A model generated the notes under the pieces. That model saw only the letters and a list, made by a program, of their open reading frames with translations, made no database searches and was not told the DNA's origin. A program made the translations under genes and the position numbers. A stretch of 63,999 nucleotides of DNA, counting the filler, from Stramenopiles sp. TOSAG23-6 (lineage: Eukaryota), in NCBI GenBank assembly GCA_900128565.1. It is 6 parts of 6 records of this genome, joined end to end, with 100 filler letters (N's around TTAATTAATTAA, not from the genome) between each part and the next. Parts side by side here need not be neighbours in the genome. Positions count along the whole stretch, not along the records: positions 1 to 10,745 come from LT636293.1; positions 10,846 to 21,589 come from LT636294.1; positions 21,690 to 32,427 come from LT636295.1; positions 32,528 to 43,181 come from LT636296.1; positions 43,282 to 53,922 come from LT636297.1; positions 54,023 to 63,999 come from LT636339.1. One strand, written 5' to 3'. This document shows, piece after piece, positions 1 through 63,999 of the stretch. Each line of letters opens with the position of its first letter. Within the stretch, counting starts at the first letter, position 1.

Positions 1-83
1 TTTTTTGTTTTTGTTTTTGTTTTTGTTAGGTACGAAATTTCGTATGAAAAAAAATAAATTCGAAATTGAAAAAAAAAACATAC
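1..83 (-). mobile_element. Introner-like intron 1 (5' part)
   Basis: at|GTATGT…TTCATACGAAATTTCGTACCTAAC; cut by window start. Confidence 0.8.
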
Positions 84-1135
84 ATAGCGGGTAACTTTGC
101 AACAAGAAAAACCAAAAGATAAATGCCGACTCTATTGCGGATAGTATTATGCCCTACTATGGATAATGACTTGGTGGATCTAAGAAGTTGATAGTATGTA
201 GTCATGGTAAATATGACTACAAACAATAAGGGAATATAGTAGCAAAATAACCGAAACATGTATTGTTCAAATGAAAAAAAATATTTTTTTTGTTAGGTAC
301 GAAATTTCGTACGAAAAAAAAAATTGAGATTAAAAACGTACATATCGTTTTTCCTCGTAATCCAACACCATGTTCCTCCCGCATATCCAAGAGCTCCACC
401 TGTCCATGAACCATCTTCTGCCAATGACGTTCCATATCCTCCCCAGAGTGAAAGACATAGAAAAAAAGTTGATAATCCCCAAACAATTCGATGATATTTT
501 GGTGAAGTATGAGATCCATGTTGAAGGGAAAGTCTATTATTAGCAAATCGTAATTCACAACGGATGTGATGTGCAAATACAGCTACCCAGAGAAATGCGC
601 CAACGCCAAAAAATTGCATCCAAGCTGCTGTAATATAACATATTGTTGTTGGGTCTTTTGCGTCAGATGTTCCATCTCCTAAAGTCATTAAAAATGCTAA
701 ACTGTGTAAAGCATCAGTCATTTGGAGAAACATGATTAAACGCGTTGCTAAACCTCCCCCATTTCGATTATTATGGTGAGACTTTGGTGAATGAAGGGGT
801 ATAGTTTGAATTAATTGTTCGTCGTTCGAGTTTAACGTAGCAGGTGCCGATTTTTCCAATTCTCTTTCTTCGTTCGGCGAAGCAATTGGATTAGTGGAGC
901 CTTGTGGGGTGCTATCGATAGATCGAAATGATCGTTGCACTGAGATTTCACTATCATCTTCATTTTCTGTAACTTCGCGTGGTGCTCTCTGAGAAGGTAG
1001 AATTAAAAAATAATATGTACATGTAATAAAGGCAGATGCAGATAACGATAATACCGCTCCAATAGCACTTACAATATGCAGTGTCAAGATCTGTTCTGAA
1101 TCGAAGTCGTCTTCTCTTACTTCAGTCGAATTCAT
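84..1135 (-). CDS. 7-TM GPCR, cAMP-receptor/Git3-like (3' end runs off the window)
   Basis: Exons 1135-342 and 257-84 join in frame (…KNDM|FRLF…). Hydrophobic helices, CY…A and WCWI motifs typical of CAR-like GPCRs. Confidence 0.75.
258..341 (-). mobile_element. Introner-like intron 2, GT-AT, 84 nt
   Basis: at|GTACGT…CCTAAC…AATACAT|g; restores frame. Confidence 0.85.
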
Positions 1136-1449
1136 CGCAAAGCGTATGAATCGCCGTGGAATTATANAGGCCGGTGTANAAGGTTACTGATGTTACAATA
1201 GCGTGTTCTTGGAAAGGTTTAAAAGTCTTGATAGTCAATCTTCAGAATCAACAATTGATTATAGATAATTATTACAATTTACTATTCATGACGATATCGG
1301 ATATGACCTGTTTGACATCAATCAATTTGATGATTGACAAAAAAAATGACGTTAAATTCTTAACTTAATATTTCGTGTTTGTTAGCGTATGAATTTACAC
1401 TATCGTCTTTATTTATTTTTATATGTAAAAAAAATATGAAATTNTTCAC

Positions 1450-4400
1450 TCAAGACCAAATTTCCGAATCTTGTAATCTCAAATCAGCATCCATAGTGCT
1501 GCAGTTATTAATGGCATACAATATCTTTTCATAAGCAGCATCAAAAGTTGTGTATGCAGGAAGTTTGATTGTAAAAAAGCAAGTTTGTGATCTAGGAAAA
1601 TATTCATTTGGGTTCTCTGAGGCACAATCATCTTTCATTGCTTGAATGATAAATGGATGATTCAATGAAGAAGTACTGTGAAGAAATATGTTTCAAGTAT
1701 GAAATTGATTAGGTACGATTTTTTTTTACGAAAAAAAAAAACGAAATTCATGATGAAAATATACAAACGTCAGACGGCATTCGACTACGAGCCCAAGCAA
1801 ACTGTAAGAATTGAACACGCTGTGCTGGACTGAAACGCCGTAAAACTTGCCATAAAAATATGACTTCCCTAGACTCTGTAGAAAGGCCATCTTCATACTT
1901 GGCACAAGCCGAGAGTAAATCCACATCCATGTATTGTAAAGAAATATTTTTTTTTTATTAAAAAAAATATTAGGTACAAAATTTCATATAAAAAAAAATT
2001 GAAATGAAATGAATGATATCAACGTACACGTCAGCAACTCCACAAATTAAGTCGCGCGCTTCGTCTGCAGTATAAAGCTTTAATAATCCTACAGGTACTG
2101 TCATGAGGATACCTGAGAGAACGGCACCCGTTTGAATTTGATTTTCATAACGACGAACTTTTTGAGCAAGAACTCGATATTGTTGTCTATTCGAAAGATT
2201 CACGGATTTCGATAACCCACCAGTGACAAGNGGAACATTTCGTTGATTCCCAGAACTTGANTTTACACAAAAATATGTATTGTGAAAAAATATTTGGTTT
2301 AAAAAATTGTTAGGTNTGAAATTTTCTTTTCTTTTGAAAAACAAATTTAGGTACAATATTCCTGATGAAAACGAAAAAACAAATTTAGGTACAATATTCC
2401 TGATGAAAACGTACTTGAAACAAGTTCTTCCAGTTCTGCCGAATTAGCAGCAGATGCAGTAGCAGATAAAATATCATCTAGTCCTTCATCAATCTGTCGT
2501 AAATTACTGATATCTTTATGTGATCTTTGATTACTATCATACGTCCCNACAAGATGTTCCCAAAAGTAATTAGGCAAATTTAAAGGAATTTGTACTCCAC
2601 AACGTAACGCAACACCAATGTATTGTGAAATTTTAAATTTTGTTTGAAAAAAAATCGTCAGGTACAAAATTTGGTACAAAAAAAACAAATTCGAAATTCA
2701 AAAAAATAAAACATGCATAAGCTGACCCAGAAAACGAAGAAGAGCAAGACGAAAAGGATCATTTGCAGAAGGCGATAATAAACGAATATGNTGCTCACCT
2801 CCACGTTTCATGTTTGCATTAGGTGATGGAACTAACAAATTCAAACAACCTCGATCCTGTAATTCTTCGACAATATCAGTGAAAATAGTCCTAAAAGGAC
2901 CTCCCTGGTCTACAACGCCNTCACCAAAGAGTTTGACGAAAAATGATCTTGGTTGAGGATTTTCTTTAGAACTCCAAGCTTGGCGTAATCCTGAATAGTT
3001 CTTTATATCACCAAGCGATGTCCATAATTGTCCAAACACAGAATATGTTGTGAAAAAATATTTCAGAAAAAATAATTTTTAGGTACAGAATTTCCTACGA
3101 AAAAAAACATAAATTTGAAATTCATCATGAAAACAAACATATTTAATTTCTGTAGCAAGCATGCTATTACTTCCAGGTGTTCCCATGTTGGCAAGATCTG
3201 CAGCCATTTTTCTATCTAAAGAAATTTCTTTAATTGTCATTGGTTTAGAATATTCATCCTCGGGTTCTGGTGTGGCAAGAATGGTACGTGTTTGACTTTC
3301 ATGCCAAGCTGAATGCTTTACAACTGGAAAGAGTAAATGTTTAGCACTAACAAGACCCGTATGACATCCCCATCCATTTTATGTGAAACATATTTGTTTT
3401 TTGGTTTTAAAAAAATTGTTAAGTACAGAATTTTTCTTATGAAAAAAATAAATAAATTTGAAATGATTCATGAAAACGTATATTTCTCATCAAATCACCA
3501 GCTGAAGATAATTTGATGCAATCTAAAGAACCACGAAGTAATACATTCAATTGTAATAAAACTGCCCAACGAAGTCCCGCGTCTCGGCGTCCATCCTCAA
3601 CTAAAACAGGTATATTTTGAGCTGCATTGTATATATCAATTACAGTTAATCCAAATTCACCTACGCGTACTTTGCAACCAGCGCTTTGAGATGCTCTGAT
3701 GAGAGCCTTGTCACGGGACACGGACCAAAATTTACCAAATGCACGTCTTTGAAATTTTTCGATGGACGCTATTCCAGGCACACGTACAATGGAAGGATTT
3801 GTATTTATATCTGTATTTGGAATTTTGTCGTTTGCTACTTTTGGTAGTGCTATCGAATCTGTGACACTGCGAAGTTTCGAACAAAGACTATAATCACGTA
3901 TTGTGAAAAAATATTTTAAAAAAAAATCGTTAGGTACGAAATTTCGTATGAAAAAAAATTAAATCAGAAATTCATATAAAACATACACTTAAATTGTCTG
4001 TTTCTTCACAGTAAAATGGCGATTCTTCAATCACAGTGACATTGGAACCATGAAGAAAGTCTCTTGGTAACATAGAAACCCCAGAAGTACCATCTTCTAA
4101 AATGACGAGGCGATCAATAGAGCCATTTCCAGGTGTTGAACTATTGAAGCTCACAGAACTGTCAATATGTATCCCTAATACTGTCCCTATTATAGTACGA
4201 TTTGCTGCACCATCATTCATCGAAATGTCACCTCCAATGACAGATGGTTCAGACACAACAGCAGGAATAGATATTTTACATCGAGGAAGCAATGAAACAT
4301 GATCTACTTCCATACCTCTAGATCCATCATGTATTGTGGGGAAATATGTTTACGCTTTGAAATTGGTTAGCGTTAATTTTAAAATGAATTTTAAAACGAA

Positions 4401-7400
4401 TCATGAAAACAACAAACTCACAAAAAAAGAAAATCGTTAGGTACAAAATTTCGTATGCAAAATAAATGATGAAAACGTACAACCTCAATTTCTAAAGCTG
4501 TCGTTGGTTCAGCTTGACCTTCTTTCGTTGGGTGTACTAAACCGTGAGATTGACGCCATCGTAACCATTGTTTGTACGCCTTTTCAACAAACTCAAAAGG
4601 AGGAACTCCACCTTTCACTAATGCGCGTGCAGTCGCAATAGCTAATGCAGTATTATAACACCTTTCCTNAACGAGAGGCCGTTCAACTGAAACTGACATA
4701 TCACACAATGTAATTCTATCTTCAACAACAGCAGCATCTGAGGAAAGACCAGTATTACTGCGACCACGTTGCATCATTCTTTGTTTATTACAACCACGGA
4801 AGTAAATAAATGGCCATAAACCTCTCGCGCTTGTCCTAAATCGATGCTCTGGAAAGGAAAATGCTCGACCTAAAGGTCGTCCATTACAAAAGTAAAATAT
4901 TTCACCTGCATCAGTATCCAATAATACACCTATCCTATCACCTGAACCGATAAAAGGACCATAAAAACTTTCTCTGCCCGAGGCGTCGATAGTAGCACGA
5001 AAACTAATCCAAGCCCATCGATATCCTTGAGGAAATTTATCCATAGACACACGCGGCAAACCTACGGTAACACCAATGAATAAAGATCCAGCACCTCGAG
5101 TAGTACTATCAACGATAAACTCCCAATAGTGTGAACCTCTAAGAAGTGGACGATCATGCAATGTGAAAAAAATCAAAAACAATAATTCGTCAGGTACAAA
5201 ACTTTCATACAAAAAAATATTAATAAAATTCATGACGAAAGCATACACCAATGAGAACGCAACCAGGTCCAGATGGGGCAGAGACAGATCGACCATCACT
5301 TGACATGCAAAGATTTGCACTACATCTTTGTGAATTGAGTTGATTTAGCTTTGATGTTGGTGAACATATTGACAAATCTCGCATGGTATTCAGCGCATCT
5401 GGAAAAGCTTTGAGGTTAAGTAACGATTTATGGTACGGATGATTAGGATCTTTCATTAGAGTATGAGATGGATGATACTCCTTGTGTAAAATATGCAAAA
5501 CCTTTGCAACACATCCGCGATTTTGATCTGAGCGAAGCAAATTATCTGTCGTGTTTTTTTTCTTTTGGGTATCATTTATCGTATCACTGGAAATATTATC
5601 TTTGTTCTCTTTGCCAATTTCTTTTGTTGACATTCGAACACTTCGTTTTGAAAAACTATTCACAGGAGCAGGAGGATGACTCAGTCGTAATAATGTAGCA
5701 TGCAAAGGCGATCTTTCACCTCCCCAACTTTCTCTAACAACACGAAGATTCATAAGCGCTGCAATTGATTGTGCACCTAAATTACGAACTTGTAAATCTG
5801 AATCGCCTGTAAAACTTGTCCCCGAAGCGAGACGTAGTACAGAATGACGCATAAGGTACAAACCTTGTTTATCTTCGTCATCTAATTCACTTCCCTCGTC
5901 TAAAGACTTACACGTAAACTTTATGTTAGACGCACGCACAACCGCATTAACGACATCTCCACTACTGAGATGTAATGCATTTACAGCACTTGAATGGGTC
6001 ACTTTGGCCTCCTGCATAACGATCTCTACATTAGATGATGTAATGTCTAAATCATTAATCCGGTTCTGATTATTCTTGGCCTCATTGATACATTTATTTT
6101 TTTTATTTCCATCGATAATTGTTTCTTCGCAACCTTGCTCATCATTATCGCTTGAACTACTCGAAATCCCATCAGACACAGCAGCAATATAATCCATGCG
6201 ATTTCTATTTGTATCATCAACTTTCGAAATTTTCGTATTCCGATCCGACCGTCGTTTTTTCTCTATTTCTACTAATTTTTGCTCATTTTTGAAATCTAAT
6301 TCGCCATCTTTCCAACACTGCATGCATACATCAAAATCACAACCCTGGGTACATCGAAAACTTGTTCCTGTAGAACCACAAATATCACAATAATTAGTTT
6401 GGCGTGGAGCGGATACCATGTTTGTGAAAAAATATATCATACAAAAAAATATCGTTAGGTACGGAATTTTTTTACGGAATAAAAAAAATAGGTAAAACAT
6501 TCGTTATGAAAATGTACATATTATGCATTTTGTTGCATTTGATACCCATATACGAAGATGAAGCAATCGATTCGCGACCTAATCGTTTCTTTGCNATTAT
6601 ACTTGTAATACACAATGCAAAACATAATTTTGCAGCAGATCGTCGCAGTGTCACATCCGCCCAATCTCCGCCACAGTCAATGACGAGATCAACACATTTT
6701 GATTCTATCGCTTGTAGGCGAGTGGGAATGATACAACTTCTTCCTGAATCGTCCAATAACGCTTCTGCTATAATTTGCATACCAATGGTAGCTAATTTTG
6801 GATGTAATCTAGCATTATAACACAACTTTTCGAAAATAATTTTAACACCTCCTCCCCGGGCGACAAGACTTGGCGCACATCGGTGTCTTCCCAAGAAAGC
6901 TTTGGCAGACTTAATTAGTTGATNATTCGTTTCAGATGAAAATAATTTCTGAAGCAACGGTCGAAAAAAGTCATTAGCATCCGGAAGGGNGGGCACTTTA
7001 ATTGTCTTCTCTTTCTTTTGTACATTTTCATTTGCGGCTTTGACTTTTAGAGTTTTCGTCTTTTTGATTTCGTTTTCCTTTTCAGTTGAAGCAACAACTT
7101 GTTTTTTTTGTTCTTTGCAATTTTCTGTAACATCGTTACTAACAGATTTTCTCTCGGTTTTTACTTCCTTATCATTAGATTCCTTAGACATAGCTATTTC
7201 ATTGTCCTTAGATTCCTTAGACAAAGCTATTTCCTTGTCCTTAGATTCATTAGACATGGATATTTCCTTGTCCTTAGATTCATTAGACATGGCTATTTCC
7301 TTGTCATTAGATTCATTAGACAAAGCAAGCGCCATTGCAAGCATTGCCTCTTCTTCTTCGTTCTCACTGTCTTCATTATCATCTTCAACTTGAAGGTTTT

Positions 7401-10400
7401 CGCTTTGAAGCTTGCTTTCAGCAGATTCATTCTTTGATACAGATTCGTTCGTTATAGGTATATTGCTGTGATCATCCGACTCTTGGGATAGTGCAAGGGC
7501 TTTAGCGAGCATTGCTTCTTCATCGTCACTTTCTTCATAATCCGACGTGCAATTAGATTCTACTTTATCAGTATCTTTAGATTCTACTTCATTACTATCT
7601 TTAGATTCTACTTCATTACTATCTTTAGAATCTACATCATTGCTATCTTTAGATTCTACTTCATTACTATCTTTAGATTCAGCCATTACGGCTGCCAATT
7701 GTGAAGCTAATTGCTGCGCAACAACGTCTGAGCTAAAATTATTCACGTAAGTGTCACCAGGGGATTGAGTTGTTGTCGAAATATTAGACAGAGCAGCGGG
7801 GGTCACATTGGTGGGAATGGATGAACATTCAGATACAGAGTCGCCATCTTCATCGTTTTTACTAACCAAATCTTCTTCACCTTTTTTTTCTAAAATATCT
7901 TCAGTCTCCGGATTATTATTATCATCACTATTTTGACCATTTCTTCCATTTTCTTCGCTTTCGTTTTCATCAGCAACATCGGGAAATATATCAAATCTAT
8001 CTCCATTGGCAAAGACAACATCATTCTCCATATTTTCGATGCTATCATCCTTACCATCGTCGTTACACTCTTCTTCAATTCGGCGTATGCATTCAATCAA
8101 GTCATATTGATTCAAACCAAGTGTACTGGGGGTATCATCATTTTCTATTTTGCTGCCATTGATGAAAAATCCTAATGATTCTGGGTCTTCACCAGCACGC
8201 CGCGCAAATACACGAAATACTTTAGACATTTTCGTTCGTTGGAGTACTTTGAAATGGGTTTCTTTTCCGTCAGCCGAATCAAGGACCCTAATTGTAATAC
8301 TATTACTTTGATTACTAATACGATTATTTCGATGTCCAATTCTAGAAGCCCCACCTTGATTCATTCCCAATAATTGCGCGATGTGTAGTTGTGCCATCTG
8401 AGCCATTAGACCTCCTCCACCTTCACCACTTTCCATATTTTCAAAAACAGACATTAAAGTCTCCCCATGTATTTTGGAAAAATATTTCAAAAAAATCTAA
8501 AAAGAATTGTTAGGTACAAAATTTCGTACGAAAAAAAAACTCGAATGTAAAAAAAAATAAAACCTACATCTATATTCCCTCGAAGTCTAGGAGGCATATT
8601 TATCGAATTACTAGCACCGCCAGCACCGACAAATTGGCGATGAAATATATTCAGTCTTCTATTCGTTTCTCTTCGATATGTTCTTGGTTGTGAGGAAGAT
8701 TTTAATTTTTTATTCGCATCTTCCGATTTTTTTTTCGCCTCTGCTTTCACATTGAGCTCTGTCTCACGGTCAAGAAATCTCCCAGATTGATAGGTTTCCA
8801 TTCCAACACAGTGCCAGGAATTATTAGACTTTGTTTTGGTACCCGAAGAGTTCATATATTGAAAACGAAATGTTCTAAATTCCTTTCCCGGTTGGACAAC
8901 AATTGAATTTGACAAACCAAAGCCAATTAATTGTTCTTTCGCCACAGTAAATATATTACTTTTTTCATAGTTATATTCAGGTTTATTACTAGGATCATTC
9001 TTGGATGAAACTAATTCGCTAATAAAACCAATCGAAACATCTGCAGTACATCCATCATTATGGTGTATAAATATTTGTGAATTGATGTATTGTGGAAAAA
9101 TAGTTCAAAAAAAAAAACTAAAATTTGTTAGGTACAAAATTTCGTAAGAAAAATAAATTCGTAATTGAAAAAAATTAAAACATACATACCAATTGTACCA
9201 GGACACATTTTTAATATTCCCTTATACGCAACATTGTCAAAAAAATGATGTGCTAAGTCACACCAATCAATTTTAGAAGAGACCTCAGTTAAAACCGAGG
9301 TGTTGTATTGGACAGGTGCTTCAGTTTTTATTAAACATTTTGAAGCACAAGCTAACAGTAACTCATTTCTTTCTTTCTTTAATTTCATAGAAGAAATCGC
9401 AAGCAAAAGCTCAAAAAGTGATTTTAAGTATGCAGAAGGAGGTTTTGGTCTCTCTTTACATCGTTGTTGCTCAAAACACATCCACAATCGTTCTTCACTC
9501 GGAAGAGATTTTGATATTTCTAAAAGACTCATCCCAATATTCTTTATATCAAGTACTTTCATATTATTTTCATGATCAGACATTGAATTGGTTTGTGCCA
9601 GATTCAACATATCGATTCCAGCATTTAACATTTGTGATATAAGTAAAAACACAGGCTCTTTTAAAGTCATATTAGACCTTTTAGTACAAATGACTAAAGT
9701 GTTACGCAAATCAATACTAGCGCTTACAGCATAAGCAGCTTTGAAACCAATACAATCTTTCTTCTGTGATAAGCATAATAAAGCATCAAGAATGCGTACA
9801 GCGAAGAAAACACGAGGTTCACCAACAGCTGACGCGTCACTTATACCATGCTTTCCAGATACTCGACTATTTGATCGATGTTTGTGTAAATCCCAAGAAC
9901 ATTTCTGATATTTTGGATGAACTGCCGCAAGGCGTAACATTGTGGTACATGTAGCAACTATCGATGGCCCTGCACCCAAAGCAACTAACGTAGGGAGAAT
10001 TCCTAGAGGGTCTTCATTATTTTGCACATAATTCGAATTCGTGTGGATCATCGTGGATACAGACCCAACCCTAGGAGTCATTATGATCGAAGAACGACAG
10101 AGTACAAGTCGTGCAAAAGTAGGTGTCCAAAGTGGTGCGCTTAATACGTCACGTAGACTTGAATTTACTTCGATATCATGAGCTTTTGGAAAAATATTTC
10201 AAAAAAAAATCGTTAGGTACAAAATTTCGTACGCAAAATAAATTCGAAATTGAAAAAAAATAAAACATACATGAGCTTTTGTAAGTCTCAGTATACCAGC
10301 AACAATTCGACGAGTGTGTATCGTAACTAAGGCTTCTTCTAACATACATAGAGCTTCGGATGCATACTCCAAAGAAAGTTTTTCTTCATCCCACCCAACA

Positions 10401-10691
10401 CCTAAACGAGAATTATCGCGTTGTTGGGCTAGATCAGGATTTTCCGAATCACTGTTTTGTTTGTTTTTTTTTGCCCCCGTTACAGCAGCGACAGCAACTG
10501 CAGTGACCAAATCCCATGCTTGTGCCGCGATGAAATTTGCATCTTTAGGGAAATATACATCTGCCATTGGAGCAAACGAACTTGCATTCCCCCTATCAAG
10601 TAAATTATCCTGAGATATTAAAGCAGATGTGTCCGTATATTGTAAACCCGATAAAAGATCCCCCAAAGTCTTCACTCTAAAGCGCTTCAGC
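1450..10691 (-). CDS. Giant HECT E3 ubiquitin ligase with SUMO-like, UIM, ZZ-like, UBA-like and SPRY domains (5' truncated)
   Basis: Exons 10691-10271, 10177-9186, 9084-8568, 8466-6518, 6417-5247, 5155-4481, 4328-3987, 3895-3482, 3375-3139, 3042-2717, 2617-2415, 2274-2028, 1928-1765, 1670-1450 form one frame. HECT motifs DQGGPFR, FLGQLIGVALR, PRSQTCFFTIKLPAY; SPRY GSHYWE…GDRIGVLLD. Confidence 0.88.
1671..1764 (-). mobile_element. Introner-like intron 3, GT-TT, 94 nt
   Basis: tt|GTATAT…CCTAAT…CAGTACTT|ct; gives DVSSLNHP. Confidence 0.82.
1929..2027 (-). mobile_element. Introner-like intron 4, GT-AT, 99 nt
   Basis: gt|GTACGT…AATACAT|g; gives CGVADVDVDLL. Confidence 0.85.
2275..2414 (-). mobile_element. 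Introner-like intron 5, GT-AT, 140 nt, internal duplication
   Basis: aa|GTACGT…AATACAT|at. Confidence 0.8.
2618..2716 (-). mobile_element. Introner-like intron 6, GC-AT, 99 nt
   Basis: at|GCATGT…CCTGAC…AATACAT|t; gives FLGQLIGVALR. Confidence 0.88.
3043..3138 (-). mobile_element. Introner-like intron 7, GT-AT, 96 nt
   Basis: at|GTTTGT…AACATAT|tct; gives KYSVFGQ. Confidence 0.82.
3376..3481 (-). mobile_element. Introner-like intron 8, AT-AT, 106 nt
   Basis: at|ATACGT…CTTAAC…ATAAAAT|gga. Confidence 0.75.
3896..3986 (-). mobile_element. Introner-like intron 9, GT-GT, 91 nt
   Basis: gt|GTATGT…CCTAAC…AATACGT|gat. Confidence 0.82.
4329..4480 (-). mobile_element. Introner-like intron 10, GT-AT, 152 nt, composite
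   Basis: tt|GTACGT…AATACAT|gat; two CTAAC motifs. Confidence 0.78.
5156..5246 (-). mobile_element. Introner-like intron 11, GT-AT, 91 nt
   Basis: gt|GTATGC…CCTGAC…TTGCAT|gat; gives SPRY VLIGDRP. Confidence 0.85.
6418..6517 (-). mobile_element. Introner-like intron 12, GT-AT, 100 nt
   Basis: at|GTACAT…CCTAAC…AAACAT|g. Confidence 0.82.
7140..7330 (-). repeat. 33-bp coding tandem repeat (SNESKDKEIAM-like)
   Basis: About 5 imperfect copies directly after a UIM-like motif in the HECT gene. Confidence 0.85.
7550..7682 (-). repeat. 24-bp coding tandem repeat (ESKDSNEV-like)
   Basis: About 5 copies of ttagattctacttcattactatct. Confidence 0.85.
8467..8567 (-). mobile_element. Introner-like intron 13, GT-AT, 101 nt
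   Basis: at|GTAGGT…CCTAAC…AATACAT|ggg. Confidence 0.85.
9085..9185 (-). mobile_element. Introner-like intron 14, GT-AT, 101 nt
   Basis: at|GTATGT…CCTAAC…AATACAT|c. Confidence 0.85.
10178..10270 (-). mobile_element. Introner-like intron 15, GT-AT, 93 nt, 11-bp flanking direct repeat
   Basis: caaaagctcat|GTATGT…CAAAAGCTCAT|gat. Confidence 0.82.
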
Positions 10692-10745
10692 ATGTATTTT
10701 GGAAAAATATTTCAAAAAAAAAATTGTTAGGTACAAAATTTCGTA
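10692..10745 (-). mobile_element. Introner-like intron 16 (3' part)
   Basis: …CCTAAC…AATACAT|g; contig ends inside. Confidence 0.8.
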
Positions 10746-10845
10746 NNNNNNNNNNNNNNNNNNNNNNNNNNNNNNNNNNNNNNNNNNNNTTAATTAATTA
10801 ANNNNNNNNNNNNNNNNNNNNNNNNNNNNNNNNNNNNNNNNNNNN
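10746..10845. other. Artificial contig linker N-TTAATTAATTAA-N
   Basis: All-frame stop 12-mer at 10790-10801 between N runs; repeats every ~10.8 kb. Confidence 0.97.
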
Positions 10846-10866
10846 TCTCTCTCTCTCTCTCTCTCT
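10846..10866 (+). repeat. (TC)n microsatellite at contig start
   Basis: tctctctc… upstream of gamma-tubulin. Confidence 0.8.
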
Positions 10867-10924
10867 ATTTGCTCTCTCCTTTAAATAAAGTCTTTCGGAG
10901 AAAATTTTCTGTTGAAAAGTCATC

Positions 10925-11628
10925 ATGCCTCGCGAAATTATCACTTTGCAGGTAGGCCAATGCGGTAATCAAATTGGAATGTCATTCTGGGAGCAGCTCT
11001 GTAATGAGCATGGTATTCGTCCAGATGGATCGCTTGAGGACTTTGCACAATTAGGAATGGATCGTAAAGACGTATTTTTTTACCAAGCTGACGACGACCA
11101 CTACATTCCACGTGCACTTATGATGGATTTAGAACCTCGTGTTGTAAAAGGAATTCAAAATGGTCAATACCAGAAGTTTTTCAATCCTGAAAATATTTTC
11201 ATGTCTACTGACGGTGGTGGTGCAGGAAATAACTGGGCAAGTGGTTATCACCAAGCCGAGGGTGTTCATGAAGAATTAATGGACATGATCAACCGAGAGG
11301 CCGATGGTAGTGAAAGTTTGGAGGGATTTGTTCTGTCTCATTCAATTGCTGGTGGGACAGGTTCTGGTATGGGATCTTATCTTTTGGAAAAACTCAATGA
11401 CCATTTTCCAAAGAAACTAATTCAAACGTATTCTGTATTTCCTAATCAAGATGATGCCGATGTCGTCGTACAGCCGTATAACTCCATGTTAACCCTCAAA
11501 CGTCTCACTTTGAATGCTGATTGTGTCATGGTATTAGATAATACCGCACTCAATCGGATTGCCACAGATCGGTTACATATCGCCAATCCAACAGTCAATC
11601 AACTGAATAGTCTTGTAGCGACTGTCAT
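10925..11628 (+). CDS. TUBG1: Gamma-tubulin, first exon only
   Basis: [35 protein letters not shown]. Ends at the intron donor at 11629; the expected continuation is absent. Confidence 0.95.
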
Positions 11629-11720
11629 GTATGTTTTATTTTTTTTCAATTTCGAATTCATTTTTCGTACGAAATTTTGTACCTAACGATTTTTTTTTGA
11701 AATATTTTTTCAAAATACAT
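11629..11720 (+). mobile_element. Introner-like intron 17, GT-AT, 92 nt, joins two different genes
   Basis: Consensus-like copy between gamma-tubulin and PI4K exons. Confidence 0.85.
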
Positions 11721-12655
11721 ATGTTCCTCATTTATGTAGTGCAGAAGATATGGGGCCTTCTCGATTTCCTGTAGATCAAGTTCAACGTATTGCAATATTT
11801 GATGTACGAACAATCAATACTGACAGGCATTCAGGTAATATTCTCGTAAGTAAAGAGAGTACAATTAATCGAAAACTGGTAGAAACTAATTGTATTCGTG
11901 CTCCAAGGTCATCTTCGCTTGTTAACTTTTCTGATGACATGAAGGCTTCTTCAACTATGTGGCCTTTATCGGCGAGATCAACATCATCGCGAGCCTCGAT
12001 ACAAGAGAAAATAAAGATGTCAAACAAAATTGATAAAACGGAACATCAGAAACAATCAAAAGAAGACAATATCTCATGCTCTACTGCTTCACTTAGAGGT
12101 AGCTCAAGTACATTGGCTAAAAGAGATGGACATGACAGTGGTGATATTGTGCTAGTTCCTATTGACCACAGTTTTTGCTTACCTCGTGTAGATTGTTTAG
12201 CTGATGTAACTCTTGACTGGGTCAAATGGCCACAAACAAAACAGCCCATGAGTAAAACATTACTTGACTACATTGAAGGACTTGATGCAGAGGCAGATGT
12301 GAAAATGTTAAATTTCGCCTTAAATGGGGCCATTAAACCTGAAAGTTTGCGAACTCTTCGTGTCGGCACTTTATGGCTGAAAGAAGCTGCTGCGGCTGGG
12401 CTAACATTACAAGTGATAGGTCAAGCTCTATGCAGGGGTGCGGACAAACAAAACGAACCATCGGATATTGAGAAGATCGTAGCAATCGCATTTCAAGCAG
12501 AAAATTGTGCAGGATTTAAAAAAGTAAATGAAGAATCTACACAAGTTTTTATGAGTGCTATTAAAAGAGCAATGAGGATGCACATACAAGTTCTACAAGA
12601 CCAAAACAAAATAAAAGATACAAATGGTACGAATGATACAAAAGAAGTTGTATGA
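11721..12655 (+). CDS. Type II (gamma-like) phosphatidylinositol 4-kinase-like, 3' exon only
   Basis: YVPH…SAEDMGP…IAIFDVRTINTDRHSGNIL…LVPIDHSFCLP…W.WPQ motifs. Confidence 0.85.
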
Positions 12656-12771
12656 AATGTATAAACAAAATAATAAGAAGAACATGTAGAAATATTAAAA
12701 TAAATTATAAACAAATCTAATCAGAATATTTTATTTCAAAAGGTTTTCATCAAAACTAATCTTTTGATTAT

Positions 12772-15700
12772 TTATGAAAAGATACGACTGATCCAACCAG
12801 ATTGCGTTTTTGTTTTTGTTGTGGATCGAACTTGAACATTGAAAAGCATCGCAGCAAATGTTGTATAATTTACAACATCTTGATGAGCTTCAACTTCCTC
12901 CAGCAATTTATACAACTTGTGCCAAACTTGCGATGAATTATCACCAAATGCTTTCCATTTCATATTGAAAAAATTCATTCCAAAACGAAATTCATTGAAA
13001 GTTACGAACCTTGATCGATCATTGTCCATTACATTCCATACTCTATCTGGAGTTAAGCGCTTCTCAATAAGCTGTGCCCTCACACTTGACAAGATATCAA
13101 ATGCATTTGCTTTTTTATCGCCAGCCTTTTTCTTTTGCATTGCCTCATATTTTGCAGCTTTACGCATTTGAGAACAAATAGGACAATGACATGAACCTGA
13201 CTGGTAAATTAAAGCCATTTGCGGATGAAGTTCGATAAGTTCCTGGAGGGTGTTCCTCTTTCCTTTTTTTACTTTTGGTGTTGTATTACCCTTTTCTTTT
13301 ACTACTTTTGTCGTTCTTGGCTNTTTCTTTTCTACAATAACGGTAGTTTTCGAAGTGTTGGCAACTTGATTTTGTTTCAACGTTGAAACATCTGTTCGCT
13401 GTACTTGAGATATTTTCCATTCTTTCATACGAAGCGATAGCTCATTTTGCTGAGCAAGTAATTTTCTTCGTAATTCTTCATTTTCATTTTTCAGTGCTGA
13501 TTTTTCGCGAGTAAGTTTTTCTTGGCTCTTTGCCGCATTCGCTTCGAGTGTAGATTTCTCCGATTCATATGATTCATAAAGCTGTCTTGCTTCTTCTTCG
13601 TACTTTTTCATCCGTTCATCTCGCATTTTAATCAATCTGTTTTTCTCATCCAAATCTGATGAATACTCTGCTTCTTTAGTCAAGAGTAAATGCTCATGAG
13701 TTTGAATAGATAAACGCCACTCTTCTCTGAGAGCTTCCTTCTCAGCCTCAGCTAAAGCAACATTTTTTCGTAACTCCTCTTCATGACGGAAACGTTCTTC
13801 TTTGAGAGATCGATCGCGAGTAAGTAGCTTAGCTGCTTGGATTTTTGCATTTTGTCTTGATTCAACTTCCTGTCTTTCAAGATCAGCTAGTTTCGCTTTC
13901 ATAACACGTAATTCTTTACTCGCAAGCTCATTCATGTCTGGTAAAGAATATCTACTTTCTTTTGTTTTTTCATTGTAAAAATAAACTCGACCGCTCTTTT
14001 TATCGACACATTCTTTCCATCCACTAGTCCAATCACGATTCACCTCAAGAATAAGAGCAAGTAATCTTGCTTTTTCAGAAGAAATCTTCTCATCAGCTTC
14101 GCGATTTTTACGATTCATAAGTTCACGTTCATTTGCAGCTTGTGCTTCCCGTTCACAAAGTATTTTGTCTTTATTGGACATTTCAGACCGCATGTTCGCT
14201 TCTGATTGTTTGATCAACATATCCTTTTCTTGAAGTGATTTTTCTTTTTGTTTCAAATCATTCTGCATTTGACTAATGACATTTTTGTCCATTAATAGCT
14301 GGGTTTGCAGAGACACCATTTCAGCTTTTGCATTTTCTCGAATTTTCTCTGCATCTTTTTCGCGTTGTTGGAATAGTATTTTGATCGCATTTACATCTTC
14401 TTTTGCTTTCANTTGACAATTCCGAATTAAGACTTCATAACGAGAAAACTTCGCTTCATCATTTTTCTTTTTTCTAAGAGACATAATTTCATTTGCAGCA
14501 GAACGAACAAGATTTCGATGACGCATCTCATTTTCACGCTGATTTTGTAATTCTTGCTGCTCAAGCATTGCTCTTTTCTTATCTCGCAAGGTGTCTTCTT
14601 CAAAACGAGCACGTTCTTCCTGTAGCTGTAACTCTCTCTTGTTAGCTTCCTGAAGCTTCTTTGCGAAATCTAATTTAATTCTCGTTTCGCGAGCTTGAAG
14701 GTCTGCAATTAACTTTTGCATTTCAACGTTTTTACCGCTAAAGTCATTCTTCACACTAATAATTTTAGCTTCGCGGTCATTGGCTGCCTCATCAAGAAGT
14801 CTTCTGTTTGTCTCAATCAATCGTTTTCGTTCTGCTTTCGCAGTGGCCTCTTGAGCAGCTAACTTATTTTCAAGCTCAGTGGCTTTTTTCAAAGCAACAG
14901 CTTCATCATCTCTAATTTTCGCTTCCTGGACTTTCAGATCATGTTCTTTTCTTTGTAACTCAATCATATACTGATGTTTGATATCAACACGGACACCTGT
15001 GATTTTTTCAGTCATAAGTTTCTGCATGCGCAATATCTCTATTCTTTCGTGCTCGCGTAACTCCAATTCTTGTTCTTGAAGTTGTCGTTGAAATTGTTTC
15101 TGAAGTAAAGCTGAACGTCGTTCATTGACTCTAGCAGCTTCAAGTCTTTCCATTTCCAATTTGTCGTACGCATCTTTTGCAGAACGTTCATTTTCAATTG
15201 CCTTGAGCCGTAGATCTTCTAATTCAGCACGTTGTTCATTTTCTCTGCTTTTCATCAATGCTTCGTGTTCGACAAGTTGACGCACGTGAGACTCGTCAGA
15301 TTCTTTAATCATTGACAACTCAGCTCGAAGTGATGCATTTTCTTCAGCAATATGTTTTTCTCTTTCTTGTATCAAAGCTTCATAATATTTTTTAAATTTC
15401 TCTGCCTCAAGTCTGGCTGCTTCTTTAGTATCATCAACCAATGCCTTTGCAGCAACAGCTTCAGCTTTGGCAGCTGCTTCACGTTCCAAAAGTTTCTTTT
15501 CACGTTTGGCAATAGCTGTTTCTCTTTGAGCTTGTTCACTACGAAATTCAGCATCTTTTTCTTCACCGAGTTGCTTAAGTCGAAGTTCCCATTCAGTACG
15601 AAGAGTCGATATTTGAGATTCATGCAATGCAGACTGCTTCAATAGACGTCGTTTCGCCTTTGCTTGACTATCTGCTATTTTTTTGTTATATTCATTTCGA

Positions 15701-18700
15701 ATTGAATCCGTAAAAGTTTTCTGTTTATTTTCACGTTCAGCATCCGTTTGATGTTTCAGTATCTCGATNTCTTGTTTCAAAAAGAGTATCCATGTTTGTC
15801 GATGCTCCTCTCGCTTTTCAACACAAATCTTTCTTGTATTAGCAAGCTTTCGTGTTTCATTCATGAAATTACTTTTTTCGTGCATTTCTCTTGTCTCAAT
15901 ATCATGTACCTCTGTTTCCAATAAAGCAAGCTTGAGCTCTTCATTTTGTAAAAAATTTGTTCGATTTAGAATTTCTTCATCGCTCAAATTTTCTAGAGAC
16001 TGAGAACGAACTTTATCCAAGTTATTCGAACGACTTATCATTTCATTTTGTATTGCATCAGCTTCTTCACGATTGCGCGAAGACTTGGAGTCAATTTCAA
16101 TGCACATTTGTTTAAAATGGTCCTGTGCTGCGTAAAATCGTTTTTTCAATTTCTCTTCGCTCGATTTGAAAGAAACTTCCTCAGAATTTTTNCGCTCAAC
16201 AAAAGTGCTTCTAGCATCTTTATTGANGCCTCCTACAACCTGATTCCACTCATCCAGCAAACGTTCAATGATTTCATATTCGTATCTCTCGCGTAACAAA
16301 AACTCCTCTTGGCGAATATCAAAATCGTGCCTCTCCAANGATTCTTCCCATGACACTTGCAATGCAGTTTTACATTGCTCTGCTCTTTTCTTCTGCTCTA
16401 ACAAACGACGTTCAAATGCAAGTCTTTGCTGCTCTGAAAAACGTAATCGCTGATTCAATGTAACCATAAGTTGAACACGATTTGCTTCGGCTGCATCATG
16501 AGATTCACAAAGTATACGATATTTCTTGGAAGCCTCATCTCGTTCTGTAATACTCTTTTCAGATAAATTATCCATGTACATCGTCATTGTTTTCTTTTCC
16601 TGAGTAGCAGCAGCACGAGCAGCCTCAAGCTTCGACATAGCTTCTTCGATGTCGTGCTTTGACTTCGTTTCCATAGCTAAGAGACGATTTCGCGTCTCTT
16701 CGGCTACACGTTTTGCTGNATTTTCACGTTCTAGAAGCATGGCTTCCTTGGCTTTCATTTCATCTTCCTTATCTTGTAACGCATTCTTAAGCTGCATTGC
16801 TTGTTGTTCTTCTAATTGAGATAAACGAATATTCCATTCCATTGTCATTTTTTGCTTTAACGACTCTCCAAACGCTTTTCTTTTTTGTCGCTCTTGTTCA
16901 CGAATAGCNAATTCCGACTTTTCTAAATTAGATGTATATTCAGATTGCATTTGTAAAAGCTTGGCATTAGATGCTTCAGTATTTTCAACAAGTTGACGCT
17001 CAAAATCTTGACGAGAAGAAATACTAGCTAGTTCCATTGCATGAATCTTTTGGGATTGATCAGCAATGTCAGCTTTCATCTTGTTTTCCCTTTCAATAAG
17101 AACTAACATTCGCCGTCTTGCATCATGAATTTCTTCAGCTGAAAGTTTCGATGTATCACTCAATAACTTTTCAAGTTTCTGACGTTTGGCTAAAGCCTCT
17201 TCGTTCCTATGACGTAATTCANTTTCGAAAGATGAGACATTTAGTTTTGCTTCGTTCTCGAGCTTGATTAGCCGAGCCAGTGTATCTTTTTGTTCGCGAT
17301 CTCTAGCAGCGATTTCGGCATCATAAGCATCAAGCTTTGATTTAAATTCTCGTGATTGTTGTGTCAATCTATTTTGAAGTTCATTTGAATGATCCGTGTC
17401 AATTTTTTTCAATCGTTGATTGAACGCACTGTGTAGTTTTTTATTCAGTGACTTTCCATAAGCACGTCGTTTCTCAATCTCTAAGGCTTTTAATTCATTT
17501 TCCCTAGTTCGCTTGAGGTCAGCAGCTTGTCTTTCAAGTAACTCAACATGACGTTTTGATCGAAGAACATTTTGTTTTCTTCTCTCCTCGTTTCTTCTTC
17601 TCGCCTCAACTGCTTGTAAACGTTTCGCTTCCAATTCCTGTGCATGAAGAGACATCATCATTTTTTCATTTTCATTCATTGTATCAATTAGTTTTGACAT
17701 TTCAACTTTGTGATCCGATTCAGCGGCTTTTGCTTCCCTCTCTGCCTTTTCCAACTCACAATCCAACTCATCTGAATGTTTCCTTTCCTTTTCAATACGA
17801 AGCATAAGATCTCTACGAAGGCGTTCCATTTCTTCATTATCCTTTACAACTTGGGCCTTCAACGCTTCAGCTGCTTTGCGTGATAATTTATTAAGCCTTC
17901 GCTCCCATTCTTCATCGCGTTGTGCCATACTATCAATACGTTGCTGAGCTATTCTTTCTTTTTGTTGTAGAGTCAATTCACGCGCAGTANTTCTTAAAGT
18001 TCTTGAAAGTTTGTTTTCTTGAGATAATGTTTCTAGTTTATGAGTCCAAGTTATACGAAGAGATCTTCGAAGTTCTTCTTCACTAGCTGCCCTCTCTTTT
18101 GCTTCAATTACTCGGACCTCGTTAACACGTTTTCTTAGATCATTCTCAAATTTTTTGTGAAGTGCAGCCTTGTCTTGTTCCGCTAAATGTCGAGCTTGTT
18201 CAACAGCATGCCGTTCTCGCAAAGCCGCTTCTTCCTTTATTGCCTTCATCTCAATATCTGCTTTTGAAGCAAGTTCTTTTAACTCTTTTTGGTGCTCTTT
18301 GTTTACACCTTGAAGACGAAATGTCCATTCATAATGCAATCGATCAGCTACTTTATCTTGAGCTGCAGCAGCAACTGCTTTTTCAGCTTCCTTCATTGCC
18401 AATTCGTGCTGTTTAATTTCCTCTTCATGTAATTTTCGAAGGCGACGCATTTTTTTTTGATATCTTTCGTCTACTTCTATGACTTTATTGGCATAATTAT
18501 CTCGTTCATTTCTCAGACGTTGTTGTGTCGCTTCAAGATCACTTCGNTGTTGNGCAATCAAAATAGCAGATTCTTCATCCATCGCTGCGGCTTTTTCAGA
18601 AAGTTTTTTCATATCCTCCTTCGATTTTGCTTCTAATACAGATAACTTTTCTAGAGCTATACGAATTTCATCTTTTGAGTTCCGTTGCAACTCACGTATT

Positions 18701-21589
18701 TCTTTTTCTTTATCACTCATGAGTTTCTCCTTTTCGGCGAGCGATTGTTTGAGTTCCTGCGCTTTCTTCGCATTCAGTTTCGCAAGTCGGACATTCATTT
18801 GAAATTTAAGAGCCATTGCAACTTGAGCTTCGCGCTCTCTAACATGAGCTCTCTCGTGGTCCCGAAGACGTTTTTCTTGGTCGATTAATTTATGCTTTGC
18901 TTCGTCTTCTAACATCTCGCGGTCCTCCGCAGCGGNTTTTTTCGCTTCAAGTAATTCCAAATTCAATTTTTCTCTATNTTTTTGAGAATCTAAACGAGAT
19001 TTTTCTAATTGTAAAATGAGTTTTGCACTTTCCTCTGCAGCAGCAGCGTCCTTTTCCTTCAAACAATTTTGTAATTGTTTGATCTCTTCTTCAGCTTCCT
19101 GTTCTTTTGAGAGTAAAATAGAGGTTTTTGATTCGTATTCTTTCAATGCATTACGCTCTCTTGCAAGAATTACACGCTCAGCAATTTCACGTTCTTCTTT
19201 AAAAGCATTCATTTGTTGTGTAAATTCTTTGCTACGCGCAGCATCAATGTTTGCGAGGCGAGTTTTCCATTCCATTTCTAATTTATTTCGCATCGAATTC
19301 ATTCGCGCAGCTGCTGTTTCTCGTTCTTCATTTCTGATTCTAAGTTCAGATAATTCGATGTCACGACGGTACTTTGATTTTAACACACCCTTCTGTTGAC
19401 CAGCAACGTTACGACGCGCCTTTAGCAACATTGTATACGCAACCTTCTGTGCAGAATTCTCACGCGCGCCCTTCTCCAATTGTTGAATTCCTTCATCAAT
19501 TTGATTATTTGCCTTGGCCAATTTAATATCATTTTCTTTGCAAAGTTGATCATGTTGCTCAGTTTTAGACTTTTCAAGTTTATCCAATCTCTGCTTCCAA
19601 ACACAATTAAGTTTTCCAGCGAGCTCCTGTTGATATTTACGTCGATTTAAGCGTTCTTTTTCTTGAAGATTTATTTGTAAAGTTTGAAGGTCTCGTTGCC
19701 AAGCTAAGCGAATGGATTCTTTCTCTTCTTGAACACGTTTCTTTGCTTCAATTTCTTGGCGTTCGAATCTTTCTTTCTGCTCTTTCAGCTCGAGTGCAGC
19801 CTGTTCGAGAGCAAGTCTCTGAGCATCCATTCGAGCACAACTTTCTGCATGCTTCGCTTCCAAATCATTTTTTTCTCTTTGTAATTTTGCTAAAGCGACA
19901 TCGTTCATGGAGTTGCTAGAAGCTAATTTCAACCGTAAAACAGCTTGTGTAGTTGATGCGATACTCGCTTGATTTTTACGAGCCTTTTCAAGTTTTTGTA
20001 ATGTTACAGCAGTTTCTTTCTCTTTCTTTAGCATTATGATTCTACTTTCTTCTACACTCAATCTCGCAGACTTCTCACGGAGAGCAAGAGCAGCTTCAAG
20101 CTCTTTGCGCTCTACTTCCTTTGCTGTCATTGCTCTTTCAAATTCAATTCTTTTTGTTGTTTCAAGTGACTCGAGGCGAGCAGTCCATTCACGACGAAGT
20201 TTATTTTCAATTTGTTGACCATGTGCAGAACGAAGTTCATGTTCCTCCTTTCGAATTTTGATTTCACTCTCTTCTAAATCGCGAGTCCATTTGTCATGCA
20301 GCATTGCTTTTTCTTGCTCGGAGCGCAGCTTTTGTTCTGCCATTGCTGTTCGGTGAATCTCTCTCTCATTGATCGCATTATCAAGTGATTTTTGTAATTT
20401 TTCTTTTTGACTTTCCAATTCAGCAGCAGCGAGTCTATCTTTTTCTCGTTGTTGTGCAATGAGGTTATTCAACTCCTCAACCTTTTCACGATTTAACGCT
20501 CCTTGCTTACNNNNNNNNNNNNNNNNNNNNNNNNNNNGAGTTCGCTTTTCAAATGACTTTCAATTTGATCCAATTTGATCCTAGCAGCTAGCTTATTTTC
20601 TTTCATTTGATCGTTCATTCGTTTCATTTCATTTTGAGCATTGACTTCATTTAACTGGAGTTTGCTTTGAATGGAAATAGATTTTGCATGATCAATAGCA
20701 AGACGGGTAAGGAGACAAGCCTTCTTCTTTTTATGAGCGCTAACCTTACTGTGAAGCTTATTCTTAAATACTTCTTCTTTTTCTTTCTGTAATTGAATTG
20801 TTCGAAGTTCCCATTCCTTGCGTTGTGCTTCAAATGTAGATTCGCGTTCAGCAGCTTCAGAAATAAACGTTTGTTTTTGATCTGACAGTTTTGTTTGCCA
20901 CATTTTCTGAAGTTTTTCTTGCATCTCCATTCGCTCTCGTAGGCGCCTATCCTGTTGATCTTGTCGAATAGCTGCGACACGCGATGCTAGATATATCTGC
21001 CAGTTTTCCACTAGAACAGTTTTTTCATTTGTATATCGGAGCCTTTCAGCCTGGATTTGTTTGAGAAAGAAACTGCTGTAACATTACAAAAACTTGAAAA
21101 GGCTCGTAAAAAAATTCTGCACAGAAGGTTGCGTCATCTTTGTGAATCTTTGCCATTTCGCGCTGACGGAGTTGTAAATCATTCATTTGCTTCGCAGTCA
21201 AAGCAGACCAATTATCAAATTCTTTTTGAATTTTCTGTTGTTGTTGTTTTGCTACAGAACGTTCTTCTTCACGCTGTTTTTCAAGATCATTCAAATCGCT
21301 AACAAATTTAGCTTTTTTCCTTTCAAATATAGCAATAGTTGCAAATAAACGATCTTGAGCAGCATCTTCGCGAGACTTAATTACAGCTTCATTTTCTAAC
21401 ATTTTTTTCCTTTCCGACTCTAATTGACTTTTATAAAATTGAGCTTGGTCTTCTTCCACGTCTTCCAACAACTCTGACCATTCAGCATTAAGCCTATTTG
21501 TCACAGCTTCAATAGCAGCCTCGTGTTTCTTTTGCTCCTCTGCGCGAATTTTTATTTGAATTTCTTCCATTTTTCGATTAGCCTCCAAC
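12772..21589 (-). CDS. Very large coiled-coil protein with WW and C-terminal EF-hand-like motifs (5' truncated, internal gap and scrambled patch)
   Basis: 7.7-kb open frame rich in E/K/R/Q/L; WW (GWKECVDKKSGRVYFYNEKT); EF-like DNDRSRFVTFNEF. Similar coiled-coil ORFs continue upstream to 21589. Confidence 0.8.
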
Positions 21590-21689
21590 NNNNNNNNNNN
21601 NNNNNNNNNNNNNNNNNNNNNNNNNNNNNNNNNTTAATTAATTAANNNNNNNNNNNNNNNNNNNNNNNNNNNNNNNNNNNNNNNNNNNN
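21590..21689. other. Artificial contig linker
   Basis: TTAATTAATTAA at 21634-21645 inside Ns. Confidence 0.97.
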
Positions 21690-21758
21690 TTTTCGTACGA
21701 AATTTTGTACCTAACAAATTTAAGTTTTTTTTTTTTGAAATATTTTTACAAAATACAT
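21690..21758 (+). mobile_element. Introner-like intron 18 (3' part)
   Basis: TTCGTACGAA…CCTAAC…AATACAT|ctg; contig begins inside. Confidence 0.8.
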
Positions 21759-24700
21759 CTGATTCCTCTGAATAATAGAAGGGAAAAACTTAATGAAGAA
21801 TATCGACTTAAAAAAGAAAAGGTACAAGAGGAAGAAAAGAAAAGGGAAAATCGTGAAGCTCGTCGAGCTAAACTGAAAGAAAAACGTCGATTGGAAAGAG
21901 AGGAAGAAGAAAATAGCGAAAATGACATAGATTATGAAAATGCTCCTATTATTGGTGTCAGTGGTCGGCGGCGGCACAGGAAAAGAAAAAAAGAAGATAA
22001 TTTGACTATTCGAAGTGCCCCTCCACCCCCACCTCGGCCAACGTCTGCACAAATAAGAAATGAAGCTGCTGCTGAAGCAAGAGAGAAAGCTGAGAAAGAA
22101 CTTGAACTTGAAGCCGAGCGCTTAATTCAAGAACAGTCTTCGATGCTTTCGGAGTATGTACCTTTCGTAGACCCAACGCTTAACAAGTATGCCTTCAACG
22201 CATGTAAGGAAGTATTAGCAATTGCTGCTGCATCTGCTCTTGCTGCAACTAAGGAAGTAGATGGGAATGTTCGAAGTGTAGTGAAGTTAGTATCGCAAAT
22301 GAGCGCAACAAGATCAGTTGCATTAGCACATGTTGCAAAGCTACAGGCCGAAAATGACTTCGATTTAAATAAGTTCTTCTGTGGACTTCTAAGTCATCAT
22401 CTTCTAGATTTGGTAAAACCTCTGACTAAATCAGAAACTGATATACTTCACAAACCTCCCAAACTAATGTCTGTAACCCCAGCAAGTAGAATCGGTAAGA
22501 AAGTAGATGAAACTGGGTATTGGGTATTAGAGGAAGAAATCCAAGAAGTAAAGGAAGGAATTAGTAAAGGAATTCACTCTTTGTGGGAGAAACTTCAAGA
22601 TAAATTAGGGCGAGTAGCTTTCATTGAAGGTGCAAGAAATATATGGGCAGAATGGCAAGCAGGTGGAAACGTTGATATAAAAGTTAAAATGCATGAAAAA
22701 TTACGAAAACATGTAAAGTCACTATTTGATGGTATTGATGACGACAAAAGCGGTAAAATTGATAAACGTGAAATGACTTTACTAATTCGAGGTTTAGGGC
22801 TTCCAAAAGTAACTACAAAAACAATAAATTCTGAATATAAGATAATTGATTCCGATGGTAGCGGTGGTGTTACTTTTGAAGAATTCTTCGAATGGCTTGA
22901 AGCTACGCGAAATCGAAAGACATGTAGGGGGCCTGTCCAACTAATGATGTACAAGAAGCAATTAATTCACAGAATATTTGAACGAATTTGTTTTAATATG
23001 TCTCTCTCAAAAGTTGTCAATTCAGAAGCAACTCGAATTAGGAAACTTGCGATAGACAGATATAGACTATTACATAATCAACAGAAACCTGCAGATCCTG
23101 GAAAGGACGCCATGTCGCGCTTTGCGCAAAGTGGAAAGGGTGATGATGCCTCGCATATGAAATTACTACGTGTAGTGTGGCATTTTGAGGAGTTTCAAGA
23201 TACATCAACCAAAAATCGTTATTTTTACTTCAATTCTGTTACAAAAAGAGGGTATTGGGTTGGAGTCAAGATGCCAATATCAATCGCAGCCCATGGAACA
23301 ATGATATCACTCAAGGAAGTCAATGATGGTTTGCACTATTGTCCACTGCCACAACGTTGGCTTTTTGGGCAAGAACTAGGTTTGCTTCAAAGACAAGAAA
23401 AGGCATATCGGTCACTGTGGCATTCGAAACAGGGTCGTGAAAAACTCAAGGAAAGAAGTAGAAGAGCTAAAGCCAAAGGAAACATTGAACGAGAATATAA
23501 ACGTCTTAGAGTTTGTATTAAACGCGAGTTGTTATCTTGGGGTGCACTTTTAAAATATTCAAAAGAGACTGCAGACTTGTCGAAGGAGAAACGCTGTGAT
23601 GGTTGGTCTGAATATACAATAATCAAACCTAAAATTAAGATAAAAGAAAATGATATTCATGATGAAGATAATTGGTTTGATGTTATATCGAAAGATGGAT
23701 TATTAAAAGATCCATATCGAGCAGGGAAAAGTGTATTCGGTAAGTATAAACCTTTCTTAGTAGATAGAAATATTTTCTATGTTCGAAGAATCACTAACTC
23801 ATATCAATGGGATCATCCAAAAGTGAAACGCAAGAATCATAAATACTTTCCCGATTCGTTCAACTTTGAAAAGAAAGTAAACATGATGAGACAAATGGAA
23901 GAAGACAAAATAAAACAATGGGAAGAACAAATTGCAACGACCGAACGAGAGGAAATGGAACGTCGGTTGATGGCGGATGAAGATGTTTTGGTTAAGAAAT
24001 TACAACAAACTTTTCTTGAGATTCCAGAAAATTTAGAAATGAACAAACAGAATCTATTTTTGCGCGAGTTCACTACCCTTCGGAATCTTTGTGATGCTCA
24101 TGGTCGAAGAGAGTTGTCACGTTTTCAATGGTTAACTACCCTTAAAAGTTCCCATCATGGGAGGACGCATAAAGTATTACAAGCTTCAACAGGTCGAGTT
24201 TGTATTCTAAAAGAAGTACGCGCACCTCGGAAACAAGTGAAAGCGGCAATTAAAGCGATAGAAGCAACTTTATTATATGGTGCTGATTGTCTGATTAATG
24301 TTATAGATTTGTGGGATGTTCCCTATAACGAAGATATTGGCCAAAATCAGCGATGGCATCATTTGTTTGTTGCAATGGAATTTGCTAGTGGTGGTAGTCT
24401 TGAAGACCGTATCGATTCCCGATGGAGTGATGAGAAATCATTGGAACTAGCTCTAGATGTATGTCAAGGGCTACACTCAATGCATCAATGTGGATTACCC
24501 CATGGGAAATTAACACCTCAATGTGTATTCTTTGATCGACGTGGAAGAGTGAAACTCGCAAACTTCCGCATTATAAGGATGGCAGGTCACCGACGCGCAG
24601 AAGCAGAACCAACGTCAGGTGGAAGATCGCTTAATTTAGCTTATAAAGAAGATATTAGAGCGATGGCATTAGTTGTATACAGAGCTGTAACTGGTTCTCG

Positions 24701-25145
24701 GGGCCGAAAGCATTTTACAGCAAATTTATCAACTCCATTAGGAATTGTGCGCAATGTCCCTAGATCTATCCCTGAAAAGTTGAAAGAGTTAATGAGGAGA
24801 GCTAGCCATGAAGATCCCAATGAACGCCCCACTACTTCCGAGTGTATAAAAATTCTTGGTTACAAACCTAAACCTCGTTTGCATAATAAAGAATTTGAAA
24901 AAATAGCCGAACTCGCTGGCGGAAATTCAAATTTATCTGACCAGGATTCAATTTCAGAAGACGAGGATGATGCCCCTTGGCATCGGACGCGCATTGCATT
25001 GCGAGGTTCAGCATTTATGGCATTAAAAAAAATAAAAGGTCTTGACAGCGAAGCAAAAAATAAAAAAGATAAAAACTTAGAAATAAAAAAGAAGAAATTA
25101 GATAGAATGCAAAAGGCAAGAACTCTTGCAGGAGGTATTCTTTGA
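21759..25145 (+). CDS. EF-hand pair plus degenerate protein-kinase-like domain protein (5' truncated)
   Basis: EF hands DDDKSGKIDKRE and DSDGSGGVTFEEF. Kinase-like MEFASGGSL…PHGKLTPQCVFF…KLANF lacks HRD and DFG. Confidence 0.8.
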   Translation: MIPLNNRREKLNEEYRLKKEKVQEEEKKRENREARRAKLKEKRRLEREEEENSENDIDYENAPIIGVSGRRRHRKRKKEDNLTIRSAPPPPPRPTSAQIRNEAAAEAREKAEKELELEAERLIQEQSSMLSEYVPFVDPTLNKYAFNACKEVLAIAAASALAATKEVDGNVRSVVKLVSQMSATRSVALAHVAKLQAENDFDLNKFFCGLLSHHLLDLVKPLTKSETDILHKPPKLMSVTPASRIGKKVDETGYWVLEEEIQEVKEGISKGIHSLWEKLQDKLGRVAFIEGARNIWAEWQAGGNVDIKVKMHEKLRKHVKSLFDGIDDDKSGKIDKREMTLLIRGLGLPKVTTKTINSEYKIIDSDGSGGVTFEEFFEWLEATRNRKTCRGPVQLMMYKKQLIHRIFERICFNMSLSKVVNSEATRIRKLAIDRYRLLHNQQKPADPGKDAMSRFAQSGKGDDASHMKLLRVVWHFEEFQDTSTKNRYFYFNSVTKRGYWVGVKMPISIAAHGTMISLKEVNDGLHYCPLPQRWLFGQELGLLQRQEKAYRSLWHSKQGREKLKERSRRAKAKGNIEREYKRLRVCIKRELLSWGALLKYSKETADLSKEKRCDGWSEYTIIKPKIKIKENDIHDEDNWFDVISKDGLLKDPYRAGKSVFGKYKPFLVDRNIFYVRRITNSYQWDHPKVKRKNHKYFPDSFNFEKKVNMMRQMEEDKIKQWEEQIATTEREEMERRLMADEDVLVKKLQQTFLEIPENLEMNKQNLFLREFTTLRNLCDAHGRRELSRFQWLTTLKSSHHGRTHKVLQASTGRVCILKEVRAPRKQVKAAIKAIEATLLYGADCLINVIDLWDVPYNEDIGQNQRWHHLFVAMEFASGGSLEDRIDSRWSDEKSLELALDVCQGLHSMHQCGLPHGKLTPQCVFFDRRGRVKLANFRIIRMAGHRRAEAEPTSGGRSLNLAYKEDIRAMALVVYRAVTGSRGRKHFTANLSTPLGIVRNVPRSIPEKLKELMRRASHEDPNERPTTSECIKILGYKPKPRLHNKEFEKIAELAGGNSNLSDQDSISEDEDDAPWHRTRIALRGSAFMALKKIKGLDSEAKNKKDKNLEIKKKKLDRMQKARTLAGGIL

Positions 25146-25257
25146 AATAAATGAGTCAATATCCCGGTACATTCAATGGCGCTTACTTTGATATTTCTTG
25201 GAGTACAATAAATGAAAGATTAAACTATTTCAACTGTTATAAATATTTTGCATTGAT

Positions 25258-28200
25258 TTATTTTTCTGTTTCGTCTGTCGTATCTTTTGGTACTTCAGTA
25301 AGCTCTTTTGACCCTTCAGTCTCTTTGGTCTCTTCAATTTCTTTGGGCTTTTCAGTCTTTTTAGGATTTTCACGTGGTGGTCGTTTTGTCTCCAGTTTTT
25401 CAGGGTTGATGGTTTCTAACAATGCTGTTGGTACATCTTTAAAGAATTTGCTATGTGGCTTCAATTTCCTAAATATAATTACCGCGGTTCGGACAATATC
25501 GATATCCTTTTCTTTGGCGGATGCATCAAGGTTTTTGAAATCAATCTTAAGCTCGGGTGGAGCCCATTCTTCATTTCTTTTTAACCATTCTTTGTGTTGT
25601 AATTCAGCACCCTCCATAAGAAATTCGGCCTCATACGTTCGGAATGAAGCCTCGGATTCTTCGATATGGTCGCAAGCAACACGAGCAGAGGCAATATTTT
25701 CTGTTTGGAATTGCGAAGGCAAATCAGCGAAATCTAAATTGGCAATATCGTATTCTTCATCATTAGCTGTTTTGATACTTGGTTCATATGTACCATCGCC
25801 TCGAAGACGCAATTCTCTCCACTTCTCATGTAACTGCGTTGCGACCTTTTTCATAAACTCTGTCTCTGGTTCCATGCCAGTTGTGATATCTTTGACTATT
25901 TCTTCAAGGTCGATTTGCATGTCATACACAAAGTCATCAAGATGTTTTTTATAAACTGGATCAAAGTATTTTTCAGCATATACTAGTTGGCAGATATCTT
26001 CCTCGAATAAAAACATTTCCCGAAGGACTTTCCATTCTTTGTCTGTATTCTGTTCTTCAATCATTTGTTCCATCGCTTCTTCTACTTTCCAATGGAACCA
26101 CTCACCTTTTTTGGCATTCAAATGAAGGTTTTCAATTCGATTTCGCACCAGTTTTGCGTTTTCTACATCATCTTTTGAAATTCCTGCCTCCATACGATGA
26201 GGCCAAACCTTTTTTATTACCATGTACAAAACACTTGCAAATACTTTTAAGTTATTGATGATTTGTTCAGATTTACCATGTATATCTTTATGTGCTAATC
26301 CTACCTCCCACGGTGTCAAAATGATATGCGGAATTAATATACGCACAAATATTAAATTTAATATCATCAAATTTCGCCGAGTAAATTCAGGATTGTGCTC
26401 TCCTGCTTCAAATTTACGGAGTTCACGCTTCTGTCTTCTTTTTTTAATTTTGAGATCCAATTCCTGCTTTTTTTTTGCGATTTCTAAATTTGCTTTCTCC
26501 ACTATTATTTCTTCGGAAATCTTTTTCTCGCAATTCGCAATGATCAATTCTGATTTCTTGACAATTTCCTCAGCCTTTTTAAGCTTCTTTTCATTTTGCT
26601 TTCTTTTTTTCAGTTTGTTTTTTTTACGTTTCACTTCTTCTTTGTCATCATCGCTGTCAATTTCATCGCTACTATGGGCTTCAAGTTTCTTTTCCAATTG
26701 GCGAATTTCACTCTGTGCCATGTCAACTTTGTTTTGTGCAAGGCGCATATCTTTTCGCGCACGCCGATGACGTACAGTTTTGATTAGCCCAGAACCATCA
26801 TCTGTAGAAGAAGCATCGCTGTCATCACTATCTCCCCGACGCTTTTTCTTTTTTTTCTTCCTTTTCCCATCATCAGAGCTATCATCATCAGAACTATCAT
26901 CACTACTACTATCTTTCTTCTTCTTTTTTTTCTTTTTCTTCTTCTTTTTATCGTCATCATCACTATCATCGTCGCTATCATCCTTCTTTTTCTTATTTTT
27001 TTTCTTCTTATTTTTCTTCTTCTTCTTCTTATCATCATCACTATCATCGCTATCATCACTATCATCTTTCTTTTTCTTATTTTTTTTCTTCTTATTTTTC
27101 TTCTTCTTCTTATCATCATCACTATCATCACTATCATCACTATCATCCTTCTTTTTCTTATTTGTTTTCTTCTTATTTTTCTTCTTCTGCTTCTTATCAT
27201 CATCACTATCACTATCACTATCACTGCTATCATCCTTCTTTTTCTTATTTTTCTTCTTATTTGTTTTCTTCTTATTTTTACCCTTAACAGAGTTATCATT
27301 TCTTTTCTTGCTATTTTTCTTTGAAACGGGTTTCTTTTTTTTCTTTTTCAATTCGGTAGAAGAATCATCACTGTCATCACTATCATCACTATCCTTATTC
27401 TTTTTCTTCTTTTTCTTTCTAGGAGAATCATCCATCTTATTTTTCTTCTTTTTATTACCAAACTTCATCATACTAAATCTTCCTTTCTTATTACCATCAT
27501 TATTACTATTGTCATCCGAATCGCCTTCATCACCGGCTTCTTCTGCTTTGGCAATCTTTTTTAAGCCTTTCTTCTTCTTCCTTGCAAGTTTCTTGGCTTG
27601 AAGCTCTCGACGTTTTTCTTGATTTAATTTATATCTTTCTAATATTTCCTTTGCATCTTGATCTTCATCATCTACACCATCACCATCTATATCTTCAACA
27701 TTCAACTTATGGCAATTAGCAGGCGGCATTTGAAATACTCTTCCACGCATATTTTTAGTCTTTCCAAAATCATTAAAATGGTACGTTTCAATTTCGTGAT
27801 CGAATAGCATTTGGTGAGGAAAATAGATGCCATCAGCAGATAATCTACGAAGAAAAAGCTCTACGGGTACTGGCATTTTCCGGCGACCGTCAATAATTGC
27901 CTTGAAACATTTTAAAAGACCCTGCACACGAACTTTAAGCTGTGTCATACTTCGCGCCTCAAGAATTTGTTTTTTATTCGTTTTTTTCTCACCCTTTGTT
28001 TTGGACATAAAACCCATACCTGGAATTTTAATGTTTTGAGCAACTGCAAGATTTAGTTTTCGATTATTCAATATGCTAAGCAATGGAACTTTGACAAGAC
28101 CAACAAGCCATCGACGACATACTTCGTAAAATAAATGAAGCATTTGCGCGTGAGATTTACTTTGTTTCTCCCATTTCGTCAAGCCTTTGACAATACGAGT

Positions 28201-30039
28201 TCGACATAGCGACGTCATAAATGTAACTGCTAATATACAACTGCGGAAAAGAGCCTTCCCTTTCATTATTTTCTCATCAGGAATTGCTTCTCTTTTAACA
28301 CCTTGTAATTTCCAACGCCATAATGGTTTTGTTAAATCTGTGACAGAAACATTAGCTTGTTCCATTCGCTTGATTAATAATTCCTTTTGTTTCTCTCGCT
28401 GAGTTCGCTCCTTTGCATCTTCATCTTCACTATCATCTGACGTGTTTTCTCTTTGTATCCTTTCATCTTCAATTTCTTTCAATCGCTTTTCCTCAGCTTC
28501 ATATTTTGCTACGGCTTTTTTGTATTTTTCATCAATTTCTTCCTTCTTCTTGATTGTCTCTTCATGCTCTTGTATTGTTTCTTCATGAACTTCTGCAACT
28601 TCAGCATTATGAGGAATCTGCTTCTTTAGTTTCATTTCTAATTTTTCGCGTTCATCCGCTTCATCTTCCGTTAAAATTTTCGCTTTCATTCGTTCAAGAC
28701 CTTTATCTAAACGAATGAGTCTCGCTTTTCCATCTTCTACTCGCTTGTTTAAATCTGCCTCTTCTTTAGTAACATCATCCAATTCTGCTTTATACTCTTC
28801 TATTTCTTCTTTGAGAACTTTCATATCTATATCACTTTCTTCTTCTGAAAGTGAACTAATTTCCTGCTCTTGCATCCAATCTTTGACGTCTTTAAGGTCT
28901 TTAGCAGCTTTAAAGGTTTTCAGTGCAGTCATATTTTCCCGCATTGTTTCTTTCTTTGCTTCTTCCAAGGCAGTTTGTTTCGCCTGGGCAAATGGATCCG
29001 GACCATCTCTTTTTTCCTCCTCATCGNTTTCTTTTTCATCTTCATCGCCATTTTTATTTGTAGGGGTGCGCGGAAGGTCTCTGTGTGTCGCAAATGGATC
29101 CACTGGTTCAGGAGGTGTTCGTAATAGTTCACGCTGAATACCAAATGGATCCGTTTCTTCTTTTTGATCAGGTGCTTGACCTGGTGCTTGACCTGGTGCT
29201 TGACCTGGTGCTTGGCCTGGCGCTTGGCCTGGCGCTTGGCCTGGTGCTTGGCCTGGTGCTTGACCCTGCATACGTGTTTGGTCATTTGATAGCTGAGTAC
29301 CAGTACCAACGCGCTCACCATTATTCAAAAAATGTGGCTGTTGATGTTGATATTGTGGCTTCTGTTGTGGGGCGGTAAATGGATCAACATTGATACCATG
29401 ATCAACTAACATATTTTGTTGATGTACTCGTTGATGAAAACTAGGCGGAGGCGCTGGAAGTGCAGCACCTTGAGACTGTGCACCGATACATGATTGTAAA
29501 TGTTCTGTTTGCTCCGCAAGTGCATCAATTTTTGCATGGAGTTTTGCACTAGTAGCATCTCTTTTCGAGGGAACACGTTCATCTTTAAGCGACTTCATGT
29601 GATTTAAAAGTGCGCTTCTACGACGTTTGAGCTCATCTTTTTCTCGTCGCAAACGCTGTCGCTGAACATCACGTTGTATCCTTAATTTTGTATAATGAGA
29701 GTATTGACTCTGTGCTTTTTTTGAAGGTTTTGGATGGTTGGATATTGGTGAAGCACCAGCCCAATTTTGACCACTATTTATATTCTGAAAAGTTCCAGGA
29801 GAATTAAAACCCATTCCACCGGGTTGTCCCAGATTTCCATACATATTCGGTGACATAGACATGTTTCCAAAGTTACTAGGATTGTAGCTTCCCATAGGTG
29901 AATAGTTGAGACCAGTCGAACCCAAAAAAGGGTTATAATTTACATTCGGAGTGCTACTTGTTTCTTGAGTGTTTCTGTTATTGGTACCAAGACCATTGTT
30001 TACTCTATAAGGGAAACTGTTTTGGCTATCGTGTGCCAT
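25258..30039 (-). CDS. 1593-aa low-complexity protein with C-terminal RyR-repeat-like domain
   Basis: Long intronless ORF; GQAP repeats; poly-K and D/S blocks; LHEKW…F.DLP and HKEWL…F.NL…KEKD motifs. Confidence 0.75.
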   Translation of the reverse strand: MAHDSQNSFPYRVNNGLGTNNRNTQETSSTPNVNYNPFLGSTGLNYSPMGSYNPSNFGNMSMSPNMYGNLGQPGGMGFNSPGTFQNINSGQNWAGASPISNHPKPSKKAQSQYSHYTKLRIQRDVQRQRLRREKDELKRRRSALLNHMKSLKDERVPSKRDATSAKLHAKIDALAEQTEHLQSCIGAQSQGAALPAPPPSFHQRVHQQNMLVDHGINVDPFTAPQQKPQYQHQQPHFLNNGERVGTGTQLSNDQTRMQGQAPGQAPGQAPGQAPGQAPGQAPGQAPGQAPDQKEETDPFGIQRELLRTPPEPVDPFATHRDLPRTPTNKNGDEDEKEXDEEEKRDGPDPFAQAKQTALEEAKKETMRENMTALKTFKAAKDLKDVKDWMQEQEISSLSEEESDIDMKVLKEEIEEYKAELDDVTKEEADLNKRVEDGKARLIRLDKGLERMKAKILTEDEADEREKLEMKLKKQIPHNAEVAEVHEETIQEHEETIKKKEEIDEKYKKAVAKYEAEEKRLKEIEDERIQRENTSDDSEDEDAKERTQREKQKELLIKRMEQANVSVTDLTKPLWRWKLQGVKREAIPDEKIMKGKALFRSCILAVTFMTSLCRTRIVKGLTKWEKQSKSHAQMLHLFYEVCRRWLVGLVKVPLLSILNNRKLNLAVAQNIKIPGMGFMSKTKGEKKTNKKQILEARSMTQLKVRVQGLLKCFKAIIDGRRKMPVPVELFLRRLSADGIYFPHQMLFDHEIETYHFNDFGKTKNMRGRVFQMPPANCHKLNVEDIDGDGVDDEDQDAKEILERYKLNQEKRRELQAKKLARKKKKGLKKIAKAEEAGDEGDSDDNSNNDGNKKGRFSMMKFGNKKKKNKMDDSPRKKKKKKNKDSDDSDDSDDSSTELKKKKKKPVSKKNSKKRNDNSVKGKNKKKTNKKKNKKKKDDSSDSDSDSDDDKKQKKKNKKKTNKKKKDDSDDSDDSDDDKKKKKNKKKKNKKKKDDSDDSDDSDDDKKKKKKNKKKKNKKKKDDSDDDSDDDDKKKKKKKKKKKKDSSSDDSSDDDSSDDGKRKKKKKKRRGDSDDSDASSTDDGSGLIKTVRHRRARKDMRLAQNKVDMAQSEIRQLEKKLEAHSSDEIDSDDDKEEVKRKKNKLKKRKQNEKKLKKAEEIVKKSELIIANCEKKISEEIIVEKANLEIAKKKQELDLKIKKRRQKRELRKFEAGEHNPEFTRRNLMILNLIFVRILIPHIILTPWEVGLAHKDIHGKSEQIINNLKVFASVLYMVIKKVWPHRMEAGISKDDVENAKLVRNRIENLHLNAKKGEWFHWKVEEAMEQMIEEQNTDKEWKVLREMFLFEEDICQLVYAEKYFDPVYKKHLDDFVYDMQIDLEEIVKDITTGMEPETEFMKKVATQLHEKWRELRLRGDGTYEPSIKTANDEEYDIANLDFADLPSQFQTENIASARVACDHIEESEASFRTYEAEFLMEGAELQHKEWLKRNEEWAPPELKIDFKNLDASAKEKDIDIVRTAVIIFRKLKPHSKFFKDVPTALLETINPEKLETKRPPRENPKKTEKPKEIEETKETEGSKELTEVPKDTTDETEK
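26820..27460 (-). repeat. Alternating poly-Lys and Asp/Ser coding repeats
   Basis: KKKKNKKKKDDSDDSDDSDDD blocks repeated several times. Confidence 0.85.
29168..29266 (-). repeat. 12-bp tandem repeat encoding (GQAP)x8
   Basis: cctggtgcttga/cctggcgcttgg units. Confidence 0.9.
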
Positions 30040-30303
30040 TATAGAGAATACTAAAAACTAAAAAGATATTTGAAATTCATTTGAAACCAGTAGTGATATT
30101 TTTATCAAGTTGTTGAAATCCTAAAGACTTGAACGTTAAGTCTTTTGTGTGAATGGTTTTTGACAGTTACTGTTAGAATATAAACAGGTTTGTTCCACAT
30201 TTTGGAAAGAAAAAAAGAAATCTCCAGGGCGCAGTTGCAAACCAGGCTATATACTATATAATCATTAAAATTGTAACAAAAATTCATAATAAAAATTTCA
30301 ATT

Positions 30304-32427
30304 TTAATCAATCTCAATTATAACGTTCGAAACTTGGTTAGAGCTGTTATTCCCGATATTCCCACTATCAGAAATATTTTCAACATTTGGTTGTTTAGGG
30401 TTAGGGTTATTCCCACTATCAGAAATATTTTCAACATTTCGTTGTTTCTCTATCTCTGAACGCTTGAACAATAATCTAAGTGGTTTTAGAACAGCACATG
30501 CAAATGGTGGGGGGAACATATTACCAACTAATTTATGGCAATCTGCAATAGCTGTAGATATAGATGTACTTTGGGGACTAGGAACGAATACATGTATTGT
30601 GAAAAAACACGAAATCAAAAAAAATCGTTAGGTACAATATTTCGTATGAAAAATAAATAAATTTGAAATTGAAAAAAAAATAAAACATACATGAGTATCA
30701 GGAACACCTTGGATTGAGGCTCGTTCACGAATTGTTAAAGGTCGTCCACTTGAATAATGAGCATTTTTCTGTTGACAAATAATTGTTGGAGAAATATCAT
30801 CCTTATCGAGTCGTTTTTGAAATCGTTTCATATTAGACCATAGGATATGATTCATCACACCATTCTGTGATGATACATTTGGTCTTAAATATTTAGTATA
30901 TGTAGAGGCATTTTCACAGTTTGTATACGGAGTAACTAAAGTATAGATTTTTTTAATATCATCTATACATTTTGTACTTAAATTTCGCTCTCTATAAAAT
31001 CTAAGAGGATTCCCAAGCCCAGAAAATGCATCTTTCAAAGTTAGAGCTGGTAGAAGTGTACTCCACTCTTCATTATCAGCTTCTGAACGATGATCTTTAC
31101 ATTTTGTTGCAATGTGAATTGAACAACTCTGTGCAGAAAATGTCTGCGCATCCATTGCTTGTAATTGTTTTCTATTAGTAAATCTAGGCTTATATTTATC
31201 AGGATGTTTATGTGTCATCAATGGAGATTTTGGCTGTGGCCAACCTATAGCAGCAGCAAACACAACAACACGTATTCTACTTTGCGGAATACCAAAATTA
31301 CAAGCTTGCATTTGTTTGGTATAGACTTGATATCCTAAATTCCATAACTTGACAGTAATATCAATGTATTTTGGAAAAATATTTCAAAAAAAAATTAAAA
31401 AATTTGTTTGGTACAAAATTATCAAAAAAAAAAAATTCGAAATTAAAAAAAAATAAAACATACATAATCAATGAAGCAGATTTGTCACTGTTTGTTCCTT
31501 GACTTCCCATAATTCCAGAAACATTTTCAATTACAACATAACTAGGACGAAATCGAGCAATACCATCAATAAAATTATCCTTGTATATACAACATCGAGG
31601 ATCATTGATACTTCTACCCTGTTTTGTGAAAAAATATTTCAAAAAAAAATCATTAGGTACAAAATTCCGTACGAAAAAAAAATTCGATTTTTTTGTTGAA
31701 AAAAAAATAAAACATACATTACCAAAGTGTCCTGTTGTATTTGCAACACTCGCTCCTTGACATGGTGGGCCAGCAACGAGAACTGCATATGTTACTTCAC
31801 CAGTCTTTGGAAAATATTTAGAGATACAATTATCATTTTTAATTTTGTGGATTATAGAGTTCATATCCTTTGTTACGTCTAATTTACATATTGTTGAATC
31901 TTTAAAATTGTATTGACTAGTAGCAACTGCAGCATCCCAACTATCAATCGCAAATTTGACATTAAAACCAGCTTGTTTAGCACCAAGTGAAAATCCACCA
32001 GCACCACAAAAAAAATCCATCACATATGGCGGATTCATATCCTTAACTTTATCATAAAAATTTTCTCGTGGTCGCCAAGAATTACCATATAAAAGTGGAA
32101 CTTTCATTACATTATAACAATCAGAATTATTATATAAATGTGGACGATCTTCGCGTCTGAGACAACAAATACCATGTTGGGTCTCAAATGAAGGATCTTT
32201 TAAAGAGTGATCGCTATCAGCTGAATATTCTAATCTATATCGAAAGACATCCGCGTCAGACGATGATAGTTTGGATTGTGCATTACACGAATCGACCCAT
32301 GTACTGTGAATTTTTTTTAAAAATATTTGTTAGGTACAAAATTAACTACAAAAAAAAATTGTGAAAAAAAAAATTCAAAATTCTTTTTTTTTTTTTGAAA
32401 ACGTACATTCCTCATACGTACCAGAAA
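30304..32427 (-). CDS. DNA (cytosine-5) methyltransferase (5' truncated)
   Basis: Exons 32427-32407, 32298-31718, 31618-31464, 31363-30691, 30591-30304. Motifs DFFCGAGG, GPPCQG, ENV, GYQ…FGIPQSRIR, LTIRERASIQGVPD, LVGN. Confidence 0.88.
30592..30690 (-). mobile_element. Introner-like intron 19, GT-AT, 99 nt
   Basis: Gives QGVPDTH|VF. Confidence 0.85.
31364..31463 (-). mobile_element. Introner-like intron 20, GT-AT, 100 nt
   Basis: at|GTATGT…AATACAT|t; branch-like motif reads CCAAAC. Confidence 0.85.
31619..31717 (-). mobile_element. Introner-like intron 21, GT-AG, 99 nt
   Basis: at|GTATGT…CCTAAT…AAACAG|ggt. Confidence 0.88.
32299..32406 (-). mobile_element. Introner-like intron 22, GT-AT, 108 nt
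   Basis: at|GTACGT…CCTAAC…CAGTACAT|gg. Confidence 0.8.
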
Positions 32428-32527
32428 NNNNNNNNNNNNNNNNNNNNNNNNNNNNNNNNNNNNNNNNNNNNTTAATTAATTAANNNNNNNNNNNNNNNNN
32501 NNNNNNNNNNNNNNNNNNNNNNNNNNN
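32428..32527. other. Artificial contig linker
   Basis: TTAATTAATTAA at 32472-32483. Confidence 0.97.
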
Positions 32528-32581
32528 TACGAAATTTCGTATGAAAAAAAAATTTAAATTAGAAATTCATATAAAACATAC
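32528..32581 (-). mobile_element. Introner-like intron 23 (5' part)
   Basis: gt|GTATGT…; contig ends inside. Confidence 0.8.
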
Positions 32582-34004
32582 ACAAATAGATGTTGATAAC
32601 ATTAATTTCATAAATTGTTCAATATCATATTTCTCTAATTTATCTGGCTTTTTTTGTGTATACACAAATGATGGTAAATATGAAGTAAATCCACTTGGAG
32701 GTGGACAAAATGTTGTGAAAAACTTTTGATACGTTTCAGGGTATTTTTCAAGTAATTCTTCATCGGCTTTCTGTATTGTGGAAAATATTTTTTTTTTACC
32801 GAAAAAAAAAATCGTTAGGTACAAAATTTCGTACCAAAAAAAAATAAATTTGAAATTCATAATGAAAACGTACATCAACAATATCTTTAGCTGTAGCATA
32901 TTCATATCGCGTAAGAGGAAACATACTAGACAATGATCTAGCATCTTTATATTCAGTGAAACATCGATTCCATGGAATCATTTTTGTTTTTAATAAAAAG
33001 TCAATTGCTTTTTCCATTGACTCTTTAGATATAAAATCATCTTTTTCCATTGACTCTTTAGATATAAAATTATTCTCTTGATTCATCTCTTCTTCATTAA
33101 CTATGACACCATCAGTCGTATCATCATTTGTATCATCATCAATTACTGTACCTTCGATATCACTAAATAACTTAAAAATACTTTCAAGTCTTTCTACCGC
33201 TGGACCGCTTACAACATGTAGTATGAAAAAATATTTTTTTTTTCGTAAAAAAATCGTTAGGTACAAAATTTGGTACGAAAAAATAAAATTTGAAATTCAT
33301 GATGAAAAACATACAGATGATAAAAGAACTAGAAGTAAAACGACATTTAGTTTTTCTTCTGATGTTTTCTGATCTTTCATATCTTTGTGTTCAACTCCAC
33401 GTTCTAAAAAGCGAATGTTTCTCTCTATAATATGACCAGCTTTTATACCAGTTGGGAAAATATCGTCAAATTCAGTCATAATATAATGGAAAAACTCATG
33501 CGCTGTCGCCAGTCCATTAGATGTCTCAAATTTCGTTATAACAGATGCGGCAACACGGTCAAATTGATCAGTATTGAAATCATTCAATTCTTTTAGACTT
33601 TTCACTTCACTCGGTGCTAGCATACGTTTACTCCAGAATGTGTTTCGAAATATGTCCCTACGCTCAGATTCCTGGTTCTTTCTGTAAAACCAGTTTCCAA
33701 TAAGTCCAATGATGCCAAAGAAACCAAACATTCCCCAAGGCCAAGAAGACGGATCTACAAGGCGTTCACCCCATGTCGGCTCTTTTCCACTATTTTCAGC
33801 TGCTTTACTTGCAACTTGTTTTGAAGATGAACAAAGTCTAGCACGTACTGCAAAATATGGTTCTATATTGTATACAGATAAACGCGATGAGTCACGATAG
33901 AAATACGTGTGTCGTCTAGAAGCTTTCGTGATTCCAAGATGAACTTGTCGGAAATATCTCGTCATTACCGCTCGTGGAACAGCTCTACTCAAGAGATGCA
34001 TCAT
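32582..34004 (-). CDS. Hypothetical protein with mitochondrial-type presequence and one TM helix (3' truncated)
   Basis: Exons 34004-33315, 33215-32874, 32770-32582 in frame; Arg-rich, acid-poor N-terminus; TM MFGFFGIIGLIGNWFY. Confidence 0.7.
32771..32873 (-). mobile_element. Introner-like intron 24, GT-AG, 103 nt
   Basis: at|GTACGT…CCTAAC…AATACAG|aaa. Confidence 0.88.
33216..33314 (-). mobile_element. Introner-like intron 25, GT-AT, 99 nt
   Basis: ct|GTATGT…CCTAAC…CTACAT|gtt. Confidence 0.85.
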
Positions 34005-34343
34005 CTCAATTAAATATTATTCGTACTTAAAACTTTAAAAGTGTTAATTGCCTATGATATCACTTTATGCCGTGCTTTATCGGAAGTAGTAATATGCAAC
34101 CTTGTGTACGAAACGTGAACAACAAGGAAAAGCAAAGAATCGCGCTTAATACTATTTTGACTGACACGAAATCCGATTTTTTTTATCCGTTGAAGAAAAT
34201 TTACCGGAACTCAACTGTCGAAGATGAAACTTACTTTCTTCAGTTATTCTTATAAAATTCTCACGTCTCCGTTCTCTTCACTCAGAGTGTCTCCAGGGGG
34301 TACTACTGTACTAGGTATGGTATAAAGTGACACTCTTGTTGAA

Positions 34344-37300
34344 ATGGTGAGCTTGCAGTATATTTTTAGACTACTTTTCCTAATTGTATTGCCAGCAATA
34401 TCGCTGGGAATACAAAGTGAATCTAAATGTGTCGCAGCTCAACAGGACAAGGAATTCTATGGCTCGGAACAACTTATTCATTCACAAACTCTGGAGAATG
34501 CTGCAGCATGTTGCACACTTTGTTGGGAATATAGATTACGTAACTGCAGGTTGTGGTCATTTTCTCCAAGTGAATCAACTTGTTCTTTATTTACAGCATT
34601 TGCAAAACAAATGTCTACCCAAACTAATCGTAGAACTATATCAGGATTTCTATCTATTAATAGTGTCAACCATGCTTCAAATGTATCTCAAGATATAAAT
34701 TTAGACAAACTTGATACATTCTCATCAGGTGATTTCATAGTAAGTGCAATAGGATATGTATTTTGGATAGAGCGAATGACTCCACCAATGCTTCACATAA
34801 TTCCTTCTGCTGCAAATTTTGAGTTGCATGATTTACATTGGTCAAAACTTAAAGTTGTAGACGATTCTACTCTCCAAGTATTACTTTTGTATATAATAGG
34901 TAATCAAGCTAAAAATACGCTTTCAATTGAAGAACTGGTGAATTTTCTTCCATGGTTTCATTCGCCTCTTCTTCCTAGACGATCTCGGATGATTATTGGA
35001 AAACCAGTTGCGATTTTTTCAAATATGACTATTGATTTTGGTGGTGCGGCAACGGGTTCTTTTTCAGGTGATGGTTTTCATCTATCACGGGGTGTTCCAG
35101 GTTCAGTATCGTTATGGTTATGGCCTTGGGAAGACAATGGCAATCCTTCGCCATCAGGTGAAAGTAAAACAATAAAAGTTGTTGGTCGTTGTATTTTTCA
35201 AATGATTACAGAAAGTGGAAATAGTTCTACACATGATTTTCAGTTAGGTATATACATGGGTATAGCAAATAAAAACCTTGATACTACAAATCGATTATTT
35301 ATTGCAAATGAAATAGTTGGGCAATCATTGAAAGGCTGGTTTGTAGATATACCTTTAGTTGTTAGGCAGTGGAATCATGTTGTAATTAGCCATGGGACAT
35401 TTAACAATAATAACATGGTAAATGTTTATATTAATGGCGAAATTGCGCTTTCAAAAGCTCTTTTGAAACCGGGAAGAGCAAAGGTTGAATATGATCAATA
35501 TGGAAAGGGTGCAACGGGTGTCAATGAGAACGAAATTGTGCATAAAAAGGGGCTGCTGCTACGTGTCGAAAATACAAGTAATAATAATAATAGTATACAT
35601 ATGAAAGAGAATAACCCTGTATCAAATAGTGGTGTAAATGATAAAAATAGAACAAGTGAAGGGACAAGTTATTGGGGAGATAGGTTTCCATTTATCGTTG
35701 GAAAGCGTCCGAATTTTCCTGGAGCGCACATACTAGTTAGTCGTTTATGTATTCATCATAACTGGGCGATGAATCAAAAAGATGCAAAGATTGCATTTTC
35801 ATTAAAAGCGACTCTTGTAGAACCTTTACCAGAAACTCTTGTAAGAGCTGCTCGTATATCCACAAAAACTACAGCAGAATATGTGAAACAATCCATCAAT
35901 AATGAAAAAGTCTCAGCAGAAGCAAATGTGAAACAATCCCTCAATAGCGAAAAAAGTACATCAGAAGAAAATGATTCCATTGACGAAAACTTGTACTCTG
36001 GTGTACCTTCTTTGTTTGATATTGGTGTGTCCTTTGCTACAGGTCTACCTGGAGGAATATTGCAACTACGGAAGATTTTAGATTATTCTTCTGAGGGATT
36101 AGAAAAAAGTAAAAATGATTATTCATTAGACGCGCAGAGTGATGATAATTATATATATTCCTTTAATTCTTCAGAATGGAATAATATAGAAAAGAATGCT
36201 TCTTTATTTGAAAAGTTATCAGAGTCTAGACCAAAACATGTGAAGGAACCTATAGCATTTGTGATAGACTTTGGTCAAGGTTTTCAATTGAATACATTGG
36301 AAATAAGTTGGATTCGGAGTCCTGAAGAGTATTCTGTGATTGGTATCAAAGTTGACAATGATAAAGTAGATAGTACTAATAGTAAAGCAAAATACAATTT
36401 TGAAAATCCTCTGAATTTATTTGATATTGCACAAACCGGGGGAAAAGAGGAAATTGATATTTTTAATAACTTTCCAAAAATATATTTGCGATATGTTTAT
36501 ATATTAATTTCAAACGCAAAAGCACGAAACAACTTTAATGTAATTTTACGCAGTATAAGTTACCACTCGAGTCATGATGTTGCTGGTAACTCAAACAGAG
36601 TAACTGTAAATATGCCATTAAAGAACGATGATACAGAATCTAGAAAGCCAACAATACATGATCATCAATCAAATGTAAATGAAATGAGCATTCGTGTAAA
36701 GAATGAAATCACCAGTTCAATATTTTCGCCAAAAACAGGTACATCTTCGAATAATTTGTATGGAGGGCGTTTATCAGATCCAGATAATTTGGCAGAGATA
36801 TCTTACTTATTAGCTATATTAGCATCACCATATACTATTTCTAATATTTCTCTTCCACATAAAATAAATGTATTGCGTATACCAGATGTTCTTGATTGGA
36901 AGCCGGATCTGGCAGTGATTCCGCCAGGAGTGAGATCCTCAGAAGCTGCGGGACTTGCTCTTTCTCATAGACTTTTGAAAAGTTCATATAATATTTTATC
37001 CAAAAGCATTTTCAAACATGAAACAGATATAAATAACTACAATCAGAATAATTTCAAAACCAATTCATTTCATATGCATGATGAAATACAAGCAAAAATT
37101 GGAGTTTCTAAAATAAGTGGAGAAAATGAAGCAAGAATTGGAGTTTCAACATCTTCATGTTTTAGATTAGGATTTCAGTATACTGGTGAACCACAGCAAG
37201 TTCTCCATAACATTGAGTCTCATTTACGTTGTAGAGAAATGTGCCAGAGAAAGACAGGTTGTGCATATTTTGATTATATACAGATGCTTACTAGTAATGA

Positions 37301-39584
37301 CAATGGAGAATGTCGATTATTTGATGATGGAAAACAAGGTACAAGTGTACCATATAATCAGATGCATCAGTCTTCGACATTCTTATTTGAATCAGTTGCC
37401 CAATTTCCTATTGTTCAAGGTGATGTATTTTGTAACGTTGATACTCGTTGTTATATGTCTTCAGAATTAGTGTCTAGTACTGAACAGACATTGAATGTAA
37501 ATGAGGATTGCCTGAAAACGAATCTCAAGATGTGGTCTCTTCAACCAACGCATTCAAATTGCCACGCAGCAGTTGGTTATTTAATAGCTGTACTGAAACC
37601 ATTATTTAGCGCGAATACTTCGCCACCACATCCAAGACCTCCGATTTTATTAGAAAATTTGAACGAAAACTACAGAGGCCTTGCAGGAGAGAATGATCCA
37701 GATTTAATGCAGTACCAAATTCATGCTGCAAGAAATGGTAATATAAACTCACAGATGTGGCTTGCACGTCAATATTATTGGGGGATGGACGGTTTTACTC
37801 GCAACCTATCACGTGCGGCACATTACTACGAAATGGCTGCAAATGCTGGCAATGCAGAGGCATCATATAATCTTGGTGTTATGCTGAACGATGGATTTTA
37901 TCAGCCAATAGAAGAAGAAGAAGAAGCTGAGCGCTCTTCAAATAATCAAATTAGTATTTTAAAAGAATTAAAAATGGCATTGAAAATCATTGCCTTCAAT
38001 TTAGGATTTAGTGAAATCTTTTCAAACGATTTGGGAGGACTTGGAGATGCAGAAGCAGTAGGTGGCGGCGATGCAGGTGGTATAGGTGGTGAAGATATTA
38101 TGCCTGGTAATAATTCTGGTTACTTTGGTAAGTTTTGGAATTTGTTTTCTTCTGAAAGAAAAGAAGATAAAAGAGAAGAAATAGAAGCAAATGATAAAGA
38201 AAAAAAAAAAGTAATATTTAAAAAAGATACAAAAAGAGCAGCTGCATTATTTGAAAAAGCTGGAAAACTTGGCTTTGCACCTGCACTGAATGGTATAGGT
38301 GTACAATATCTACATGGTCTTAATGGATCTGAAAAAAATATTACTCATGCGATGGAGTTGCTACATAGTGCATCAATACAAGGAAGTGCAGATGCAAACT
38401 TTAATCTTGGAACAATATATAGAGATGGAATTGAAGATGTTTCGCGTAATGAGCTGAAGGCTCTTAAACATTTTGCGTTGGCGGCTGAAGCTGATCATGC
38501 AGGATCATTGTTGGAGCTGGGTATCGCATATAGCTCTGGTAGTGGTTGGCTTCAAAGAGCAAATGTTGATAAAATTAAGAAACATCGTGAAGAAACTGAA
38601 ACAAAAGAGTCTCATAGAGATTCAACCAATGCAAATGTAGCTCCTACAGATACTGGAAAATTGTCAAAAGATGGAGATAAAAATAAAACAGAAAAACAAA
38701 ATGAAGATCAAATGTACGAAAAATTAATGGAGAGTAAAGGATATTTGGTATTACCTCAAACCGATAACAGAGACAAAGCAATAATTCTTCCAACTTGGAC
38801 TTCATGTGAAACTGCACAGCTATATTTGAATAAATTAGGTTCAATGGGCGAATCACAAAAAGCGGAAACAAGAGCACTTCAGGGAATTATATTAAATAAA
38901 AGAGATTTAGCTCAAAAGTTGTATGAGAGTGCGGCAGAAATGGGCCAAGTGACGCCACTAATCAATTCTGCTTATATGCGTGAACAAAAAAGGGAAGAAA
39001 TGGATGGAAGAAATATAAATATGGATGCACAAAGTGGGGTTGAAATTGAGGAAAATGAGTTGGGTGATATCGTGTTTACAACAATGCAAGCTTCGCAGCA
39101 AATTTTTTCTGGTAATATAGCTTTACTTCATCGCTGGTTTCAAGCAGCACAGTTAGGTTCAATGGATGCTTTAGTAAGATTATCAAATGTGCATTATTAT
39201 GGTCAATACCTCATGCCTCGGAACGTAACTCTATCAAAGGAGTATCTTGATATTGCAAAGTCTCGAGGTCACCCTGAAGCAACATTTAAAATAGCAATGA
39301 TGGTATTGACTGGACAAGGTGGATTGACACAAAATGTAACTGCATCTAGGGAAATATTGGAAATTATTTGTGAAAATTTTGAGAATGAAGCATATTGGCC
39401 TTCGCGACTTGTTTTGATGTGGTTGGACTTCACTGATTATTTTGCTTACGCTACAATTGAATACTTATGGGAAATATTATCCGGGATTAGGTCAAGAAAT
39501 GTTGATGTTTTATTGGTATTTCTTTGTACTTCTTTAAGTATTGTTTTACTCATATATCAGTGGAGATCTAATCGTAATATATAA
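34344..39584 (+). CDS. Type I membrane protein with PAN/apple, LamG-like and SEL1 repeats (SEL1L/Hrd3-like)
   Basis: Signal peptide; CC.LC…C..W apple motif; WNHVVIS; AANAGNAEASYNLG-type repeats; C-terminal TM; intronless. Confidence 0.8.
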   Translation: MVSLQYIFRLLFLIVLPAISLGIQSESKCVAAQQDKEFYGSEQLIHSQTLENAAACCTLCWEYRLRNCRLWSFSPSESTCSLFTAFAKQMSTQTNRRTISGFLSINSVNHASNVSQDINLDKLDTFSSGDFIVSAIGYVFWIERMTPPMLHIIPSAANFELHDLHWSKLKVVDDSTLQVLLLYIIGNQAKNTLSIEELVNFLPWFHSPLLPRRSRMIIGKPVAIFSNMTIDFGGAATGSFSGDGFHLSRGVPGSVSLWLWPWEDNGNPSPSGESKTIKVVGRCIFQMITESGNSSTHDFQLGIYMGIANKNLDTTNRLFIANEIVGQSLKGWFVDIPLVVRQWNHVVISHGTFNNNNMVNVYINGEIALSKALLKPGRAKVEYDQYGKGATGVNENEIVHKKGLLLRVENTSNNNNSIHMKENNPVSNSGVNDKNRTSEGTSYWGDRFPFIVGKRPNFPGAHILVSRLCIHHNWAMNQKDAKIAFSLKATLVEPLPETLVRAARISTKTTAEYVKQSINNEKVSAEANVKQSLNSEKSTSEENDSIDENLYSGVPSLFDIGVSFATGLPGGILQLRKILDYSSEGLEKSKNDYSLDAQSDDNYIYSFNSSEWNNIEKNASLFEKLSESRPKHVKEPIAFVIDFGQGFQLNTLEISWIRSPEEYSVIGIKVDNDKVDSTNSKAKYNFENPLNLFDIAQTGGKEEIDIFNNFPKIYLRYVYILISNAKARNNFNVILRSISYHSSHDVAGNSNRVTVNMPLKNDDTESRKPTIHDHQSNVNEMSIRVKNEITSSIFSPKTGTSSNNLYGGRLSDPDNLAEISYLLAILASPYTISNISLPHKINVLRIPDVLDWKPDLAVIPPGVRSSEAAGLALSHRLLKSSYNILSKSIFKHETDINNYNQNNFKTNSFHMHDEIQAKIGVSKISGENEARIGVSTSSCFRLGFQYTGEPQQVLHNIESHLRCREMCQRKTGCAYFDYIQMLTSNDNGECRLFDDGKQGTSVPYNQMHQSSTFLFESVAQFPIVQGDVFCNVDTRCYMSSELVSSTEQTLNVNEDCLKTNLKMWSLQPTHSNCHAAVGYLIAVLKPLFSANTSPPHPRPPILLENLNENYRGLAGENDPDLMQYQIHAARNGNINSQMWLARQYYWGMDGFTRNLSRAAHYYEMAANAGNAEASYNLGVMLNDGFYQPIEEEEEAERSSNNQISILKELKMALKIIAFNLGFSEIFSNDLGGLGDAEAVGGGDAGGIGGEDIMPGNNSGYFGKFWNLFSSERKEDKREEIEANDKEKKKVIFKKDTKRAAALFEKAGKLGFAPALNGIGVQYLHGLNGSEKNITHAMELLHSASIQGSADANFNLGTIYRDGIEDVSRNELKALKHFALAAEADHAGSLLELGIAYSSGSGWLQRANVDKIKKHREETETKESHRDSTNANVAPTDTGKLSKDGDKNKTEKQNEDQMYEKLMESKGYLVLPQTDNRDKAIILPTWTSCETAQLYLNKLGSMGESQKAETRALQGIILNKRDLAQKLYESAAEMGQVTPLINSAYMREQKREEMDGRNINMDAQSGVEIEENELGDIVFTTMQASQQIFSGNIALLHRWFQAAQLGSMDALVRLSNVHYYGQYLMPRNVTLSKEYLDIAKSRGHPEATFKIAMMVLTGQGGLTQNVTASREILEIICENFENEAYWPSRLVLMWLDFTDYFAYATIEYLWEILSGIRSRNVDVLLVFLCTSLSIVLLIYQWRSNRNI

Positions 39585-39604
39585 ATGATTTTAGATTTAT
39601 TATT

Positions 39605-41699
39605 TTAGACAAACACTATTTTTTTCTTTGTTATGTTGACACTTGATTTTTTAGATGGCTCAGAGGATGACAAACTTGCCTTTGCAATTACAACAGATGG
39701 TTCCATCAATGGGTATGTATACTTTTCACTCATTACAGTAGATTCGGTATCAACATGGCCATTGCTAGCAATGTGTTTTTGTTTTGGTGAAAAACTTGCA
39801 ATTGATGATTTTGTAGTTTTCATCAACTCCTTCATTTGACGTTGCATTGTCTCACGCATATCCTTTAATTCGCGTTCTTTTTCTTCTTGTGTTTGCGGTC
39901 CTTTTTCATAATTTTCGGATGTATCTTCAGTAGAAGCTGAATGAGAGGCGTATTTATACGAAATACTATCATCTTCCCAAGGACTGACTAATGACGTTTC
40001 TCTATTTGATGTTTCATCTTTTCTTTGATTTTGTTGCTTTGATAGTATATTAGATTTTTTATGATGTTTAGGATCCCTACGACTTAGTTTTGTTTCAAGT
40101 TTGACTTTTGAAAACTCCTTTGTCTTTGTAGGCACATGCCTTGGAGACATTTCTGAAGCCTCAGCCCATTGCACTGATACATTTTTACCCATTGTCTCTT
40201 TCGATGATGAAACAATAGTTTTTGCTGTAGGTATTGTTCCTGTGGCTGAAGGTACAGTACCAAAGGATATACATCGATCTAAAAGTATTATTCGTGTTGG
40301 AAAAGTTGTACTTATTAAAACACGGAACACTCTTCCATGTATTCTGAGAAAATATGTCAATTTTTAAATTCGTTATGAATGAAAACGTTCAATTTGGTAC
40401 ACAAAATAAATAAATTTGAAATTAATAATGAAAACATACATATACAGAATGTGCATTTGATATCCAAGGAAAGTCATCAGCAGGGCTAATGACTTTCATA
40501 GCATTGTTGAACATTTGCACCTTTCTTTTTGGTAATTGTCTCTTTTTACTGAATTTACTATTTTTGACTATTCTTTTTTTTTGAGTTTGTACCTTATGAA
40601 AAATTAAAAATCCATCATCTTGACAGCATTGCAATTGACTGTACAACTTACTAGGTCTATGCGTCTCGCTTACATCTGTTACTGTAACAGAAAAACGCCA
40701 CGCATCTAATGGTCTTGGGTACTCTATTAAAACACGAACATGGTAGAATGCGGCATTATATTTCAATCTATAAGGTAATGAACTTCCTAGTAATTTCGTG
40801 GTAAATCCTGCATTTAGTTTTAATGTTTTATCACCATTGCCACCATCAGTAGAACTATTACTTGCTTGATTCACATGCCCTTTACCCCATCGTTTTGCTT
40901 TATGAGTATGCGCTCTATCAGGCATACCAGGTGTTGTTCTGTATACTTGAGTCACATTTTGTGAGTCATTTGATGAAGTAACTTTGGGAGGACTTTTATC
41001 ATCAATTTGACTAATGTTTTCGTGCTTTTTATTCGTATTTGAAGAAAAATCAACTCTTATTTTACTTGAATATTTTTGTCTTGTAGTTGCCGTTCTTGGT
41101 CTCCTACGTAAGTTTTGTGTCACTAGTTTTGGATTATTATAATATGGAACTCGTATTTTAGTCTGGCGTGGCATAGCACTAAATGGCCGGCGCTTTTGTC
41201 GTATTTTCACTTCATCTATAGCCGAGTCAAAAAGAGTTTCGTCATTCTGAGTTTCATCAATCTGAGATTGTATATCAAAAGTTTCCGTATTTTCTATCAT
41301 ATGCCTACTTAAAGGTGCACTTTGTGGACGACTATGTTTTACATTCCCATTCCGGTGATATTGACCTTTTTTTATTACGTGGCTTTCTTTTATACTTTTA
41401 CTACGATTTGTACTAGTGGATGAGTTCGTACTATTTTTACTACGATTTAAACGTCGAGGTATTGCACTACGAGGACGATTTTTCTTAGATGTAACAGTTT
41501 TGTTATTCATGTTCCTTTTACTATTTAATGGTGTATCTTCCCATGCTACTTGGGGTAAATACCTTTTTGTTGGAGCTAAGTTTATGCGCTGGCGATAACG
41601 ACGTTCTAATTCGATTTCTTTCTTATCTGCATTTTGGAAAGCTTGCTCGATCAACCTATAGCTCAAACGTCTTGCACTTTGTGGCCGTGATAATGACAT
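39605..41699 (-). CDS. Hypothetical basic protein with RP.SA motifs, two exons
   Basis: Exons 41699-40440 and 40336-39605 join in frame (…AHSVY|GRVF…). Confidence 0.7.
40337..40439 (-). mobile_element. Introner-like intron 26, GT-AT, 103 nt, diverged
   Basis: at|GTATGT…GTACCAAAT…AATACAT|gga. Confidence 0.8.
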
Positions 41700-41993
41700 G
41701 AGAGCTATATAATATTTCTTAATTAAAACTTCAGAACCGTTTTGGGGGGTGGCATCAGAGCAATACTATGGACAGTATTTTAATTTTGTTTATCTGTTGT
41801 TTTTCTAAGCTATTGTTTGTTGTACTACCTACTACTATTGTAGTAGTAGGTTGGTACCCGTAACGTTCCGTCAGTTGAGTATGTTACCCGGTAACAAAAG
41901 CCCCAACCCTAAACCCCAACACAATAATTTACGAATAAACAGAATAGATTATTTATGATTATATATTGTAAAAGGATAGACGTTACTGTATGA

Positions 41994-42068
41994 GTCAGGG
42001 TGGTGTAGTCGGTTTATCACGTTTGCTTTACACGCAAAAGGTCCTGGGTTCGATTCCCAGTCTTGATA
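41994..42068 (+). tRNA. tRNA-Val (anticodon TAC)
   Basis: Acceptor GTCAGGG/TCTTGAT, D arm TGGTGTAGTCGGT, anticodon arm TTTGC-TTTACAC-GCAAA, T loop GGTTCGATTCC, downstream T runs (Pol III terminator). Confidence 0.93.
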
Positions 42069-42238
42069 CTCTTTTACTTTTTTATTATTAATTTTTTCTA
42101 TTTTTTTTTAAATTTTTGTATTTAGTACCGGGATACGTACTAAAAAAAAAACGACCTGTAAAACGTAAAAAAACGTCCAGAAAACCGTCGTAGTATGTAA
42201 CAAGAAACAGAACACTTCATTTACAATTCTTTTATACA

Positions 42239-42739
42239 ATGCCTTTTATATCTGAATCATTTAATTTAAATAACAAATTGTTTGATGCATCTGCTGCTGT
42301 AGTAGAATCTTATATTGCTGTAGAAAAACTTGAGGAATCTGCCACACATTTACACAAAAAGGAGATTTTAGGTAAACCTTTCCTTTTGGGCTATGATTTT
42401 CCACCCCTGCCTTGTGCCCCTCCACCACCACCACCACCACATCTCCACAATGATACGAATGATTTGATAGAAAAAAGAAATTGCATAATAAATAGATTAG
42501 AACCTCAGAAAGGGCAGAAATATACTCAAATTTTGCCTGAAGAAAGTATTACTACTATCAATTCTACAGAGCAGATCCAGAAAAGTTTCATTGAGACAAT
42601 GTCAAAATTAGACAAAAGTGTCAATAAATTAAAGCACTACCAACAACAAAAGCAAGAGTATACAGATTGGATAAATAATTTGATTCGAGTTCGTGACAAC
42701 CGAAATAAAATATTAAGCAGAACGATGGAAGAATACTGA
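42239..42739 (+). CDS. Hypothetical protein with poly-Pro and coiled coil
   Basis: 166-aa ATG ORF with AT-rich flanks. Confidence 0.6.
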   Translation: MPFISESFNLNNKLFDASAAVVESYIAVEKLEESATHLHKKEILGKPFLLGYDFPPLPCAPPPPPPPHLHNDTNDLIEKRNCIINRLEPQKGQKYTQILPEESITTINSTEQIQKSFIETMSKLDKSVNKLKHYQQQKQEYTDWINNLIRVRDNRNKILSRTMEEY

Positions 42740-42795
42740 AACAATGAGATCTCAAACTAATTAACAAAGAGTAATAAAAAATATATTATAAATTC

Positions 42796-43181
42796 TTAAG
42801 GTTTAGTTCGACGCCCTCGTGAACGTTTCCCTTGATAGTTAGATCCACGTCCTCTACCACTAGACTTTTCATTATCATTTTCGTATTTCACAACATGGCG
42901 TCTTCCTGTATCATTCGTAGTAATAGTCATACCAACAAACTGATTTTCTTGTTTCGTATTTTCACACTGTTGTTGTTGTTGTTGTTGTCTAAAGTTATTC
43001 TTATTTTGTTTCTTTCTTTGTTGACTCTTTCTAGTATTTTTGTTTTTATTGTTTTTATTGTTTTGTTGTTGTTTTTGTTGTACCTGTTGCTGTTGTTTTT
43101 GTTGTACCTGATGCTGTTGCTGATGATGTTTTTTTTGTTGTTTTTGTTGTACTTGCTGCTGCTGCTGATGTTGTTTTTTTT
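42796..43181 (-). CDS. 3' end of a Gln/Lys-rich protein (truncated by contig end)
   Basis: Open minus-strand frame QHQQQQQVQQK…GRGRGSNYQGKRSRGRRTKP*; not in the ORF track. Confidence 0.5.
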
Positions 43182-43281
43182 NNNNNNNNNNNNNNNNNNN
43201 NNNNNNNNNNNNNNNNNNNNNNNNNTTAATTAATTAANNNNNNNNNNNNNNNNNNNNNNNNNNNNNNNNNNNNNNNNNNNN
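43182..43281. other. Artificial contig linker
   Basis: TTAATTAATTAA at 43226-43237. Confidence 0.97.
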
Positions 43282-43335
43282 GGTACAAAATTTCGTACGA
43301 AAAAAAAATCAAATTTGAAAAAAACTAAAACATAC
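43282..43335 (-). mobile_element. Introner-like intron 27 (5' part)
   Basis: at|GTATGT…TTCGTACGAA…; contig ends inside. Confidence 0.8.
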
Positions 43336-43859
43336 ATGGGTTTCCGTTGTAGTCTTCAATTTTTAAGAACCCAGCACGCTCATAAAGACGTATGGCTTTC
43401 ACTTGCTTAACTCCTGTATCAAGTCGAACAGTTTGAGCACCAAGAGATTGTGCGGTAGCGATAAGCTGTTCGAGAAGCTCCTTACCTAAACCACGTCCAC
43501 GGTGAGTCTTGATTACAAACATGCGTTTTATTTCTGCAATATGAGTTTCCAGCATCTTGACACCAGCGCCAGCGATTACTTCTCCTGTGGATTTATCGCG
43601 CCCGACTAGATAAGCACCTCTTGGACGAAGTAAGTCCAATTTCGTTGCTTTTGGCCCAACGTCAAAGGAAAAACCTGGATACATGTAATGAGTGAAATGC
43701 AATAAAAGCAGAAAGGGTGAGTGAAACGTGAATGGGAGCAATTAGGGGGCAAGTTGGAGTTGTCGATTTTACATACAAACTTGCTACTTCTTCTAAAAAT
43801 AGTGCCAATAGCATCTTTGCTGGAGGTGCATCCGAGGGCTCCTCAGACCACAGTAGCAT
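43336..43859 (-). CDS. GNAT acetyltransferase (3' truncated)
   Basis: Exons 43859-43777 and 43682-43336; AEIKRMFV…RGRGLGKELL…LDTG…AIRLYERAGF. Confidence 0.88.
43683..43776 (-). other. Intron 28, GT-AT, 94 nt, interior unlike the repeat consensus
   Basis: tt|GTATGT…CCCTAAT…ATTACAT|g; gives EVASLYPGF in the GNAT. Confidence 0.8.
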
Positions 43860-44163
43860 GATGCAAAGTTGTATTTGAATGGATTTGCATATGGAATGTT
43901 TTCTTTAACAAGACTTCAGAAGCAGAAGAGAAATAAAATAATAGCAAAGTAAAAAGTTGATGACATATCAATGATATATCATTCTGTCCCGAGGCCATTT
44001 TAGCTAGGGTTAGGGTTTAGCCCTCAAAGTCTTCGAAAAGTCGAATAAGACGAATGACATTTCGACATTTTGTACCGACGACATCGCTCGAACGAACTCT
44101 CGAGCTTCTCGTTAGTTTCTTCTCACACCTAAATAATCTTTAGAAAGGTGGTTTACACATTAA

Positions 44164-46932
44164 ATGGCAGGGCCTCAAGAAAAAAAGGCTGTTGCCATTG
44201 AAGTTGAATCTAATGATAAAAAGAAGAAAGGTAAGAAAAAAGGTAAGAAAGGAAAAAAGGCGAAGGAAGCTGTAGTAGAACTATCAGAAGAGGATGAGGC
44301 AATGAAGAATGCGCTCGAGTTGGCTGTTCGACGTGTACAGGATAAGTCTGCTGTGGTACAAAAAGCGGCACTTAAAACTCTTCGCGACACAATTAAGTCT
44401 GCAACTTCAGCGATGACTTCTGTTCCAAAACCATTAAAATTCCTTGCTCCCCATTACCGTAATCTGGTGAGTTATTTTGACGAAAAGTTGGTGACTCAAT
44501 CGGCAAACAAAACCGAGCTAGCTGACATTCTTGCCCTTGTTGCGATGAGTATGTCCAACGGAAAGAAATATAACCGAGATAGTCTCCGATTTAAACTTCA
44601 AGGCTCCCGAGGAGATTTAGGAGCTTGGGGAGATGAATTTGTTCGCAATCTTGCCGGTGAGTTAGGCCAGGAATATGGAGAAAGAACAAGCTCTGAACCT
44701 CCTGTGGATACAGCGGATCTCCTAGTCTTAGTTGATGAAGTATTGACTTTTAACATGAACCACAATGCGGAAGCAGACTCTGTGGACATGCTTATGGAAG
44801 TCCAACAGTTATCGCGCCTTCTTGATGAACGTCTTACATCAAAAATGGATGCTCGTAACGCGGAAAGACTCTGCAACTACTTAATGCGTTGTGCTAAATA
44901 CGAAAGTGACCCTGATGAGCGCCAAAATGTGTATAAAACTTCGTTCGAGCTATTTATGAAACACAAAAAAGCGTCTGATGCTCTTCGATGTGCCATTAAA
45001 ATGAATAATGATGAGTTAGTGAAACGCGTTTTTGAGATGCCATCTGTAAAATCAGACACCCCGATGCGTAAGCAGCTTTGTTTTATTCTCGGTCGACAAA
45101 GAGCTTTCACGTTTCAGTTAGATGAAGATGAAGATGATGATGCATCCGAGTTGAACGAAATTATTGGGAACTATTCGATATTATCTGATCATTTTAGGCG
45201 TCTTGCTACAACTTTAGACGTACAAGATGCAAAGACTCCCGAGGAGGTGTATAAATCTCATTTAGGTGACTCTGGACGAACTGGTCTTAATGCAGATGGA
45301 GCAGCTGTAGAGTCTGCTAGACAGAACGCAGCATCGACATATGTTAACGGTTTCGTTAATGTTGGTTATGGTAAAGATAAATTGATAACTGCTCAAGGCG
45401 ATGATGGTCAGAACGTCTGGTTGTATAAGAATAAGGATCGGGGTATGCATAGTGCAGCAGCATCTCTAGGTATGGTATATCAATGGGATGTTGATGAAGG
45501 TTTTGGCGCGCTTGATCGTTTCCTCTATGTTGACAATATCAATATCAAAGCTGGGGCAGTTCTTGGAATCGGTGTTTGCAACGCTGGTGTATATAATGCT
45601 GAAGTCGATGCCGCTATTGGACTGTTACCTGACTATCTCACAGATGATACAAAACTTTCCAGTGATGGAAATAGTCTATTAAAAGTCTCTGCTTTGTTAG
45701 CTTTTGGACTTTCATATGTTGGCACATGTAGAGAAGAAGTTCAAGACCTTGTTGAACCATTTATTGAAGGTGAGGACATTAGCTTTGATGTCACAGCTAT
45801 TGCTGCTATATCATTAGGTATGGTATTTGTTGGTTCTGGTGATGAAGATGTTGCCACTTCCTTGATCGAACGCTTACTCTCAGCTAGTGATGCTGAATTA
45901 GATACCCCTGGTGCACGATTTCTATGTCTTGCTGTTGGACTCGTCTTTCTAGGTCGCGAGGAAGCTGCCGATGCAACACTTGAGGTGTTTAAGACAATTG
46001 AAAATAAGATAGGACACTTTGCAATTCTCACTGTCAAGACCTGTGCATATGCCGGCAGTGGTAACGTTCTTAAAGTTCAAGAAATGTTACATGTTTGTGC
46101 TGAACATCTCGATGAAAAAAATGCTGCATATCATCAGATGGTTGCCACTCTTGGCGTGGCTCTTCTTTCTGTAGGTGAAGAAGTAGGCTCTGCGATGGCA
46201 ATGCGAACAATGGAGCATTTATTACAATATGGAGAATTGCCTGTAAAGCGTGCTGTTCCTCTAGCCATTGCTCTTTTACACGTTTCAGACCCTGACTTCA
46301 GTGTAGTAGATACTGTTAGTAAGTTGAGTCACGATTCGGATGATGCCGTTGCACAGAATGCCATCCTTGCACTTGGTATTATATCTGCTGGTACAAATAA
46401 TTCCCGTGTCGCTGGTCTTCTTCGCCAGCTTTCTTCTTTTTACAAGAAACAGGCGAATCACTTGTATATTGTACGCATTGCGCAGGGTTTGTTACACATG
46501 GGTAAAGGGTTAGTTACGTTAAATCCTGCCCATTCCGGTGGTCTTCTTGCTTCGAACGCATCATTGGCCGGCCTTCTGGTAGTTCTTTTTGCTGCATTTG
46601 ATCAAAAGAATACTTTACTTGACAAAATGCATTATCTGTTGTACTCTTTGTGCACTGCCTGTGTGCCTAGAATGCTTGTTACACTTGATGAAGAACTGAA
46701 TCCTCTGAAGGTACAGGTACGTGTCGGAGAAAGTGTAGACGTTGTTGGACAAGCAGGAAATCCGCGTGCAATCACTGGTTTCCAGACATTTGATACCCCT
46801 GTGTTGATGTCCACGGGAGATCGCGCAGAATTGGTTGGTGAGGAATATGAACCTTTGACGAGTGTAATTGAAGGCTTTGTCATTTTAAGAAAAAAGAAAA
46901 ACAAAAACACTGACGGGGAGTCGAAGGAGTAA
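44164..46932 (+). CDS. RPN1: 26S proteasome regulatory subunit RPN1/PSMD2
   Basis: SMTSVPKPLKFL, SARQN, YAGSGNVLKVQ, GQAGNPRAITGFQT; intronless. Confidence 0.97.
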   Translation: MAGPQEKKAVAIEVESNDKKKKGKKKGKKGKKAKEAVVELSEEDEAMKNALELAVRRVQDKSAVVQKAALKTLRDTIKSATSAMTSVPKPLKFLAPHYRNLVSYFDEKLVTQSANKTELADILALVAMSMSNGKKYNRDSLRFKLQGSRGDLGAWGDEFVRNLAGELGQEYGERTSSEPPVDTADLLVLVDEVLTFNMNHNAEADSVDMLMEVQQLSRLLDERLTSKMDARNAERLCNYLMRCAKYESDPDERQNVYKTSFELFMKHKKASDALRCAIKMNNDELVKRVFEMPSVKSDTPMRKQLCFILGRQRAFTFQLDEDEDDDASELNEIIGNYSILSDHFRRLATTLDVQDAKTPEEVYKSHLGDSGRTGLNADGAAVESARQNAASTYVNGFVNVGYGKDKLITAQGDDGQNVWLYKNKDRGMHSAAASLGMVYQWDVDEGFGALDRFLYVDNINIKAGAVLGIGVCNAGVYNAEVDAAIGLLPDYLTDDTKLSSDGNSLLKVSALLAFGLSYVGTCREEVQDLVEPFIEGEDISFDVTAIAAISLGMVFVGSGDEDVATSLIERLLSASDAELDTPGARFLCLAVGLVFLGREEAADATLEVFKTIENKIGHFAILTVKTCAYAGSGNVLKVQEMLHVCAEHLDEKNAAYHQMVATLGVALLSVGEEVGSAMAMRTMEHLLQYGELPVKRAVPLAIALLHVSDPDFSVVDTVSKLSHDSDDAVAQNAILALGIISAGTNNSRVAGLLRQLSSFYKKQANHLYIVRIAQGLLHMGKGLVTLNPAHSGGLLASNASLAGLLVVLFAAFDQKNTLLDKMHYLLYSLCTACVPRMLVTLDEELNPLKVQVRVGESVDVVGQAGNPRAITGFQTFDTPVLMSTGDRAELVGEEYEPLTSVIEGFVILRKKKNKNTDGESKE

Positions 46933-47111
46933 GGCACATTGTGTATTGGTACCACCTTTGGCTAAATACGTATTTTTTTTTAGAGTTGATAATATTCAAT
47001 AAAGAAGAATATGTCCTGCAGAAAATAGTACTATTTAATAGTTTTATATTTCGACCGTTTATGTTTTTTTATTGACTGTGGTTGTCTTTATTTTTTTGTC
47101 TTTTTCACATA

Positions 47112-47642
47112 TTAATAGTTACTACTCTGTTGCATTATACTCATAAACTCACTTTCATTAATCAAACCATCAGCATCCTTGTCAAATTCATCAATCATTG
47201 CTTGTAATTCATCGTCTCCAATATCTTCCCCAAGTTCTTTAGAGATTAACCTCAAGTTTTTTACTGAAATATTACCAGAGGCGTCGGCATCGAATAAACG
47301 AAAGGCTTTTTTCATTTCTTCTTCTGGATCTCGTTGAGAATATTGCTGTTTTAGTATACTAACAAATTGTTCGCGCGTAATATTACCAGTGTCATGTACG
47401 TCTACATCTCGTACTAGTCGCAACACATCGGCCTTTTTGACTGCGAAACCAAGCGCCCTCATGGCTACTTTTAATTCATGGTAATCTACAGTTCCTGTTT
47501 TATCTGCATCAAATAATGTAAATGCCTCATCAATTTCTTTAATATCATCATCATTTAGCGGCATTGTAGGTGGATCTCGAGTCTTCAATTTTCCTCTCAA
47601 GCCGAAACCCATTCCATCGACAGACCGTTGAAAGAGACTCAT
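47112..47642 (-). CDS. CETN3: Centrin (centrin-3/Cdc31 type)
   Basis: [29 protein letters not shown]; four EF-hand positions. Confidence 0.9.
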
Positions 47643-47879
47643 TATTAAATTTTAAGAAAGCGCCTTGATGATGAGATTCTTTCGAGTTTGTTTTGAGTTT
47701 GGAAGTTTCAAAAATTTGAAAAAATCACGAAAAATCGAAAAACCGAAGGACATTAGTCGGAAGTCCGCTTTCATTTAAGTTCACGCTCGGAGTTGTTGTT
47801 TATAAGTTTAACTCAGTAGTTCCCAGTAGATTCACTAAAAGTTTGACTTTCCACAAAAAGACGAGGTGATACAAAGATA

Positions 47880-48875
47880 ATGCTGCACTCTTTCCAACGT
47901 GAAAGCATCAATGAACTATCAAGTAGAAGAAGAAAACAATCGCGTAAACTACAAACAAAATATAGTAGTGAAATAAGAAGCAGTGAGTGGAGTAATTCCG
48001 CCATCACCGATAACGAATATTTTCAAGAAAGTCGTGTTTCTAAATTAGAAAATATTACGATGAAAAGACAAGTTACACCCAATTTCTTCGCTAAATATTT
48101 ACATCGAGGAGAAAGCAATTTAACCGATTTAAATTGTGAACTCAACAACGATAATACTTGCAAACTCATTGAAGATTTCTTGAAAGGCATGCTCGGAACT
48201 CATTTAGAAGAAGCCTCTAGTATTGAGGATAAAATTTTATCTCCAGACACTTTGAAGAGCACACCATTAATATCTACATCAATCAAAAATTCGGAAAGCA
48301 TTCTGGGTGATGCACCAATATCACCAAGAATACTAGATAGCACTTTGAATACGCCAGACAGTATTCTTGGTAATGCACCAATATTACCAAATACCACATT
48401 GAATACGCCAGACAGCATTCTTGGTGATGCACTAATATTACCAGATACCACTTTATTACAAGATACCACTTTGAATACGCCAGACAGTATTCTTGGTGAT
48501 GCACCAATATTACCAAATACCACTTTGAATACGCCAGACAGTATTCTTGGTAATGCACCAATATTACCAGATACCACTTTGAATACGCAAGACAGTATTC
48601 TTGGCGATGCACCAATATTACCAGAAACCATTTTGAATACGCCAGACAGTATTCTTGGTGATGCACCAATATTACCAGATATCATTTTGGATACGTCAGA
48701 CAGTATTCTTGGCGATACACCAGAAACTCTTGCACCAGTATCATTTTTTGGAGCATTCCCAACAAAACAACAGTTAGGAGATTATGAAAAAGATCATTAT
48801 AGACAACGAATCATTGACTTTTTGAACGAAGAATGGGATACCGCTTTACTGGAGGAGGTGGTTAATAGCGAATAA
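47880..48875 (+). CDS. Hypothetical protein with 16-aa tandem repeats
   Basis: 331-aa ORF containing TLNTPDSILGDAPILP repeats. Confidence 0.55.
   Translation: MLHSFQRESINELSSRRRKQSRKLQTKYSSEIRSSEWSNSAITDNEYFQESRVSKLENITMKRQVTPNFFAKYLHRGESNLTDLNCELNNDNTCKLIEDFLKGMLGTHLEEASSIEDKILSPDTLKSTPLISTSIKNSESILGDAPISPRILDSTLNTPDSILGNAPILPNTTLNTPDSILGDALILPDTTLLQDTTLNTPDSILGDAPILPNTTLNTPDSILGNAPILPDTTLNTQDSILGDAPILPETILNTPDSILGDAPILPDIILDTSDSILGDTPETLAPVSFFGAFPTKQQLGDYEKDHYRQRIIDFLNEEWDTALLEEVVNSE
48290..48722 (+). repeat. 48-bp minisatellite, about 8 copies
   Basis: ttgaatacgccagacagtattcttggtgatgcaccaatattaccagatacca units. Confidence 0.92.
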
Positions 48876-48934
48876 ATTTCAGTTATTGTCAATGTTCTCA
48901 TTTTTTTCTTTATTAAATTAAGCAAAAATGTTCA

Positions 48935-50056
48935 TCAAGTAAGACTTGAAGTCTGTCTTAATGATAGTCTTTGTGCTCGGCGTATTTTTTTCTGATTTTG
49001 CCTCAATCTTTTTTCCGCAAGCAACTTGGACCTTTCTTCACGGATGTGTGAGTAATTATTTTCAGTCAATTGTTTGCTAAGTTTTGGTTTCTTTGTACCT
49101 CTCTCACTATCCAATAAACCAATCACTCCCATTTTCTTTGCAGCAGTATAAACATTACGCCATACACGGACCGTTCTAGTTGCAGCACAGACACCAGAAT
49201 CCATATAATCTATGTCTGGAACTTTACCAACGCATCGATCATGCCAAACATATGAGCAACAAGGTAATTGTATCACTGATACAGAAACAGTTTTCTCAAA
49301 GTTTGAAAAACACAGCGCTCGCAAAGCTTCGTCAGGTATTATACGACTATGAGGTAATATTACAATAATATGCTTCACTTCAGTTGGATCTACAATGACA
49401 TTAACTTCCCTGATATCATTTGCTGATAAATATACTCGGCGCACTTTTTCGTGTTCTGTGAAACCTTCCATGAAAACCGCGCTGGTACCCTCTTTTGATA
49501 GTGTTGTGGAATATTCACTAGAGAGTCTTTTACGAATTCTTAACGCTGGATCTATTGCAAGAATTCTCTTCCATTGAGTATGCATTGCAAGAAGGCATGC
49601 TGTGCGAGATGAGGAACCATCTCCAACTACGACTGCCATAACCGAGTTTGTATTCAATCCAAAGGGAAGTAGTTCTGAAGTTGGATTTTCAGCCAAGCGA
49701 CAATTGAATTTCACCCCTTGTCCTTTTTTTGTGGATTTTGCAACACAAACGTGATGCTCTATTGCGTGGAGAACTCCCACTGACTCTGAGATTTCTTGAG
49801 AATTTCGAAACAGCCCTAATTGCAAAAGATCAATCGCACAGTTCCAACTAATAAACTTATCAATATACCGAAGAGATGTTGGAAGGTCTCCATTTACTCG
49901 CTTGGCATAGAAAAGTTCTTGTGGTAAAGATTGGTCGTCGAAAGTGTCAGAACGTTCCTTTTCCTTAGAGTGACCCTCAAGATATCTCAAGACGGATAAC
50001 GCAGTTGCAGTTCCAACACCAAATGCACATACAACTGATGTAATAGAATTATTCAT
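48935..50056 (-). CDS. Hypothetical protein, possible methyltransferase-like fold
   Basis: 373-aa ORF; VVVGDG…LAIDP…LPH…LPCC pattern; function inferred weakly. Confidence 0.65.
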   Translation of the reverse strand: MNNSITSVVCAFGVGTATALSVLRYLEGHSKEKERSDTFDDQSLPQELFYAKRVNGDLPTSLRYIDKFISWNCAIDLLQLGLFRNSQEISESVGVLHAIEHHVCVAKSTKKGQGVKFNCRLAENPTSELLPFGLNTNSVMAVVVGDGSSSRTACLLAMHTQWKRILAIDPALRIRKRLSSEYSTTLSKEGTSAVFMEGFTEHEKVRRVYLSANDIREVNVIVDPTEVKHIIVILPHSRIIPDEALRALCFSNFEKTVSVSVIQLPCCSYVWHDRCVGKVPDIDYMDSGVCAATRTVRVWRNVYTAAKKMGVIGLLDSERGTKKPKLSKQLTENNYSHIREERSKLLAEKRLRQNQKKIRRAQRLSLRQTSSLT

Positions 50057-50331
50057 TTTCTATCAAAAGAAACAGCTTTTTTGATAACAATTTCCTATCG
50101 TTGAATAATTCCCATGAGAGCGCTACGGTATGGATTGTAACGAACAAAATTAACCGATGACATGACGATGACCAAATCTATGAACACGAAATAGAGCAAG
50201 TTTTGAAAGTTCGAGTTTGCTGCTGGGAGTTTTTCGCGAAGTTTTCATTATTTCGCGCGCAATCAATGCGCATCAAGCTCAAGAAGTTCATAACAAAGTT
50301 TGAATATTTTTACTAACTCAAAAAACTAAAA

Positions 50332-50644
50332 ATGTCTNNNNNNNNNNNNNNNNNNNNNNNNNNNNNNNNNNNNNNNNNNNNNNNNNNNNNNNNNNNNNNN
50401 NNNNNNNNNNNNNNNNNNNNNNNNNNNNNNNNNNNNNNNNNNNNNNNNNNNNNNNNNNNNNNNNNNNNNNNNNNNNNNNNNNNNNNNNNNNNNNNNNNNN
50501 NNNNNNNNNNNNNNNNNNNNNNNNNNNNNNNNNNNNNNNNNNNNNNNNNNNNNNNNNNNNNNNNNNNNNNNNNNNNNNNNNNNNNNNNNTGTTGTCTACG
50601 CTCTCAAGCGCCAAGGCCGCACTCTCTACGGTTTCGGCGGATAA
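50332..50644 (+). CDS. H4: Histone H4 (middle masked by Ns)
   Basis: ATGTCT before the gap; after it VVYALKRQGRTLYGFGG*, the invariant H4 C-terminus. Span 313 nt vs 312 expected. Confidence 0.95.
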
Positions 50645-50692
50645 GTACATCCAAGCCTAGCTAGTAAATCGCTAACCCCAAAAAAACTGAAC

Positions 50693-50709
50693 GGTTTTAC
50701 TTTAAAACC
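50693..50709 (+). promoter_or_regulatory. Histone 3' stem-loop-like hairpin
   Basis: GGTTTT-ACTTT-AAAACC about 50 nt after the H4 stop. Confidence 0.55.
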
Positions 50710-51218
50710 ATCCAACTTCTGAGAAAAGCTTTCTACAGTATACTTCTATAACATTTATTAACTTTATATTTATTGAAAAGTAAGCATTATAAGATATTAA
50801 ATTTATTTTAAAGTATCGTTTAATCTAGCGCTTGCAAAGTCGCTCTTTGTATTCTTTCATTTCTTAATCCTCCGCATTCTCCATATATTTTAAAATTTTT
50901 GTAAAAGACTGTTTATTTTGCTACATCTATCATGTAATGTTAGATTCAGTATATTTTATTGATTCATTTTGCCAAGAGAGCATCTAATTTCAAAGCCTTC
51001 TTAAAACTTGGTTCTTTTTCGAAGGTGTTGTGGTTCCGATCGCGATTCCGTGGTAGACCGGGTAACAAAATTCGTGAAAATTATGGGGTCAAAGTGGTCA
51101 TTTCTTTCTAAAATATTAGCGTACATTCTCTTGAGAATTGCTGTGTTTTTTATTACATTATATGTTATTTGATTGATTGTTTCATGCTACATGTTTTGCT
51201 AAGGTGGAAGACTATAAA

Positions 51219-51704
51219 ATGAGTGCGTGGGATCGTGCCGCAGCTAAAAAGTCTCTTGATTCACCTTGGGATAGTAATTCCGATAACAAGAAGTCTAGTA
51301 GACGGACTAACGTCTTGGTTGATTCAACGGGTGTTAGAAATCGTTCGTCGAATACTTCATCATCGAACTCAACTCTTAGTGGAAACCATGAAACAGGATT
51401 TCGTAGCAGAGATGATCGCGCCAGTTATCGTCAAAGTAAGCATGATGACTATAAAAAAGAAAGAGATATTCTAGAACAGCAGAGGCAAGTCATGAAAAAT
51501 CAAGACGCAATACTAGGTGAAATGGCAGACTCTGTTACACGGCTTAAGGAGTATGGTGAATCGATTGGAAAAGAATTAGAGAAACAAAATGAAATAATTG
51601 GTAACCTTGACCAAAGTGTTGGTGTTACACAAGGTGCACTCGAACGCGGTTCTGATAAAGCAAAAGTCATGACGAAAGATTCAGGTGGCTGTATCTTTCA
51701 ATAA
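51219..51704 (+). CDS. Q-SNARE (Qc-like) protein, no TM, C-terminal CaaX
   Basis: QDAILGEMADSVTRLKEYGESIGKELEKQNEIIGNL SNARE heptads; ends GGCIFQ*. Confidence 0.75.
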   Translation: MSAWDRAAAKKSLDSPWDSNSDNKKSSRRTNVLVDSTGVRNRSSNTSSSNSTLSGNHETGFRSRDDRASYRQSKHDDYKKERDILEQQRQVMKNQDAILGEMADSVTRLKEYGESIGKELEKQNEIIGNLDQSVGVTQGALERGSDKAKVMTKDSGGCIFQ

Positions 51705-51736
51705 ATAAATTATACTCAAGATATTTTAATTTTTAG

Positions 51737-53867
51737 TCAACAAAACTCTTTCAATGCATTATCTCTCAGGGTACCCCTAGCTACTTTGCAAAATGTGTTG
51801 ACCAGGTCTTTAAAATGGGCCTTGATTTTTTTCGATTGTCTTTCAATTCTCGGATTGTAGTGCATATTATTCTGTCGGATTTGAATTTCTTCGCTTGCCA
51901 ACTTGTATACTGAAGTAAGAAATATTTCCCGTGCAGCTGGAGAAAGTTCCGTTTTCAGTATGAGATCATTCGGTTTACCACCAGATGCTTCTGTTGCAAT
52001 GGCTCTACACGCTGCGGCTAATGCATGTGAACTTAAAGCATCAAATAACCACTTCTTGTTCTCTTCAAAAAAACGCATGACAAAAGCCCATAAAAGATTT
52101 GCTAAATGCGGCCAAAGGTCATGTGGGCTCCGTACGGAAATTGCCATTATAAGAGATTGGGCCAGATTCTCGCCACATGATGGTGATTTTATAACTGCAC
52201 TTATAATGTGTGCGTACGGTTGTAATTTCTTTGTATGTAGTTTCATAGCTAATTCTAAAAAACCTATGTATTTTGGAAAAATATTTCAAAAAAAATCTAA
52301 AAAAAATTGTTAGGTACAAACTTTCGTACGAAAAAAAAATGAAATTTGAAAAAAAATAAAACATACATAACTTCTCGAGTTGCCATTTTTTCTTGATTTT
52401 GTATGAGAGCAGTTCCAAGTTGAAATAATTGGAGAAGTTTTCTAGGAAATTCATTCGGAGCATCAGTCGGGAGGACTGTAAATAAAGGTAATGGGCAAAA
52501 CATGAGAAAACGCTTTGACAAGTCAAATAATCCTAGTAACAAATCTGGATCTCGAAAATTCAGTGTACCATGTATTTTGGAAAAATATTTCAAAAAAAAA
52601 TCGTTAGGTACAAAATTTCGTNNNNNNNNNATAAATTCGAAATTGAAAAAAATTAAAACATACATTCGGTTGCTGAGCTCTCTGAAAAGTTTGCTTAATG
52701 ATAATATTTAGGACATTACCAAACGCTATTTGTGTTTCTTCGGTATCACTAAATAATTCGACAGCAACGGCTATACAATCCAAGCAAATTGGTAAATCTA
52801 AAGAAGAGTAAAAAGCAATTAAATGTTCCATTATTGTTGCAAGTTTATCTTTGACACAACTTCGTAATGAATGAAACATATTTTTGTATAAAAGACACAT
52901 TACACACGAAATCGCTATATTTTCTCTATATTTCACTGCAATGGTATTTAATAGATTCCAGCAACCTTTTTGTAGTATATGCAATAATGGAGATTCGCCT
53001 TTTTTTCTCTGTCGATTTGACATTTCTAAATATTGTACCATTGATGAAAACACTTCGAGTTCGTCTTTAACGATAATTTCGTCTTGATGTGTGTTTGTTT
53101 TCATTGCAACAGCAATTCTTTGTAATAAAGGCGAACAAATCACATCTAAACTTTCCGTAGAATGTTGTATAGACATCCCCGAGATGCACATTGCGATACC
53201 TTCTGATACAAATATTCGCATTTTTGTATGAGTGTGTGAATTACAAAATTTATTAAGACACCCAGCTAATGACACTACTACCGATGGTTTTGATATGTAA
53301 CCTCTGCAAGTTACACATAATTGTCGAATGGATTTCGCTGCAACCATTGACGACACAGGAACTTCTATGGCTTTAAGTAAGTACGTAAAAGCATGTTTGA
53401 TTAGATCAAGTTTTTTTGTCTTTCGTGATGCCAATAAAAACCACTTTGACATCATACCAAGTAATACTGAAACACTTCGAACTATAAGAGGATGTGATGA
53501 ATAAATATTTGAACCAGTATTGTTGATTTGAAGTACAAAGTCTCGTATTTTTCCATTAATCTGGTCAGTTGTAGTATTATTTTCTGCATTTGTTTTTACA
53601 GAACTAATAACTTCTTTTATAATACACGAAAGTACAAAAACACAAGATTCTGCTCGGTTCCAATGACTTACATCACACGCATTTGCAGTATTTAGAAGAT
53701 TATCTAGCATTCCAAGCTGTAAAATGTTGAACATTGATATTAGAACATCTTGACAACCTGGAGGGCCTATGCGGAAAGCTCCATCATCAACGTCAGGAAA
53801 TAAATCCTCCTCTTCAAAATCTATATCAAGAGTGAAACTTTCTTTAGCATCAAGAGAGCATTGAACT
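51737..53867 (-). CDS. Importin-beta-family HEAT protein, transportin-3/importin-13-like (5' truncated)
   Basis: Exons 53867-52664, 52569-52367, 52265-51737; W..AES.VF, AAKSIRQLC and DPDL motifs. Confidence 0.7.
52266..52366 (-). mobile_element. Introner-like intron 29, GT-AT, 101 nt
   Basis: Gives REVI|GFLE. Confidence 0.85.
52570..52663 (-). mobile_element. Introner-like intron 30, GT-AT, about 94 nt (contains Ns)
   Basis: Gives QQPN|GTLNFRDPD. Confidence 0.85.
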
Positions 53868-53922
53868 ATGTATTTTGGAAAAATATTTCAAAAAAAAACT
53901 AAAATTTGTTAGGTACAAAATT
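53868..53922 (-). mobile_element. Introner-like intron 31 (3' part)
   Basis: …CCTAAC…AATACAT|a; contig ends inside. Confidence 0.8.
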
Positions 53923-54022
53923 NNNNNNNNNNNNNNNNNNNNNNNNNNNNNNNNNNNNNNNNNNNNTTAATTAATTAANNNNNNNNNNNNNNNNNNNNNN
54001 NNNNNNNNNNNNNNNNNNNNNN
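53923..54022. other. Artificial contig linker
   Basis: TTAATTAATTAA at 53967-53978. Confidence 0.97.
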
Positions 54023-54116
54023 ATTTTGGAAAAATATTTCAAAAAAAAATCATTAGGTACAAAATTTCGTACGAAAAAAAAATCGATTTTTTTGTTAAAA
54101 AAAAAATAAAACATAC
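54023..54116 (-). mobile_element. Introner-like intron 32 (nearly complete, 3' end cut)
   Basis: tt|GTATGT…CCTAAT…CCAAAAT. Confidence 0.8.
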
Positions 54117-55957
54117 AAGCTGTCGACGTCCAGGTTGTTTTAGTCGAGGGCGGCAATACTTTTGCCCAGGTCGGCATAAAATTATTCCTGCAGCACCTGC
54201 TAGAGCTCCTATAAATTTTTGTTTTGTACTCATTTTTGAATGTAACTCAATAAAACTTCCAGAATTTGAATCATTATTCAGATGATTTGTTCCCATTAAA
54301 ATTTCTTTTGTCCTTTCATCAGCTATTCGTTTATTAGCCCAATAATTTTGAAATCTTTCCACGCCTGGTGGTTTCCCTGCTTCAAGATACGCTCTATCTG
54401 GTCTTTTTACACCTTGCATTTCTTGATATTGGCTCTCGTACATATATATTGTAAAAAAAAAAAAAAAAAAAACATTTGTTAGGTACAAAATTTCGTATGA
54501 AAACCAAAAAAAAAAATAAATTTGAAATTCATAATGAAAACGTACATGAGCAATATCTTTGAACCTAGGCTCAAATTGTTGCTTCACAAAAGACTGTACA
54601 GCATTTCTATTGGATTGCATTTCATTTTGTAGTCTTTGCTTTAAATTCTCAGAGTTATCAACGGTAAGCGAATAGTCAGTGAAATGGTTTTTCAATGATT
54701 GTATCGGTACTTTTTGTACAGATTCAATATTAAATGGATTAGGGTTAGGGTTATTATTTGTCATTGAATTTAGAGATTTCATTGATTCGTCTATTTCCAT
54801 ATATACATTACCAAGGTCATCGGTATCAACGTGTTTACTTGGATTCATATTGGCTTTCAATTCAATATAAGAATATCCTGGTCCTGGAATTGGGCTGTAT
54901 TGTCCTGCAGCCACTGGGACTCCACCTGCATACCCTCGAAAATATATATTTTGGAAAAATATTTCAAAAAAAAAAAAAAAAAAAATTGTTAGGTACAAAA
55001 TTTCGTACGGAAACAAAATTCGATTTTTTTGTAAAAAAAAAAATAAAACATACATGAGGCAGGACCCGGGTATCCTTGGGTCCATCTGGATGAATAATTT
55101 GGATATGCATCACTATAAAAATCACGCTGTGGAAATCCAATTTCTCTTTCAATTAATTCCATATTTAAAATACACGCAATACATTGAGCACTTGATGCAT
55201 TTGCGAGTTTTTCGAATTCTTTGTCAACCTCATAGTTTCTCTCATGTACTTCAGGTCCCCCTGGTGTCAAAAAATCTTTAGCTGATTTTCCAATAAGATT
55301 AACTAATGGAGTAAAAGCAGTTTTCACATCATTACCAGCCTTTTCCATCTTATCAACAATTCCGGTACTCTGTTGCTGAGCGTCTGGCTGAGCGTCTGGC
55401 TGACCGTCCGTGGTCGCAGCATTGTTCGTTTGGGACGTGCCGGACGTGCCGCCCGACGGGCTCGACACTGTTTGAGTACTTAGTAATTTTCTTTGAGTAG
55501 AGGAAATTTTGTTTGTAATCATATTTTTTGTTTCAGCTTTACCAAGTTGGTCGCGTTCATAGACTAAAGCTGTTGCAGCGTTTTTAATGAGTTTGGATAC
55601 TTTTTCAGTGTTATTGAATAAATCTATAGCATTATTTGCTTCCATGACCTTTACAGTATCTACTGCTGAGCCACCGATATCATGATTTTGTGCCAATGCG
55701 ACTTGCAAATGGACAATTTGACGCCGTTTTTCGTTTTCTTTGTCTGCAATTCTTTCCTCTTGTTGAATACGTTTGTTCAATTTCCCTCGCCAGGAGAGCA
55801 AACTCAATTCTGAAGGACTTTGCCTGTTCAACTCAGGATTTTCCATGTTTCGAATCAATCTCCCTCCGTTCCCCAAGAAAACATCGTCCTCTGAAGATAA
55901 TACTTTCGAGAAAAGGAATGAAAGTAATATGTATTGAAATCTCGTCACTGTTCTCAT
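54117..55957 (-). CDS. Secreted hypothetical protein (3' truncated)
   Basis: Exons 55957-55054, 54943-54546, 54443-54117 in frame; signal peptide; CIAC motif. Confidence 0.7.
54444..54545 (-). mobile_element. Introner-like intron 33, GT-AT, 102 nt
   Basis: at|GTACGT…CAATATAT|atg. Confidence 0.8.
54944..55053 (-). mobile_element. Introner-like intron 34, GT-AT, 110 nt
   Basis: at|GTATGT…AAATATAT|at. Confidence 0.8.
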
Positions 55958-56537
55958 TGTTTATTTCAATATACTTTCTTGAGTACTTGCAGTGGCAGTA
56001 CTAATGTAGTACTATCTGATTCAAAATTATCTAAACAACGATTGACTTATTAAGACTCGGCGTCTGAAGGTTAACAATGCAGTATGTGCGAGTTCTTGAT
56101 ATATAATTCAAAACCTTATGAAAATCATATATACACGACGCGCAATACCGCCAATACCGCATCAGTATTTTTGAAAAATATTTCAAATTATCGGGGATTT
56201 TTCTATTTTTTCTTTTTGTCTTTCGTGTGAATTTTTTTGACAAACCTGTTTTATAAACCTACTGTGAGAGAGAGTGAGAGAGAAATACATTTTATACAAA
56301 ATACTATAATTGATATTTTTATTCAATAAAGTGAGAGAGATATTTTTAGGATGATATTGTGATGATCAGATATAATGTCATGAATCATGATGATTATTTT
56401 TTCAAAACGGTAGAATAAAGTCATTGGGCCAAATATGATTTATCATAATATATAAAAAAAAGTAAAAAAAAAATATTTAATCTTAGTCATTGGTAGTGTT
56501 CTACGTATCTTTGGATTCCGTAGCATTATTTTGTACT

Positions 56538-58515
56538 TTAGTCATTGGGCCACATATGTATTGGACCTCGACCATTAACAAGCAACGGTAATCCACCTCC
56601 AGATAAATTATAATCTGTTCGGCCATTATTTCTAGCTCTAAACGGAATGTATCGTGAAATTAAAAAAAAAAAAAAATTATTAGGTATAAAATTTGGTACG
56701 AAAAAAAAATTAGATAAGAAATATTGAAAACGTACATGCCTAAAGCTGAAAATTTCTGCTTCAATCTGCCATCTGTGTTTTGAGGTTCTCCAAATATGGA
56801 ATCGCCAGGGCCTGAGGCATGTATTGTACGAAAATATTTTTGAAAAAAAATCGTTAGGTACGGAATTTCGTATGAAAACCAAAAAAAATAAATTTGAAAT
56901 TCATCATGAAAACGTACATACATATCGGAAGAACAAAGTATACAACACTGATCTTTTGTTGCTTCAATACCAAATGAAGTCCATTGTTGAGTGGCCAAGT
57001 CAAATAGTAATCCTTGATTTAATTTTTGCTCTTCATTTTGTTTTTCTTGAAATTTGGCTTTATTACCTAAATAATTTTCAGCACGAAATTTCATATCATT
57101 ATGATTAGTACTACTACTACTACTACTACTACTTTTCTCGAGGTAAGCTGATTGCATTATACGATAGCCATTTTCATCTGCCATTGGTGGCATTTTGAAG
57201 TGACTGTCCTTTAATGGCTTTGTTTCAGGAATAAATTGTGCGAAAATATTTTTTTTTTGTACATTCGTTAGGTTGAAAAATTTCATCGTAAAAAAAAATA
57301 AAAAAAAATCAAGTTTGAAAACACTTGAAAAAAAATCGTTAGGTACAAAATTTCGTACGAAAAAAAATAAATTTTGAAAACGTACATAAAAGCTTCAGGG
57401 CATATCGTACAACAACTAGGCTTTCGTAATGTTTTTAATTTTCTATCTTGACCAGCCATTGGACATCTTGGTTTTTCTGGATCTTTTGAAGTCCCTTGTG
57501 CCTTTAAATCGCTCTTTTCTTGTGCTTCAATTTTCTCCTGTTCACTCATTCCACTTTTTACTTTAATTTTTGTTGGCATATTTGCTCTATGAATCTTTGC
57601 AGTGTTATAAGTAGCGTAAGTAATATCTGTAGGTGGGAAAGCATCGGCACTACACATGGTACAACAAATTGAAGGAGAATTTTTTGCTACCTTTACTTTG
57701 TCTAGAACTAAAGGACACACCCAGGTTTTTTTTACTTTATCCCATTTTGGATATGCTTCTACACGTTTCGGTTTTTTTCCGGTCGTTTTTGATGTTTTTG
57801 ATGTTTTTGTCGTTTTTGTCGTTTTAAATCCTGTTTTAGTTGTTGTTGTTGTTGTTGCTGTTGTTTGAGCAGTCTTTGCTGTTTTAATATTTGTTTTAGA
57901 TGTTTCAATCTCTGTAAAACGCGGCGTTTCTCTTATTTCCATTGTACTATCGTGACTGCTCCCATCCAAGAATGATGTATGTCTCATCAAAATAGCATTA
58001 TCTTTATCATCTGTGCTTAAGTCAGAACTTCCGTTAATCATCGCATCGAAGTGTTTTTTATTATTTGAATCCTTTGAAATGTACCATTTACCAAAGTTAT
58101 TTAAAGTTTTGGTATGTAACTCGGAGGAAAGTTCAAGGGCAATTAATTGAGCATGAAATCGGTATGGACAAATTTGGCAACAGTTTTCTTTTCTTATTTC
58201 AAATGGGTTAAAACTTTTTTCCTTTCGAGCGCCTTCGTTAGTCGCACTTCCGTACTTTGAAATTGAATCCCAAGCATCCTTATCTAGTTTGCCTTTATGT
58301 ATTTTATTGTTCCATCTGATAAGTGTTTCGCCAGCAGATCTATCAGGCTCTATTTGCATCTTTAATGACTTGGTTCCGAGTGGAAGACGCGCTTGATACT
58401 CTCTTGGCAATTTGAACCTACCCGGTACTCCCGGTAAAAGCTTGTTTGATAATGTTTCCTGTGTTATGAACAGTTCAAGAAGACAAATACAAAAGAAATG
58501 TTTTACAAACGACAT
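56538..58515 (-). CDS. Secreted Cys-rich protein with four CCxxC motifs
   Basis: Exons 58515-57386, 57230-56918, 56818-56736, 56646-56538; CCQIC, CCTMC, CCTIC, CCILC. Confidence 0.72.
56647..56735 (-). mobile_element. Introner-like intron 35, GT-AT, 89 nt
   Basis: at|GTACGT…CCTAAT…GATACAT|t. Confidence 0.82.
56819..56917 (-). mobile_element. Introner-like intron 36, GT-AT, 99 nt
   Basis: at|GTACGT…CCTAAC…AATACAT|gcc. Confidence 0.85.
57231..57385 (-). mobile_element. Introner-like intron 37, GT-AT, 155 nt, composite
   Basis: at|GTACGT…CCTAAC…CCTAAC…AATTTAT|t. Confidence 0.78.
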
Positions 58516-59091
58516 ATTTAATATATAACAATGTATTAACAATACTTCCAATAGTAAAATACTTTCTTAATTAGATACAATATCTTACGCACACACACAT
58601 ATATACTATAGTAGATATGAATGATCGGGTGAATTTGAAATTTTTAGAAGGATTCGATTTTGAAAATCTCCTGAAAAATCAATTTTTGAAAAAAAAATTG
58701 AAATTTCGAAATTTCGAAATTTTGAAAAAAAATTATTGGGAAAATTTATCCATCTTTCAGTCTTAGAAAATGTTCTATACTTTGTGAATTTCAATGAAGG
58801 TCACATATATTGTAGATTTAATGTGGCTACTCGTGCGATTTTGAAGAGCTTTGAATATATAAAGAAAAAAAATAAGGTTTCGAGCATATTTTGTTATATT
58901 TTGTTATATACATTTTATATTTTGTTATATACATTTGATTGAATTCCAATTTTTAATGCTCAAAATTTTCCATCATACATTTGAAAGCTTATTTCTTGTA
59001 CGTAATTACTCAGCAAAGTATTACTCGCTGCACCTGGTAACGAAATAAATGCTAAAAAGAAACATAAAAAATATTTCAGCGAATACTCATC

Positions 59092-59841
59092 TTACAGGAG
59101 TCCCTCTGTATCGATGCAATACAGCGGGTTAATGCGCAAGCAATAATAACATTTAAGATATTCTGGGCATGGTGCTCGTAATCGCTCAGAACCTCCCATA
59201 TCTTCATGACATATATTATGTACAAAAGATGGACAGTCCATAATATATTTGAGATAACCTTTGCACATGTCTTTGTACTTTGGATCTATGGAAGCACAGA
59301 GATTTCTCTGCCCGGTAACCAACCCCATGGCCTCGACCTCTGCAGCCTCCGCTCCTTTTTCAGACGAGTATCCATTGTCTACACCTTTATCTCCAGTTTG
59401 AATCATGAGTTTGCACACCTTGCATTCTTCTACTCCTGTAGCAATCTCATATTTTGGTGCCACATAAAAACCTTGTCCAAACCAATTGTGAGGAACTTTC
59501 GATCCAAGTACGGCTTCCCCCCCAGCATCACCACCACCACCTGCATCCTCACCAAGAAGCTTACGTTGAGATCCTTGTTTATCTGATCGAAGTTGCTTAA
59601 AATGATAGTCACCTGCCTCTTCAACCAGAGTAGGAACGGGAACAGAACCTTTGAGGTCGGTGGATTCATGTCGTGGTGGCGGTGGAGGCGTCCATTCACC
59701 TACTTTGAATTTTTTTCTCGACATATACATTTTTTTGATATCTTCCATCTTCACAGCATGTATCATAACCATCTCAGATAAGAAAATACACAAAATTAAA
59801 CGTTTCATTTTGATGCGAATAAAATTTGAAGAGGAAACCAA
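59092..59841 (-). CDS. Secreted Cys-rich protein, possibly saposin-like (paralog A)
   Basis: Signal peptide; ECKVCK…C…MC…CPSFVHNICHEDMGG…CYYCLRINPLYC. Confidence 0.75.
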   Translation of the reverse strand: MVSSSNFIRIKMKRLILCIFLSEMVMIHAVKMEDIKKMYMSRKKFKVGEWTPPPPPRHESTDLKGSVPVPTLVEEAGDYHFKQLRSDKQGSQRKLLGEDAGGGGDAGGEAVLGSKVPHNWFGQGFYVAPKYEIATGVEECKVCKLMIQTGDKGVDNGYSSEKGAEAAEVEAMGLVTGQRNLCASIDPKYKDMCKGYLKYIMDCPSFVHNICHEDMGGSERLRAPCPEYLKCYYCLRINPLYCIDTEGLL

Positions 59842-60148
59842 ACTTCAAGTGTTAAACGAAATTACGAGGAGAGGGAGAGGAAGAGCAGTTCAAAATGCCG
59901 TTTTTGAATTCGTATGAATTAGGTACGAAAAGTAGAAAATTCCGCAAAACGGTCCAAATGGCTTCTTTAATACTGGTGGAACAAACATGTTTTATGATCA
60001 AATTTAATTAATAATAAACTAATTTCCTCCTCAAAACCAAAGAAGTTATTCCATCAAGCTTGGCATAATAACATAATTACGCTTAGATAAATTAGAGGGG
60101 AAACTGCTAAAATGACTAAAAGTTTCAATTAATTAATACACGCCAATC

Positions 60149-60868
60149 TTACTGGAGACAGTACAAAGGGTTAATACCTAAACAATACCAACATTTCAAG
60201 TGATCTGGGCAAGGAGATCTTAGTCTAAGTACACCGCCCATATCTTCTTGGCAGATATCGTGAACAAAAGCAGGACACATACTTAATTGCTTTTGATATG
60301 GGATGCACATTTCTCTGAAATCTTCCCTGACGAGGTTGCACTGATGAGTTCCAGGAAAAGGAAAACCGTTTTTTAACTGAGAAGTCTGAGCTTGAATTCC
60401 ATAATTTTCTTCAACACTAATTGGAAATAATAATTCTTTCGTTGCCGCCATCAATTTTTTGCAAAGGTTGCACTCATCTACGCCTACAATGGGTTCATAA
60501 TGAGGGGCAACATACTTTTCTCTGTTGAACCAATTTCGCGGAACTTTTAAAACTTTACTTGACAAACTTGATTGCAACAACTNTGAACGACGTCGTTTGA
60601 ATCGATATTGTTCAAATCGTGAGGCTTTGGGTATGGGTATCTCATGAAAAACTTTAGCCTCTTCTATAGGTGGTACTGGTGGTACCCACTCGCCGACTTT
60701 AAATTTCTTTCTTTCTTGGTACAGTTTACTCATGTCTTCAACCTCAATTGCATCACTGTTTTGTGCGGCACCCAGAAGAATAAGTACAGTAATCAAGATA
60801 TTTTTCACTGAAGACTTAAATAGCATATTAGTGTTTTGGACCGCGTTTATTGAATAATACGAGATCAA
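60149..60868 (-). CDS. Secreted Cys-rich protein, possibly saposin-like (paralog B)
   Basis: Shares RKKFKVGEW.PP, KVP.NWF and ICxEDMGG…CLxINPLYC with 59092-59841. Confidence 0.75.
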   Translation of the reverse strand: MISYYSINAVQNTNMLFKSSVKNILITVLILLGAAQNSDAIEVEDMSKLYQERKKFKVGEWVPPVPPIEEAKVFHEIPIPKASRFEQYRFKRRRSXLLQSSLSSKVLKVPRNWFNREKYVAPHYEPIVGVDECNLCKKLMAATKELLFPISVEENYGIQAQTSQLKNGFPFPGTHQCNLVREDFREMCIPYQKQLSMCPAFVHDICQEDMGGVLRLRSPCPDHLKCWYCLGINPLYCLQ

Positions 60869-61076
60869 AGAAAATCAGCTATCTTAGCAGCAACTAAAAT
60901 TTAAAGTTTCGTATAATGGTATCTTGTTTGAGAGATTGAGACGACGACAATACGAGAGGACGCTCCCCTTTTTCAAAAATTTAAAATTTTGAAAAATCCA
61001 AAAAAGAATTTCAAATTTGATTTGAAATTGAATTTTTGAAAAAAAATATATCACGAGCAGGTTTGTGTTGCTTTTA

Positions 61077-63632
61077 TTATTCTAGAATTTCAAACTCCGA
61101 GAAAACGTCTCGCATCGGATTAAAAATTACCCCTGGCATGATTTCTTCTTCATTTTTTAATTCTTTCTCTTTTTCGTATTGTTCATCTACTGTAATAATT
61201 AAATCGACGTCAATCACTGTTTTAAATCGATCCCCAGGTCTCTGAATTTGTAAAATTTTTGTTTTAGTTAATTTTGTTGGAGAAAAAAGCAAAAACGATT
61301 GACAAAATGAATTTAAAATCATTTCAATAGTAGTAAGATCCTTAGTTTTCATATTCCTTTCATGATTTCTTATTATGGATAATTTTGCCTGACTGAAAAT
61401 ATCTTTATAAAAAATATTATCTTCCGTAAATTTTACGTAATCTGGAGTCTTTGCAAAACTCATTTGTTTAATGAGATTTAGAGAAGTTTCCCATAATAAT
61501 ACAGTTTTTTTTTTACTAGCATACATTTTTTTCATCAGAATAGAATCGTTGATTATGATACTACTATTTGCTTCTCGTAAATGATTTATATATTGAAGTT
61601 TTCGTATATAACTATTCATCACTTCCATGGAAAAGAATCGAATATGAGTTGTAAGTAAATATTTCAGTTTCATTCTAAGATCTGATGTAAAAATATGTTG
61701 AATTTTATCTGATCTCTCCATTGTGAGTTTTGTAGCAGCCATGGCATAATCAAGGTAATGTTCAGCATTATGATGATTAAAGATTTTACTTCCTGTATTA
61801 TTTTCAGGAAATATCAAAAGGTCATATGAAGGATACACTGAAAACAACACATTTAAAATTGCAAATTGATATGATATCGAAATCCATAAATACAAGATAG
61901 TTTCTTCAGATTCATGTTTTTTTGGGAAATTCGCTGCAAGTGTAAGCTTCATAATTGCGTCGGCTTCTGTACAAGCAATTTTTGCTTCATGAATACTTTT
62001 ATCAAAAATTGCTGTCAATCTTTGAATTCTTGTCCAAATATTTTTCAAATTTGTATACCAAGCTTCGGAGTAAGAATAATTATTCCTGTCACCTTGTGTG
62101 ATATTGGGTATTCTATCTTTTAATTTTGCTTCCAGCATTTTCTGTAATTTAAAAAGTGACAAACGTAATTGAGTAAGTTTTACAACTTCATACTCGACAA
62201 AATTTACATATTTGGTTACCATCTTGATTGCATCTCTTTCTTCAAACATTTTCTTTGCGTCAAGATTTTGTTGTAAACAAGTGAAGGGACTGGCATAACC
62301 ATCTTGTTTTGTTTCAATAAAATGGGATTTTCTAATAAAAAGTGAACATTTAATTGCTGATCTATGAGAAGAGAATTCCGTGCTTTCTTTTGGATTCTTA
62401 ACGTTACTTGTTTCTTTGGTATCTCTAAGTTTTTCAGATGAAATCGAACCAAGTGATATATGAGGAGTCATTGAAAATCCTCCATGAGGGTATGTAAATG
62501 TTAAATCATTCGTTGAATGAGCAGTAGGTTCAATTGGTGAGAGATCATCTGTGAAAGACGAAGAATGGAACATAATATCTATCAAGGTATCTGAATTAGA
62601 AGGATCTACAGCACACAATGTACACAAAATTCGACCACGCCATTTTACAGAATACTTTCTTTCTAGTTGTATAGAAAGTATTGTATTTGTAGAAAATATT
62701 GCCGTATACTTTAATGCGATTGGATCCCAAATTAATGAAGTTTCCATAACTATTGAATTATTTGCTTTTTTAACTTTTCCTTTTGATCTTTTTGATCCAA
62801 CTTTTTTGCCTTTGTGCTTCAAAAGGTCATCTATATTAATGGCTTCAATAAGTAAAGCAACGTTTTTGCTACCATATACACGAGCTTTTTCAATATTTGT
62901 AATTTTATTCACGTATAGAGATATCTTGTGAGATTGCAACTTGTCTTTGTTAATAAGAATATTCCATAATCGTGTATTCTGCGCACAATTTGCACTTATT
63001 TCAGATTTTAAAGAGTTGCCTTGTAATATTAAAGTACTAGTTGTAAACATTGAAGATGTAAAATCTGCTAAATTCATTATTCTTTTCAATGATCCATGAT
63101 ATTTCAATTTTTCATTCCCACTGAAATTAGGGTTAGGGTTCAATTTTTCATTCCCACTGAAATACTCTATAGTTGGCTTAAGATGAAATTTTGCTTTCCA
63201 GTTGAAAACCTCAATAAACGCACATCCCGATGCCACTTTGGTATAACGGAACCATACAGCCTGCCATTTTTTGGAGCGACTCTGCAAATCTTTTTCAAAG
63301 ATAAGGCCTTGTGGGGAATGCCTATTATATGTCTCTTCGTGACCAAGTATTCCTGGAAAAAGTGAATGCAAATCTGGTCCCTCTGGTAGTGTAGCTTTAT
63401 CAAGTTTTGCTTCAGATTTCTCTTCATCCATATCAGAATCGGAGAGCGCATCAACTGATTCCACTTCTTCCTCGATTTGGGGCGGCTTATAGGCACGCGT
63501 AAACTTTAGTATATTTAGAGTTTGTGCTTTACTATCTGTACAATGAGTGTAGAAATTATGACGGAGGGCAAGTGATTTATGCCGTGGCTCACTCAAGCGA
63601 CGAATATTGAGAGTTTCAATTTTAGACTGCAT
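61077..63632 (-). CDS. Hypothetical protein, 851 aa
   Basis: Long intronless ORF; no motif recognised. Confidence 0.65.
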   Translation of the reverse strand: MQSKIETLNIRRLSEPRHKSLALRHNFYTHCTDSKAQTLNILKFTRAYKPPQIEEEVESVDALSDSDMDEEKSEAKLDKATLPEGPDLHSLFPGILGHEETYNRHSPQGLIFEKDLQSRSKKWQAVWFRYTKVASGCAFIEVFNWKAKFHLKPTIEYFSGNEKLNPNPNFSGNEKLKYHGSLKRIMNLADFTSSMFTTSTLILQGNSLKSEISANCAQNTRLWNILINKDKLQSHKISLYVNKITNIEKARVYGSKNVALLIEAINIDDLLKHKGKKVGSKRSKGKVKKANNSIVMETSLIWDPIALKYTAIFSTNTILSIQLERKYSVKWRGRILCTLCAVDPSNSDTLIDIMFHSSSFTDDLSPIEPTAHSTNDLTFTYPHGGFSMTPHISLGSISSEKLRDTKETSNVKNPKESTEFSSHRSAIKCSLFIRKSHFIETKQDGYASPFTCLQQNLDAKKMFEERDAIKMVTKYVNFVEYEVVKLTQLRLSLFKLQKMLEAKLKDRIPNITQGDRNNYSYSEAWYTNLKNIWTRIQRLTAIFDKSIHEAKIACTEADAIMKLTLAANFPKKHESEETILYLWISISYQFAILNVLFSVYPSYDLLIFPENNTGSKIFNHHNAEHYLDYAMAATKLTMERSDKIQHIFTSDLRMKLKYLLTTHIRFFSMEVMNSYIRKLQYINHLREANSSIIINDSILMKKMYASKKKTVLLWETSLNLIKQMSFAKTPDYVKFTEDNIFYKDIFSQAKLSIIRNHERNMKTKDLTTIEMILNSFCQSFLLFSPTKLTKTKILQIQRPGDRFKTVIDVDLIITVDEQYEKEKELKNEEEIMPGVIFNPMRDVFSEFEILE

Positions 63633-63999
63633 TATATTTCAATTTTAAACAGAATCAATCTTATATAGTGAAGTATAAAAAGTAATTTCAGGGCATGATC
63701 ATAATAAAGATACTCCAGATCGTATTCTATAGTAAAATTGTGTTCTTTTCTGGCGACGGTTGCATTTTTTTTACCGGAAAGAAATAAATATCGAAATAAA
63801 TCATGTTGCAGGTTTGTTCCATGGATGTCAAAAATTTTCCAGTCAAAGAGATCGGATCGGGATCAAAGACGACAGTCGAACAAAAAAAAAAAACACGAAG
63901 CACACTCGTGAGAGTCGAGGTCTAATTGGGTATTTCTAAGACTATGGTAGATGCCGATAGTATAGAGAGATCAGTGAATCGGGGTGTGACTATTCTTAA

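Follow-up and report, generated by a model that had tools for sequence, protein, structure and literature searches.

Evidence for a family of short sense-strand introns with U2-type donor and branch signals and a predominantly AT 3′ end in a marine stramenopile

The genes of Stramenopiles sp. TOSAG23-6 (GCA_900128565.1) considered here are interrupted by closely related short repeats, and the evidence supports their being precise sense-strand introns in which donor and branch site are of U2 type but a 3′ AG is mostly lacking. The window, i.e., the whole 63,999-nt stretch of DNA that was analysed, derives from a compact, intron-poor, AT-rich marine protist. Among labelled gene models of gamma-tubulin, the nearest ones suggest a MAST-3-like stramenopile. 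Taken as a whole, the observations are probably best explained by invasion of the window's genes by one family of short introner elements.

The element family and the genes it interrupts

The element consensus, ~90–155 nt in length, consists of GTAYGTTTT followed by TTTTGTACCTAAC, a T-run and CA(C/A)AATACAT. A search profile made from eight copies gave 43 matches, which reduce to 37 positions, 35 of them on the − strand and two on the + strand (Table 1); four extra + strand matches represent palindromic cores within − strand copies. These ∼37 copies are spread over at least 12 genes of the 64-kb window, and each lies inside an open reading frame (ORF) of its own strand, so that 37/37 are in the sense orientation, as in the first-pass annotation. 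The donor-proximal motif GTAYGTTTT occurs 25 times against 1.86 expected, a count reached in 0 of 100 shuffles, and TTTTGTACCTAAC, with up to two mismatches allowed, 38 times against 2.32 expected. Complete copies number 28, whereas five are represented only by a 5′ part and four only by a 3′ part, the repeat being interrupted there by contig breaks (N...TTAATTAATTAA...N linkers); #36 and #37 together form a single composite intron. Two hallmarks of introners, many near-identical introns in unrelated genes and precise, frame-restoring excision in the sense orientation, are displayed.

Within the window the family is the only intron class, there being no other introns for comparison, and neither antisense or intergenic copies nor a transposase were seen there. 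Their distribution over the genes is clumped (chi-square P about 2e-5), with a higher density toward the 3′ part of the HECT ligase, G32 and G34 genes; sense-only orientation and clumping are not predicted for a plain DNA transposon. From metagenome DNA run X3, 4259 contigs could be placed on the window with summed depth highest at the elements, a quantity that does not represent copy number, and pattern scans for related DNA returned chance matches only.

Table 1. Positions of the elements in the window and features of each copy
Element	Position	Strand	Features
#1	1..83	−	5′ part, donor GTATGT at 83, continues past window start
#2	258..341	−	GTACGT..ACAT, phase 2, 7TM-like gene
#3	1671..1764	−	GTATAT..ACTT, exon end TT; CAG 5 nt upstream of boundary gives frameshift
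#4	1929..2027	−	GTACGT..ACAT, within HECT domain
#5	2275..2414	−	GTACGT..ACAT, internal duplication
#6	2618..2716	−	GCATGT..ACAT, interrupts FLGQL/I/GVALR
#7	3043..3138	−	GTTTGT..ATAT, diverged copy
#8	3376..3481	−	ATACGT..AAAT, A at +1, boundary uncertain by 3 nt
#9	3896..3986	−	GTATGT..ACGT, exon end GT
#10	4329..4480	−	GTACGT..ACAT, extra internal sequence, exon end TT
#11	5156..5246	−	GTATGC..GCAT, directly ahead of SPRY domain (VLIG/DRP)
#12	6418..6517	−	GTACAT..ACAT
#13	8467..8567	−	GTAGGT..ACAT; AG 30 nt upstream in frame
#14	9085..9185	−	GTATGT..ACAT; upstream AG gives stop codon
#15	10178..10270	−	GTATGT..GCTCAT; terminal 11 nt repeat the upstream exon end
#16	10692..10745	−	3′ part (..AAAATACAT), 5′ part lost at contig break
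#17	11629..11720	+	Chimeric assembly join: donor half in gamma-tubulin, acceptor half ahead of PI3/PI4-kinase domain
#18	21690..21758	+	3′ part, precedes exon of EF-hand/kinase gene
#19	30592..30690	−	GTATGT..ACAT, DNA methylase gene (QGVPDTH/VF)
#20	31364..31463	−	GTATGT..ACAT
#21	31619..31717	−	GTATGT..ACAG, AG at consensus-end position
#22	32299..32406	−	GTACGT..CACAGTACAT; CAG 5 nt upstream gives frameshift
#23	32528..32581	−	5′ part, exon end GT
#24	32771..32873	−	GTACGT..ACAG
#25	33216..33314	−	GTATGT..ACAT, exon end CT
#26	40337..40439	−	GTATGT..ACAT, interior diverged
#27	43282..43335	−	5′ part
#28	52266..52366	−	GTATGT..ACAT
#29	52570..52663	−	GTATGT..ACAT
#30	53868..53922	−	3′ part
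#31	54023..54116	−	5′ part, exon end TT
#32	54444..54545	−	GTACGT..ATAT; RNA contig stops exactly at donor (54546)
#33	54944..55053	−	GTATGT..ATAT; RNA contig begins exactly at 54943, DNA contig continues to 54952
#34	56647..56735	−	GTACGT..ACAT
#35	56819..56917	−	GTACGT..ACAT; RNA contig departs from DNA at donor (56917, with one further ambiguous G)
#36 + #37	57231..57385	−	Composite intron, two branch-like motifs, GTACGT..TTAT

Joint removal of the GT...AT segments at their consensus ends leaves unbroken ORFs at all 28 complete non-chimeric copies, in line with the frame restoration claimed previously for 29 junctions. The HECT ligase gene, from which 13 introns are removed, then reads through 2622 codons with 0 stops, and continuous ORFs are likewise obtained for G0 and G26 (one intron each), G32 (two), G34 (three), the DNMT gene (two plus four) and an exportin-like gene (two); the genes of the window can be read with the standard genetic code. 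The HECT Pfam profile passes from position 246 to 254 across #3, with exactly seven residues between, and is continuous to within one position across #4 and #5. Initially assigned boundaries were in frame at 19 of 29 junctions, the misfits comprising one chimera, four short exons for which the wrong frame had been chosen (#3, #4, #34, and #35) and five boundaries that were shifted by 1–5 nt on alignment to the consensus (#7, #11, #12, #33, and #37), so that the AT ending of these five diverged copies is partly the analyst's choice. Two in-frame solutions, 3 nt apart, are available for #8. The earlier restriction to non-chimeric junctions was well placed, since #17 is a chimeric assembly join with gamma-tubulin residues 1–235 upstream and a PI3/PI4-kinase domain downstream.

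Splice signals, skipped AGs and RNA contigs

The 5′ ends (n = 33) are highly constant, with G+1, T+2, A+3, and T+6 each present in 32/33 and G+5 in 31/33, and provide the extended GTAYGT-like match to U1 and U6 that characterizes U2-type introns. A branch-like motif, ACC[TA][AG]A[CTA] or related, is found in 28/28 complete copies, typically as (T)ACCTAAC followed by the T-run, and lies 31–45 nt from the intron end in 23/28 (four odd copies have 18, 24, 56, and 108 nt); a yUnAy sequence ahead of a pyrimidine run, tens of nucleotides from the end, is again what is seen in U2-type introns. The first-pass assignment of donor and branch to the U2 type is therefore borne out. A U12-type donor, [G/A]TATCCTT, was rejected on the basis of G at +5 (31/33) and T at +6 (32/33), as was a U12-type branch (TTCCTTRAC, about 10–26 nt from the end) on the basis of both the ACCTAAC motif and its distance. 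A non-conventional intron of the euglenid or Amoebophrya type was also rejected, given the constant 5′ border and the lack of a stable end-joining helix.

It is at the 3′ end that the U2-type pattern breaks down. The terminal dinucleotide (n = 32) is AT in 28, AG in two (#21 and #24), GT in one (#9) and TT in one (#3), a distribution close to that first noted (AT 26/30, TT 1, GT 1, AG 2); non-AG ends thus amount to 30/32 and the U2-type YAG is confined to 2/32, while A−2 and T−1 are each found in 30/32 and a pyrimidine at −3 in 31/32. The two AG copies have this dinucleotide at the consensus-end position, suggesting that both endings are tolerated. The first AG past the branch signal preserves the frame in 8/28 copies, about the number expected by chance, and two of these eight are the ACAG ends themselves. 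In eight copies an AG between branch site and end would need to be bypassed, including the CAGs of #3 and #22. Earlier statements that the AG of intron 3 breaks the frame and that the AG choice fails at intron 6 both hold: the former lies 5 nt upstream of the boundary and shifts the frame, as does the first AG at #6, located 23 nt downstream. A canonical-looking start combined with an AT end implies that the splicing machinery must pick these intron ends by an unusual rule. Simple site rules fail among the 28 copies, the first CAT being correct in 14/28 and the first ACA[TG] in 16/28. No stable fold joining the intron ends was predicted (mean z −0.53), the lowest-energy fold having paired ends (at least three end pairs) in 10/28 copies. 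No snRNA or splicing-factor genes were found in the window, for which Rfam returned one tRNA only.

The proposal that transcripts be checked is answered in part by the ends of two contigs from poly-A metatranscriptome run X10, whose source population differs from the window by about 2%; in runs X6 and X8 no junction was usably covered. Contig X10 record 2 (430 letters) corresponds to 54546–54943, the predicted exon between #33 and #32, and ends to the base at the two predicted exon boundaries, its 25 and 7 terminal letters matching nothing adjacent. Six variants are shared between this RNA contig and DNA contig X3 record 8, and the latter extends into intron #33 as far as the repeat mask at 54953. 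Choice of the first AG for #33 would put the exon start at 54934, removing 9 nt that the RNA contig retains. X10 record 4 departs from the DNA at the donor of #35.

A public model of the same gamma-tubulin, P0009, is identical in aligned blocks and lacks conserved residues at five places. It reads VATV-I-TTTL where five relatives have V(S/A)T(V/I)-MA(A/T)S-TTTL, a gap that would be expected if an annotator had reached for the AG in the Ser codon 9 nt downstream.

Origin of the terminal dinucleotide and competing readings

The last two exon bases are AT in 25/33 copies, whereas AT has a frequency of 0.089 on the coding strand (P about 4e-20), and T occupies exon −1 in 32/33. Exon-end and intron-end dinucleotides covary (TT/TT at #3, GT/GT at #9, and 11 nt repeated at #15), and the only copies with a base other than A at intron −2, #3 (T) and #9 (G), share that base with their own exon −2. 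These two features, which had escaped the first-pass annotation, make the terminal AT look like a target-site duplication. A match of at least 2 nt between exon end and intron end is present in 21/28 copies. Covariation is not seen at #4, #10, #11, and #25, and in these, four of the six complete-end copies with an exon −2 other than A, the 2-nt duplication fails. In 21/28 copies one and the same mRNA results from the registers GT..AT, TG..CA, and AT..AC, none of which supplies an AG.

The reading we regard as probable is that of an introner family with a U2-type donor and branch whose 3′ boundary derives from a 2-nt target duplication, usually AT. An element (GTAYGT...ATAC) would insert at (Y)AT/G sites and duplicate the AT, supplying donor and branch site itself, with the 3′ boundary falling after the duplicated target dinucleotide; excision of the element plus one AT copy would restore the original mRNA. 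Removal is proposed to be carried out by the major (U2-type) spliceosome, U1 and U6 reading GUAYGU and U2 reading UACCUAAC, and in the second step the exons would be joined after YAU in the usual place of YAG, with nearby AGs ignored. More speculatively, A at −2 may keep its usual contact with the branch adenosine, U at −1 may pair with G+1 (A+1 in #8) in place of the usual G–G contact, and the conserved CA(C/A)AAUAC just upstream may help to fix the site.

That the true cuts might lie 2 nt upstream on both sides, producing AT-AC introns (ATGTAYGT...ATAC) and the same mRNA, is suggested by the frequent exon-end AT (25/33), by intron positions −4/−3 being mostly AC (A 29/32, C 27/32), by the 21/28 copies in which this register and GT-AT are indistinguishable, and by the description of AT-AC termini as functional in both spliceosomes (PMC1557818). 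It is nevertheless improbable, as the 5′ dinucleotide would be AT in only those 25/33 (the rest being GT, TT, CT, and AA) whereas G+1 and T+2 of GTAYGT are each kept in 32/33, the GTAYGT would be displaced to +3 to +8, where it could no longer pair in register with U1 and U6, and there is no match to the U12 donor [G/A]TATCCTT, nor a branch within about 10–26 nt of the end. Diverged copies (#7, #8, #11, #15, #32, #33, and #37) retain the terminal AT where the preceding AC has decayed. At #4 the AT-AC register gives M and the GT register D-V-D-V; HECT domains usually have an aliphatic residue at this junction position. Ordinary GT-AG splicing at nearby AGs, with the AT boundaries a by-product of repeat alignment, could draw on the six copies that have an in-frame AG besides the consensus end (#7, #13, #14, #32, #33, and #34), that of #13 adding 10 codons and no stop, but we consider it highly improbable: the first AG causes a frameshift in 20/28 copies and a stop at #14, the RNA contig contains the 9 nt that an AG choice would remove at #33, and the HECT profile is continuous across #3 only with the TT boundary.

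Equally slight is the probability we attach to excision from DNA, by which no unusual splicing would be needed. Ciliate eliminated sequences are TA-bounded and keep one repeat copy, and one copy of the AT direct repeat likewise stays after removal here. However, DNA excision does not require the sense orientation found in 37/37, the elements carry a donor and branch motif, and the genes are read by the standard code. Loss of the elements from genomic DNA, named beforehand as one observation that would overturn splicing, is disfavoured by the metagenomes: DNA contigs contain the elements, X3 record 8 running into #33, and 0.52–0.95 of the words from a region with #28 and #29 recur in the DNA runs. 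A further alternative concerns the spread of the family, which may have occurred via RNA rather than as a DNA transposon, by reverse splicing of the excised intron into mRNAs, reverse transcription and recombination, the exon-end AT then reflecting a spliceosomal site preference. It accords with the confinement of copies to the sense strand of genes, with their clumping and 3′ bias, and with a terminal inverted repeat that amounts to a weak 6 nt (ATGTAT/ATACAT) in a window without a visible transposase. Reverse splicing makes no duplication, yet at #3 and #9 the unusual intron −2 base equals exon −2, for which the chance probability is about 0.01, and 11 nt are repeated at #15; selection against unspliceable antisense copies together with the small amount of non-coding DNA also explains the orientation; this route is unlikely, if a less distant prospect than the other three.

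We lean, with little more than even confidence, toward a lineage of free-living marine stramenopiles in which the major spliceosome routinely ends introns at A-U, in what are probably thousands of introners, while skipping good CAG sites only 5 nt away. Such a lineage would have a changed second-step rule, e.g., a G+1/U−1 contact or altered Prp8, Slu7, Prp18, or U2AF, and the mobile element would exploit that rule by using its own target duplication as acceptor. An AT acceptor may, as in the first-pass view, be the norm of this organism, but the copies seen belong to one repeat family and two of them carry AG at the same position.

Implications and relation to known systems

Few signals of eukaryotic genes are as constant as the AG that ends introns, and structural models account for it by specific contacts in the second catalytic step. 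A large intron family in which donor and branch site are canonical, the last base is U in ~90%, and adjacent CAGs are skipped would, if the A-U reading is true, provide a natural test of such models and represent a new route for a mobile element to become an intron. Gene finders that require AG will mis-model genomes of this kind (cf. P0009), and introner surveys based on annotated introns would miss such families.

A close parallel is with introners of Chrysochromulina sp., in which the element is described as carrying the 5′ splice site and the target-site duplication as providing the 3′ one (PMC9860276). Both families are short, non-autonomous sense-strand repeats in many genes with an element-borne donor, a 3′ boundary in or after the duplicated target (a putative one in the present family), and exact mRNA restoration; unlike the 4-bp duplication and canonical splice sites described there (PMC9860276), the present family has a putative duplication of 2 nt (AT) and non-AG ends in 30/32. 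Amoebophrya, likewise a marine protist, has non-canonical introns and introner elements, with introns that are repeated, direct repeats spanning the boundaries, and a majority of introns not GT-AG, but its introns are reported to have no conserved terminal dinucleotide and to contain inverted repeats of 8–20 nt that form hairpins joining the ends (PMC7789003), whereas GTAYGT and the branch motif are strongly conserved here, the departure from the rule is confined to the last base, and no stable fold bringing the ends together was predicted. In Physarum polycephalum, as is proposed for the present family, introns were gained en masse, their termini resembling those of transposons and a short target being duplicated (bioRxiv 10.1101/2020.10.12.336362); its introns are given as U12-type, with donor [G/A]TATC[C/T]TT and branch 10–12 nt from the end, in contrast to GTAYGTTTT and a branch motif 31–45 nt from the end. 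GT-AT introns of animals, listed as the U2-type DGCR2 intron and seven U12-type cases (PMC1557818), indicate that spliceosomes accept the same terminal pair, although these are isolated among hundreds of thousands and the present introns are the only class in 64 kb. In a further known case the major spliceosome operates with genome-wide non-AG ends, which are linked to changed U2AF and snRNA features. The intron termini of that system vary, and most of its introns do not begin with GT, whereas the present family keeps a canonical 5′ end and has a substitution only at the 3′ G.

Element introns and their ends

GTAYGTTTT, the donor word, has 25 occurrences in the window against an expectation of 1.86, and the branch word has 38 against 2.32. 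A profile search of the window gave 37 element positions (35 on the minus strand, two on the plus), every one of them within an ORF on its own strand, so that word counts, profile search and reading frames together bear out the repeated sense-strand GT…AT elements of the first-pass annotation. Twenty-eight copies are complete; the other nine are truncated by contig breaks or the window start. A branch-like ACCTAAC lies 31-45 nt before the intron end in 23/28, and this branch-like motif of the copies, UACCUAAC, holds the candidate branch adenosine. The consensus interior contains three short palindromes (TTCGAA, TTTCGTACGAAA and GAAATATTTC; e.g. 11664-11705), and two subfamilies can be told apart, GTATGTTTTATTTTTTTT... 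and GTACGTTTTCATNATGAATTTC.... The sole element-like piece outside ORFs, TTTTCGTACCTAATTCATACGAATTC, is intergenic and looks like the element core with its parts in a different order.

Once all introns of each gene are jointly removed, ORFs are continuous at 28/28 copies with curated boundaries (Table). As initially set, 19/29 boundaries were in frame, the misfits being one chimera, four frame choices at short exons and five boundaries that were 1-5 nt off and were re-set on alignment to the element consensus before the final count. The Pfam HECT profile continues over the junctions (exon end/start positions 101/111, 191/195 and 246/254), and at the junction of copy #3 the number of intervening residues is exact relative to that profile. 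Look-ups of a HECT exon among longer proteins, and of an exon of gene G32 among proteins of near length, for junction-spanning transcript-derived proteins gave no match.

Table. Genes and other features of the window, with the result of joint intron removal where introns were removed
Feature	Position (strand)	Content or observation	Introns removed	Result
HECT/SPRY ubiquitin ligase gene	1465-10692	14 copies	13	2622 codons, no stop
C5 DNA methylase gene	30307-34016	7 copies	2 + 4	ORF continuous
Exportin-like gene			2	ORF continuous
G0			1	ORF continuous
G26			1	ORF continuous
G32			2	ORF continuous
G34			3	ORF continuous
Assembly chimera	10916-12655 (+)	Residues 1-235 of gamma-tubulin (human TUBG1, E about 3e-121), copy #17, PI3/PI4-kinase domain
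Long gene	12772-20559	7.8 kb, 0 copies
Long gene	25258-30057	4.8 kb, 0 copies
Long gene	34326-39584	5.3 kb, 0 copies
Rpn1		Long uninterrupted ORF
WW-domain protein		2595 aa, long uninterrupted ORF
EF-hand kinase		Long uninterrupted ORF
Sel1/PAN protein		Long uninterrupted ORF
tRNA-Val		Single tRNA in window
Telomere-repeat-like words	about 41830-41860 and 44040-44080	GGTTTAGGGTT / AAACCCTAACCCTA
Cys-rich paralogues	59095-59844 and 60152-60874	No Pfam matches
Insertion variant	59545	21 nt, in frame
Element-like piece	59900-59950 (-)	Intergenic

Copy #17 alone lacks a frame solution because it lies at a chimeric join of two genes, with gamma-tubulin upstream and, downstream, the C-terminal portion of a gene resembling PI3/PI4 kinases, and the restriction of the earlier frame claim to non-chimeric junctions was therefore apt. 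P0009, a public model of the same gamma-tubulin gene, is identical in aligned blocks and is without conserved stretches at five places, including IPWGPAS and VSGLMIANHTSI. Across the #17 junction its sequence is VATV-I-TTTL, against VATV-MAAS-TTTL in relatives, a gap that we infer to result when an AG within an AGY serine codon is forced as the intron end; further mis-modelled introns in this gene would explain the five gaps.

At the donor, G+1, T+2, A+3 and T+6 are each present in 32/33 copies and G+5 in 31/33. The intron 3′ end has T-1 in 30/32, A-2 in 30/32 and a pyrimidine at -3 in 31/32, and is preceded by CA(C/A)AAT. The terminal dinucleotide (n = 32) is AT in 28 copies, AG in two (#21 and #24), GT in one (#9) and TT in one (#3), and the site resembles an ordinary YAG in which T takes the place of G. 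Splicing to the first AG past the branch site would leave 8/28 in frame, two of which are the ACAG ends themselves, and eight copies have an intervening AG, past the branch site but short of the end, that would have to be bypassed. In #3 and #22 a CAG lies just 5 nt before the boundary and its use shifts the frame; in #14 the upstream AG introduces a stop, while in #13 its use would mean 10 further codons, a choice that the frame by itself allows. AG cannot be the 3′ signal of these introns. The elements are thus real, precise, sense-strand introns that lack a 3′ AG, and are very probably spliceosomal.

Probable removal from RNA and choice of the 3′ site

Read contigs were placed on 54023-63999. 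A contig from the poly-A metatranscriptome run X10 (record 2, 430 letters) covers 54546-54943, which is exactly the predicted exon separating #33 from #32, and carries 25 and 7 extra letters at its ends that are not on the adjoining intron DNA. A contig from the seawater DNA run X3 (record 8) has six variants in common with it and extends into intron #33 to 54952, where the repeat mask starts; the masks listed (54439-54482 and 54953-54995) do not account for the ends of the RNA contig. With the first AG of #33 as acceptor the exon would begin at 54934; record 2 reaches 54943, so that transcript does not use the first AG. A further X10 contig (record 4) tracks the exon to the #35 donor (56917, one ambiguous G) and continues with 53 letters from elsewhere. 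Two other runs, X6 and X8, gave no usable cover at any junction of 54023-63999, and the predicted introns are absent among the joints listed for this stretch, which are dominated by repeat-to-repeat joins of DNA contigs. These placements, which concern contig ends rather than junction letters, are supportive of splicing at the predicted boundaries but not conclusive. Excision of the elements from DNA instead of RNA is unlikely, as all copies are on the sense strand and carry the signals for splicing, and the elements are present in bulk DNA contigs.

The distance from branch site to end varies among copies. Taking the first AT, AG, CAT, YAK or ACAK after the branch site as the 3′ rule fits at best 16/28. 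Pairing between the two intron ends was likewise not supported as the means of finding the site: folds are no stabler than those of shuffled sequences (mean z -0.53), the 6-bp AUGUAU/AUACAU pairing appears in only about 1/3 of lowest-energy folds, and it lacks covariation, the C/T difference between subfamilies at donor +4 being unmatched at -6. In a possible mechanism, A-2 would keep its usual contact with the branch adenosine, U-1 would pair with G+1 (A+1 in #8), and the conserved block CA(C/A)AAUAC would be read by a protein or snRNA.

Exon-side AT, register and spread of copies

The GT…AT termini described in the first-pass annotation hold, although a matching AT on the exon side had been overlooked. 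The last exon base is T in 32/33 copies and the one before it A in 25/33, against a coding-strand AT frequency of 0.089 (enrichment at exon ends, P about 4e-20), and the last two bases of exon and intron are the same in 21/28. The only copies with a base other than A at intron -2 (#3, T; #9, G) match the exon -2 base, which has a probability of about 0.01 by chance, and #15 repeats 11 nt of the upstream exon. Judged from these sequences, the terminal AT has probably arisen as a duplication of 2 nt of the target, at (Y)AT|G sites. The precise intron family without a 3′ AG stands, while its AT, previously taken as the acceptor norm of the organism, is probably duplicated target and is seen in one family.

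With a 2-nt duplication the same mRNA results from the GT..AT, TG..CA or AT..AC register, so that the register is formally ambiguous for 21/28; AG is the ending in no register. We prefer the GT register because GTAYGT then stands where U1 and U6 would expect it, because the 5′ dinucleotide is then constant (32/33 versus 25/33 for AT), because the terminal AT is kept in diverged copies while the preceding AC has decayed, and because #4 then reads D-V-D-V. A 3-nt duplication that includes the G of GT was rejected, the downstream exon beginning with G in just 17/32 and with A, C or T in several near-consensus copies, as was a Tc1/mariner-like TA duplication, since TA stands at both flanks in no register.

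Insertion with target duplication has several weak points. Four copies that look older do not show the duplication, and no antisense or intergenic copies occur in the window. Copies are also clumped, with 14 in the HECT gene and 7 in the methylase gene against 0 in the three long genes of the Table (chi-square P about 2e-5), and tend toward the 3′ parts of genes. RNA-mediated spread via reverse splicing is a live rival for the origin of the copies, and would leave the splice-site finding unchanged.

In X3, from which 4259 contigs were placed on the 10-kb stretch, depth summed over the element positions (57328-57367) is above 10,000; although not a copy number, this figure hints at a very large number of copies in the environment. 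An exact 20-mer of the element core had 0 matches in public metagenome contigs. A gapped branch-to-end pattern matched 11 viral and 44 metagenome loci by chance, 0/55 fitting the element profile at E <= 1e-3.

Source organism and relation to known systems

The window, 64 kb long, is AT-rich (GC 0.33-0.40) and dense in genes, which the standard code reads; one 853-aa ORF had no usable match in the protein atlas. The assembly is a draft in which N...TTAATTAATTAA...N linkers join contigs at six places in the window, and 5/6 contig breaks adjoin an element copy. Sampled words from 44100-54000 are present at 0.52-0.95 in DNA runs ('organism A', seawater metagenomes) and at up to 0.15 in seawater metatranscriptomes. 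The closest gamma-tubulin models in the protein collection are EukProt entries of 94, 92 and 85% identity, the best one labelled with 'MAST3', followed by brown-algal proteins at 80%. From these relatives and the word matches in marine runs, the source is read as a marine stramenopile near MAST-3. The telomere-repeat-like words lie just upstream of G26 and Rpn1 and may be a promoter motif. The insertion variant repeats a Gly-rich stretch in tandem and was seen in a DNA metagenome contig; of the Cys-rich genes near it, 59095-59844 is covered by RNA contigs from two runs and is intron-free.

A dominant GT-AT class was not found described in literature on introners with non-canonical splicing, GT-AT introns, uncultured stramenopile single-cell genomes or MAST-3/MAST-4 introns, though the tables of families in PMC9860276 and PMC12130899 could include a related one. 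The intron and splicing passages of two papers on uncultured marine stramenopile genomes (PMC5778133; bioRxiv 10.64898/2026.04.17.719054) make no reference to splice sites of an unusual kind. Introner surveys, in the passages concerned, depend on annotated introns, families with 'unfamiliar' splice sites being inspected manually.

In the parts of the sources drawn on here, GT-AT introns are known singly, as a U2-type intron in DGCR2 and seven of U12 type, and the minor spliceosome tolerates GT-AT (PMC1557818); in Physarum, introns of U12 type whose termini resemble those of transposons have been gained by the thousand (bioRxiv 10.1101/2020.10.12.336362), the introns of Amoebophrya are mostly non-canonical with direct and inverted repeats (PMC7789003), and some tunicates show near-complete escape from GT/AG. 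Neither the donor nor the branch distance of the window elements is U12-like, unlike in Physarum, and they are without the hairpin of Amoebophrya; they keep a canonical 5′ end and deviate in the last base alone. Given a 2-nt duplication, their architecture would match a known introner type in which the element supplies the donor and the duplicated target the acceptor, as in a Chrysochromulina family (PMC9860276, in the portion consulted), although the duplicated bases here are not AG. The element family falls under introners and non-canonical splicing, and differs from each of the known systems compared.

Follow-up and report, generated by a model that had tools for sequence, protein, structure and literature searches.

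A probable introner family with a non-AG acceptor in the genes of a MAST-3-like stramenopile

A repeated element in the genes of six contigs

The window, i.e. the whole stretch of 63,999 nucleotides that was analysed, is made up of six ~10.7-kb stramenopile contigs, for which the closest protein label is MAST-3, joined by spacers of the form N44-TTAATTAATTAA-N44 (10746-10845, 21590-21689, 32428-32527, 43182-43281 and 53923-54022). One element of ~100 nt recurs in at least ten genes across all six contigs. Repeat finding and two rounds of nhmmer gave 38 hits at E<=0.01 (best 2.6e-18), which curation reduced to 36 separate elements: 29 complete copies of 84-155 nt (median ~99) and seven truncated where a contig or the window ends. 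Relaxing the threshold to E<=10 brought in a single further hit, a marginal one with an E of 4.4. All 36 copies are genic and in sense orientation, and none in the window is antisense or intergenic; with an estimated intergenic share of ~9%, about three intergenic copies are expected, and the absence of any is therefore weak evidence. All recognisable introns (36/36) are copies of this family, a statement that rests on a 63-kb sample; a frame break at 21049-21083 contains no family copy.

The copies lie on the minus strand except where stated, and their ends are given with the preceding exon dinucleotide in lower case. The window opens within the 5' part of a copy (1-83, donor G at 83, flank ..gctAT/GTATG), in which (CAAAAA)n stands in place of the 3' part up to the window start. 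The complete copies of the first contig are those at 258-341 (84 nt, at/GTACG...ACAT, with a perfect 16-nt palindrome, GTACGAAATTTCGTAC), 1671-1764 (94 nt, tt/GTATA...ACTT, within the HECT domain), 1929-2027 (99 nt, gt/GTACG...ACAT), 2275-2414 (140 nt, aa/GTACG...ACAT, with an internal tandem duplication of ~38 nt), 2618-2716 (99 nt, at/GCATG...ACAT, a GC donor), 3043-3138 (96 nt, at/GTTTG...ATAT, with the 4-nt flank repeat ATAT), 3376-3481 (106 nt, at/ATACG...AAAT), 3896-3986 (91 nt, gt/GTATG...ACGT), 5156-5246 (91 nt, gt/GTATGC...GCAT), 6418-6517 (100 nt, at/GTACA...ACAT), 8467-8567 (101 nt, at/GTAGG...ACAT), 9085-9185 (101 nt, at/GTATG...ACAT) and 10178-10270 (93 nt), the final 11 nt of which (CAAAAGCTCAT) equal the final 11 exon nt before its donor. 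A composite of 152 nt at 4329-4480 (tt/GTACG...ACAT) comprises a 3'-truncated copy and then a full one, and the 3' part of a further copy (10692-10745) is cut by the contig end within its central palindrome.

The second and third contigs contain the two plus-strand copies, a 92-nt one at 11629-11720 and the 3' part of another at a contig start (21690-21758). On the third contig these are followed by minus-strand copies at 30592-30690 (99 nt, at/GTATG...ACAT, in a C5 DNA-methyltransferase gene), 31364-31463 (100 nt, at/GTATG...ACAT), 31619-31717 (99 nt, at/GTATG...ACAG, a canonical AG end) and 32299-32406 (108 nt, at/GTACG...ACAT). The fourth starts with a 5' part cut within the palindrome (32528-32581) and has complete copies at 32771-32873 (103 nt, at/GTACG...ACAG, again a canonical AG end), 33216-33314 (99 nt, ct/GTATG...ACAT) and 40337-40439 (103 nt, at/GTATG...ACAT, diverged). 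On the fifth lie a 5' part at the contig start (43282-43335), complete copies at 52266-52366 (101 nt, at/GTATG...ACAT) and 52570-52663 (94 nt, with 9 N at the palindrome), and a 3' part at the contig end (53868-53922). The sixth begins with a copy lacking its last few bases (54023-54116, tt/GTATG), followed by those at 54444-54545 (102 nt, at/GTACG...ATAT), 54944-55053 (110 nt, at/GTATG...ATAT), 56647-56735 (89 nt, at/GTACG...ACAT) and 56819-56917 (99 nt, at/GTACG...ACAT, the best nhmmer hit at 2.6e-18), and by a 155-nt composite at 57231-57385 (at/GTACG...TTAT) with two branch-site motifs and the 5-nt flank repeat TTTAT.

The copy at 11629-11720 joins a tubulin gene (Tubulin profile 1-189 upstream) to a PI3/PI4 kinase gene (PI3_PI4_kinase from profile position 117 downstream). 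The two genes are unrelated and their frames disagree, and the flanks therefore do not belong together: this is a chimera formed inside the repeat during assembly or amplification. Assemblies break or mis-join within the repeat, and seven of the 12 contig or window ends fall inside a copy (1, 10745, 21690, 32528, 43282, 53922 and 54023).

On the sense strand a copy opens with a yeast-like donor, GTAYGT (extended form GTAYGTTTT), and continues through a T-rich body, at whose centre lies the palindrome GTACGAAATTT(C/T)GTAC, to a branch-site motif, TACCTAAC, a T-tract and a conserved 3' terminus, ..CA(A/C)AATAC, after which come two bases, usually AT; the distance from branch motif to intron end is 32-46 nt. 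GTAYGT stands in the standard register at 31 of the 33 donors, of which 16 start with GTATGTTTT, nine with GTACGTTTT and eight are variants, a GC and an AT donor among them. Pairwise identity between copies has a median of 0.68 and a maximum of 0.965, against 0.58 and 0.695 in interior-shuffled controls, and the copies at 11629-11720, 52570-52663 and 10178-10270, all in unrelated genes, are 0.94-0.965 identical, an indirect hint of recent, lineage-specific gain. A model trained on the interiors of the 14 contig-1 copies, stripped of their first 9 nt and of the branch motif, recovered 13 of the 18 copies that retain the 5' interior on the other contigs, and no other sequence; one of the 3' interior alone found none of the 36, being too short and T-rich. 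CCAAAA-type 3' ends occur in 7/13 GTATGTTTTA-type copies and 0/16 others by manual count on the alignment, and an insertion variant is common to the copies at 31619-31717, 54944-55053 and 54023-54116. By this linkage of 5' and 3' variants the family divides into subfamilies. The sequence-only reading had described one repeat family in unrelated genes on six contigs, with at least two 5' subtypes and seven ends inside copies, and proposed an HMM of the copies; all of this is borne out within the window, and the likeness extends beyond the splice signals, a restriction to which it had named as grounds for abandoning the idea.

Whole-copy RNA folds are no better than those of shuffles (z -0.5 to -2). 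In nonconventional introns of the euglenid/Amoebophrya type a stable stem pairs both intron ends; assignment to that type was rejected, as such pairing is absent in 6/6 folded copies, where only a central 6-bp hairpin recurs. Most of its variants disrupt pairing or are CpG-to-TpG changes, and inspection by eye revealed no compensatory pairs; RNA structure is therefore not claimed. The sole match in an Rfam search was a tRNA. A dimeric make-up of two ~45-nt units, considered by eye, was dropped, the sequence being of low complexity.

Removal of the copies as introns and the non-AG acceptor

Excision of the copies from the GT to the last element base restores a single reading frame at 28/28 testable sites. 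In the HECT gene, removal of 13 copies gives 2625 codons, the next best frame reaching 71. Consecutive exons match, in order, the Pfam profiles HECT (48-101, 111-191, 195-246, 254-304) and DNA_methylase (3-79, 126-292). In X10 record 1, a poly(A) RNA contig, 3375 is followed directly by 3482, without the copy at 3376-3481, which is present in a DNA metagenome contig (X4 record 10) continuous over 3111-3909; X4 records 10, 13 and 14, DNA contigs from an independent metagenome, all span copies. A further poly(A) RNA contig, X10 record 7, matches the sequence from 5246 on, leaving four loose letters; its fit ends exactly at the donor of the copy at 5156-5246, and it includes 5247-5248. The non-poly(A) RNA runs X7 and X8 contain unspliced pieces (5122-5320, 2344-2461). 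Direct RNA evidence thus consists of one junction and one donor end, taken from contigs rather than raw reads; RNA and DNA contigs were mapped on the sub-stretch 2317-6923, where most joints are cross-matches between copies and were left unused, and where parts lacking RNA cover carry no evidential weight. In an independent metagenome contig (L003), removal of a copy bounded as at/GT...ACAT/g opens a 225-codon frame. A search for transcript-derived near-identical proteins at register-discriminating introns returned none for the exon 4481-5155 (at the 'near' and 'longer' lengths), and one with RPN1 found no independent near-identical protein of the same organism. Thus frame restoration, profile collinearity and the RNA junction set against the DNA contig show that the copies are introns; the agent of cutting is probably the spliceosome.

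The near-universal 3' end of introns is AG. Here the last two bases of the 29 complete copies are AT in 25, AG in two, TT in one and GT in one. Between branch motif and intron end AG is absent in 20/28 copies, only two of eight internal AGs are in frame, and the first AG of the downstream exon is in frame at only six of 28 sites: at most sites the frame would be lost if splicing used an AG acceptor. At the RNA-confirmed junction (3376-3481) neither GT-AG nor AT-AC is obtained in any register. The acceptor is non-AG, as frame and RNA junction together establish. The dinucleotide AT is also found earlier in the element tail (GAAATATTTTT) and not only at the acceptor. Since both exon bases that precede the donor are retained in X10 record 7, cutting 2 nt further upstream is excluded at 5156-5246, and the most probable register of the family is GT...AT.

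Were that register moved two bases to the left, the copies would be AT...AC introns, which the minor (U12) or the major spliceosome accepts, and the acceptor would be AC instead of AT. For the 20 AT/AT copies both registers yield an identical mRNA, and the 3' end would be AC in 25/29 copies. This is nonetheless very improbable: the first two intron bases would become variable (AT, GT, TT, AA, CT) while GTAYGT keeps the standard register at 31/33 donors, X10 record 7 retains the pre-donor bases 5247-5248, and the junction at 3376-3481 gives AC in no register. U12-type introns, which have the donor consensus RTATCCTT and a branch site near the 3' end, were rejected: that consensus is absent, the donor here being GTAYGTTTT, and the 32-46 nt from branch motif to end exceed the short U12 distance. 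Barely conceivable, in turn, is removal from DNA rather than RNA, as of the internal eliminated sequences of ciliates, which have 2-bp repeat flanks and are precisely removed from DNA. Each copy here is likewise flanked by a 2-bp direct repeat, one unit of which is kept after removal; however, X4 DNA contigs run through copies and a poly(A) RNA contig lacks one, the orientation is strictly sense (36/36), and donor, branch-site and T-tract signals are present.

Flanking repeats and the mode of spread

Before the donor the exon dinucleotide is AT in 22/29 complete copies (25/33 donors), and the last exon base is T in 28/29 (32/33). The sequence-only reading had given 22/30 and 29/30, so that its pattern stands with corrected counts; its observation that the exon dinucleotide equals the intron end in the TT/TT (1671-1764) and GT/GT (3896-3986) copies is also right. 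That both these ends lie behind their own dinucleotide has a P of 0.008, a post hoc value which re-uses the cases that suggested it. The left/right correlation that it proposed to examine is found at the 28 sites of the window: the dinucleotide before the donor matches the terminal one at 21 of them, where shuffling gives 18.2 (P 0.023). AT/AT accounts for 19 of the 28 and, being the same at most sites, cannot by itself separate duplication from a preferred target; seven are mismatched (gt, gt, tt, aa and ct before ...AT, and at before ...AG twice). Flank repeats of at least 4 nt are present at four of 28 sites (4, 4, 5 and 11 nt), where 0.82 are expected (P 0.004), and the overall range of 2 to 11 nt is unlike the product of a fixed-stagger transposase. 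The target looks palindromic, with a pyrimidine at exon -3 in 24/33 and a purine at exon +1 in 24/32.

The inverted ends ATGTAT...ATACAT claimed earlier hold for the GTATG subtype, where only GTAT/ATAC remains without the flanking AT; the GTACG subtype has GTA/TAC, and the terminal inverted repeat is thus of 3-6 bp. Pfam detects neither a transposase domain nor an autonomous copy in the window, the longer form with transposase that had been suggested as something to look for. Scanning with a 19-nt core motif gave four loci in metagenome contigs, only L003 being a real copy, one chance match in genome contigs (a bacterial MAG) and none in viral contigs. Of the proposed introner/MITE origin, therefore, the introner part is well supported by a single family with its own donor and branch signals and subfamilies; a MITE with a 2-bp duplication is partly supported, given ends of 3-6 bp, no fold-back and no transposase on one side, and on the other an end dinucleotide that usually repeats the pre-donor bases, with mismatches at 7/28, and significant flank repeats (P ~0.004-0.02), which are locus-specific only at the TT and GT ends and in the four longer repeats.

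We favour, with a probability of roughly 0.7, the reading that the copies are introners: one ~100-nt element that has spread among genes in a MAST-3-like stramenopile, with a non-AG acceptor. The element would insert at a preferred Y-AT-R site, leaving a 2-bp target-site duplication, and the duplicated AT would thereby become the acceptor; the two bases after the terminus, usually AT, would be the repeat of the two exon bases before the donor. The spliceosome would then cut before the GT and after the second dinucleotide, ~32-46 nt beyond the branch motif, excising the element along with one copy of the repeat and restoring the frame exactly. As the introns are all one repeat and are cut out despite their AT ends, a spreading element seems to supply the introns and the cell to accept the unusual signal. 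More tentatively, at somewhat short of even odds, a single burst may have replaced nearly the whole intron set of a MAST-3 lineage, with a spliceosome that routinely uses an AT, and occasionally a TT or GT, acceptor set by the element terminus and the 2-bp target duplication, donor and branch site being classical.

The same introners with the same non-AG splicing might have spread otherwise than as a TIR/MITE DNA transposon. An excised intron might have reverse-spliced into a different transcript, to be followed by reverse transcription and recombination, or double-strand breaks might have captured element DNA or cDNA through microhomology. In that case the AT ahead of the donor would reflect a favoured exon setting, and the longer repeats would be microhomology from repair. 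Such spread accords with the genic, sense location of 36/36 copies and the 0 intergenic ones, the strong strand asymmetry (T-rich sense strand) without fold-back, the coincidence of element boundaries with splice sites, the variable flank repeats (2, 4, 4, 5, 11 nt) and the lack of a transposase in the window. We nevertheless hold it unlikely, if worth serious weight: a staggered cut accounts better for the symmetric Y-AT-R target and for the TT/TT and GT/GT ends (P 0.008), the composites at 4329-4480 and 57231-57385 resemble DNA-level insertion or inter-copy recombination, 0 intergenic copies against ~3 expected count for little, and sense bias is explicable by selection alone, as in published introners. 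A shade less credible even than the shifted register is the idea that these are ordinary old introns, alike through strict splice signals and T-rich low complexity and owing nothing to a mobile element. The best conserved blocks are indeed the donor, branch motif and 3' terminus, the 3' interior alone is undetectable (0/36), and the AT-rich composition yields 0.58 identity even when shuffled. Against it, however, stand the 13/18 copies found by the contig-1 interior-only model with nothing else, the linked 5'/3' variants, the 94-96% identity between copies in unrelated genes, the insertion variant common to three copies, and the breaks or mis-joins of assemblies within copies (7/12 ends and the chimera at 11629). 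Moreover, ~2049 seawater DNA metagenome contigs fall on the 4.6-kb stretch 2317-6923, nearly all on copies; the summed depth, which is not a copy number, is up to ~30,000 over copies as against 6-9 over exons.

Significance and comparison with known systems

If the introner reading is correct, heterotrophic marine stramenopiles would join the lineages in which mobile elements create introns on a genomic scale, and would offer a natural system with AT for AG beside a textbook donor and branch site, bearing on 3' splice site choice. Should a single burst indeed have replaced the intron set, transposon-derived introns would have rewritten the splice-site rule in one more independent lineage, following Fritillaria and Amoebophrya, and this instance would be the cleanest because only the 3' step is changed. 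Gene prediction that presupposes GT-AG introns will fail in this organism. For the window's intronless RPN1 gene (P0002), the database gene model is identical over 716/718 of its residues and omits ten in-frame pieces of 36-105 nt that are conserved in relatives.

The following comparisons draw on portions of the cited papers. The family fits the definition used for fungal introner-like elements and pan-eukaryote families, namely similar introns in unrelated genes, and a caveat published there applies here, that a flank motif common to all copies leaves duplication ambiguous (PMC9860276, PMC12130899). The main texts of these two papers have 0 occurrences of 'stramenopil', and no stramenopile or MAST entry was found in the portions covered. 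In searches of openly available main texts, no paper among those listed links introners or non-canonical introns with MAST-3 or its named members, and the portions of PMC5778133 and PMC12614181 covered contain nothing on such introns in MAST-3. Introners of Amoebophrya are likewise repeated, end non-canonically and have short direct repeats straddling the exon/intron borders, and as here the host is a marine protist and no transposase explains them; whereas their 8-20-nt inverted repeats form an end-pairing hairpin, with inconsistent terminal dinucleotides and apparent loss of U1 (PMC7789003), the ends here are unpaired, the donor classical and the acceptor consistent.

The introners of Micromonas pusilla and Aureococcus anophagefferens are many near-identical short sense introns in unrelated genes, in which one splice site is carried by the element itself and duplication of the target site is proposed to provide the other (PMC11282704). 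The present family is like them short, non-autonomous, sense and spread over unrelated genes of a marine picoplankton host. Those introners, however, have canonical GT/GC-AG ends, recognisable TIRs, a duplication of 3 nt in Micromonas and many ordinary introns alongside (PMC11282704), in contrast to the AT acceptor, 2-nt repeat, 3-6 bp inverted ends and 36/36 introns of the family described here. The MITE-derived introns of Fritillaria borealis provide a parallel for the acceptor itself: an exonic TAC there gives rise to ...AC ends that the spliceosome routinely removes (PMC11282704; bioRxiv 10.1101/2025.08.15.670264), just as an exonic AT corresponds here to ...AT, the non-AG 3' site in both copying the exon bases before the intron. 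In that animal host the donor too is non-canonical (AG-AC, AG-AT) and many families are involved (PMC11282704; bioRxiv 10.1101/2025.08.15.670264), whereas in this stramenopile protist a single family combines a classical donor, GTAYGT, and branch site with an acceptor that alone departs from the rule.

Copies of the repeat as introns of the window

The genes of the window show a consistent pattern of interruption: on a six-frame ORF map, each break between successive long same-strand ORFs coincides with a copy of the ~100-nt repeat, every copy has the orientation of the ORFs on either side, and excision from the GT to the last base restores the frame at 28 of 28 testable sites. Such excision yields 2625 codons across 13 sites in the HECT/SPRY gene of the first contig (next best frame: 71), 571 codons across four sites in a C5 DNA-methyltransferase gene, and 338, 411, 544, 561, 644 and 685 codons in six others. 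The HECT exons, scanned singly, match profile positions 48-101, 111-191, 195-246 and 254-304 in succession, and methyltransferase exons on either side of one of 51 residues match positions 3-79 and 126-292; being collinear with the profiles, these exons indicate that the junctions add or lose a few residues at most. The copies are introns, and the sole ones visible in these 63 kb of fragmented assembly. A frame break with no family copy at 21049-21083 (minus strand), where one long ORF (20496-21083) gives way to another (21049-21633), probably stems from an assembly error of 1 nt, the alternative being a short non-family intron. The spread of introns is uneven, with 14 in the ~9.3 kb of the HECT gene, seven in 4.5 kb at 54023-58566, and none in five ORFs of 2.6-7.8 kb each (12775-20559, 25261-30057, 34326-39581, 44164-46929 and 61080-63638).

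The RPN1 gene (44164-46932, plus strand; 922 codons) is intronless. Its stramenopile relatives are ~50% identical, and the best named match is a EukProt model with a label starting GSMAST32, which we read as a MAST-3 assembly. This model (P0002) is letter-identical to the ORF in 716 of its 718 residues, but ten in-frame pieces, each 36-105 nt long and several with GT..AG-like borders, are missing from it; as relatives conserve the absent residues, these gaps are spurious introns. The six contigs (~10.7 kb each, 63,999 bases in all; GC 31-42%) are joined by N44-TTAATTAATTAA-N44 spacers (10746-10845, 21590-21689, 32428-32527, 43182-43281 and 53923-54022) and are densely packed with genes, new ATG/signal-peptide starts lying within 200-350 nt of stops. 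A tRNA-Val with anticodon TAC, located between genes (41994-42069, plus strand), is the sole Rfam match in the window. Coding tandem repeats are seen in the HECT gene (7129-7700; 24- and 33-nt units encoding SKDSNEVE-like repeats) and in a 1599-codon ORF (26800-27430; 9- to 12-nt units, a Lys/Asp/Ser-rich stretch).

Structure and relatedness of the family

An nhmmer profile from 20 curated copies (E<=0.01), run alongside a repeat search of the window, gave 38 matches, curated to 36 elements across the whole window: 29 complete copies (84-155 nt, 3,000 nt summed) and seven truncated by contig or window ends. A looser search (E<=10) added one further marginal match window-wide. The sense consensus follows an exonic ..AT and runs from GTAYGTTTT through a T-rich body, CGTACGAAATTT(C/T)GTACCTAAC and a T-run to (GAAATA)TTTTT(C/T)CA(A/C)AATACAT at the downstream exon. 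The counts of the sequence-only reading hold for AT ahead of the donor (22 of 29 complete copies, 25 of 33 donors) and for T as the final exon base (28 of 29 and 32 of 33), its TT/TT and GT/GT cases were found as described, and contig ends do fall inside copies (7 of 12), mainly at a central palindrome. This 16-nt palindrome, GTACGAAATTTCGTAC, is perfect in a few copies (e.g. 258-341, 3896-3986, and 2476-2579 of L003, a separate metagenome contig), the others mostly differing by CpG-to-TpG changes (TTTCGTAC to TTTTGTAC, GTACG to GTATG); five of the seven truncated copies end at or beside it. Given a C5 DNA-methyltransferase gene in the same window (30307-32427), methylation-driven decay of the palindrome is possible. 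Composite copies occur at 2275-2414, 4329-4480 and 57231-57385.

At 11629-11720 (within 10916-12652, plus strand) a copy fuses a tubulin GTPase exon (profile 1-189 of 190; probably gamma-tubulin, judged by eye) with a PI3/PI4-kinase domain that is entered midway, at profile position 117; the two reading frames disagree. It is a chimera formed inside the repeat, and this 29th complete copy was left out of the flank tests, which hence cover 28 sites. The repeat causes assembly mis-joins as well as contig breaks.

Similarity extends into the interiors. An interior-only model, lacking both the first 9 nt and the branch motif, was built from the 14 copies of contig 1; it recovered 13 of the 18 located on the remaining five contigs (E<=0.01) and had no other match in the window. 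Pairs of copies have a median identity of 0.68 (maximum 0.965), versus 0.58 (maximum 0.695) with shuffled interiors; the figure is 0.785 inside the GTATGTTTTA subtype. The variants are linked: by hand count on the alignment, 7 of 13 GTATGTTTTA copies and 0 of 16 others have a 3' end of the CCAAAA type, and a ACAAAAAAATCGA insertion recurs in three copies from different genes. A copy with the same borders is also present on L003, which is 3.2 kb long and belongs to an unrelated metagenome record; telomere-like CCCTAA/TTAGGG short motifs lie just downstream of the intron-bearing gene of this contig (~2270-2340, minus-strand numbering).

Acceptor choice and evidence of removal

The 29 complete copies end in AT (25), AG (2), TT (1) or GT (1). 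No AG lies between branch motif and end in 20 of the 28 testable introns, internal AGs keep the frame in only 2 of 8 cases, and use of the first AG in the following exon would keep it in 6 of 28. The two copies ending in ACAG show that AG too can serve where AT usually stands. The tail contains AT at an earlier point as well; candidate acceptor marks are the conserved ..CA(A/C)AATAC block and the 32-46-nt distance of the intron's end from the branch motif.

Contig 1 is partly present in 14 public runs. Three metatranscriptomes (one poly(A), two non-poly(A)) and a DNA metagenome were placed on 2317-6923. Record 1 of the poly(A) RNA contigs (X10; 212 nt, depth 4) matches 3482-3591 and 3274-3375 without 3376-3481, the exact predicted intron, which reads ATACG...AAAAT with a 4-nt ambiguity; no register gives GT-AG or AT-AC. 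X10 record 7 matches 5246-5516 once its first four letters are set aside; the transcript therefore departs precisely at the donor of 5156-5246 and keeps the two exon bases in front of it. Direct RNA support comprises one junction and one donor end, from contigs, not raw reads. Unspliced pieces in the non-poly(A) runs (5122-5320 and 2344-2461) could be pre-mRNA or DNA. Contigs of the DNA metagenome (X4) number ~2049 on the 4.6-kb stretch, nearly all over copies, with summed depth up to ~30,000 there versus 6-9 over exons; this is not a copy number, and the pattern fits a very high-copy repeat.

Origin of the introns and comparison with known introners

We favour, with a probability of about 0.72, introners with their own donor, branch site and fixed 3' terminus. 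The element would bring these three features. Its insertion into a Y-AT-R site would duplicate 2 bp, the second copy of which would become the intron's end, and the spliceosome would excise the element plus one repeat. We give removal from DNA almost no credence: X4 record 10 matches 3111-3909 uninterrupted across 3376-3481, and records 13 and 14 are uninterrupted across neighbouring copies. Ordinary introns with strict signals would share donor and branch motif; the interior-only model, the linked variants and identities up to 0.965 uphold the earlier claim of one repeat family, making this alternative very improbable; the copies form a family by descent, beyond strict signals. If the register is moved 2 nt leftward (AT...AC), AT/AT copies yield an identical mRNA, while the mRNA differs between the two registers for 4329-4480, 5156-5246, 2275-2414, 1929-2027, 33216-33314, 31619-31717 and 32771-32873. 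The shifted register is very improbable, and GT...AT is preferred, because GTAYGT stands in the standard register at 31 of 33 donors, the shift makes the first two intron bases variable, and X10 record 7 rules it out at one site.

The main rival, unlikely though to be taken seriously, retains the same introner family and replaces the transposase step by reverse splicing or break-repair capture. Several features speak for a transposon-like element. The dinucleotide before the donor equals the terminal one at 21 of 28 sites versus 18.2 when shuffled (P 0.023), and the sole TT and sole GT ends each stand behind their own dinucleotide (P 0.008, post hoc). Flank repeats of at least 4 nt occur at 4 of 28 sites versus 0.82 expected (P 0.004), the target looks symmetric (24 of 33 have a pyrimidine at exon -3 and 24 of 32 a purine at exon +1, versus 43% and 57% respectively in two large exons), and there are composite copies. 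One flank repeat is of 11 nt: the last 11 nt of 10178-10270 (minus strand), CAAAAGCTCAT, duplicate the final 11 exon nt before the donor in place of the usual ..AAAATACAT end, for which we see no explanation other than a longer duplication or a repair event copying the upstream junction. Weakening the likeness, the inverted ends span just 3-6 bp, one strand of the element is T-rich and there is no fold-back, 0 of 36 copies in the window are antisense or intergenic, and a Pfam domain search of the window found no transposase domain. The 2-bp duplication proposed by the sequence-only reading is supported in part; 7 of 28 sites mismatch and the repeats vary in length. As described for one survey method, a flank motif common to all copies counts as 'ambiguous' for duplication (PMC9860276).

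In the account of a review (PMC11282704), Micromonas and Aureococcus introners follow the same principle, though with GT/GC-AG ends and, in Micromonas, a 3-nt duplication, whereas the acceptor here is AT. Fritillaria is described as likewise deriving a non-AG acceptor, there TAC, from the exon bases before the intron, but its donor too is non-canonical (PMC11282704; bioRxiv 10.1101/2025.08.15.670264). Amoebophrya elements are reported to have end-pairing hairpins and no consistent ends (PMC7789003). Among the main texts of openly accessible papers our searches found none linking introners or non-canonical introns with MAST-3. In the present case the departure from the canonical is confined to the acceptor, all introns seen come from one family, and the host, a stramenopile, is heterotrophic.

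Follow-up and report, generated by a model that had tools for sequence, protein, structure and literature searches.

Two introns of a single gene raise the question of where, in a family of introns numbering thousands, the splice boundaries lie. The gene encodes a C-5 cytosine DNA methylase (30300-34016, ends approximate, minus strand; Pfam PF00145 on the flanking frames), carries seven introns of the family, and lies in the window, by which we mean the whole 63,999-nucleotide stretch of Stramenopiles sp. TOSAG23-6 DNA analysed here. Both copies, at 31619-31717 and 32771-32873, possess the head, branch box and tail of the family, and end in CAG where most family members have CAT. The initial annotation, whose coordinates for the pair are exact, held that they can fix the splice register of the family and that AG-ending copies may be drifting to the canonical acceptor. 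The ambiguity, which it had recognized, is real: because both flanks are AT in 96 of 162 copies, cutting as GT...AT, TG...CA or AT...AC gives one and the same mRNA, and in these copies the three registers are indistinguishable from the transcript.

Results

The host and its intron family

Judged by its RPN1, whose nearest named relative is a MAST-3 stramenopile protein (78%), the host is MAST-3-like. Its genome is compact, AT-rich and eukaryotic, and the 21.1-Mb assembly holds 11,047 exact matches to the family core GTACCTAAC, as against 179 to the reversed control; since the assembly contains duplicated contigs, this count is inflated and the true number is lower. The DNA sampled for individual copies comprised the window and 80 genome stretches, together 847,876 bases with 286 exact cores. 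The resulting catalogue of 256 copies takes in loci chosen for unusual ends. A strict set of 162 of these passed a strict filter and came from unpicked DNA, both flank dinucleotides being left unscored. A GT or GC start is a criterion of that filter, which does not fully fix G at +5 or the pairing of the flanks; because the strict set is biased to consensus tails, the share of AG in it is possibly underestimated.

Copies follow the layout xy/GTAYGTTTT, U-rich body, branch box, U tract, AATAC and x'y', with a median of 97 nt. They are many and alike, and occupy the sense strand of unrelated genes. (A supposed helicase motif in one of the sampled loci, L025, was dropped, as the gene matched PAN only.) Positions +4 to +6 read TGT or CGT in 142 of 162 copies, and the CTAAC box, which can pair with U2, is followed by a U tract in the manner of the pyrimidine tract of U2-type introns. 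The acceptor is AT in 130 copies and AG in 8 of 162, so that most lack the YAG of U2-type introns; a few copies end in AG, GT, TT, AA or AC. Genome-wide, the tail is followed by AT in 3,753 matches and by A(A/C/G) in 283, the first 100 listed of the latter dividing into 46 AG, 27 AC and 27 AA.

In the 162 strict copies the flank pairs are AT/AT (96), GT/AT (12), TT/AT (9), TT/TT (7), GT/GT (6), AT/TT (4, several of them mis-anchored), CT/AT (4), AT/AG (3), AG/AG (3) and AC/AT (3), with rarer pairs in the remaining 15. Around them, C at -3 (48/162, p=9e-5) and G at +1 (83/162) both exceed background. At third codon positions the flanks showed no evident excess of variation.

Five further members, all on the minus strand, illustrate this range within the window. 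A GT/GT...AT copy (1929-2027) adjoins HECT-domain exons, and a TT/GT...TT copy (1671-1764) lies between two of them; the latter, like a GT/GT...GT copy at 3896-3986, has matching non-AT flanks. An AA/GT...AT copy with an internal duplication (2275-2414) is AT-ending and separates GT...AT from TG...CA. The fifth, GT/GT...AT at 5156-5246, falls at the start of a SPRY domain. Here the residues are as predicted, Gly in the GT register and Asp under AT...AC, and the peptide reads VLIGD with a Gly that presumably belongs to the SPRY motif.

The two AG-ending copies

Both flagged introns are AT/GT...AG, phase 0 and on the minus strand. At 31619-31717 (99 nt) the exon ends GGTAAT and the intron runs GTATGT...AAAACAG; at 32771-32873 (103 nt) the corresponding sequences are GTTGAT and GTACGT...AATACAG. 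Given the unchanged pairing region of U2, the boxes at 31652-31660 (GTACCTAAT) and 32814-32822 (GTACCTAAC), both likewise on the minus strand, are putative branch sites, with the branch A placed at 31653 and 32815, respectively. The residues anticipated for these junctions were borne out, namely Asn in the GT register as against Lys under TG...CA at 31619-31717, and Asp as against Glu at 32771-32873. The two copies would thus be single T>G variants of the family acceptor and should give Asn and Asp. Four distant homologs of the methylase exons were found; in the three of the four that reach it, junction 31619 sits within a loop with gaps, and the query left out junction 32771.

The further claim, that these copies are decisive for the register, does not hold. 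They could be spliced as ordinary GT-AG introns regardless of what happens at AT-ending copies, and for that reason they cannot fix the register: AAT in a cDNA at that site would leave the register of the family unsettled. The real test lies with AT-ending copies that have a non-T flank, and what the AG copies offer is a useful control. The other methylase introns, again on the minus strand, comprise three AT/GT...AT copies (30592-30690, 31364-31463 and 32299-32406), the 5' half of a copy with a GT flank, truncated by an assembly gap (32528-32581), and a CT/GT...AT copy (33216-33314) at which AT...AC gives Tyr and the other two registers Ser.

Reading frames and conserved residues

When the intron is excised with one flank, 137 of 162 copies retain 30 open codons to either side. 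The comparators fall well below this: 58 copies are open when unspliced, 27 in antisense and 24-40 when the acceptor is moved by 1 or 2 nt. A shift of +3 keeps the frame open in 133 of 162, and frame fixes the acceptor only modulo 3. GT...AC excision with both flanks kept was rejected, the frame being intact in 30 of 255 copies versus 201 of 255. Excision at the DNA level, as occurs in ciliates, was also rejected, on strand bias, the branch box and the U1 fit. The region is partly present in six RNA runs, and the case for precise removal is argued from frames and residues.

Junctions with unequal flanks separate the registers. Across 48 of these, stops arise in none under GT...AT, one under TG...CA and two under AT...AC, the lone TG...CA stop belonging to a copy whose 3' end is doubtful. 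In a transporter gene, a GG/GC...AT copy encodes Gly in the GT/GC register and Val or Met in the others; of 149 homologs, 116 have this Gly and 20 a gap. This is the only junction that separates GT...AT from TG...CA at a conserved residue, a second junction in the same gene being unalignable. A TT/AT copy in a carboxylase gene gives Ile, facing I, I and V in three of four alignments among those listed, whereas AT...AC gives Asn. At a GT/AT copy in a MatE gene the AT...AC register produces a stop. Together, the carboxylase and MatE copies exclude AT...AC.

A rewritten U1

Contig C1146 carries a cassette of U5, U2, U1 and U4 within 645 nt. The same cassette recurs on a second contig, identical over 664 nt within diverged flanks; because of this identity in different surroundings, the U1 described here is unlikely to reflect an error or a decayed copy. 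It is a full-length Rfam match (E 8e-12) that scores 54.1 bits, under the 69.5 cut-off, and has an altered U1A loop. Relative to the Rfam consensus its first 11 bases are changed at U2>A, U5>G and C9>A, and they form the exact complement of CAU/GUACGUUU. An Rfam search of the assembly, which may be incomplete and lack others, returned U1 only in these two copies. The canonical U1 motif has 24 exact matches (control 21), none of which is a U1.

Placed on the 162 donors in the GT register, the changed U1 forms a mean of 9.07 Watson-Crick pairs of 11 plus one wobble; moving it to any of the four neighbouring registers lowers the mean to 2.6-3.7 of 11, and the consensus U1 reaches 6.87. Duplex energies for U1 and donor are -9.3 versus -2.0 kcal/mol, better in 155 of 162 copies. 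The donor thus has the features of a U2-type site, a GT or GC that pairs with U1 and a G at +5. In 132 of 162 copies the intron tail is itself a better partner for the donor than the consensus U1 would be, and it outdoes the changed U1 in 2; this offers a possible reason for the U1 change.

The branch-pairing region of U2, the U5 loop and the U6 ACAGAGA box all match the Rfam consensus, and none of them could be retained as a candidate adaptation. Prp8 differs at 31 of 1,160 near-invariant columns (2.7%) and is not an outlier, the range being 0.09-4.69% in the 53 of 120 homologs remaining after near-duplicate removal. A search for an AT-reading factor found none, U2AF1 being absent among 15 CCCH matches. 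Relatives with the changed U1 were sought in metagenomes, where 44 pattern matches (39 scanned with Rfam, 44 read by script) included none with family cores and one U1, from a different kind of organism.

These observations bear on the two other ways of placing the cut. Cutting as TG...CA, by a mechanism without a GT donor, would leave the mRNA unchanged in most copies, and would begin with TG in 144 of 162; the short inverted ends also count in its favour. It is nevertheless scarcely credible: in that register U1 pairs at only 2.6 of 11 positions, the start varies (GG 7, AG 6, CG 5), +5 is not G, Val replaces the conserved Gly of the transporter, and the branch box and U tract stand on the sense strand. 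Equally hard to sustain is AT...AC, whether through the minor spliceosome or a U2-type AT-AC route. AT and AC are indeed reported as paired termini (PMC13326754), and the A and C/T preceding the flank are well conserved; yet 38 of 162 copies would then begin with GT, TT or CT, the U1 fit lies two bases later, and the AT-AC ends of U12-type introns fail here on a stop in the MatE gene, Asn for Ile and Met for Gly. A weak search for U6atac gave no match. The GT...AN register that was originally preferred is favoured most strongly by U1, whose evidence comes from outside the window, and further by a G at +5 facing the unchanged U6 box and by conserved residues, and we have high confidence that GT...AT/AG would be the register used.

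Choice of the acceptor

An AG lies between branch and end in 27 of 107 AT copies, mostly 10-16 nt past the branch A, and in only 6 of these 27 could its use keep the frame; nearer AGs are in frame in 11 of 29 cases, as by chance. YAT decoys are more frequent still, occurring between branch and end in 108 of 119 copies. Closer AGs thus appear to be skipped, although the nearest may simply sit too near the branch. At -2, A is favoured (5' non-A with 3' A in 31 copies, 7 the opposite way, p=1e-4). Where the last flank base is unequal, the intron ends in T in 11 copies and in G in 3. The apparently skipped AG and YAT decoys, with the preference for A at -2, indicate an acceptor that would be chosen by tail and position, with G at -1 not required. 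A stable fold as the cut signal was rejected (z -1.32 to +0.59 in 8 copies; ends paired in 5 of 8 predicted structures).

The idea that AG copies are drifting to the canonical acceptor fared poorly, with only 8 of 162 copies ending in AG and no extra divergence among them (core mismatches 2.62 in AG copies versus 2.64 in AT copies, n=16 versus 179). AG stands on both flanks in 4 of 15 AG copies. In its wider form, this view regards AT as a tolerated poor acceptor, with AG copies as the front of a drift, or supposes that cryptic AGs are used. It can draw on the preference for A at -2 and on the mild excess of AG over AC and AA (46:27:27) in the first 100 tail variants listed. We judge it improbable, as AG makes up about 3-5% of ends, the copies that carry it show no greater divergence, and nearer AGs are in frame at chance level; a downstream in-frame AG lies within 6 nt in 9 of 130 AT copies, and 53 of 130 have none in the first 60 nt.

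Origin of the family

The flanks covary (G, p=1.5e-4; T, p=1.4e-6), which points to a two-base target duplication. Matching non-AT flanks occur in 18 of 162 copies (TT/TT 7, GT/GT 6, AG/AG 3, AA/AA 1, TG/TG 1). Terminal inverted repeats are short, the first six positions being complementary in 91-152 of 162 copies. The favoured source is a non-autonomous element, bounded by short inverted ends, which would have duplicated two target bases, usually AT; the second copy of the duplication is proposed to have turned into the acceptor. No pair of identical bodies was seen among 162 copies, even with homopolymers collapsed, and no empty sites were seen in this single genome. A PF13359 transposase search gave 5 matches, 2 of them distinct and neither with family ends: one locus is an element of two genes that has GGCC repeats and is flanked by TAA/TTA, and the other shows no family-like ends within its 2.5-kb contig.

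Could the introns instead never have been mobile? Resident introns might have been homogenised, along with U1, by selection on long splice signals, or they might have spread by reverse splicing, each bringing its own AT end. The lack of identical bodies fits such a history, as does the partner transposase having eluded a search of one family, and a non-AT 5' flank in 34 of 130 AT-ending copies is as expected if the intron brings AT. We consider it rather unlikely all the same: matching non-AT flanks need a duplication, the shared internal palindromic blocks go beyond known signals, and copies are clumped, the Prp8 locus being without any. A transposon origin of these introns is probable.

It is tempting to go one step further and suppose that a mobile element re-tuned the spliceosome of its host. 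The three changed U1 bases, including the exon-pairing C9, would then read the element end and its duplicated AT, and a YAT in the tail would now win over a nearer YAG. This reading is put forward tentatively, as a possibility to be taken seriously; within it, the C9 change possibly served to out-compete the pairing of the intron tail with the donor. If the proposal is true, GT-AT is the working splice code of the lineage and not a tolerated defect.

Discussion

Taken together, our findings suggest that the U2-type (major) spliceosome would remove these introns by cutting at a GT donor and a YAT acceptor. The donor would be read first by a U1 whose gene shows a rewritten 5' end, complementary to CAU/GUACGUUU, and would then be handed on to an unchanged U6. 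The CCTAAC branch box would pair with an equally unchanged U2, and the acceptor would be set by the family tail, some 31-45 nt past the branch box, and not by the first AG or YAT, as the skipped decoys imply. The account as a whole, namely major-spliceosome GT-YAT introns with a rewritten U1, a tail-set acceptor and a probable origin from an element with a duplicated target, seems to us very likely on the sequence evidence.

Such a family bears on why introns end in AG, and on how far retuning of the spliceosome can go. It comprises thousands of introns with a textbook donor and branch site in which one acceptor base is swapped, the rare AG copies serving as an internal control, and a change of three bases in U1 makes direct experimental testing possible. 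There is also a practical consequence: gene models of the lineage can be wrong, because the protein that a database gives for one of these genes runs on into the intron.

Our literature search, which covered neither supplements nor most subscription journals, found among the papers listed no description of GT-AT introns or of non-canonical introns in MAST-3, and a prior report is possible. In the main text of the MAST single-cell genome paper, the words 'splice' and 'splicing' are absent and 'intron' occurs twice (PMC5778133). The family nonetheless resembles several known systems in part. Like introners, it consists of similar, high-copy introns that lie in sense orientation in unrelated genes and include non-AG acceptors (PMC3879977, PMC12130899). 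The Micromonas introners IE-B and IE-D are described with GT-TG ends in 25 and 6 members (PMC3879977); these classes are small, whereas here a non-AG end is the rule for thousands. A survey of transposon introners gives 3' sites of AG and AC only, in a main text that contains neither 'MAST' nor 'stramenopile' (PMC12130899). ISL2EU elements, DNA transposons of the PHIS superfamily, are reported to have terminal inverted repeats and a two-base AT target duplication (PMC4482050). AT/AT flanks in 96 of 162 copies, with other duplicated pairs in 18, recall that duplication; the ISL2EU target is A/AT/T and the repeats start GG (PMC4482050), in contrast to the context leaning to C-AT-G and the GT starts seen here, and the PF13359 matches yielded no ISL2EU DDE/THAP transposase and YqaJ inside family ends.

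A counterpart in its acceptors is Fritillaria, where AT-ending introns, with U2-type removal, are put at 34% and 44% of introns in F. borealis and F. pellucida (PMC13326754). Many AT ends are common ground, as is a YAY triplet in two places, ahead of the donor and at the acceptor. In that account the main Fritillaria classes start with AG, U2AF is present in duplicate and U1 keeps its 5' end strictly unchanged (PMC13326754); the TOSAG23-6 family keeps a GT donor, its ends are far more uniform, and it is U1 itself that has changed, which sets it apart from the Fritillaria type. In this last respect it approaches Entamoeba and Mastigamoeba, in which the U1 5' end is described as altered so as to pair completely with an atypical donor, an A among the changes carrying the pairing on to +7 (10.1101/2022.06.08.495308). 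The same report gives no such U1 change for Micromonas, Thecamonas and 69 yeasts (10.1101/2022.06.08.495308). The changes in Entamoeba and Mastigamoeba lie in bases that pair with the intron, whereas here the exon-pairing C9 has changed as well, in a manner that fits the AT flank. To these known kinds of intron, the change in U1 is a notable addition.

Placement of the introns and their host genes

The introns of the family, most of which end in AT, are unevenly placed among their host genes. The region at window positions 37-10711, on the minus strand, probably represents one large gene encoding ubiquitin-like, SPRY and HECT domains, and carries about 16 copies, whereas the adjoining ORFs of 1,600-2,600 codons contain none; insertions are thus clumped. 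Another copy (11629-11720) lies on the plus strand between a frame encoding a tubulin GTPase domain and a PI3/PI4-kinase fragment, which together span 10916-12655. Simple excision of this copy did not yield a long open frame; the two parts may be fused, a boundary may have been placed wrongly, or the assembly may be chimeric here.

Three minus-strand copies in the window depart from the usual form. At 10178-10270, the ends of exon and intron share a 10-base direct repeat in place of the two bases usual in family copies, a configuration that suggests local conversion or template switching. The copy at 2618-2716 has a GC donor and that at about 3380-3480 an apparent AT donor; each is otherwise of normal family anatomy.

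The public gene model has missed AT-ending introns, since database protein P0245 matches the transporter gene (L036 2775-5200) exactly over the first exon and then continues into the intron. The host assembly G000 contains mirror-image and duplicate contigs (C2, C4, C13/C14, C27 and C58) of a kind typical of amplification chimeras, which inflate its genome-wide counts.

A PIF/Harbinger-type element that looks intact is present at L183 503-3609 (G000:C2432), with GGCC repeats and TAA/TTA flanks. It holds a transposase and a second ORF in convergent orientation, and a short branch core resembling that of the family sits between the two genes.

Spliceosomal components

The host Prp8 (L117) is ordinary apart from a cluster at positions 1246-1254 (human numbering), in which near-invariant sites are altered (Q1246N, S1251A and T1254A). 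Its gene contains none of the family cores.

The U5, U2, U1 and U4 snRNA genes form a head-to-tail cassette at L118 9-645 (G000:C1146), with a second, identical copy at L002 (G000:C6122). The spacers measure 2, 23 and 5 nt; because this spacing is too tight for separate promoters, all four RNAs are possibly transcribed as a single precursor. Judged by title, none of the six papers matched in a literature search concerns a cassette of this kind. The U1 within it (L118 349-508) has a U1A-binding loop that differs from the Rfam consensus.

U1 variants with C9>A occur outside the host as well. A full-scoring U1 (136 bits) at L154 2999-3158, on an unrelated metagenome contig whose source we take from an upstream element to be plant-like, carries C9>A together with U5>A; variants such as this perhaps exist as minor copies.

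Follow-up and report, generated by a model that had tools for sequence, protein, structure and literature searches.

Few rules of nuclear splicing are as well conserved as the AG at the 3' end of introns. In a 63,999-nt stretch of DNA from Stramenopiles sp. TOSAG23-6 (the window), a GNAT gene is interrupted by a segment that begins with GTATGT and ends with AT, which raises the question of whether this segment is removed from mRNA and, if so, where such an end comes from. The first-pass annotation had seen in it a decayed copy of the poly-T intron element of this genome (family A), diverged throughout except for GTATGT, CCTAAT, TACAT and a length of about 95 nt. It described the sequence accurately: positions 43776-43683 on the minus strand span 94 nt that start with GTATGT, carry CCCCCTAAT at 43749-43741, end in ATTACAT and contain no AG, while the longest T run is 4 and the palindrome TTCGTACGAA is absent. 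The lack of AG is weak evidence, as 10.7% of 5000 mononucleotide shuffles are also AG-free, and CCTAA[CT] is present in 8.5% of 2000 dinucleotide shuffles. In the window, separate contigs are joined by N-flanked linkers that have stop codons in every frame (10746-10845, 21590-21689, 32428-32527, 43182-43281 and 53923-54022), so genes across them are not linked.

A GT-AT intron in a GNAT gene

As the annotation had proposed, removing the 94 nt restores the frame, fusing an exon 1 of 27 codons to the GNAT domain (Table 1). A search with exon 2 returned 924 proteins, from which we took the best 120 and, leaving out P0001 (the protein itself), built a profile of 119 homologs. The product of the 94-nt removal scores 160.0 bits against this profile, and 14 in-frame GT/GC-AG alternatives all score lower (120.9-152.7 bits). 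One of these, a 106-nt GT-AG pair at 43780-43675, was rejected: it scores 146.5 bits and deletes a junction Tyr kept in 118 of the 119 homologs. The closest homolog among the matches listed, P0002, spans the junction without a gap; its junction codon is Met (ATG), where the homologs have Leu in 71 and Met in 35 of 119. The junction can slide from -1 to +4 through short repeats, giving six equivalent registers. All six lack a terminal AG, and the two that begin with GT finish in AT.

Table 1. The GNAT gene and the signals of its first intron (window positions)
Feature	Position	Strand	Evidence
GNAT intron 1, 94 nt, GT...AT; family B, with the GT-AG intron of uS4/RPS9 as its sister	43683..43776	-	homology, RNA join, alignment
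GNAT exon 1; first in-frame ATG 43859; ends with TT, first two bases of a Leu codon	43777..43859	-	gapless alignment to P0002 N-terminus; X3 contig cover
GNAT exon 2, Pfam Acetyltransf_1 (PF00583), E 9.3e-19	43336..43682	-	Pfam profile
GNAT intron 2, 5' part; family-A introner truncated by contig end	43282..43335	-	
5' splice site of intron 1, GTATGT, exon T before it	43771..43776	-	U1 pairing
CCCCCTAAT, branch motif of the first-pass annotation; probably not the branch site	43741..43749	-	candidate A 60 nt from end; absent in uS4 sibling
ACTCACC, best branch-site candidate, A at 43718 (-36)	43716..43722	-	same motif at -36 in uS4 sibling; inferred
Pyrimidine-rich 3' tract (77% C+T), acceptor ...TTACAT	43683..43717	-	best-conserved stretch against uS4 sibling, which ends ...TTACAG

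For evidence from RNA, we aligned four seawater metatranscriptome runs (X1-X4) to positions 43282-48300 at 90% likeness. In the poly(A) run X3, a single 151-nt contig (depth 5.5) places 43678 directly next to 43773 and so leaves out 94 nt; its short side covers 35 nt. This contig has no other letters over 43773-43888, and the exon TT is therefore retained. The second poly(A) run, X4, does not cover the gene, and contigs of X1 and X2, which come from one sample, read through the intron unspliced, so that removal is seen in one of four runs. Family-A repeat depth exceeds 2300 in X1 and X2 and is 0.65 and 0 in the same bin of X3 and X4, which suggests that X1 and X2 hold DNA or unspliced RNA. A search of the genome assembly found no near-identical GNAT paralog. 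We conclude that 43776-43683 is a real GT-AT intron, supported in RNA by one contig.

Among the best 120 of 924 matches, GNAT homologs other than P0002 look bacterial, and the one with an organism name is a Solirubrobacteraceae protein, which would suggest that the gene was acquired and gained its intron later, so that the intron is not an ancestral eukaryotic one. In JGI metagenomes, a scan for GNAT relatives yielded 12 loci (29-43% identity), none of them with an orthologous intron. For the truncated intron 2, a family-A 3' end (...ATACAT) followed by exon 3 lies on contig C2874. The public protein P0001, encoded on a contig of 8456 nt, corresponds to this GNAT but lacks intron 2 and has His in place of Tyr in exon 3; set against 43282-43335, it may reflect a presence/absence polymorphism of the family-A copy. 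Telomere-like TTAGGG/CCCTAA words occur at 44000-44023, where a short gap separates the divergently oriented GNAT and RPN1 genes, and similar words occur inside some diverged introns.

A sister intron in the uS4 gene

GNAT intron 1 does not resemble the family-A consensus. An nhmmer search with the family-A profile gave no match to it, and its best alignment to any of 164 family-A copies scores 14, a value that its own shuffles surpass (up to 18). A DNA search of the assembly instead found a relative in an intron of the uS4/RPS9 gene (C281:4720-4762, with a duplicate on contig C280; 91% across 43 nt at E 1.3e-9), and the reverse search from the uS4 intron matched the GNAT copy only. Aligned over their whole length, the two introns share the same base in 76 of 104 columns, with a score of 86 against -7.4 +/- 8.8 (maximum 18) for 1000 shuffles, and the 5' half of the alignment alone also lies above all 1000. 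The intron is thus neither a decayed poly-T copy nor reduced to a few motifs, as the annotation had it; a full-length homolog exists outside family A.

The uS4 intron is 104 nt long and reads CAG|GT...TACAG|G, between the conserved codons RLDQ|ELTL as in P0122 and P0123. The closest named homolog of this uS4, P0122, is labelled MAST-3-type, and the named matches are mostly stramenopiles, which places the organism among the marine stramenopiles. The flanks of the uS4 intron are AG/AG, as in a target-site duplication, and those of the GNAT copy are TT/AT. Both copies carry ACTCAC, with the A of its CTCAC at -36, in GNAT upstream of the 77% pyrimidine tract, and we regard it as a candidate branch site. 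The CCTAAT that had been taken for a retained branch signal fits poorly: its CTAAT (A at -60) is found in the GNAT copy only.

Similar introns at unrelated gene positions are a feature of introners, and GNAT and uS4 provide this in two copies only; we call the pair family B. Two DNA searches and one pattern search of the assembly yielded no further copies. The pattern gave 6 matches, three of them known copies, against 6 in the control. A similar sequence pair on contigs C575 and C1218 was discarded as not intronic by frame. Since an AT-ended intron has an AG-ended sister, the splicing machinery appears to accept both ends.

This pair changes what can be said of selection. AT, TACAT and the length of about 95 nt can all be inherited from the insertion, so one GNAT intron does not show that they are selected, and an obligatory AT end is contradicted by the AG of the uS4 sibling and by 34 of 164 family-A ends. 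The annotation's broader claim, that a non-AG acceptor is a property of the machinery, is supported: homology and one RNA contig place removal at a non-AG end, and this is not confined to the young poly-T family because the GNAT intron belongs to a different, more diverged pair. An AT-specific acceptor does not survive. GT-AG ends in old introns elsewhere were to count against that claim, and the AG end of the uS4 intron goes part of the way.

Family-A ends and an altered U1

The poly-T element allows the origin of intron ends to be examined in number. Its pattern matches 2053 times in the assembly (G000; 21.1 Mb, 6236 contigs) against 5 in the control, duplicated contigs and overlapping matches included. 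We bounded 169 distinct copies in 911,686 nt of partly overlapping loci and dropped 5 that had been selected for AG; in 155 of the remaining 164 the frame stays open after splicing across 60+60 nt. Over all 164, the intron ends in AT in 130 copies, AG and GT in 9 each, TT in 7, AC in 4, AA in 2 and TG, CT and TA in one each, statistics that probable chimeras at the repeat can blur. When the exon dinucleotide and the intron end are both other than AT, they are identical in 18 of 24 copies (permutation mean 1.6, p 2e-4), which is the mark of a 2-nt target-site duplication. Family-A ends copy the insertion target, and AT is therefore largely inherited from it. When only one side is AT, an AT intron end with a changed exon occurs 29 times, against 10 for the reverse (p 0.003), and six of these 10 changed ends are AG; the TT/AT pair is seen in 5 copies. 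We conclude that the acceptor is relaxed, AT-biased and AG-tolerant rather than AT-specific. Because family B has only two copies, target copying in it is extrapolated from family A and would hold by analogy.

The duplication leaves a second register, NN...AC, in which the downstream copy is kept. Under it, 2 of the 20 asymmetric junctions whose frame is open acquire a stop, and the His of an N-H motif, which we take to be that of a SET domain, becomes Gln; the GT register is favoured in family A. The family-A branch A lies between -28 and -56 (median -38), a range that includes the CTCAC of GNAT and uS4 and excludes the CTAAT of GNAT at -60. In 45 of 164 copies splicing evidently passes over an AG that lies between branch and end, an argument against a model in which the first AG is found by scanning. 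The family-A termini also show, by eye, a 4-nt GTAT/ATAC symmetry.

Several individual family-A copies stand out. Copies flanked by GT/GT, TT/TT and AA/AA lie in intact-looking frames, kinase-like and others, at L071 (+2408, +7148), L042 (-7765) and L040 (+4771), and imply GT-GT (or GT-AC), GT-TT and GT-AA introns. A cytosine DNA methyltransferase-like gene in the window (30304-32427, minus strand) has four family-A introns, one ending in AG. The gamma-tubulin gene at 10916-12655 is cut by a copy at 11629 and followed by an unrelated kinase-like frame, probably through chimeric assembly or recombination at the repeat. Away from these elements, window positions 59092-60874 (minus strand) encode two paralogous, secreted-looking Cys-rich proteins with a common proline-rich N-terminal motif.

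Introns outside family A are few. A stricter coding-model scan of 457,676 nt gave 26 GTA[CT]GT candidates with a family-A match and 1 without, and a single candidate from 586 GT[AG]AG[TA] donor sites, compared with 1-3 for control hexamers; it missed the GNAT intron and is insensitive, so it shows only that other intron classes are rare. Genome-wide, AG|GTAYGT...YAYAG matched 112 times against 134 in the control, and non-poly-T GT...CAT 160 times against 499; a de novo scan at loose settings was too noisy to use. We found three introns that are not family A, two ending in AG and one in AT. One of these is a candidate, a 94-nt AG|GT...AG segment (L150:1503-1596, plus strand, on C244) that joins open frames and has no Pfam support. 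RPN1 (window 44164-46932), centrin (47112-47651) and most of Prp8 (C84) are uninterrupted, which suggests an intron-poor ancestor before the introner burst.

The snRNA genes for U5, U2, U1 and U4 form one tight tandem cluster (L034; C1146:9-645, with a copy on C6122), and U6 lies on C3740. The 5' end of U1 is AAACGUACAUG where the Rfam consensus has AUACUUACCUG, a difference at positions 2, 5 and 9; the gene scores 54.1 bits (E 7.5e-12), under the Rfam cut-off of 69.5. The reverse complement of this 5' end, CATGTACGTTT, reads as the donor of family A together with the adjoining exon bases (CAT|GTACGTTT), and the changes give full complementarity to that donor, exon position -1 included. With this U1, 160 of 164 family-A donors form more Watson-Crick pairs than with the consensus, although a matrix served to select the donors at positions +1 to +9 and part of this match arises by construction. 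The selection left positions -3 to -1 free, and exon -1 is T in 143 of 164 copies. A search of the assembly for the canonical U1 pattern found none, leaving the altered U1 as the only one found. The sequence suggests a U1 altered to match the commonest mobile intron, and this U1 presumably serves the spliceosome.

Family B fits this U1 less closely. The GNAT donor forms 6 Watson-Crick and 2 G-U pairs over 11 positions, a gain over the consensus of one G-U only, and for the uS4 donor the consensus U1 is the better partner (9 pairs, against 7+1 with this U1), which on this one example would suit an older intron. By the standards of U2-type introns, GNAT intron 1 has the GT donor, with GTATGT, this 6+2 pairing and a canonical U6 ACAGAGA box; it lacks the 3' AG, being AG-free, joined in RNA over 94 nt and non-AG in every register. 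The U2 branch-pairing site and U5 loop 1 match Rfam, as does the U6 box, Prp8 is a 2021-codon open frame close to human over the aligned region, and Slu7 and one U2AF2-like gene are present. The U2AF2-like protein (L116:1108-3069, minus strand, on C433) has two RRM1-like repeats and a UHM; both repeats fit the RRM1 part of TIGR01642 and none the RRM2 part. U2AF1 reads the 3' AG. We did not find it among 16 PF00642 matches, 4 further PF18345 loci or motif matches, in a fragmented assembly where absence proves little; a missing U2AF1 may have a role in the relaxed acceptor. A zf-U1 search gave one match, more like WBP4 than U1-C and presumably WBP4.

Origin of the AT end and comparison with known systems

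We consider it probable that GNAT intron 1 is a U2-type intron from a minor introner family, with end bases supplied by the target, a relaxed, position-based choice of the 3' site and a U1 altered to family A. A small mobile element of a second, rarer intron family, whose only other detected copy sits in uS4/RPS9, would have inserted into the GNAT gene, bringing GTATGT as its donor, a branch site that lies about 36 nt before its end, and a pyrimidine tract with TAC as its last three bases. Its last two bases would come from a 2-nt target-site duplication, AG in uS4 and AT in GNAT. The major spliceosome would cut at GT in the normal register and find the 3' site chiefly from its distance to the branch, about 30-45 nt, together with a YAC/YAY context (YAC-NN), preferring AT, taking AG readily and accepting GT, TT, AA and AC less often. 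Changes at positions 2, 5 and 9 would have made U1 fully complementary to the dominant family-A donor. The boundaries, the RNA join, the sibling, family-A target copying and the U1 sequence are observed, and the branch site and positional rule are inferred. A larger step is conceivable, and we offer it tentatively: the major spliceosome may have been rebuilt around a transposon, with U1 retuned to the exon side as well, the AG check dropped (possibly through loss of U2AF1), AT selected and older introns drifting towards AT. In that case nature would have produced a GT-AT spliceosome whose Prp8 and U2/U5/U6 core is unchanged.

The uS4 intron could also be an older canonical GT-AG intron that was copied into GNAT, for example by reverse splicing of the intron of a highly expressed mRNA, its AG later becoming AT. 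The detection of only two copies, the textbook CAG|GT...CAG|G context of uS4 with its better fit to consensus U1, and the mismatch between the upstream TT and terminal AT in GNAT all speak for this; family-A ends follow the target, however, and pairs with a changed exon and an AT end, TT/AT included, are common there. The ATG junction codon of P0002 also fits an AT target, although the mixture of Leu and Met among the homologs keeps it from being decisive. We judge this course of events unlikely; it would show tolerance of, or selection for, AT and strengthen the case for the latter. Still less credible is the annotation's own view, a family-A introner eroded to selected signals under an AT-specific machine. 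The same donor, similar length and similar ...TTCAC...TACAT end, together with an AT steadier at intron ends than in exons, favour it, and families A and B may share a remote common origin. Against it stand whole-length homology to a GT-AG intron, the absence of family-A similarity above shuffles, a misplaced and unconserved CCTAAT and the non-AT ends within family A itself.

Two further readings question the intron or its route. The site could be an ordinary one, with the segment kept and translation starting at an ATG that overlaps the intron end, or with the 106-nt GT-AG pair in use, and with the X3 join derived from an intron-less allele. The overlapping ATG, from which P0001 was called, the unspliced X1 and X2 contigs and the in-frame pair itself agree with this. 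Exon 1 encodes a conserved N-terminal helix, though, the 106-nt cut loses the nearly invariant Tyr, and the unspliced runs are those with the repeat depth expected of DNA or unspliced RNA, unlike the poly(A) runs, which makes this reading very doubtful. U12-type introns have an RTATCCT donor and use U12 and U6atac snRNAs, and their branch-site consensus resembles the family-A CCTAAC. The AT-GTAT...ATAC-AT reading of family A and its short terminal inverted repeats might also suggest that this minor spliceosome acts in an AT-AC-like register, or that removal is guided by structure without a spliceosome, as it is in euglenids. The retained TT in X3 excludes the register shifted by two bases at GNAT, and that register gives stops in two genes; the GNAT donor does not fit RTATCCT, U12 (RF00007) and U6atac (RF00619) were not found in the assembly by searches that are weak because their controls were silent, and the intron folds no better than its shuffles (z 0.89). 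We regard such a route as the most improbable of all. Our preferred reading thus stays with a U2-type intron of a minor introner family.

In the literature searched, mostly outside subscription journals, we found no report of GT-AT introns or of this U1 in stramenopiles. Standard gene finders will mis-annotate a stramenopile lineage with such introns, and the two sister introns, AG- and AT-ended in one genome, form a test pair for 3' site choice. In the accessible text of the studies concerned, the closest precedent is the tunicate Fritillaria, in which F. borealis and F. pellucida have transposon-derived, non-canonical U2 introns with target-site duplications that are handled by the major spliceosome (PMC13326754, PMC11282704). 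There, AT leads among the 3' ends, with 44% in F. pellucida and 34% in F. borealis, a YAY triplet precedes the donor and forms the last three bases, and canonical introns are a minority (PMC13326754). The transposon origin, YAY on both sides and 3' AT are shared with our case. The differences are that the donor stays GT here, where F. borealis has AG and others, that the host is a stramenopile and that U1 has base changes; for Fritillaria, duplication of U2AF subunits is reported, and the discussion turns to m6A changes and not to divergent U1 genes (PMC13326754), whereas here one U2AF2-like gene and no U2AF1 were found in a fragmented assembly. In Micromonas and other introners, as far as the source's available text describes them, short repeated elements bring one splice site and the duplicated target gives the other, the target supplying AG (PMC11282704); here it mostly supplies AT, and AG-less insertions survive. 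A curation of introners, in its available portion, lists AG and AC as 3' sites, other families being checked by hand (PMC12130899).

For U1, the excerpted source describes AACAAAC in Entamoeba and ACGUAC in Mastigamoeba as co-evolved with atypical donors (10.1101/2022.06.08.495308). As there, our U1 complements an atypical donor, and both the +4 change (ACGUAC) and an extra A opposite +7 have precedents in that material. Unlike the changes described there, which concern intronic positions, ours also includes position 9, facing exon -1, changed from C to A. This change suggests co-evolution of a host snRNA with a mobile element and bears on which of the two adapts to the other, the introners or the spliceosome. 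In contrast to the donors described for Entamoeba and Mastigamoeba, the donor matched here is that of a mobile element with non-AG acceptors.
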